Of a stretch of DNA of 32,000 nt, positions 1 to 32,000 are shown one piece after another; position 1 is the first letter of the stretch, and every line of letters starts with the position of its first letter. A program made the translations under genes and the position numbers. The notes beneath the pieces are model-generated. The model was given only the letters and a program-made list of their open reading frames with translations. It searched no databases and was not told the origin of the DNA. This DNA comes from Candidatus Saccharimonadota bacterium (GTDB lineage Bacteria; Patescibacteriota; Gracilibacteria; BD1-5; UBA6164), in the NCBI GenBank assembly GCA_965229705.1, contig OZ245922.1, forward strand, positions 720,001-752,000, given 5' to 3'.

Positions 1-1077
1 ATCAGCCGCAACAACAAGTATAGCAATGTCTGTAGATTTTGCTCAACGAGAACGCATGATAGTAAATGCTTCATGACCTGGAGTATCAAGAAAAGTAATT
101 TTTCTCCCTCCTGACTCTACCTGATAAGCCCCAATACTTTGTGTGATTCATCCAGCTTCCCCATCTGCTACCTTTGCCTGGCGGATATAGTCTAAGAGAG
201 AGGTTTTCCCATGATCTACATGACCCATGATAGAGATAACTGGTGGGCGAGACTGGAGCTTGGATGTATCTTCTTCTGCGAGAAGTTCTTTAATATTTCC
301 AGATACTATCTCAGAGGCTGAAATACCTGCAGAAGTGTCTTTTTCAAGTTTTACTTCAAAAGCTTCTGCAATAAGAGAAGCTGTATCAAAATCGATTTTC
401 GAATTGATTGTCATCATCATCCCATTCTTCATAAACTCCGCAATAAGTTTTGGAAGAGTAACTCAAATCTTTTCAGAAAATTCTTTCAGAGAAAGTACCT
501 CATGCACTACCACGGTCTCTCACGTACGAGTCGTAAGATTTTGTTCAATATCATTGATGTTTTTTTCTATCTTTTTTTTGTTCTTTATTTTATTTGACCG
601 AACAAATCACGCGTCTTCATCAATACTATTTTTATGCTTTTGACTCTTTTTTACTGGACTGAGTCGAGATTTTTTTTGCGCCTTTCTTTCATCTTGCCCG
701 GTAGGAGACTTGAGTGATCATTTCTGAGAAAATCAGGGCTTAAACTTTGGCGCTTTTTTTTCTTGAATTTCTTGTGGAGTATACTCAGGTTCTTTTTCTC
801 ATAAGACTTTATCTTCATGGTGTTCCTCCTGAGAATGAAGAACTACCTGAAAAGAAGACTTTTTTTCATTTTGTTCTAGTTGCTGATTGAGACTGATAGC
901 CTGACTATCTCATGATGGAGCTTGTTCTTGTAGAGGAGCTTGCTGAGAAGAGTCTTCTTTCGTAACTTCCACCTTTTTGACCTTCAATTTTTTGCGAATT
1001 TTCAGCTTTTTATCCTCCTTTGGAGCGTCATCATTCGCTGAAGATATACTGCTATAATAATCATCTTTTTGTACCAT
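1..1077 (-). CDS. infB: Translation initiation factor IF-2, N-terminal region through the G domain (5' end complete, 3' end outside the window)
   Basis: ATG at 1075-1077. The N-terminus is K/E/S-rich, followed by GTPase motifs [12 protein letters not shown] and DTPGHEAF. In-frame TGAs at 145-147 and 43-45 fall on the conserved Gly of GEAG-G-ITQ and SR-G-AK. The frame stays open to position 1. Track ORF 148..432 is an internal fragment. Confidence 0.9.
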
Positions 1078-1290
1078 ATATGCTTGTTTTTGAATTTTTT
1101 GAGTGAAATAAAAACATAGATAAAATATCTCTATAGAGCGAATAGTATGGCTTTTTTATATGAAGTCAAAATTTAGTTTCTCTCGAGAGGTTTTGGAGGT
1201 TTTCTTCGTATTTCTCAAAGTATAAAAAACTTGTAAATACCGCTTTTTTTATTAGTCTTCTTATACTAAAATATTTCCTAGAAAAACTGT

Positions 1291-1782
1291 ATGAATCCTG
1301 AAAGAATAACTGAAATATCTCAAGAGTTTTTTACAAAGCTTGGCGCAGATTTCTCAGAGTTGAGTGTTGCACTTGAAGCTGAAAATATATTTCGGATATC
1401 TCTTAAAAGTGAAGACTCTCATATACTGATTGGTCCTCATGGGAAAAATCTTGATGGCATTACACATATACTCAAAATCTTAGTTCAATGAGAATATGAA
1501 GAGTATATTACCATTCATCTTGAGATAAATGACTACCTCGAAAAAAAAGAGGAAAAACTCCTAAGATATATTCAAGGAAAAATAGATTATGTACAATCAA
1601 GTGGAAAAGAAATCACTCTCCCGTTTTTGAGTGCCTACGAGAGAAAAAAAGTACATTCCTATGTTTCTGAAAAGTGATGAAATGTTTTTACGCAAAGTAT
1701 ATGAGAATGAAAAGAGAGAAGAATACATTTGTGCAAAAAAGATGCAAAAATAACTATAGATATAGACGGAGACGATATTTAG
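1291..1782 (+). CDS. jag: Jag/KhpB-like RNA-binding protein (KH + R3H domains)
   Basis: KH-like GxxG segment (ILIGPHGKNLDGITHILK) and R3H-like segment (LPFLSAYERKKVHSYVSE). Track ORF 1291..1491 continues through TGA codons to TAG at 1780-1782, giving 163 aa. Confidence 0.7.
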
Positions 1783-1797
1783 AAAGTAGAGAGACAT

Positions 1798-2928
1798 ATG
1801 AAAAAATATATTTCTGCTTGCCTATTTTTTGTACTGATAAGTTCCACCTTGGTCTTCTTTTATATCAGTCATGGTTTTGGGTATAAAAAGCACAATGAAT
1901 ACGACGCTGTATATATAGAACATCCAGAGTTTCTTCCCCAGTCAGAACAGGCAAATATTGTCAGTTTTGGTTTTCAGAAACTGAGCGCAGATATGTACTG
2001 GATCAAAGCTATACAGTATATTGGCGCGAATGTTATATCAGAAGAGTATAAAAAATATCTTTTTGTGATGATGAATCTGATCACTGATCTTGACCCCTAT
2101 TTTTCGCAGGTATATGCTATAGGTCAGCTCCTACTACCAGATGATCATCACTCAACATGAGAGAGTACATATAATCTCCAGGCGAAAACTCTGGGGAAAA
2201 AATGAATAGAACACAATTGTGACGGAGATGCTGTAGATCGTATTTTTGAGCAAAATGATTTGTATACAATCCTCCATGATCCTCTCTATGCAAACCCATG
2301 CCAAGATTACAGGATCCCCTATTATCAATGATTTATAGAATACTTTTATTTTGATAACTACTCTCAAGCAGCCCAATACTACAAGCTGGTAAGCGCTCAG
2401 AAAGACGCTCCCGATTGAGCGAAAAACCTTGTTGCTATCATGACGGGAAAGTGAGCCGAAAGAGATATTGCTGTACGAATGTTTCTCTCTCTTGCTCAAG
2501 ATCTCACTTCTCAGGACGATGCCTGCTCTGACTTAAGCATGAGACTAGAAAATGCTTATGAGTTTCTACAGTCGCGAAGTACTCCTATTCCTTCAAGTCT
2601 CATCGAAGAGCTTTGAGTAATTTCAAAAGCATTTATGCCAGTATTCTCTGAAAAAATAGAGGCAGAACTCATGCAAAAAACACAGTGTACCAACTACCTC
2701 CTCAGATCTATTCGTGAAATCAATCTCTTATACCTCGAACAGGCATGAGAACGATATCTCTGAGACGCTCCAACAGCAGAAGACATCAGTCCTGATATCC
2801 TCCTGAAAAAAGGATATATCGATATCATTCCTCAAGATTTCCAAAAATATACTGACTCTGATAGAGGCATCATATATTTTTATGATCCAAACATCCAGGG
2901 ATTTGACTATAAGATGTGAAGACCCTAG
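1798..2928 (+). CDS. Membrane-anchored hypothetical protein (376 aa)
   Basis: N-terminal TM/signal segment (MKKYISACLFFVLISSTLVFFYI). Track ORF 1798..2160 extends through multiple in-frame TGAs with no TAA/TAG until 2926-2928. The start is 15 nt after the jag stop, so it is probably co-transcribed. Confidence 0.6.
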
Positions 2929-2947
2929 GGAGGCTCTCAGAAACAAG

Positions 2948-3919
2948 CTATAAGCCAACAACTCTTTTCAATTCCTCATATTTTTTATCAACGATGTCAT
3001 TTGCTCTTGCGTTTCCTCTCTCAAGACGAGTCTCTATCTCGTCGAAATGTTCTTCGTAGTACTTTCGTCGTTCTTGAAATGGTTGCAGGTATGTACTCAA
3101 GATTTCTAAAAGCTCCTGTTTTGCATGACCATAACCATATCCTCATGCAAGGTATTTTTCTCGAATAGCATTTGCATGCTTAGTGTCAGCAAAAAACTGT
3201 ATGAGTCGAAACACATGACAGTTATCTGGATTTTTCGTTGATTCAAGGGGAGTATCATCTGTGGGGATAGACATAATCTTTTTTTTCAGGACCTGAGAAG
3301 ACTCAAAAAGTCCTATAAAGTTATTATAGCTCTTACTCATCTTTCTCCCATCAAGACCAGGAATCAACCCCACCTCTTCGCTAATCTGCGCTTCCGGAAG
3401 AGTAAATATATTTGTTTGGTACCTGGTATTGAAAAATCCCGCAATATCACGAGCAAACTCTATATGTTGCTTTTGATCTTTTCCCACAGGGATTTTCAGT
3501 GCATCATAAGAAATAATATCTGCCGCCATTAAGAGAGAATAGTTGAAAAGTGCCATATTAATATCTGCATTTTTCTGCTGGGCATCTTTAAACGCGTGAG
3601 AACGAAGAATCAGACTATAGGGCGTCACCGAGGACAGGAGCCAAACAATATTCATCAAGTTCTTCACTTTTGACTGCTCAAAAATAATGATACTGTCTCT
3701 CTGTTCTTGTGGAATAAGTGAAAAATAATTTAGTAGTACCGATTTTCTATTGTGACGCATCTCATCAGCATTGTGCACAGTTGTCAGAGAGTGCATATCT
3801 ACTAAGGTAAGAAATGTCTCATGATCTTTTGCGAGCTCAAGCAGAGGCTGAAAAGCTCAAAGATAATTTCCCAAGTGTAGTTGCTCCGCACTACAACGAA
3901 GTCATGTTAAAACTCTCAT
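2948..3919 (-). CDS. trpS: Tryptophanyl-tRNA synthetase
   Basis: HIGH-type motif (QLHLGNYLGA), KMSKS motif, and GKDQKQHIEFARDIA. In-frame TGAs at 3902-3904 and 3140-3142 read as Gly (the latter in GGYGYGHAK). 323 aa, stop TAG at 2948-2950. Track ORF 3143..3796 is an internal fragment. Confidence 0.9.
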
Positions 3920-3949
3920 AATATATACATCAAAAATAATATTACTCAA

Positions 3950-4022
3950 GAGACCGGTCTCAAGTTACTTATTTCAAGGACTTGAGACCGGTCTCGAGAA
4001 AACGAAAATGCCTTTCTCAGAG
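3950..4022. repeat. Intergenic palindrome-pair repeat, copy A
   Basis: GAGACCGGTCTC at 3950-3961 and 3984-3995 flank a 22-bp core (3962-3983). They are followed by GAGAAAACGAAAATGCCTTTCTCAGAG. Related copies lie at 9612-9712 and 17014-17080. Confidence 0.85.
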
Positions 4023-4043
4023 TCTCCTTAAATAATTATAGTG

Positions 4044-4080
4044 AAAAAAAGAAGAAGCAAAGTTTTTGCTTCTTCTTTTT
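4044..4080 (-). terminator. Rho-independent terminator downstream of the Cys-rich protein gene
   Basis: Perfect 10-bp stem GAAGAAGCAA/TTGCTTCTTC (4051-4060 / 4066-4075) with a 5-nt loop. In the minus sense it is followed by a run of 7 U. It starts about 10 nt after the stop at 4090-4092. Confidence 0.8.
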
Positions 4081-4089
4081 AAGATTTTT

Positions 4090-6429
4090 TTATCTTGCAA
4101 CTCTCTCAACAGAAAGGTATTCTCAAATAAACTCAGAGATGAGTGGTGCTGGTTTTTGGAGCATGCGAGAACCAAAACTGACTATCGTTCCTACTCATAG
4201 ATTTCATGAAGTTTCTTCTACCTTATATCTATTATCAACGAGCTGATCAATATTTCCATAGAGTGATCACTGTATCGTGAGCTGCGCGTCTGTAAGCTCT
4301 GATATGATATTTCATCCTCATGTTTCTCAAGGTATGGTAATATAAGTTCCGGTAATATTTTCTACATTTTCTTGTATATAAATATCTCCTCCTCTCACAA
4401 CATAGGCAATATTTTCATCTGTCACAATATCATCTCGAATAATCAAATCCGCGTCTTCAATAATATACGTTGTAGCATAAAAGAGATCTGGATCAGCTCT
4501 ATCAATCTCCAACTGTCTTCACTGTATATAGTATACCGAGCTCAGTCCATTGTAGTTTTCAAACTCACTATAACCTGTTACTGGAAGAGTACTGGTAAAG
4601 GTATTTGTCACAACAGCGTTTTGAAGTGCTGCCTCATGAGCGTCAGCTCGAGCTTGTTCTGAGTCAATCGCATCTGTGCTTGTTACTGATGCTGCCTGAC
4701 TTGAGATACCAGCGCTTCCTACCGATGTTCCTGTAAAGTTAATATCTGTTCCACTTGTAATAGCTCCAGCATCTGCTGTTGTTTGAATACTATTCACAAA
4801 CGATGTTCCTCCTCATACTGTTTTGACAACTGGTCTTGCAACTCGCACATTAAAATCTGCTGCAAAGTAGGCATCATAATACTCATTTCCTGCATCCTTT
4901 AGTGAGGTAGTGAGGACAATGTCTGAGTAACTTTTATTGTCTGGTACTCCATCTTTGTTTCCTTCATAAAAAGGGAAGAGCCCATAAGTATCTTTAAAAC
5001 TGATTCTCTCATAAGCATATATCATACTGTCTCCAACATCCACACAATACTCCCCCGCTATTCCTGTATTATTTCCCTGGATAAGAGCAAGTTCTCATCC
5101 AATAGTATCTGCAGAAGTGATCTTGATACACAGCTCATCAAACGAGAGATCATAATCTGAGTTATTGTAGATAAATGGGCTTTCTCCATCTTCGAGAGGA
5201 TTTCCTGTATGTCATACAACCTTTGATCCACTTGGTCCAAATATGATTTCTCCCTCATTTGGCCATGTAAGAATTTCAGCATCTTTTAGCTGACATGATG
5301 ATGAACAAGAAGCATCACTTGCTCCATTTGATGATCATGCATCACACTGCTCTCATGACTCTACTACTCCATTTCCACAGCTCGTAATAGTCGGAGTACA
5401 TGAGTCACTGGTTCTCCACGATTGCGTATCAAAATCTATTGTATCCACGCTACGATCATATACATAACATGTTGGCGTTGCTCCTGAACAGCTAAAACTC
5501 GCGTAGCGTCTTCCGTTGGTATCTTTTTGTTGATCCTCTGGACCGAGATATACGGTATTTCCTTGATCATCGTATCCACAAGTCATCATAAATGAATCTA
5601 CTTTTGAGTTTCCAATACATCGATACTCTGAAGATGAATCTTGAATAATATCATTACAAGCATAGCTAGATCATCCACTACTACCACTACTTGATACTGT
5701 GTTTATCGGTTGACAAGTGTTATCACATCAACCACTTCCCCAACCTTGATTTGTTGTATCATTTGGATCACATGTCTCTCCACCATTTACTTCTCCGTCT
5801 CAACAAAAGTTGACCATAACATCTGTACACTCATTGAGTTCTTTAAGATCGTTGAGATTGATATACTTAGTACTTGTTCCAAGGTCTACAACACTTGTTC
5901 TCAGACTCACACTTCCATCAGAGTTAAAGGTTTCAGTATAGTCGGTATAGTTCCAGTTTGCTGTTACCGGAGTATTACCACTTGAGCTCGAACGAGGCTT
6001 GAGATAATGAGTACTATGCAATATCTGTCCTGCAACTGTGGTATTGTCTTCTGGATGTCATACGACCTCAAATCCTTTATTAACAAATATAATCCCACTC
6101 TCAAGTGACGCAGGCATAAATGTCGACGTCATGCTCGTATCATTTGTCCCTGAGTGCGTAATATAGTTTGAGTTGAGGTTGTATACTGTTTGTGACCTCG
6201 AAGAACTAAACATAGCATCCGTCTCATTTGGGTAAAACTTTGCCCAATAGTCAAAGCTGTCTCCAGTATATGTGGTATAGGTATAACAGGTGTCACACGT
6301 TACTCCCTGAATGCTTTGTCATGGGTCACATGCGACCTCTTGCTGAGAGGCATAACTTCCTGCATATACGAGGCTCATAGCGAGCCCTACAAAGAGAACT
6401 AAAATGTCTCTCATCATCCTACGTTTCAT
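4090..6429 (-). CDS. Large secreted Cys-rich-repeat protein (779 aa)
   Basis: Signal peptide MKRRMMRDILVLFVGLAMSLVYA. There are two CGxGxxxxGExCD modules: CGDGEVNGGETCDPND..C..TC and CGNGVVESGEQCDAGSSNG..CSSSC. These resemble the Myxococcus-type cysteine-rich repeat. Track ORFs 4327..4512, 4519..4797, 4813..5043, 5353..5589 and 5800..6021 are all in one frame and separated only by TGA. Stop TAA at 4090-4092. Confidence 0.75.
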
Positions 6430-6557
6430 ATGTTAGACTTAGAAATATAATCTTCACTTGATGGTGATGTTAGTTTTGGTGTTGGTCATGTTTCTTTCGT
6501 ATAACAAGATGTGAGAAAAAACATAATCAGACACAAAAAGACAATCACTTTTTTCAT
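6399..6557 (-). CDS. Small putative lipoprotein (52 aa)
   Basis: Signal peptide with lipobox (MKKVIVFLCLIMFFLTSC). The frame is open through TGAs to TAG at 6399-6401. It overlaps the start of the downstream gene by 31 nt. Confidence 0.4.
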
Positions 6558-6644
6558 AATATACTATTAAATATTAAAGTCAATAAAAAAATACTTTTTT
6601 CATCTTTGATAAATTCTATACGTATCTTTCAGAAATACAAGAGT

Positions 6645-6676
6645 GAAAAGAGAGAGGAATCATCCTCTCTTTTTCT
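6645..6676 (-). terminator. Hairpin terminator after CDS 6692..9451
   Basis: Stem AGAGAGG/CCTCTCT (6651-6657 / 6664-6670) with a 6-nt loop, flanked by A- and T-rich runs. It lies directly downstream of the stop at 6692-6694. Confidence 0.6.
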
Positions 6677-6691
6677 ATTATCCCTCTTCAC

Positions 6692-9451
6692 CTAGAAAGT
6701 ATCTCATCCTCCTGTATCTCCATCTTGATCTCATCCATCTCCTCCACCAGATCCATCATCACCTGGTGTTTCTTCTTCTGGTGTTTCTTCTTCTGGTGTT
6801 TCTACTTCTGGTGTTTCTTCTTCTGGTGTTTCTACTTCTGGTGTTTCTTCTTCTGGTGTTTCTACTATAGGTTGTCTTCGACTAGAGATTTGTTCAAAAT
6901 TCATTTTATAGATATCTCTTTGTGTGTCGTCTTCGAGAAGGTCTCTGACATTATGAGAATCTATTCTATTATTTGCTCGAAATCACCATCCAAAGAAGGC
7001 TTCAATAATATTTAGTTGTTCTCCATCTGATCACCTTTCTACAGTAAGATCAATTTGCTGATTTTTACCTTGCTTCAACAGTGGAAGATCCTCTTCGTGT
7101 ATGTAGTAATAATCACTATTAACTTTTACCGCAACATATCATGGATACTCTGAGACTCATCTTAATGCTGCCCTATCTTTATCTCATAAATGCTCTACTG
7201 TTATCGAAGGAAGTTCTACCAACTTATCATCTGCTGACATTCCTTCAATACCTTCACTTCATTGTCCATCTCCACGAGCACCTGTATCACTATTGTTATC
7301 ACGAGTATCTGCTACTGATCCTGTTGCTACTGGATGATCAAATGTCTCTACTGGTATCACTACGAGATTTCCTTCACAACCATTTTGCATCGTTGCATAG
7401 ATAGCTCCTGAATCTGCATCGTAGTAAGCATTTTCGAGCTGCATTGCTCCTGCAAGCTTCACTGACATATCAACAGAACCATCTGCTCATCGTCCTGTGA
7501 GGATATGTACTCTTGTAGTGAGAAGCTCAGCATTGATTCCAAGAAGTTCTTTGATTACTTCTGCTACTCATCCTTCTATTCCACTCTTAGACATCTTCTC
7601 ATGAAGCGCGTCTCGTTTTGCTGGCTGTTCGACTGTTTGAGCAATCCTATAATACGACCCTTCAAAGTCTTCTCCCAGTGTCCTCATATAATCTGCAAAT
7701 ATTCCTGATCCATGAAACAGAGCATCTGCGAGAGCTGTTTCCTTGTTTTCATAGTGTCCTTTTCCTTCTGCCATAATTGCTTCAAGAAGATCTTGCGCAA
7801 ATTCATCATTTTCAAACTTCATACCTCTTTGGAGTTTGAGTGCAATATATTGCGCATTTATATTTCTCTCATCGGCGCTCACTCCCTCTCCAGTATATCT
7901 TTCGGCTATTGCTTTATAGAGTAATTCTGCAGCCCTTTCGCTTGTAAGAGTTGCAAGAACCGCAAGCTCTTCATCTATTGCTTCTGCATTTTTTGGTGTT
8001 TCACTCTCAAGTCTTGCAGTTACGCTTTGATTATCTTGTATTTTTATGTATTTTGCAAGGACTTCCATCGCTTCTTCAGGATTTTCTCTTACTGCGCCCT
8101 CTGTTTGTGGTCATACATCCCCATCTACACTGATCTCAAACTCTTCTTGAAGTGCTTTAATAGCTCCTTTGTTCTTTTCTCTTTTCATAAGTTCCAATGC
8201 TGCGAGAGCCATCTGGACTTCTGGACTTTCAGATATGTTTTCTATATTATCAGGTCTTGGAAGAGGAAGAGGTACTTCATCTCAAGCATGTTCTCCCATT
8301 GCTGCAACCTTTGCTGTAGGATCAACCTGTGGTGTTTGAGTGTTATCTACTGGTGTAGCATCTTCTTCTGATGTATCATCAGTTCATCATCAGAGACCTG
8401 CTTGCAAAAATTGTGCTGCTGATGCAATATCAAGGCTTTCACTTCCTTCTGTTCCTCCTGCTATCTCTTCTTCATCTCCTTCTTGAGGAACTTGAGAGTC
8501 TCATCATTGATCTGCAGGCAAAGCTGCAGTCAAAGCTGCAATTCAATCTCGTACAAGTCATGAATAAGTTACTGATTGTGCAAGATCATTGTCCAGACTA
8601 TCTGGTCATTCATTCAAAGGTTTTGCCGATGCAGTGACTGCTGTTGTATCAACTGCTGCACCTGCCGCTGCAGCTGCCTCTGCCGCTGCGTCTGCAAGAT
8701 TTGCTGCATCTGCCTCTGCTATTGCGCTACCTGCAAGAACTACTGCTTGAGCGTACGCTCAAGCTGTTGTTCCATTTGTAGTCCATATTCCATCGACTCC
8801 TCCATTTTTTCCTCTGAGTGTGTATCCAAGTGCCTTGAGCTCTGTTTGAAGTGCTTTTACTTTTTCAGCATCACTTATATCTGCCTCTGCATCAAACGCA
8901 GCTACAACTCTATACGCTTCAAGTTTTCGGGCTGCTTCTGCTGCTGCTTCAGCTTCGGCTGCTAATCGCGCTGCTTCAGCTGCTCGGTGAAACTCTTCTG
9001 CTTTTTCTATAGAAATTTCTTGCGCTTTATTATTTATAGTATTAAGAATCTCTTGGTCTATCTCATCTCTACTACCAAGATTTAGTCCCGTAAGGTTATT
9101 GATATCTGCAAGGGAATTTGTCCCTATGATACCATCAATAGAACCATCTTTCACTCCTTGTCCATTCAGTCTTAGACCCTTAGTAATCACGTACTGAATT
9201 GTTTTTTGCTCCATTGGGTTCAAACCATCTGAGAGGTCTATAGTATCCATAAGATCTAGAGCCCCATCAAGAGTCTCTACCTCTGCAAGCTTTGTTGCTT
9301 CTTGCGCCTTTGGTTTTTCACTGAGAAGTTTTTCTGCTTCTTGCGCAGAGATATCACCATCACTGTCAGTATCATACCTTGAAGCTCCCTCAAATGAATT
9401 GTAAAGAGTAGCAAGGAATACTGTTTTTATAATCTTTATACCAGTAAACAT
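6692..9451 (-). CDS. Secreted coiled-coil surface protein with peptidoglycan-binding-like motifs, paralog 1 (919 aa)
   Basis: ATG at 9449-9451 and a hydrophobic N-terminus (MFTGIKIIKTVFLATL). Canonical EF-hand loop DTDSDGDISAQE at 9338-9373. PG_binding_1-like motifs (VKALQTELKALGY...VDGIW; AIKALQEEFEISVDGDVGPQT). Ala/Glu-rich stretches. A C-terminal block (HILTGRGADGSVDMS..LAGAMQLENAYYD..SGAIYATMQNGCEGNLVVIP) is shared with CDS 9788..12004. The tail is (ETPEE/ETPEV)n. Track ORFs 7259..7468, 7568..8068 and 8759..9529 are in one frame and joined by TGA. Confidence 0.75.
6764..6866. repeat. 15-bp tandem repeat, about 6.9 units, coding
   Basis: TGGTGTTTCTTCTTC alternates with TGGTGTTTCTACTTC. 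On the minus strand this encodes ETPEE/ETPEV repeats near the C-terminus of CDS 6692..9451. Confidence 0.9.
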
Positions 9452-9571
9452 AATATATATGTTAAAAAAATAAGTGTGTTTTTGTCCTTGAACAAAATAA
9501 CACATATATCGTACCATATATGAAAACAAAAATGCAAAAATAATACATTGACAAATGTATAAAATATTTTT
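9452..9571 (-). promoter_or_regulatory. Conserved upstream region/leader of paralog 1 (duplicate of 12005-12127)
   Basis: A 49-bp block at 9471-9519 is identical to 12025-12073. Candidate promoter in the minus sense: TTGCAT (9532-9537), 18-nt spacer, TGgTACGAT (-10 at 9508-9513). Imperfect leader hairpin TGTGTTTTTGT / ACAAAATAACACA at 9475-9504. Confidence 0.5.
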
Positions 9572-9611
9572 CTTACATAAACTTGTATTTCATTTTTTTA
9601 TCTTCAGAAAG

Positions 9612-9712
9612 CTCTGAGAAAGTCCTTTTTGTTTTCTCGAGACCGGTCTCGAGTTACTTATTTCAAAGGATTGAGACCAGTCTCTTACACAAGACTTTTC
9701 TATTTTTTAGAG
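9612..9712. repeat. Intergenic palindrome-pair repeat, copy B
   Basis: CTCTGAGAAAGTCCTTTTTGTTTTCTC flank. GAGACCGGTCTC at 9639-9650, a 22-bp core at 9651-9672, and the degenerate palindrome GAGACCAGTCTC at 9673-9684. It ends with TTTTTTAGAG. Confidence 0.85.
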
Positions 9713-9730
9713 CAGACTGAAGCAAGTTGA

Positions 9731-9762
9731 AAAATCCCTCTCCCGAATGGGAGAGGGATTTT
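9731..9762 (-). terminator. Rho-independent terminator after CDS 9788..12004
   Basis: Stem CCCTCTCCC/GGGAGAGGG (9736-9744 / 9749-9757) with loop GAAT, extended by AAAAT/ATTTT. In the minus sense it is followed by a U run. Confidence 0.8.
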
Positions 9763-9787
9763 GTGAGGGCTTTTAAAACGCCTGAAA

Positions 9788-12004
9788 CTATCTCTGAATA
9801 GGGATAACAACAAGATTTCCTTCACAGCCATTTTTCATCGTTGCATAGATAGCTCCTGACACTTCATCATAATAGGCATTTTTGAGCTGCATCGCTCCTG
9901 CAAGCTCGAGAGACATATCCACAGAACCGTCTGTTCCTTGTCCTGTAAGAATATGCAGTCTCTTTGTCAGTAGAGCTTGATCTGCTCTTACAAGTTCCTC
10001 CATCACTTCTACTACTGATCCCTCTATACCTTGAGACATATTCTCCTCAAGTTTTTTTCGTCCATCAGGTGTTTTGAGAGTGTGAGAAATATCTGCGTGT
10101 CATCGACCAAAGGTATCTGGAAATGTTGCAAGATGTGTTGCAAATCTTCCTGATCCATGGTACAGAGCATCTGTGAGAGCTTTTTCAGTGTCTGTATAGT
10201 CTCCTTTCCCTTCTGCCATAATTGCTTCAAGAAGTTGTTGTGCAAATGGAGTTTTTCCCAGATTCATTTCCTGGAGTTTGAGAACGATATACTGAGCGTT
10301 CGCGTTTCGTTCATCGGCACTCACTGTTTCTCCCGTATATGTTTTTGCTATCTCTGATAACTTATTTAGAACTAGTGGTTGAATTCTTCAGTCAATAAGT
10401 TCTCTAAGAGTTGCTAAATCAGCATTTATTGCTTCTGCCTTTGCTGGTGCTTCGCTCTCAAGTCTTGCTGTGAGACTTTCGGTATCCTGCGCTGTGACAT
10501 ATGACGAAAGGAGAGAGATAGCCTTTTGAGGATCATTTGCTATAGCATTTCTCATTCGTATTTTTGTGATGCCTGTTTTTGGATCGATATTAAATCCCTC
10601 TTGAAGAGCCGTCTTCACTCCCTCATCTGACTGCATATATATCTCTATCATTTTGGAAGCAAGTCGGGCTTTTTCGAGGTTGTTTCTCGCTGCCTCTCTT
10701 GCACTATTTGCACTCTCAAACTCGCTTGTTTTAGTAGCAAATTCAGATGCTGCAGCAGTATGTACTTCTCTGAGACGCTCAAGTTCAGCATCATATTCAT
10801 CTTTCGCTGTTTGTGCAGTTGTAACAGCTGCTTCTGCATCTTCAAGAGCTGTTTGTGCAGCTGTGAGAGCTGCTTCTGCAGTTGTGAGAGCGTCTTCTGC
10901 ATCTTCAAGAGCTGTTTCTGCATCTGCTAAAACCTCTTCTGCTTCATGAAAACCAGCTCTTATACCATACCTATTCAATATATCGTCTCTATTTTTTTGT
11001 GCGCCATTTTTCTCTTGTTGTGCTGCTTCGAAATCTTCTTTTGCTGCTGTAAGAGCTGCTTCTGCATCTGCAAGATTTGCTTCTGCAGTTGCGACAGCTG
11101 CTTCTGCATCTGCGAGAGCTGTTTCTACTCCATTTTCATCGTTTTTTGTATTATGCGCAGCTTCTGCAGATTCTACTGCTTGTGTAGCTGCAGCTAAAGC
11201 ACTGTCTGCAGCTTCGAAAGCCTCTTGCGCTTGACTATATACATCTTCTAATGCTGAAAGATTCGACTCATCTTGTTTTTGTATTTCTGCTAAGAACGCC
11301 TCTTGTGTTGATCCACCCATAATTCCATCAACTCCATCATTGTTTCCCTTGAGTTCATACCCAAGTGTTTTTAGAGCTGTTTGAAGCTTTTCTACTTTTT
11401 CTTCATTGTCCCAGTTTGCCTCAGCATCAAAAGCAGCTACTACCTCCTGAGCTGCAGTTTTTTCTTCTTCAGCTGCTTTTTCTGCTGCTTCAGCTGCTGC
11501 TCTCTCTGCCTGGATTTCTGCTATCTTTGCACTAAGAGCTGCATTAGTTGCGTCAATAAGTTTTGTCATAATTTCGGGAGTAATAACTCCTCCATCATAG
11601 TCAGGTACGATAGAGCTTATCGCTGTCTTTGTCTTCCCTCCTATACGACCATCTATTCCTCACTCAAGAGTTCTTCCCTGAGAAAGCTCATGCAAGTGTA
11701 CTATAAACTGAACCGTTTTTTGCTGTGTCATCTTAGGATTATCTCGCGAAGAGTCTGGAGCTATATCTCAGAGTTCGCTTGCTATGTCAGCTTGAAGAGC
11801 GAGTCTCTCACCCATCTTCTCAAAAATGGTTTCCTGTATCTCTGCTGGAAGCTCTGAGAGATCTTGGATTTCTGAGAGATTGAGAGATTCATCTTGTAGA
11901 GCGTCAACTACGGTATCTGCTTGATCTGTAGGAGTATCTGGAGCGTTTGCAAGTGTCAAACACATACAAAAGAGTGTTTGCGTATTTTTTATAAAACTGA
12001 ACAT
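9788..12004 (-). CDS. Secreted coiled-coil surface protein with peptidoglycan-binding-like motifs, paralog 2 (738 aa)
   Basis: Signal peptide MFSFIKNTQTLFCMCLTLANA. PG_binding_1-like motif (VEKLQTALKTLGYELKGNNDGVDGIMGGSTQEA). A long Ala/Glu-rich heptad-like region. The C-terminal block is homologous to paralog 1. Track ORFs 9788..10039, 10100..10324, 10388..11569 and 11768..12004 are in one frame and joined by TGA. Stop TAG at 9788-9790. Confidence 0.8.
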
Positions 12005-12127
12005 ATATATATATGTTTAAAAATTAAGTGTGTTTTTGTCCTTGAACAAAATAACACATATATCGTACCATATCTCAAAACAAAAATGCAAAGATAAAGA
12101 ATTGACAAATATATAAAATATTTTTTT
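12005..12127 (-). promoter_or_regulatory. Conserved upstream region/leader of paralog 2 (duplicate of 9452-9571)
   Basis: The 49-bp block at 12025-12073 is identical to 9471-9519. It has the same candidate promoter: TTGCAT (12086-12091), 18-nt spacer, TACGAT (12062-12067). It also carries the same leader hairpin. Confidence 0.5.
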
Positions 12128-12165
12128 ATCTGAAAGTTGTTTTCGTTTCTGAATTTTTAGAAAAT

Positions 12166-12317
12166 TCTGAGAAAGTCCTTTTTTCTCTATTTTCAAAAAA
12201 AAGAGAAGAATCTATTTTCCCCTCCCTTACCAAGGGAGGCCTTAGGGGAGGGTTATATATTTTAGAGATGGCTCGGTAGAGCCAGATTAGATTTGAGAAT
12301 TTTTGTTTTTCTCAGAG
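12166..12317. repeat. Composite intergenic repeat, copy D
   Basis: Starts TCTGAGAAAG and ends TTTCTCAGAG, which are inverted termini. Contains the GAGAAAGTCCTTTTTTCTCTATTTTCAAAA module (also at 23001-23030). Contains a CT/GA hairpin CCTCCCTT-acc-AAGGGAGG at 12221-12239. Contains AGAGATGGCTCGGTAGAGCCAGA...AATTTTTGTTTTTCTCAGAG, which is homologous to 23164-23219. Confidence 0.8.
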
Positions 12318-12334
12318 CAGATTGAAGAGAGTTG

Positions 12335-12368
12335 AAAAAGCCCCTCTCCCGAGTGGGAGAGGGGCTTT
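12335..12368 (-). terminator. Rho-independent terminator after the LPXTG protein gene
   Basis: Stem CCCCTCTCCC/GGGAGAGGGG (12341-12350 / 12355-12364) with loop GAGT. In the minus sense it is followed by UUUUU. It is homologous to the 9731-9762 terminator. Confidence 0.8.
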
Positions 12369-12409
12369 GTGAGGATTTATCCTAAAAGTATTTATGTTCC
12401 TATAATAGG

Positions 12410-13117
12410 CTACTTTCTCGCTCGAAACTTGAGAAATCCAAAACCAAGCATCAGCGCGACAACTATGAGTAACACATGTTCTGCTCCTGTATCTGGGAGC
12501 TGCTCTGGTGTTTGTGATAACATTTGTTCTGCTCCTGTATTCATTGAACCATCATGAGGTCAGGCAGCATCAAACTTCACACAACTCCTCTGAGATGTTG
12601 CATCAAGCTCTACTTCATCATTTTCGACATTATGCACGGCAAGATCATACATCAAGAGACCTATTGGTGTTCCAGCATCTACCGAGCTCGAGCTCAACTG
12701 ATAGGCACTCCCAAGACTCGACTCTATCCACATCACACTCTCACCTGTAGGAAGAAGATACCCAAGATTGTCTTCATCATACAGATTTTCCAGTGTTTCC
12801 GTATATTGCCAAAAATCAATACTATCACTTGCCTTGAGCTCTGTCCATGTTGCTCCTGAGAGAGGCATCATCTGTGGCATATCTTGTTCTTCTTTGAACA
12901 TAATTTGATCGCGAGTATCAGCATTTTGCCATGTATCACTGAGAAGTCATTTATTGTCTCCTACATGAACACTTCCTCCGTGAAAACACTGACTACAACT
13001 GTTTTCTGAAAAAACATTTTCCGTCTCACATGAGACCATATCATAAGCTGCGTAAGAGCTAAAACTTGTAAACATCAAGCAACTCATTGTACAAAAAGAA
13101 AGAACTATAGATTTCAT
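12410..13117 (-). CDS. LPXTG-anchored cell-surface protein (235 aa)
   Basis: Signal peptide MKSIVLSFCTMSCLMFTSFSSYA. The C-terminus is LPDTG, then a hydrophobic stretch (AEHVLLIVVALMLGFGFL), then a basic tail (KFRARK). This is the classical sortase sorting signal. Track ORF 12560..12901 is extended through TGA on both sides. Stop TAG at 12410-12412. Confidence 0.75.
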
Positions 13118-13177
13118 AGAAATGTTAATAAAATGTTAAAAGACGCCTTTGATACTATAAAAAGCAAAGACGAAGTC

Positions 13178-13205
13178 AAAAAAAAGCTCTCAAAGAGAGT
13201 CTTTT
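13178..13205 (-). terminator. Possible terminator after yidC
   Basis: Short stem CUCUC/GAGAG with a 3-nt loop, followed in the minus sense by a run of 8 U. A TTGACT-N16-TAGTAT promoter-like sequence for the LPXTG gene follows. Confidence 0.4.
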
Positions 13206-13210
13206 CTTAT

Positions 13211-14380
13211 TTACCTTTTTACAATTTTATTTACAAATATTTGTTGAACTATGGCGAAAAGTGTGGATATTCCCCAATAGACTCAGACACCTGCAATGAG
13301 GGTATAGGTAAATACCATTACCATTGCTGGCATTCCGTAGAGCATAAACTTATTCATCATCTCCGGATCTGGCATAAGAGAGTGGTATTCTTGTTCGTTT
13401 TTTTTCTTTTCGAGTACGAGTCAGTCTGACTGAGGAGTGTTTGCTGAATGAAAACTCAAAGAGAGCTTGACCTGAATATATTGTATGAGTCATACTCCAA
13501 GAGCTAAGAGAATACCCGTGAGACCCCCAGCTACGAGCAGATCAATACCAAAGAAGTGAAACTCTATTTGGCTGGTATGAAAATCTCCAAGAAGAGGATA
13601 GAGATAAAACTCGTTTTGCCGTGAAGTAATATGAAGAATAATATTATACATCACTATAAGTATGGGCATTTGTATGAGGAGGAGACCACACGATCCAAGA
13701 GGATTTACTCACTCTTTCTTGTATAACTTCATGAGCTCCATACCCATAGCTTGTTGATCTCACTTATATTTTTCTTGGAGTTTTTTCACTTTTGGCTGAA
13801 TTGCCTGCATCTTTCTTTGTGAAACCATCATCTTGTGCTGCGGGTAGAGAAGAAGTATACGTATTACGACTGTTACTGCTACTATTGCCCATCCAAGAGA
13901 ATTTCAAAAAAGCTGTATAAAAAACACCAAAAGGTTGTATGTAGGAGCGTAAAAGAGTCCGACAAATATCTTCCCCAAGGTACTCCTATATCTCACTTCT
14001 GTTTGTTCGAGCCACTTTTTTTCTCATAGCTCAAACTCAAAGGTATATGTCCCTGTCTCTTGAAAAAGCGTATAATACGAAGAAAAATTTATCTCTGCTT
14101 GTTCCCCCGTTTCAAGGCGATACTCTTGACAGAGATCTTGCGGAAACTCGAGAACCTCTCCCTGAAATCTCACAGAAATATCACGACAACTCTCAAAAAT
14201 GAGGTCCTCACTCTCAGAGTTTTGTATATTGATCATGACTCCAGCAGGGATCGTATAAGACTTTTGTGAAAGTTCAAAAGAAACTCCCTTTTGTTCTTGC
14301 TGTTCTTGTTTTCCACTAAAGTAGGAAAAAAGGAGAAAAAACAAGAGAGTAAAAATGAGTATGTCTAAGTATTTTTTCAT
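13211..14380 (-). CDS. yidC: Membrane protein insertase YidC
   Basis: Track ORF 14024..14380 continues through TGA into YidC core motifs: WAIVAVTVVIRILLLYP, KMQAIQPKVKKLQEKYKGDQQAMGMELMKLYKKEGVNPLGSCGLLLIQMPIL. 389 aa, stop TAA at 13211-13213. The gene order rpmH-rnpA-yidC is classical. Confidence 0.9.
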
Positions 14381-14712
14381 AGTTTTGTATCAAATATAAA
14401 GTCGACTTCTTTGAGAATGCTTGCTGGAGAAATACCAGGTTTTGAGAGCTTTGTGCGAGACTTGATCAGGCAAACAATATCTCTGCCTCAAGGAAATATG
14501 CGTGAACGCATACTGTCATAAAATGCTCTTCTATAAGCATTTCTCTCTACAGCGCTACTCACAGATTTTCCAGAAATCACTATGGCAAAGCGATTGTAGG
14601 AAAGTCTGTTTTTTCAGATATTTATCACCAAATTATAAGAAAAAAAAGGTCTCCCTTTATGTAAAACCTTTTTTACTTCTCGCTCTTTGAGTCTGTATTT
14701 TTTCCCTATCAT
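14365..14712 (-). CDS. rnpA: Ribonuclease P protein component
   Basis: MIGKKYRLKEREVKKVLHKGRPFFSYNLVINIGKNRLSYNRFAIVISGKSVSSAVERNAYRRAFYDSMRS matches the RnpA pattern. It lies between rpmH and yidC. The TGA of the ATGA overlap with the yidC start is read through for 3 more codons to TAG at 14365-14367. Confidence 0.8.
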
Positions 14713-14732
14713 ATTCTGGAGAGCATCTCTCA

Positions 14733-14975
14733 TTACTTTCTCTTTATATAATTTCCTTTTCCATCAAAAGGTGATTTTCGCGCTGTTCCTCCAGCGATAA
14801 TGTGCATTTTCGCTTTCCCGTTTATTTCTTGGTATCTTTTTGGATAGCTGACTGTGAGCTGATGTCGCCCTTTTCTTCGTCTATTTTTGAGAATCTTCCG
14901 TCCTGAAACACTGGCACTTCTTTTGAGAAATCCATGAACTCTGAGTCTTTTTCGTTTCTTGAGTTTTCCAAGCAT
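14733..14975 (-). CDS. rpmH: 50S ribosomal protein L34 with an unusual C-terminal extension of about 37 aa
   Basis: KKRKRLRVHGFLKRSASVSGRKILKNRRRKGRHQLTVS is the L34 signature. The ORF contains no TGA and continues YPKRYQEINGKAKMHIIAGGTARKSPFDGKGNYIKRK to TAA at 14733-14735. Confidence 0.8.
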   Translation of the reverse strand: MLGKLKKRKRLRVHGFLKRSASVSGRKILKNRRRKGRHQLTVSYPKRYQEINGKAKMHIIAGGTARKSPFDGKGNYIKRK

Positions 14976-15014
14976 AATCTTCCTGTAAAAATCTAATGTG
15001 TAAAAAGCTGGCGA

Positions 15015-15042
15015 ATTCTATTGCAAAAAGGGTCTTTGTCAA
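15015..15042 (-). promoter_or_regulatory. Sigma70-type promoter for rpmH-rnpA-yidC
   Basis: In the minus sense: TTGACA (15037-15042), 16-nt spacer, TAGAAT (15015-15020). It sits about 40 nt upstream of the rpmH ATG. Confidence 0.55.
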
Positions 15043-15067
15043 AAATTTTTATCCTATTTTGTGATTT

Positions 15068-15760
15068 TTATCCTATTTTGCTTGCCGATGATAAAATATG
15101 CTCTATGCCAAGAGAATAATTATGTCCTTCTAGTGAAGTTACATAGATTGGTAGAGTGTTATCTCTTGCCATAATCACGGCTGTTTGATCAAGTATTGTG
15201 AGGTTTTGTCTGATTACATCATCGTAGGATATTTGTGCGTACCTTTTTGCTTGAGGATTTTTTAGGGGATCGCTCTCATATACGCCGTCTACCTTTGTGA
15301 GCTTGATCATGGCGTCACAGTGCAGCTCAAGAGATCTGAGTACGCCCGTTGTATCTGTCGTAAAAAAAGGACTTCCCGTTCCCGATGTACATATCACGAT
15401 ACTTCATTTTTGCAGATATTCATGAGCCTTATTAGCATTATAAGGTTCAAGAAAATCAATATGAAGCGCATCCATGATATATGTTGTGATGCCCCGTTTT
15501 TCGAGGAAGTGTTTCATAGTTGTTCCATTGAAAACTGTAGAAAGCATACTCATATTATGAGAATCTCCCGAAGGAAGTCCGGCGTCAATGAGTTTTGATC
15601 CTCTGTATATATTTCCTCATCAAAAGACTATGACTATCTTGACTCCGCTCTGATGAAGATCGTATATATTCTTTGCGAGCACGTCAGCCTTATGAGTATC
15701 TATTGATCACATTTCTCCACTGAGAGACTCTCACGAAATTTTTAAAAGAATGGTTTTCAT
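15068..15760 (-). CDS. pyrH: UMP kinase
   Basis: MKTILLKISGESLSG..., IVIVFGGGNIYRG and GTGSPFFTTDTTGVLRSLEL motifs. The tandem TGA-TGA at 15617-15622 supplies the first two Gly of the invariant GGGN. 230 aa. Track ORF 15068..15397 is the C-terminal fragment. Confidence 0.9.
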
Positions 15761-15766
15761 GCCCTA

Positions 15767-16819
15767 CTAAGATGTTATAACGTCTTTCATCAGCGTATCT
15801 GCAATATCTGCTGATGGGAACTCTCTCTCTTTGAGCTGAGTATTTTTTTCACGAATATTTTCTGAGCTGACTCCTGTTCCTTTTTCGAGAAAGTATTTTG
15901 CATATAGGCTTTTCTTAATATCAACATAATGACGCTCATATATATACGATGTTCCCTCTAGACGCAAAACATTGTAACTCAAGCCTGTTTCTCATACAGG
16001 ACGACAGGTATTCCAATAATACCAGCTACTGATTCGCTCGGAAAGAAAGTCTGTGAGTCATTCACAACCTGTGAGCTCTATAGTAGTTTCTCTTTGTATC
16101 TCTATACCCTTGAGTCCTGTGTAGCTAATCGTTGATTCTCAGAGTTTTATTGGTTCTCCATACACACTCGATTTTGGGAGTTCAAGTGAGATGAGGTTAT
16201 CTTCTTCTCAGAGGATCATTGCCTCCTCACCTTGTGAGATATTTTCTTGTGGCTTTATAATCGTGATTTTTGCTTTTGAGATTCCGTCTTGGGTCTTTGC
16301 AGTAAATATATACTCATTAACTCCATAATCGAGGACTTGGTATTTTGAACTGGCTCTATAGAGGAAGTTTGTGTCTCATTTCTGAAACTTTTGTAGGGTA
16401 TAGTTATCATCAGGATAATCAGATGTCACATTTGAAAACTCCACACTCACACTCTCTGTCTCTTGAGAGAGGGTTCATCGTATCTCTAACTCATCGCTTG
16501 CAAGAATCTTTTCAGCAGAAAGCATAGAAAACGAAAATATATCCTCTCAAGAAAGAAGTTCTACCGTCATGTATTCCTCTTGTTGTATTTCTTGTGGAGT
16601 GGTATTAGTAGGTTTTATACCTACTTCTATTTGCTTTTCAGCAGGTTCTTGGTCAGTAGAATTATCTACCTCATCACTTTGTGATACTTCTAGTGTTTCA
16701 CGAATAACACCAAGGTCTTGTTTTGCTTTTTCTATATCACTTTGTGTATTTTGTGACTGAAAATTGTATATCAAGATCAGTACTCAGAATATTAGTATCA
16801 TCCATAAAAGATTTTTCAT
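15767..16819 (-). CDS. Membrane-anchored hypothetical protein (350 aa)
   Basis: N-terminal TM segment (MKNLLWMILIFGVLILIY) followed by an acidic linker. Track ORFs 15767..15982 and 16547..16774 are in one frame and joined through TGAs. The stop is 6 nt upstream of the pyrH start. Confidence 0.6.
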
Positions 16820-16851
16820 AAGCATATTTTAAAAAATAAAGGTCTGTATGA

Positions 16852-16881
16852 ATTATACTTTGAGTATATTCTGCTTTGCAA
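16852..16881 (-). promoter_or_regulatory. Candidate promoter for CDS 15767..16819 and pyrH
   Basis: In the minus sense: TTGCAA (16876-16881), 18-nt spacer, perfect TATAAT (16852-16857). Confidence 0.4.
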
Positions 16882-17013
16882 AAAAGTAAAAAAAGTCTCA
16901 AAATTTGATGTCGTCTAAATACAAAAAGATGAAAAAATGAGTTCCAAATTTGAACGTCATGGAAAGATCCAGAGTTTTAAGCAGGTTCTGAAAAATAGAA
17001 AAATCTTGCGAGA

Positions 17014-17080
17014 GAGACCGGTCTCAATTCCTTGAAATAAGTAACTCGAGACCGGTCTCGAGAAAACAAAAAGGACTTTC
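17014..17080. repeat. Intergenic palindrome-pair repeat, copy C
   Basis: GAGACCGGTCTC at 17014-17025 and 17048-17059 flank a 22-bp core at 17026-17047. They are followed by GAGAAAACAAAAAGGACTTTC. The element lies immediately downstream of the rnj stop, where it may act as a terminator. Confidence 0.85.
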
Positions 17081-17092
17081 AAAAATCCACTC

Positions 17093-19006
17093 TTACACCT
17101 CCACTATAATCGGAATAATCATTGGTTCTCTATTGATTTTCTTGAGAAGATACTGTTCAAGGTCTGTACGGATAATCTTGAGGAGATCTTTTTCTTCCAT
17201 ATCGGGAACATTTTTTACCGTATTTTCAAAACTTTCTCGAGATTTTTTGATAATCGCTCTATGAATAGTTCGCACTTCATCAATATACACGAGTCCTCGC
17301 GTTTCTAGCTTGATATGTCACAAAATAGCCTTGGATTTTTTATCCACTTTATATGTTACAACCAAGACTCAGGCATTCATCATCTTTTCACGAGCCTGCA
17401 ATACATGACTCCCCATCAAACCCATACCATGCCCATCAACCAAATACTCTTGAATGGGAACGCGTATTTTCGAACGAAATACTGAACCATTTGGTGCAAA
17501 GTCTATGATATGTCCATTATCCAGGAGAAGGACATTTGTCTCTTTTATTCCCATCGACATAGCCGTTTCAGCATGCCGAGTACGAAAGTAGAGATCTCCA
17601 TAAATTGGCATAAAGTATTTTGGTTTAAAGAGCTTTATAAATATTTTTTGCTCTTCTTGATAGGCATGCCCTGAGGTATGCACAGGTCTGTCTGATTTTG
17701 TAATGATTTTTACTCCGTAGCGAATGAGTTTATTGATAACCATTCCTACCGAACGCTCATTTCCAGGAACAACCGAAGAAGAAAATACTACCGTATCTCC
17801 TGCCTGAATACTCATTGCAGGATGTTGCCCCTCAGCCATTCGATGCAGAGCCGAGTATTCTTCTCCCTGACTCCCAGTAGTGATAATAATCTGCTTATCA
17901 TAAGGAACTGTCTCTGCATTTTTTGCTGTGAGTTTCTTCATGGTTCATGGCTTCATCGTGATATAGCCAAGTTTTTGTGCTATGGCAATATTTTCTACCA
18001 TAGATCGCCCTGAAAGAAATATGTATTTTTCATACTTTTCGGCAATATCTATGAGCTGCTGTACTCGTGATATCCACGAAGAAAAGGCAGCAATTATCAA
18101 ACGCCCCTTTGTATGTTCTGAGACGATTTTTTCAAGCTCTTCTCCAACCTGTTTTTCACTCATAGAAAAACCTTTTGTTGTTGAACCTGTAGAGTCTGCA
18201 AGAAGCATCGAAATTCCTCTATTTCCTATTTTTTCATAGCGTTCAAAATCTGCTGGCTGATCAAGTCGTGGAGTCATATCTATTTTAAAGTCTCATGTAT
18301 GCACAAACTTTGCTCCTCCCTGAGACTCAATATATAGTCCTGCACAGTCAGGTATAGAGTGATTGACAGAAAAAAACTCTACCGAAAACTTTCCTATCTG
18401 TGTCATGTTTTCTCCCCCTGCATCTATCTCAACAAATGTTGCGTAGGGAAGGAGTCCTGCTTCACTAATCGCTTTTTTTACCAGTCCGATTGTGAGCCGA
18501 GTTCCATATAGAGTCGGCATATCCAAAGCTGGTAGAACATCTTTGAGCGCTCCTATATGATCAAGATGAGCATGCGTGATGAGAAACCCTTTGATATTTT
18601 TTGTGTATTTCGTGAGAAATGATACATCAGGAACACTATAATCTGCACCGAGCATCTCTGGTTCTGCAAACTGTACTCCACAGTCAATCAGGAGGATATC
18701 GTCTTCATACTGGAACATTCACATATTTTTTGCTCCTATTTCATTATTTCCTCCGATAGGAATATAGCGAGTATACTTGTCTCTGAGTGTTGGGAGAAAA
18801 AACTTTGTTTCCGGAAACTGTAAAACATTTTTTCCATATTTACTCTGTTTAGGGACATCGTTCTTCTTTCCTGATGAAGCAGGTTTTTTGTCTTGAATTG
18901 GGACTGTCGCCTTTTTTTTCTCTTCTCTTCCTGATCTATCTTCGAGAGAAGGAGATATATCTGAACCTGAAAGTTCCATATCAAGTTCGTCATAAAAATC
19001 TTGCAT
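17093..19006 (-). CDS. rnj: Ribonuclease J (metallo-beta-lactamase / beta-CASP family) with a K/S-rich N-terminal extension
   Basis: Motifs RYIPIGGNNEIGAKNM, LLIDCG, ITHAHLDHIGAL and HTSGHAYQEE. Five track ORFs (17093..17290 through 18719..19066) are all in one frame and separated only by TGA. The likely ATG is at 19004-19006 (MQDFYDEL...). Stop TAA at 17093-17095. Confidence 0.85.
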
Positions 19007-19310
19007 AATAAAAATGATTTTTACAAAAATAAAATATTGAAAACTTTTATAAAGTCTGAAAGTCATGTATAAGTGTTTATACGGGCATCTGCCACTATAA
19101 CTTTATGGGCTCGATAAAAATGGGAGTTATTGAAAAGATCTTTTGAGGGAAGCACGGAAAAATAAGAAATGTGTAAAAACAAGTAGTTCAAGGAAAAACC
19201 AACTTGGCTGAAATAAGCGTACTCTATTGTACGAGTTTGAAGACAATGTTGGATTTTGGCGATGAAATACGAAGTTTTTCCGCATTTCCCGAGATATTTC
19301 TCTTACCCCT

Positions 19311-20150
19311 TTATTGTATCTCACTTTGAAAATATTGCAAAAATTTTTCATAATCATACGAAATCTTGGTTATATCCCAAGAATACGAATGATCTGGCGC
19401 TGCAAGTGAGATATCTGGAAGTTGGAGAAAATCAATATGTTCTATAAAAAAATCATACTTTTTCTGAAGAATTTCACTGTCCTTTGCCTGCACTTCAAAT
19501 ACACGCTGATGAAGCACAAAAAAGGTATATGACTCTGCAAAATCTTCATACCTATTCGTCATAGCATAACCAGAAACAAAATCTTTGGGAGACTGTTGTG
19601 GCTTTCTCTCATAAATTCCATCCCAAGATAGGCTATAAAACTCCTGACTCGTATCACGAAAAAACTGAGAGTCAAAAATATGTATATCATGAAAATGTGC
19701 AAACTCATGAATCGCGACCGCAATATATTCCTCAGCACTCAACTCTGATGCGCCATAGAGATGAATATGTCATTTTTTCATCTTTCATCGTGGTCAGCTC
19801 AAGTAATGATGATGAAAGACTTTGAGCTCTTGTAACTCTCGCAGAAGATCTTCTTGGCGAAAAAAAGACTGCATTCCCTCTCGATGAAGGCGAGGAAAAA
19901 CATCAGAAAAACTTGTAGGAATAAACATTTCTAAAAAGCGTTCTCACAGTGTCTTTTGATACTGTTCATATCGATGAGTAAATATTAGTTCTTGTACTCG
20001 CTCTTGTCATAGTTCACGATCATCTTCGTTGAAATATTGAAATTCTGTATGTTGTTCTTCTTGAGTCTCGCCTTGAGAAAAAAAGACAAAGACACCCAAG
20101 CAAAAACAGATATAGAGCAAGAAATAACAACATATTTCTCGAAAATTCAT
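19311..20150 (-). CDS. Secreted putative zinc metallopeptidase (HExxH)
   Basis: Signal/TM segment (MNFREICCYFLLYICFCLGVFVFF). HEFAH zinc motif plus a downstream YAMTNRYEDFAES segment, giving a gluzincin/MtfA-like arrangement. Track ORF 19311..19742 is extended upstream through TGAs to ATG at 20148-20150. Confidence 0.6.
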
Positions 20151-20162
20151 AAGCAAAAAATG

Positions 20163-20567
20163 CTAAGAAGAAAATGAAAATACCACCTCAATCACGAGAC
20201 GAATCAGAGCTCCTGCAGAGATAAGAACCAAGAATCCGAGAAGAGTCCATTTTACAATGTCTTTTCATTTTTTCACTTTTTCATCATCTCATCCACTCAA
20301 AGTCATCATAAGTGCTCCATATACCAGTGATCATACCGCAAGAAGACCTAAGAGTCCTCAGAGTTGCATTACCCAATATACGAGCTGGTCTTTCACTCCC
20401 GACTCAAGAAGTCCGTCTCATGGATTTACGAGATCAGAGTCCTCTAAACAATTATCAAGAGAGCTGATAATTTCTCCATCAAAATCACAGTCTTGAGCAT
20501 ATCATGACTGGTAGGGAAAGGAAAAAAAACTCCAAACAAGACAAAAAAGTATAAATAGTTGTTTCAT
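20163..20567 (-). CDS. TrbC/VirB2-like (type IV secretion pilin-like) small membrane protein, paralog 4 of 4 in transcription order
   Basis: Signal peptide, then a hydrophobic helix, a short charged loop (SGGDDEKVKKGKDIVKW), and a second hydrophobic helix. 134 aa. Invisible in the standard-code track because of six in-frame TGAs. Confidence 0.55.
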
Positions 20568-20580
20568 AGGGTATTTTATT

Positions 20581-20958
20581 TTAGATACTGACTCCTGATA
20601 TAAATCGTACAAGAGCATAAGAAAGAGCCACAACAAAAAGTCCAACCGCAGCGTACACAAAACTCATCATCGCTTTTTTAAACTCTTCCGCGTTTCATCT
20701 CGCAAGAGCCAGTCTCGCTCCTATAAAGAGAAACATCCCTACAGCAACAAGTGCCATAAGAGCAAAAATTGAGTCCCGAACAAATGCAAGTATCGCGTCA
20801 AGATAGCCCTGTCATGACTCACTTGCGGTTCATGCAGATAAAACATCGTTTGCTGTTGAAGGGATCATTTGATTTTTAATCTCGTCTCCTGACAGTTCTG
20901 CAAAAAGAGTAGGAACAAAGCTCAAGTATGCAAAGATCGTGTATGCTATATTTCTCAT
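20581..20958 (-). CDS. TrbC/VirB2-like small membrane protein, paralog 3
   Basis: Same architecture: signal peptide, helix, charged loop (ARGNAEEFKKAMMS), helix. 125 aa. The start is 2 nt after the upstream stop. Confidence 0.55.
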
Positions 20959-20960
20959 TT

Positions 20961-21320
20961 TTATACCATAAAGTTATTAAGTATTGCGATAAGCGTCCAG
21001 GCAATAATTGAGAGAAATACTCCCACCAGTGCCCACACGATAATATTTTTTGCTCGTTTTGTTTTTTCTTCTTCTCCGCTCGAGATAAGATACATAATCC
21101 CTCCTATCATGATTGCCAGTACCGCAATCACGGCAATATACTGAATCATAGTGGCAATAACATTGGCAATAAAGGTATAGACTCCTGCTCATTCTCCTGA
21201 TATTTCTTGATCTCCACAACCGGGCAAGTTTCCACAGTTAATCTCAGGAGCAGCAAAACTCATACTCACTATTCATACAAAAAAGCAGAGAAACACGACT
21301 ACTCTAAAGAGATATTTCAT
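20961..21320 (-). CDS. TrbC/VirB2-like small membrane protein, paralog 2
   Basis: Track ORF 20961..21149 is extended upstream through TGAs to ATG at 21318-21320. It has a signal peptide, helix, charged loop (SSGEEEKTKRAKNIIVW) and second helix. 119 aa. Confidence 0.6.
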
Positions 21321-21326
21321 AGTTTT

Positions 21327-21734
21327 TTAGTATAAAAGATATATTAACAATCTCACCATCAGACCTGCCAAAAGAGCTATTACCAGAGAAATCAGTGAAG
21401 CGCTAAACATGGTTTTTCACTTTGTGAGGAGTTCATCTTGTCCGTTATAAATAATCATATATCACGCTGAAAGCGTCATAAAAACGAGCGCAACGACTCC
21501 AAACATCACAATAAGTTTTTCCAAAACAGTGAGTAGCACATTTTCTACTGTTTCTTGTGTCGTTTGACCAATAAACTCTGATCCTCAAGGCGCAATAGTA
21601 TTTACATCTATCATAAACTCTTCGCAGGAAATATTATTTTCACTTGATCCACTACATTTTCGTGCCTCAGCTCAAAAAGTGGAAAAAAGTAAGGAAAAAA
21701 GAACACAGGAGAGTATTCCTATTCGTATCAGCAT
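21327..21734 (-). CDS. TrbC/VirB2-like small membrane protein, paralog 1
   Basis: Signal peptide MLIRIGILSCVLFSLLFSTFGAEA, helix, charged loop (YNGQDELLTKGKTMF), helix. 135 aa. Confidence 0.5.
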
Positions 21735-21845
21735 ATTTATAGTTTTTTATAATTTATCTATCCAAAACTATATAAAGTTTTTTGTGAAAAACAAATATTG
21801 ATTACCCTGCTAAAGAAAGTATATCTGAAAACTCCGTGATAAAAT

Positions 21846-22991
21846 ATGAAAATCGCCATCGTCCATGAAATGCTGATAAAGCTCTGAGGCGCAGAAAAAG
21901 TCGTAGAATGCTGGAAAAACCTCTACCCAAATGCTGATATTTTTACACTTCTCTATGATGAAAAAAAAGTGTGAAATATATTTCCGCCTGAGTGTATTGA
22001 TAGATCATGTTTTTCTCTTGCTTCTCAAAGATGCTACCAACTCACAAAAAATGCTCGTCTGTCTCTTGTATTTATGCAGCGTTCTATAAAAACTCTCGAC
22101 CTCAGAGACTATGATATTGTTCTTGTGAGTTCAAGCTCTTTTGCTCATAGATGTGAGGTCTGAAAGCATACAAAAAAAATTGTATATTATCATGCTCCTG
22201 CTAGGTATCTCTGGGACTGGACGCATGAATATCGCAGAAGTATCAGAATGAATGTTGGGATTTTAGGTTTTTTTTATGGTCAGTATATGAAACACCTACG
22301 CATATGAGACCTCGAGGCGTGAGGGCAATCTCATATAGCTCTCGCTAATAGTCAAACAACTCAGGGTCGTATCAAAAAATATTATCGAAAAGACTCTGAT
22401 ATCGTCTATCCTCCAGTAGATACGCAAAGATTTGCAACAAAGCTTAGGGGTGATCTTTGTACATGAAAAAGGGAGGTAGCAAAGTGAAACTTTTATATTA
22501 TTCTCTCTGCTCTGACAGAATTTAAGCGCATAGAGATTGCTCTTCATGCGTGGAAGCATATCTCTGATGTTGATCTCTATATCATATGAGAATGAAGCTA
22601 CCAGAGTGAGCTAGAAAAACTCTCAAGTACCCATACACATTTTCTCTGAGCGAAGTTTTGAGATGAGCTCGTGTTTTTGGTGCAAAAAAGTCTTGGTTTA
22701 ATTTTCCCATGAGAGGAGGATTTTGGCATTGTTCCTATTGAGATACTAGCAGCAGGAAAACCAGTCTTTGCTCTGAGAGCCTGAGGTCTCACGGAGACGC
22801 TCGCAGAGTGAGTGAGTTGAGAGTTTTTTGAAGATGCTAACGGATCAGATTTTGAAACTGCCTTTCATAGGTTTCATAAAAACAATCTTGCAGGAAAATA
22901 TTTGGCAAAAAACTGTCGAAATCAAGCAAAAAAGTATGATATACAGATTTTTGAGAACTATTTTTCTGAGCTGTTGAAGAGAGAATTGTAA
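21846..22991 (+). CDS. Glycosyltransferase, GT4 family
   Basis: MKIAIVHEMLIKLGGAEKVV N-terminus and the E-x7-E region FPGEEDFGIVPIEILAAGKPVFALRAGGLTETL. 381 aa, open through many TGAs with no TAA/TAG until 22989-22991. Absent from the standard-code track. Confidence 0.8.
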
Positions 22992-23000
22992 AAAAACGAT

Positions 23001-23030
23001 GAGAAAGTCCTTTTTTCTCTCTTTTCAAAA
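23001..23030. repeat. GAGAAAG..TTTCTC intergenic module, copy F
   Basis: GAGAAAGTCCTTTTTTCTCTCTTTTCAAAA differs at one position from the module within 12169-12199. It can fold as GAGAAA/TTTCTC followed by a T-rich run, so it may terminate the GT4 transcript. Confidence 0.7.
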
Positions 23031-23130
23031 TGTCTCCCTCTCTTTTTTTGTATAAAAAAGCAGATATAGCATATCCAGCTTGCCCTTTGGATATATTTTT
23101 CTAAAATACTTTTCGGGAACCTTGAGAGAT

Positions 23131-23219
23131 CTCTGAGAAAGTCCTTTGCTCTCTCCTTTTCCAAAGGAGAGATGGTTCGGTAGAACCAGAGTGGATTGGA
23201 AAATTTTTGTTTCTCAGAG
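23131..23219. repeat. 89-bp inverted-terminus intergenic element, copy E
   Basis: CTCTGAGAAA at 23131-23140 is the exact reverse complement of TTTCTCAGAG at 23210-23219. Inside are hairpin CTCTCCTTT-tcc-AAAGGAGAG (23151-23171) and hairpin GGTTC-ggta-GAACC (23174-23187). Confidence 0.8.
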
Positions 23220-23257
23220 TTTTCTTGAAGAAAACATAGTAATACACATACCTCATC

Positions 23258-24595
23258 ATGAAATACCTCATATATCCTCTTCTTATTCTTCTCCCCCTCC
23301 ACGCTCTCATCATCACTACCCTCAAGTGCAAGTTTTGAATAGATACTGATATTCTTCGGTTTTGGAAAGAAATATTGATCGTGATACTCTTATGATGCGT
23401 CTTTTTTCACACACTGAGAAAATATGATTTTTCCCTCAAAAAAATATATCATAAAAATACACTACTCGGACTCACAACTGCCTTTATATTTTCGAGCCTC
23501 TTTTTTATTTATTTTCCTTTTATGGAAATAAAAATAGCATCACTACTAGGATTTCGCTATGATGTATTTTTTCTGCTGGCCCTGATTATTGGACTGTATA
23601 TAGGAACTCAGCAAGAACTTCGAAGATATATCTCTACTCTTTGTATCATCAGTTTTGGTATTCTCAGCATTTTTTTGCCCTGGTATCTCTTCGGTGATAT
23701 ATCCAGCGTGAGCCAGATATTTTGATACTCATCCGAAGTCTCAACATACAAGGCCAATAACTGTATTAGCTTTGCTCAAAATGTTGAGGGAGAACATCGT
23801 TTTCAGGGAACATTTGGAGGACCTATTCGATTTTCGGTATTTCTCACGATGATAGTATGTCTGTTTACGGGCGTATTTTTTAGCTCTCAAAATAACCTCT
23901 CAAAAACACAAAAAATATGACTCTACTGACTCATACTTCTCCCCTTTGTTGTGGCAATATTTTTCTCTTACTCAAAAACTTCGGTATTGTGACTCCTGTT
24001 TGCAGGATGATGTATGTGACTCTTGAGCTATCGTTATATATACCGTAAAAAAATCTCTCAAAAAATATATGCTCTTGCTGCAACTCTTTTTTGCCTCCCA
24101 CTCTTTGTTATTGCACTTTTCAAGTGGGAACTCTTTCTCCATCTTGGAGCCGTAGTAAACAGAGCCGAAAATCTCGCAAAATCATTTGAAATGTTCCTCT
24201 ACAATCCTTTTGGGCATGGCCTGGGAATCGCAGGTCCCGCAAGTCAGATAGGAAACTCTATTGAGTCAGCTGGAAACTGGATTATCGCAACAAATACTGT
24301 AACAAAAGTACATAAGTTTCTGCCAGAGAACTGGTATGTACAAATACTTCTTGAACAGTGAATTATTGGTTTTGTGATATTTGTTTCTCTCCTCATACTC
24401 ATCTGATACCGACTCTTCGAGCTCGTGAAGCGCAAACGAGATATTCTCTCTGTGAGTATATTTTCTGCATTTTTATCACTATGTTTTATGGCACTTTTTA
24501 CGCACGCATTTGAAGAAGCAGCCACAAGTTATATACTCTTTTTCTTCATCGGACTCGTACTTGCTGACAGTATAACAAAAGAACAAAACACATAA
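23258..24595 (+). CDS. O-antigen ligase / Wzy_C-family polytopic membrane protein (possible O-oligosaccharyltransferase or polymerase)
   Basis: Multi-TM protein with motifs RFQGTFGGPIRFSVFL, YSKTSVLGLLFAG, NPFGHGLGIAGPAS and ENWYVQILLEQGIIGF. These are arranged as in Wzy_C proteins. 445 aa. Track ORFs 23522..23725 and 24023..24361 are in-frame fragments. Confidence 0.7.
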
Positions 24596-24604
24596 CCGGC
24601 GTAT

Positions 24605-26305
24605 ATGAAACATATCAATCTCCTCTTAACTCTCATACTTTTCTTGGGAACGCTCTTCCATATAGGATTTTTGCATCTCAATGAGGTACTCAAAGTTGCT
24701 GACAGTTTTGCGTATCTGCAAATGGCATATTTTCTCTGAGAGCTTTCTCCAAACGGTCTTGGGACGGGATGGTTTGGATTTTTGTATTCTTTGCCTATTG
24801 CCCTCATAGACACTCTCGTATGAAATGATTTTCAGAGCGCCCAGATAGTCAACCTCATACTTCTCAATATTTCTGCCGTACTTGTCTGGATGATAGCTCG
24901 AAAAATTCTTTCTGAGAGTTCTGCGTATTTGGTGGTTATTTTGTTTTTTCTCTCTCCGACACTCCTGCATTTTCATCTCCATATTCTTTCAGAAAATATA
25001 TATATACCCCTTTTCTTACTCCTATTTCTCCTGGTATGGAACTTTGTAGAAACACTCAGTGAAAAAAATACACTCATGAAAGGTCGAGATATGATGCTCA
25101 TAGCCTTTGTACTTGCCCTCATGTATTTTACTCGAGCTGAAGCATTTATATATATCCTTTCTCTGTGTACTCTCTGAGTGATACTTCTTATTCAAAAAAA
25201 GATCTCATGGATACAAATGTTTTGTCTCTGAATACTATTTTGTATAACATTTTTCCTCTGCATATTTCCTTATCTGTTTCATCTGCACTCCCTGAGTGGG
25301 GAATGGTCTCTCACCAATAAATGAGCAAGTAATCTCCGTCAGGCAGAACTCAGAGGAGTAGAAAAAATGGATGATGCTGGTTTTGAAAGAGCTGTTGCAG
25401 AACTCACACCTGACAATACCCAACTTATTGCTGGTTTTGCGGGAGGTATGTCATACACTGAGCCACAAATAGATATGTCTCTGAGAGAAATGTTTTGAAA
25501 AAATCCAGAAAAATTTATAGGGCGTATTTTCATCAATCAAAAAAAGCTCTACACTCACAATCTTCCCGAGATTTTTCTCTGAAAATCTGTCAAACTCTTC
25601 TCCTCTGATGATGCGCGATTTGCAAATATTTTTTTCTTGATATGTCTCTGTATTCCTCTTGTTATTGTCCTATGATGAGCTATTACTTTGTATCAAAAGC
25701 AGCGAAACTTTGTGATGATTTTCTTGTGTTTTTTTCTACTGGCAAGTCTTTTTTTCACGCTCTTTTTTACTCTCAATAGATACTTTTTGATATTTTTTCC
25801 TGGAATGCTGATATTTTTTGTACATGGAGCTCATATACTCCCAAAAATCTCTGGAAAAAAAATACTTACTTATACGAGCATTGCATGATATATATGACTA
25901 TGCCTGCTTTCTGTGTCGGTATACTCAAAAACCGAGTCTCCAAAAGATGATTTTTACGCTCTCAAGAAAGAGGCAGGAATGTGGCTCAATAATACTATAC
26001 AGCAGGGAGAGTGACTGAGTTTTCGGCATGATAATCTACGAATTATGGAACGCTTTCCTGTTGTAACATATTACGCTGGTTCTCGAGAACGCTTTATTAC
26101 CCCCTATACTGACGATATACAAGATGTATATGAGTACGGGAGGTTCAATGATATTGATTTTCTCGTTGTTGATACTATGGATTTTCAAAGATATAGACCA
26201 GACTTAATACATGCGTTGGAAAATACTCCAGAAAACTTTGAGAATGTTCGTGAGTTTCATGGGCTGATGTGAGAAAAAGTTATTTTGTACCGGCTTCGTA
26301 AATAG
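24605..26305 (+). CDS. Polytopic membrane glycosyltransferase-like protein (GT-C fold, ArnT/PMT/GT39-like)
   Basis: 566 aa with many TM helices and an acidic first-loop motif (VADSFAYLQMAYF). A soluble C-terminal domain follows. Track ORFs 24890..25177, 25688..25888 and 26045..26272 are in-frame fragments. Stop TAG at 26303-26305. Confidence 0.45.
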
Positions 26306-26318
26306 GTATACTAACTAA

Positions 26319-27089
26319 ATGAAGCATCACACAGCATACCATATCCTCTTTGTCGCGGCTCTCCCATGAGAGATGAAGATCCTAAAAATGCTCTATAAAG
26401 ATCAGTCTTCTCAAAAAATGAAGGCTGATTTTCTAGTGTCTTGAGTCGGATCGCAAAAAACAAGTGTTGCTCTTACAGAGGCTCTTACTCACAAAAAATA
26501 TGATTTTGTGATAAATATCTGAGTATGTGGGTATAGAGAAAATTCCCGTAGCTGTATTCAGATACTCCGTAGCGTAAAAAAAGAAACCAGCAAAGAAATA
26601 CTCACTCCTCTCTTCTTTGAGTATGCTCCTCTCAGAAGTATCCTTACATCTGATCTTCCTCACTATGATCTTCCTGTAGAGTTTGAGTATGGTGATATGG
26701 AGAGTTATAGTATCGAGCATGTATGTGAATATTTTCGTATTCCTCGGATGATTCTCAAAGTACCTGTTGATAAGGTAGGAGAAGAAACAGAGCATTTTGA
26801 TATCGTCCGTGCTCAAAAAATGCTTGAGAAAAATATTGATATGAAAAAACTACTCGAAGAGCTAGAAAAATATCTAAAAAGCCTTCCGGAAAAAACTGAT
26901 ATTTCTCGATACTGAGAACACTACCGCTTTACGGCAAGTGAAAAAATAATTTTTGAAAAATACTATCTCACATTTACCAGTCTGTCACATGAATCTTTTG
27001 GAGATTTTTTTAAAAAATATCAGCACTTGTGAAAAAAGGATTTTTTCAAAAAATGTGAAGAAGTAAGTATGAAACTTTCGTGTTTATAA
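26319..27089 (+). CDS. Nucleoside phosphorylase-superfamily protein (MTA/SAH/5'-deoxyadenosine nucleosidase-like, Pfs/MqnB-like) with a C-terminal extension
   Basis: ILFVAALPGE, SGVGSQKTSVALTEAL, FVINIGVCGY and GDMESYSIEHVCEYFRIP..LKVPVDKVG follow the PNP_UDP_1 motif order. 256 aa. Track ORF 26697..26915 is an internal fragment. Confidence 0.6.
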
Positions 27090-27112
27090 GGTGTTACTTT
27101 AGAAGAAATATT

Positions 27113-28099
27113 ATGCTCATCTACCTCGAAACATCAGCAAAATCATATCCTCAAACAAAAAAAATTTTGAGCAAGTTTTCACATGCAACCATCATCGAAA
27201 TAGACAATTATAAAAATATTTTTGACAAACATACTGCGTGAATGAAAGAACAAAAGTCTCTCATCATCGCAAAACTTTGCTCTCCAGCACTCACTCCTGC
27301 ACCAGTGTGATATGGTCATAGTAAAGATGCTTTTTTCTTTAAAACCTCTCTTGGTTGTATATATGACTGTGATTATTGTTTTCTTAAAGGAGCGTTTCAG
27401 ACAGAACACATGGTATTTTTTGTGAACTATGATGACATCAAAAAGCAAATCCAAAAAGCTATTACTTCTCTCAATGAAAAATATTCCACAAACACAAAAC
27501 ATCAGCAATTATGGTTTTATAGCTCTGACTATAGTGATATTCAGTGAATGGATGGTATATCTGGGTTTAATACAGAATTTATTGAATTTTTTGAAACATT
27601 TCCGTGAGTCAGTATGGAGATACGCACAAAATCATGAAATATCCAAAGTCTTTTAGATATCTGATATGCTCCAAAAAATACCGAAATCGCATTTTCTCTC
27701 AATCCTCAAAAACTCATAGAAAAGTATGAGAAGAAAACTGCGAGTCTTGATATGCGACTGAAAGCTATCAACACTCTGACTCATGCAGGCTGGCGAGTAG
27801 GGATTCGACTCCTCCCACTCTTACCAGTAAAAAACTATCAAAAAATATATCGTGAGTTTTTTTATGAACTTCACGAAAAGATAGATATTTCTAAACTCTC
27901 TTCGAGCTTTGCATCAGGACTACTGTTTACCAAAAGAGACTATAAAGTCATGCTCAAGAAATATCCTCATCTAGATATACTTCACTATCTCTCACTTGAA
28001 GATGATGATTTTTATCGAGAATCTCGAGAGGTAAGAGACTGGTTTTATCGGGAAACAAAGAAACTCGATAAAAATTGTTTATTGTGTTTGGAAGGATAA
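27113..28099 (+). CDS. splB: Spore-photoproduct-lyase-like radical SAM protein
   Basis: CxxxCxxC cluster (GCIYDCDYCFLKG) preceded by an SplB-like N-terminus (IYLETSAKSYPQTKKILSKF..ATIIEIDNYKNIFDK). 328 aa. Track ORF 27752..28099 is the C-terminal fragment. Confidence 0.7.
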
Positions 28100-28113
28100 T
28101 CTCAGAAATATTC

Positions 28114-31100
28114 CTACCTCAAAATATAACTTCCATCTATACTGTATATCAGCTGAGCAACATTCAAGCCTGTCTCTTTATTCACGAGTATAAGAGATAT
28201 CTGATCCTCTACATTACGATATAATAGCTCATATTCCTCTGTTCTAGTATGTACTCTCCCATCTTGAAAGACCGTCATTACTGGTTGAGATCTCGTATCG
28301 TTTCAACGGAAAATCATCATTGAGCCAGGATTGTATGAAACTCCCAGAGGTACTCGCGCGATAGAGTACTCCTCCTGGTCTAAAAGACGCAGATACATTC
28401 ATGGATTTTCAGGGATATCTCGGTTTCAGATGAGCTGTGTTTCTCCTTGTGGCTGATAAATATATTGACGAAATACGAGCTCTCCAGCTCTCTGTATCTG
28501 CAACTCAGGATATACAGAACTATTTGCCTCATCATTACTAGCAAGTACCCGTATCCTTGCGAGAGGGTCTTGGATATCTATTTGTCCCGTATACTCATCT
28601 ATCTCTGCAAGAGTTGTTCCTTGATATTCTACATATAGTCATGACCGTTCATCCCCAACATCAAAACTGTAGTTTCCTCCACTCTCACTCACAGAAACCC
28701 CTGATCAATCAGCAGAAGAAAGTTGTTGAAGTACTCATCATCTGTATCTGTATAAACTCACAGGATTTCACGAAAGTTCTTCATCTATCACTCACTGGAT
28801 TTGCGAATCTTCTACCGATTGTATGAGTGGTGTAGGACTATAAACTTCCAGAGTCACTTGCGAAGAAGCCAGATTTCCATTATTATCAAGGGCTAAAAGT
28901 GCTACTTGTTTTTCAAACAGCTCTTCATACGGTCCAAAAGTTATTTCTATCCTTGCTGGCGAGAGGCTCACAGAAATATTTTCCTCATCAAAGTCATTGC
29001 GTGGGTCACCATCACCATCAGAGTCTTGTGTCAGATCTGCATCAAGTCAAAACTTTTCTATACCTCACAGACCTCCATCTTCATATATGTATGGTGTCAT
29101 ATTTATGGTATGAGTTTGATACACTGGAACACGAATCGTGTCACTATACCCTATCTGAGGAGCAAAGACATCTGCCTGTTCTTGTGGAGCAAGGAGTATT
29201 TGCTGAGAAATAGTTGCTGGCAAGTCTCATGAAAATGCTTCAGCGCGAGCATAGTACATACCATTTTCTTGTGGGACTCTCACAGAGTAGTTTTCTCCCT
29301 CTTGTACTCAACCTGCAAGCTCGTAAATCCTATATGATGATACCTCCTGCATATCAAGCGATATATATGATCCATCAGCATGTACAATATCTATCTGCGA
29401 AGACGAAGTATATAACGAAGCATCGTTCTCTCGCTTGAGTACTGCTCCTGGGAGGAGAGGAATTCACTGAAGTCGGCTCACATCTGTGATATCTTCGAGG
29501 ATTTTTGCTCACACATACGCATCTCAAGAAAGCCCCTGTATCTCGATAGATTCTGGAAAACGAATATTTTGATACTTCATCACTTTCTGTTTTTTTCGTG
29601 ATCCATCGCGTTCAAGATACTCTATCTCAAAACTTCTATTTCCTGCATACAGAGGACTATTTGCGGTCAATACCACCGTGGTATTATTTGCAAGCTCTTG
29701 TCTGAGAGATACCAATTTTTCTTGTGTGAGTCGGACTCACTTAGTATTTCATAGTGAGTGTATATATGCAATATTTTGCTGAAGAGCTGCATCACCGTTT
29801 TGAGAGAGATCTAGCGCATCGATAATATGAACCTCATTTTTTTCATTTTCTCTATCTCGCATATATGCATCAACGAAACTGTGATAATAAATACGAAACT
29901 GTGAAATACGATCATCACTTGGTTTGGCAAAAGAAAAGTTGAGAAAACCATCGCTCGTCGTTTCTGCAGAAAAATAGTTTAAGGCTTCTACATAACTCTC
30001 TCCATTGAAAAAAGTATTTTGTGATGACTTTTGTACAAGAGGAGCTCATGAAATATGATTTTCTGATGTTTCTGGCGCTGATGAATAATTATCTTTATAA
30101 TAGAGCGTCCCTGATGAAAAGTATAAAATATCTTCATCGCCATCATTATCCATATCTTTCATATATGGTTCTTCATCACCATCAAGAAAATCTGTATAGT
30201 CAAAGAGCTGATAGTTTTTATCTTCTTCCACCACATATATTCACTCATACTGATAATCTGTCGCAGCATCTGGTCGACAACTGGCTCAGTGTGTTTCTCA
30301 TCACTGTGTTCAAGATGAGTCTTGCGCAAAGAGTCTTCGCTCATCAATAAATTTTTCTATGGTTCTGGTTTCTTGCTTGAGCTCTGATTCGAGCTGTGTC
30401 GTAAAATGGTCTTCACCATCAGCAAGGGCAATAATACTCTCTAAACTTCGGCTATTATATGGAGCAAGCTGATGTTTGTAAATATCGCGTTTGCTGTTCG
30501 AAGATTGTGCTCTTATCTGGATAAAACTTTCTGGATTTTCTCTGTTTCTCAGACGCTCCTGAAGTTTTTGTATTTCTTGTATTTCATGAGTGAGAATATT
30601 TTGTAAGAGGTCGAATTTTTCTTGATTATGATTTTGGAGGTCTTGTATCAGAGCATCTTCTATCACTGTTTCTCTGTCTCGAACAGATTTCCAGAGATGC
30701 TGAAGTTCTTGAGCGCCAGAGTTTGGTTCTCACACACTTGCAATGAGTCCCTGTGATACATGAGTGATAAACTCATCATTATCCATATATATACTGCTGG
30801 CATTTGAAAAGTTTTCTAAGAATGAAAGAATTTTTCGGGTAAGTATCCCAGCTATCATCGCTCATACTTCTTCCTTATAAGAGATATCAAACCCTTTTGT
30901 ATTTATATTAATATCGCTTGGAGTAGCATTTCGCAGGTTAATATCGGAAGCTCTAATATCAAACATCTGAGTAATGTTATTGGTCATAGCATCAAGTGGA
31001 GCTGTGACTGATCTCATAATCTCGATAAGAAACTCTGTTTCAAACTCAAAATTTACATAGTTCGTAACTCTGATAGCAGAAATAGTAGAGTAGGAGAAAC

Positions 31101-32000
31101 TTGGAAATTGAATATCAAGAAAGTCTGTAGGAAGATATCCATTTCGTTCGGTGAGAAAGGCAATTTGATCTCATGCTCGCCACTCAGGTACAAAAGGAGA
31201 TCCTTTGATGAGACACATAGTCTTGATAATCAACTTCATAATATCTAGTACTATCTCCACTGAACCAAAAATCTGCGGTATTTGAGGTGGTGGTGGCAGG
31301 TGAGGGAGCTCTATTGCTGGAAGTACTGGGAGGTCTGGTAGCTCTGGAAGTGTATATATTGGAAGTAGAGGCAAAGATGGAAGAGTCGCTCAAAGTTCTG
31401 GAAATTCTGGCAAAAAGAGATCTGGAAGAGTTGGCAGAACAATAGGACGCAAACTGATATCAAAGTCTGGGAGATATATCGTCATTCATGCTCTGATATT
31501 ATGAAAATCGAGAATAATATCTGGCCAAGATGGAAACTCTATAATAGGAGGTGTTGGTAATACCACAGATATGAGCTGAAAAATAAAGTCTTGAAGATCT
31601 TGTCTCTCATTTTTACATTCTTGACACTCTGCCTCATAACCAATAAATACATCTATAAATAGTTGCCAAGACTTTAAAATGGCTTTTATCAAAATATAGA
31701 GTTCCACCCACGCCTTAAATCGCTGACCATTTTTCTTGAGCCAGTCTCACATGAGGTTTGAAAGGATTTCGATATTATAGAGAATTTGTCATAGCCATAC
31801 TTCTCGGATATTAATGAGACTCGCAAGACGCTCTGGAAATTTTTTATATTCTTCGAGTATCGCAATATTTTGTTCTAGAGATGATATGAGTGCTCATGAC
31901 TGGAGATAGAGCTTGTTACGTATATCATTTTCTCTTTCACATCTTTCTTGCTCTGCAGGAGTTTCTTTGTCACATGCCTTTCAAAGACTCCATTGCTCTG
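28114..32000 (-). CDS. Giant secreted/surface protein, C-terminal ~1295 aa (5' end outside the window)
   Basis: There is no in-frame TAA/TAG from 31998 down to TAG at 28114-28116. Track ORFs 29524..29715, 30046..30234, 30310..30666, 31171..31374 and 31486..31707 share this frame. Contains an LP-rich repeat tract, Asp-rich Ca-binding-like loops (DSDGDGDPRNDFDEEN; DMDNDGDEDI) and a coiled-coil segment. Confidence 0.75.

Follow-up and report, generated by a model that had tools for sequence, protein, structure and literature searches.

UGA as a glycine codon in a 32-kb genome segment assigned to the Gracilibacteria (BD1-5) lineage

Background

What does UGA mean in a bacterial chromosome segment where almost every gene contains it in frame? 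This question is raised by a stretch of DNA of 32 kb (the window) that was analysed here over its whole length. An earlier note on this stretch had proposed that UGA is a glycine sense codon throughout, i.e. translation table 25, and had placed the DNA in the Gracilibacteria/Absconditabacteria clade. The reading of UGA as glycine is established in Gracilibacteria and Absconditabacteria, with proteomic validation (PMC8629427, PMC4032931, PMC6851277), and table 25 goes back to Campbell 2013 and Rinke 2013 as cited in PMC8629427; the proteomic validation is given in PMC4032931. The recoding described here is this already known genetic code 25, and the phenomenon itself is not new.

Results and discussion

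With TAA and TAG as sole stops, 25 conserved or assignable CDS cover 92% of the window (Table 1). Thirteen of them end in TAA, 11 in TAG and one runs past the window edge. The earlier note had counted 26 long CDS of this kind; long CDS ending in TAA or TAG are indeed present, but the 26th, a small ORF, was not confirmed. In total, there are 202 in-frame TGA codons, which are spread over 24 of the 25 CDS, including the essential genes infB, trpS, pyrH, yidC and rnj. Counted as greedy non-overlapping ORFs of at least 100 aa, the ORF coverage of the window is 44% under table 11 compared to 91% with TGA as a sense codon, and a control recoding in which TAA or TAG was made sense reached only 58%. 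As had been claimed before, the GT4 glycosyltransferase and three of the four pilin-like genes are absent from the standard-code track, as the table-11 list shows no ORFs of 60 aa or longer in those frames. Moreover, with UAA and UAG as stops, TrpRS and RNase J align at the C-terminus with the last residues of their solved homologues.

Table 1. Coding sequences of the window and their in-frame TGA codons (in minus-strand genes, TGA appears as TCA on the plus strand)
Feature	Position	Strand	In-frame TGA	Evidence and remarks
infB (IF-2), N-terminal part, past window edge	1..1077	-	9	Pfam GTP_EFTU, IF2_N; PDB alignments
infB codon 310, invariant Gly	148-150	-		
infB codon 345, invariant Gly	43-45	-		
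KhpB/Jag-like protein (KH + R3H)	1291..1782	+	5	Pfam
CDS, no Pfam match	1798..2928	+	9	Frame open with TAA/TAG stops only
trpS (TrpRS)	2948..3919	-	3902-3904, 3857-3859, 3143-3145	Pfam tRNA-synt_1b
Large secreted or surface protein	4090..6429	-	18	
Large protein, PG_binding_1 domain	6692..9517	-	21	Paralogue of 9788..12004
PG_binding_1 protein	9788..12004	-	4	Paralogue of 6692..9517
Surface protein, LPXTG-like C-terminal anchor	12410..13117	-	2	
yidC	13211..14380	-	7	Pfam 60KD_IMP, PDB alignments, relatives; true start may be further upstream
rnpA (RNase P protein)	14365..14733	-	3	
rpmH (L34)	14733..14975	-	none	Conserved 38-aa C-terminal extension
pyrH (UMP kinase)	15068..15760	-	5, incl. 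tandem 15617-15622 and 15731-15733	Pfam AA_kinase
CDS	15767..16825	-	8	Conserved in 21 relatives
rnj (RNase J)	17093..19066	-	5	Pfam, PDB alignments
rnj codon 258, invariant Gly	18293-18295	-		
rnj codon 566, invariant Gly	17369-17371	-		
Peptidase_Mx1-like metallopeptidase	19311..20150	-	5	
Four tandem T4SS-pilin-like genes	20163..21734	-		Pfam PF18895; relatives
T4SS-pilin-like gene, first	20163-20618	-	6	
T4SS-pilin-like gene, second	20581-20958	-	3	
T4SS-pilin-like gene, third	20961-21320	-	2	
T4SS-pilin-like gene, fourth	21327-21734	-	4	
GT4 glycosyltransferase	21846..22991	+	15	Pfam Glycos_transf_1, PDB alignment, relatives
Wzy_C (O-antigen ligase-like) membrane protein	23258..24595	+	10	
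PMT_2-like membrane glycosyltransferase	24605..26305	+	13	
CDS, no assigned function	26319..27089	+	5	
Spore-photoproduct-lyase-like radical SAM protein	27053..28099	+	7	Pfam SPL
Giant protein (> 1294 aa), past window edge	28114..31998	-	33	

Under the standard code, the TGAs would be true stops, and the region would have to be explained by pseudogenes, sequencing errors, selenocysteine sites or programmed readthrough. Being the default assumption, and nothing further, speaks for this reading. It is contradicted by the TGA load of the CDS, essential genes among them, and by the control recodings, as making TAA or TAG sense does not bring back long ORFs. Furthermore, TGA or GGN also occupies these positions in 32 other genomes, and the near-identical strain L153 (95-100% amino acid identity), which is an independent assembly, retains 88 of the 97 aligned TGA codons. 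The probability of the standard code in the window is practically negligible.

The amino acid inserted at UGA can be read from homologues with solved structures from organisms that use the standard code, to which the proteins were aligned with TGA masked as X. Nine TGA sites in PyrH, TrpRS, RNase J and IF-2 correspond to glycine in every solved homologue shown. These are codons 10, 47 and 48 of PyrH (5/5 homologues), codons 6 (4/4) and 21 (5/5) of TrpRS, codons 310 and 345 of IF-2 (5/5) and codons 258 and 566 of RNase J (4/4). The tandem TGA-TGA of the UMP kinase, which the earlier note had located at invariant glycines, lies exactly at the coordinates given there, and both of its codons fall on glycine. 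For IF-2, the proposed motifs GEAG[TGA]ITQ and SR[TGA]AK both exist, the latter exactly at 43-45, but the former is found at 148-150 and not, one codon away, at 145-147. Likewise, the TGA of TrpRS at 3902-3904 was given exactly, while the other one named in the earlier note is located at 3143-3145 instead of 3140-3142, again a shift of one codon. This latter site (codon 259) faces G, G, D, A and E in the solved homologues. In the PDB alignment of GT4, codons 248 and 313 are glycine in the homologues shown, and the best homologue also has glycine at codons 214 and 268. Codon 18 of PyrH and codon 116 of RNase J, both TGA, face aromatic or hydrophobic side chains in solved homologues; in the relatives, these two positions vary. 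Tryptophan was not found opposite TGA in any of the solved-homologue alignments of PyrH, TrpRS, RNase J, IF-2, GT4 and YidC.

The Pfam scores point in the same direction. With TGA translated as X, G or W, the respective bit scores were 96.8 / 116.4 / 89.1 for PyrH (AA_kinase), 45.6 / 64.8 / 42.8 for GT4 (Glycos_transf_1), 52.8 / 65.7 / 55.9 for IF-2, 141.2 / 150.2 / 140.8 for TrpRS, 148.1 / 153.5 / 144.2 for YidC, 30.7 / 41.5 / 25.0 for the R3H domain of the KhpB/Jag-like protein and 90 / 92.8 / 87.7 for the radical SAM protein (SPL). Most top domains follow the order G > X > W, and the top-domain score was lower with W than with G in every protein tested. Only the secondary domains Glyco_transf_4 and KH differed little between W and G or gained slightly with W.

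Aligning the window codon by codon with 32 syntenic Gracilibacteria genomes, independently of any annotation, shows with which codons TGA is exchanged. TGA codons of the window are opposite TGA in 30.7%, opposite glycine codons (GGN) in 27.7% and opposite Trp in 1.2% of the cases. Vice versa, GGN codons of the window are opposite TGA in 27.8%, and TGG is opposite Trp in 71%. Approximately 40% of the aligned TGA sites sit at variable positions and are uninformative on the code. In conserved columns, TGA sites are glycine in 31 of 35, compared to a background of 8.8% glycine (binomial p = 6e-29). Codons 258 and 566 of RNase J are glycine or TGA in all 32 relatives, codon 57 of the LPXTG-like surface protein in 15 of 18, and codons 117, 150 and 229 of the CDS at 15767..16825 are also glycine or TGA in relatives. 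Within the window itself, LTGR[TGA]ADGS in one PG_binding_1 protein (6692..9517) is opposite LTGQGTDGS in its paralogue. Nine TGA codons of the window are changed in L153, five of them to GGN and only one to TGG.

The same relatives bear on the placement of the window. RNase J matched 32 genomes with 53-75% identity, which are titled as Gracilibacteria, Peribacteria or Patescibacteria MAGs or plainly as 'bacterium' (L008), and the gene order is kept in relatives across g08 to g24 (about 12.4-26.3 kb of the window). Judged from sequence identity and conserved gene order, the window belongs to the Gracilibacteria (BD1-5)/Absconditabacteria clade, in agreement with the earlier placement.

UGA is also a plain sense codon in table 4, where it stands for tryptophan; Mycoplasmatales and several insect endosymbionts use this code. 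Some observations are in line with such a reading of the window: UGA is clearly a sense codon, a single TGA, codon 154 of GT4 (22305-22307), is located at a conserved Trp site (Trp in 21 of 23 relatives), and codon 357 of the PMT_2-like protein (25673-25675) is TGG in L153. The public collection also carries the proteins of this genome only as TGA-to-Trp translations, but this is a default of the gene caller and not evidence. Against table 4 stand the solved homologues and the lower Pfam scores with W. TGG is opposite TGA in only 1.2%, with 21 of the 22 TGA/TGG pairings coming from one site. Table 4 would also raise the Trp content from 0.55% (TGG alone) to 2.6%; counting TGA as glycine takes the glycine content from 4.8% (GGN alone) to 6.9%. 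We therefore consider table 4 extremely improbable. TGA is glycine, and not Trp or a stop, because the alignments to solved structures, the Pfam scores and the exchange of TGA and GGN in the 32 relatives and the near-identical strain all indicate this. The earlier note had regarded TGAs falling mainly on Trp or on protein termini as an argument against its own proposal; what we found instead is TGA on glycine, and the reading of UGA as a glycine sense codon throughout the window holds.

It could be supposed that UGA is mostly glycine but read as Trp to an appreciable extent, for instance by a near-cognate tRNA-Trp(CCA) when RF2 is missing, so that TGG to TGA changes at Trp sites would be partly tolerated. 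At codon 154 of GT4, where Trp is conserved throughout the clade, the window and L153 share a TGA, and L008 seems to have acquired its TGA independently. At codon 357 of the PMT_2-like protein, TGA in the window stands against TGG in L153 and Y or F in relatives. The 23 Trp-majority columns hold TGA twice and GGN never, and a potential UGA/UGG ambiguity through U34 wobble is mentioned in PMC8629427. However, counts of two versus zero are tiny, TGG turns into TGA by a single transition, which AT-biased mutation favours, and Trp at codon 154 of GT4 gains just 1.9 bits (Pfam N-terminal domain). All of these observations were made on the DNA and not on the protein level, and such ambiguous decoding seems very unlikely to us.

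Another question is whether the code departs from table 25 at further codons. An extended code, with UGA as glycine and additionally CGA and/or CGG changed from Arg to Trp, has been described for Absconditabacteria and 'some Gracilibacteria' (PMC8629427). Almost no CGA, or none at all, is found in the more distant relatives (L010, L012-L032), and their rare CGG codons are opposite Trp of the window in 16 of 17 cases; the window itself has just 14 CGG codons. In contrast, CGA is frequent in the window (8.6 per 1000 codons). It occurs at RNase J positions where all solved homologues shown have Arg, and conserved CGA columns are Arg in 10 of 10. In relatives, CGA and CGG codons of the window are opposite R or K, CGG never being opposite W, and the closest relatives (L001-L009, L030, L031) behave like the window. 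An extended code is thus highly improbable here. Since CGA is common at invariant arginines and CGG is opposite Arg or Lys, the lineage of the window keeps both codons as arginine and uses plain table 25. It shares UGA as glycine and the broad clade with the Absconditabacteria code (Shulgina and Eddy 2021, PMC8629427), whose CGG-at-Trp pattern is seen in the more distant relatives.

How UGA might be decoded is suggested by the relatives and the literature. There are no tRNA genes in the 32-kb window. The syntenic relative L032 possesses a tRNA(UCA) (17187-17265) with G1:C72, C2:G71, G3:C70, U73 and an encoded CCA, the first four features being the glycine-acceptor criteria as applied in PMC8629427. 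A near-invariant 76-nt tRNA(UCA) family was present in 76 of 120 matched metagenome contigs, and in the 48 of these loci with a length of at least 4 kb the ORF coverage increased from 0.37 to 0.90 with TGA as sense. In addition, prfB was undetected in any available BD1-5 genome (PMC6851277). [quoted passage not shown]

With the Candidate Division SR1 and Gracilibacteria code (table 25), the window has in common the frequent UGA at conserved glycines, UAA and UAG as only stops, the low GC content (37.8%), Gracilibacteria as nearest relatives and, in a relative, a tRNA(UCA) with glycine identity; no difference was detected within the 32 kb. The likeness to table 4 of Mycoplasmatales, Entomoplasmatales and several insect endosymbionts consists in the capture of UGA as sense in a small low-GC genome, with the loss of RF2 as the presumed enabling step. 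The difference is the amino acid, which is Gly here and Trp there; TGA of the window is exchanged with GGN and not with TGG.

Conclusions

We are highly confident that table 25, with UGA as glycine, UAA and UAG as sole stops and the proposed lineage taken together, is the best explanation for the window. UGA is an ordinary glycine codon, accounting for roughly 30% of the glycine codons, in this chromosome segment of an uncultivated member of the Gracilibacteria (BD1-5 lineage), with UAA and UAG as the only remaining stops. The genes of the window can be read correctly only under code 25.

Reading frames and gene content

When TAA and TAG were taken as the only stop codons, a greedy set of non-overlapping frames covered 91% of the window (GC content 37.8%), compared with 44% for the table 11 (standard bacterial code) frames of at least 100 codons selected by the same procedure. 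Under table 11, the longest stop-to-stop frame comprised 423 codons, and all frames of at least 100 codons added up to 59% of the window. Control recodings, in which TAA or TAG was made a sense codon in place of TGA, reached a coverage of only 58%, so the restoration of open reading frames is specific to TGA.

The final map contains 25 CDS, which occupy 92% of the window, include 202 in-frame TGA codons and end with 13 TAA and 11 TAG codons. The earlier note had counted 26 CDS, one of which could not be confirmed. It was right that the glycosyltransferase gene GT4 and three of the four pilin-like genes are missing from the standard-code track, as the table 11 list shows no ORF of 60 aa or longer in these frames. 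Five ORFs of the first greedy pass (g10, g11, g15, g19 and g22) were dropped as spurious; the opposite strand is occupied by the conserved genes rnpA and rpmH and the fourth pilin-like gene, and these three were added.

For the searches, TGA was masked as X in the protein translations, which were therefore not biased toward any amino acid. Pfam identified IF-2, KhpB/Jag, TrpRS, YidC, the RNase P protein, L34, UMP kinase and RNase J, next to a Peptidase_Mx1-like protein, four T4SS-pilin-like proteins, the GT4 glycosyltransferase, a Wzy_C protein, a PMT_2-like protein, a spore-photoproduct-lyase-like radical SAM protein, two PG_binding_1 paralogues and an LPXTG-like anchored protein. The two PG_binding_1 paralogues are large and adjoining and have a conserved C-terminal domain of approximately 250 aa in common; the first of them terminates in an ETPEE repeat tract. 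Their neighbours are a Cys-rich secreted protein of 779 aa and the LPXTG-like anchored protein.

The TAA stop codon of rpmH overlaps the ATG of rnpA (TAATG). The encoded L34 protein has 80 aa, compared with 37-53 aa in solved bacterial L34 proteins. Residues 6-42 match the Pfam L34 family, and for the C-terminal extension (residues 43-80, SYPKRYQEINGKAKMHIIAGGTARKSPFDGKGNYIKRK, 38 aa) no match was found in Pfam or the PDB. Over its full length with the extension, L34 shares 77-94% identity with its counterparts in about 20 relatives; the RNase J proteins of these share 53-75%.

Coordinates of the features discussed (window positions unless stated otherwise)
Feature	Position	Strand	Remark
IF-2, TGA codon	148-150		corrected by one codon
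TrpRS, TGA codon	3143-3145		corrected by one codon
Cys-rich secreted protein	4090-6429		
PG_binding_1 paralogues	6692-12004	-	two genes
LPXTG-like anchored protein	12410-13117		
L34 (rpmH)	14733-14975	-	
GT4	21846-22991	+	
GT4 codon 154	22305-22307	+	TGA in LR.WD motif
PMT_2-like gene	24605-26305	+	
PMT_2-like codon 357	25673-25675	+	TGA
tRNA(UCA)	17187-17265		position in related locus L032

The amino acid at TGA

Proteins with masked TGA codons were aligned with homologues of solved structure, none of which comes from an organism using code 25. Trp was opposite TGA in none of the solved homologues of UMP kinase, TrpRS, RNase J, IF-2, GT4 and YidC. The earlier note had proposed that TGA falls on invariant glycines; this is true of sites in infB, pyrH, trpS and rnj, which are Gly in all homologues shown, whereas yidC has no such site. 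Two of its TGA coordinates were off by one codon, its reading of the recoding itself was correct.

The Pfam domains were re-scored with TGA as X, G or W, and the order G > X >= W held for almost all top domains. Retranslation with glycine instead of tryptophan, which had been suggested as a check, thus raised the scores of the PyrH, GT4, IF-2, TrpRS, YidC and R3H domains. Glycine makes up 4.8% of the residues in the window from GGN alone and 6.9% with TGA added; tryptophan would rise to 2.6% under table 4 (UGA as Trp) from 0.55% with TGG alone.

Residues of solved homologues at TGA codons, and Pfam scores with TGA as X, G or W
Protein	TGA codons at Gly (homologues shown)	Other TGA codons	Pfam domain	X	G	W
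UMP kinase (PyrH)	10, 47, 48 (5/5)	119: K/G/G/N/N; 18: L/Y/F	AA_kinase	96.8	116.4	89.1
TrpRS	6 (4/4), 21 (5/5)	259: G/G/D/A/E	tRNA-synt_1b	141.2	150.2	140.8
RNase J	258, 566 (4/4)	116: Y/Y/M/M; 374, 583: variable				
IF-2	310, 345 (5/5)	205: A/S	GTP_EFTU	52.8	65.7	55.9
GT4	248, 313 (all); 214, 268 (best homologue)	variable	Glycos_transf_1	45.6	64.8	42.8
YidC	none in every homologue	159: G/N; 224: K/G	60KD_IMP	148.1	153.5	144.2
Jag			R3H	30.7	41.5	25.0

Codon comparison with relatives

When species-representative genomes were searched with the RNase J protein, 32 loci with identities of 53-75% were obtained; 31 of them carry titles of Candidatus Gracilibacteria, Peribacteria or Patescibacteria MAGs, and one (L008) only that of a 'bacterium'. 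Gene order is kept in these relatives across much of the window. Their frames were translated with TGA again masked, and the alignments with the window proteins were traced back to codons. Across the 32 relatives, TGA codons of the window are opposite TGA in 30.7%, Gly codons in 27.7% and Trp in 1.2% of the cases; GGN codons of the window are opposite TGA in 27.8%, and TGG is opposite Trp in 71%. At conserved columns, where at least 70% of the non-TGA residues of the relatives are identical, TGA sites are Gly in 31 of 35 cases against a background of 8.8% Gly (binomial p = 6e-29), and the controls GGN, TGG, CGA and TGT behaved as expected.

A near-identical strain is represented by an ENA metagenome contig (L153; protein identity 95-100%), which retains 88 of the 97 aligned TGA codons. 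The nine changed codons became GGN five times and CGA, TGG, ACG and TGT once each, and in the reverse direction one GGA of the window is TGA in the strain. Table 4 would predict the TGA/TGG transition as the main change, which it is not.

The share of TGA among Gly codons varies widely in the 32 relatives. It is 30% in the window, about 6% in L011 (4.9 TGA and 72 GGN per 1000 codons) and about 85% in L025 and L028 (57-59 and 10-11 per 1000, respectively).

TGA at aromatic positions

Codon 154 of GT4 is the only TGA at a Trp conserved in the clade, with TGG in 21 of 23 relatives. It is also TGA in L008, apparently independently, and in the near-identical strain, which means that it is not an assembly error; L030 has Gln. 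Trp at this position adds just 1.9 bits in the Pfam family comparison. Codon 357 of the PMT_2-like gene is another TGA at an aromatic position; it is TGG in the near-identical strain and Y or F in the relatives. In the 23 columns with a Trp majority, there are two TGA codons and no GGN.

One could imagine from these alignments that UGA decoding is not purely glycine and that a few sites, such as GT4 codon 154, are in part read as Trp, which we consider highly improbable. A near-cognate tRNA-Trp would then read some UGA codons as Trp in a cell free of RF2, and TGG-to-TGA changes at Trp sites would be tolerable. The simplest explanation of the exceptions is that TGG-to-TGA transitions replaced Trp with Gly.

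CGA and CGG codons

In Absconditabacteria and some Gracilibacteria, CGA and/or CGG are also read as Trp (PMC8629427). In the window, both codons stay arginine, likewise in the closest relatives. This follows for CGA from RNase J, where it encodes Arg 334, 354 and 409 (Arg in every solved homologue shown), and from conserved columns, which are Arg in 10 of 10 cases, and for CGG (n=14) from its position opposite R or K, never W, in the relatives. Among the Arg codons of the window, CGA ranks second in use (8.6 per 1000).

The distant relatives L010 and L012-L032 match the reported CGG-to-Trp pattern (PMC8629427): CGA is lost or nearly lost, and of 17 pairings of the rare CGG codons, 16 are with Trp codons of the window (two sites, g16 codon 258 and g21 codon 125). 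The window lacks the defining features tested for table 4 and for the extended CGA/CGG code, and every testable feature agrees with NCBI table 25, for which PMC8629427 cites a description from 2013 in Gracilibacteria and SR1.

tRNA(UCA) and release factors

ARAGORN found no tRNA genes in the window and a single tRNA(UCA) in the 32 related loci, located in L032 at a distance of 5 kb from the RNase J gene. Its label as SeC derives solely from the anticodon; Rfam recognizes an ordinary tRNA (45.9 bits). It has G1:C72, C2:G71, G3:C70, the discriminator U73 and an encoded CCA, and these base pairs together with U73 are the rule set for naming a tRNA(UCA) a glycine acceptor (PMC8629427).

In metagenomes, at least 120 contigs match a pattern derived from this tRNA; a near-invariant 76-nt version (GCGGGGGTAACATAA.AGAGTGAGTGTACTAAGGCTTCAACCCTTGGGTGTGC.AGTTC.AACCT.GTCCCCCGCT) is carried by 76 of the 120 matched contigs (L033-L152). 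Of these 76 loci, 48 are at least 4 kb long; their mean ORF coverage is 0.37 under table 11 and 0.90 when TGA is a sense codon, and therefore the 76-nt tRNA travels with recoded genomes. No synteny was found between the metagenome tRNA loci and the window. The D-arm of the clade's tRNA-Gly(UCA) is unusual (ACAU / AAAAGAGUGA / GUGU), its anticodon stem may have 6 bp and its CCA is encoded; the tRNA is kept across contigs of 18% to 44% GC.

Matches of 68-74 nt (L035, L036, L042, L044, L048 and others) were set aside. They are mostly tRNA-Gly(UCC)-like with a 6-nt loop, CTTCAA, in which one C is missing; their apparent UCA anticodon is probably the result of an indel error. Many of their contigs are poorly covered by ORFs whichever code is used, and about a third stay below 50% even with TGA as a sense codon.

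All available BD1-5 genomes are reported to lack prfB (RF2) and to possess prfA (RF1; PMC6851277), and UGA as glycine has been confirmed by proteomics (PMC4032931). Judging from the relatives and the literature, the present genome would decode UGA with a tRNA-Gly(UCA) and would have lost RF2.

Implications

As the earlier note had claimed, UGA encodes glycine in the window according to table 25; the alignments with solved homologues, the Pfam scores, the codon pairing in the relatives and the changes in the near-identical strain all agree. This recoding is known biology, and the window adds a further, unexceptional case of code 25.

A large public protein collection contains the exact proteins of the window solely as table 4 translations with Trp at TGA. 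Database proteins of this clade therefore make homology tests of Gly versus Trp circular or misleading, and alignments of these entries would falsely put Trp at TGA positions.

The recoding is needed to annotate the window, and every other reading of it depends on the code. Under table 11, GT4 and three pilin-like genes vanish and essential genes are fragmented; under table 4, about 200 glycines are turned into tryptophans. The lineage is one of those Gracilibacteria that retain CGA and CGG as arginine.
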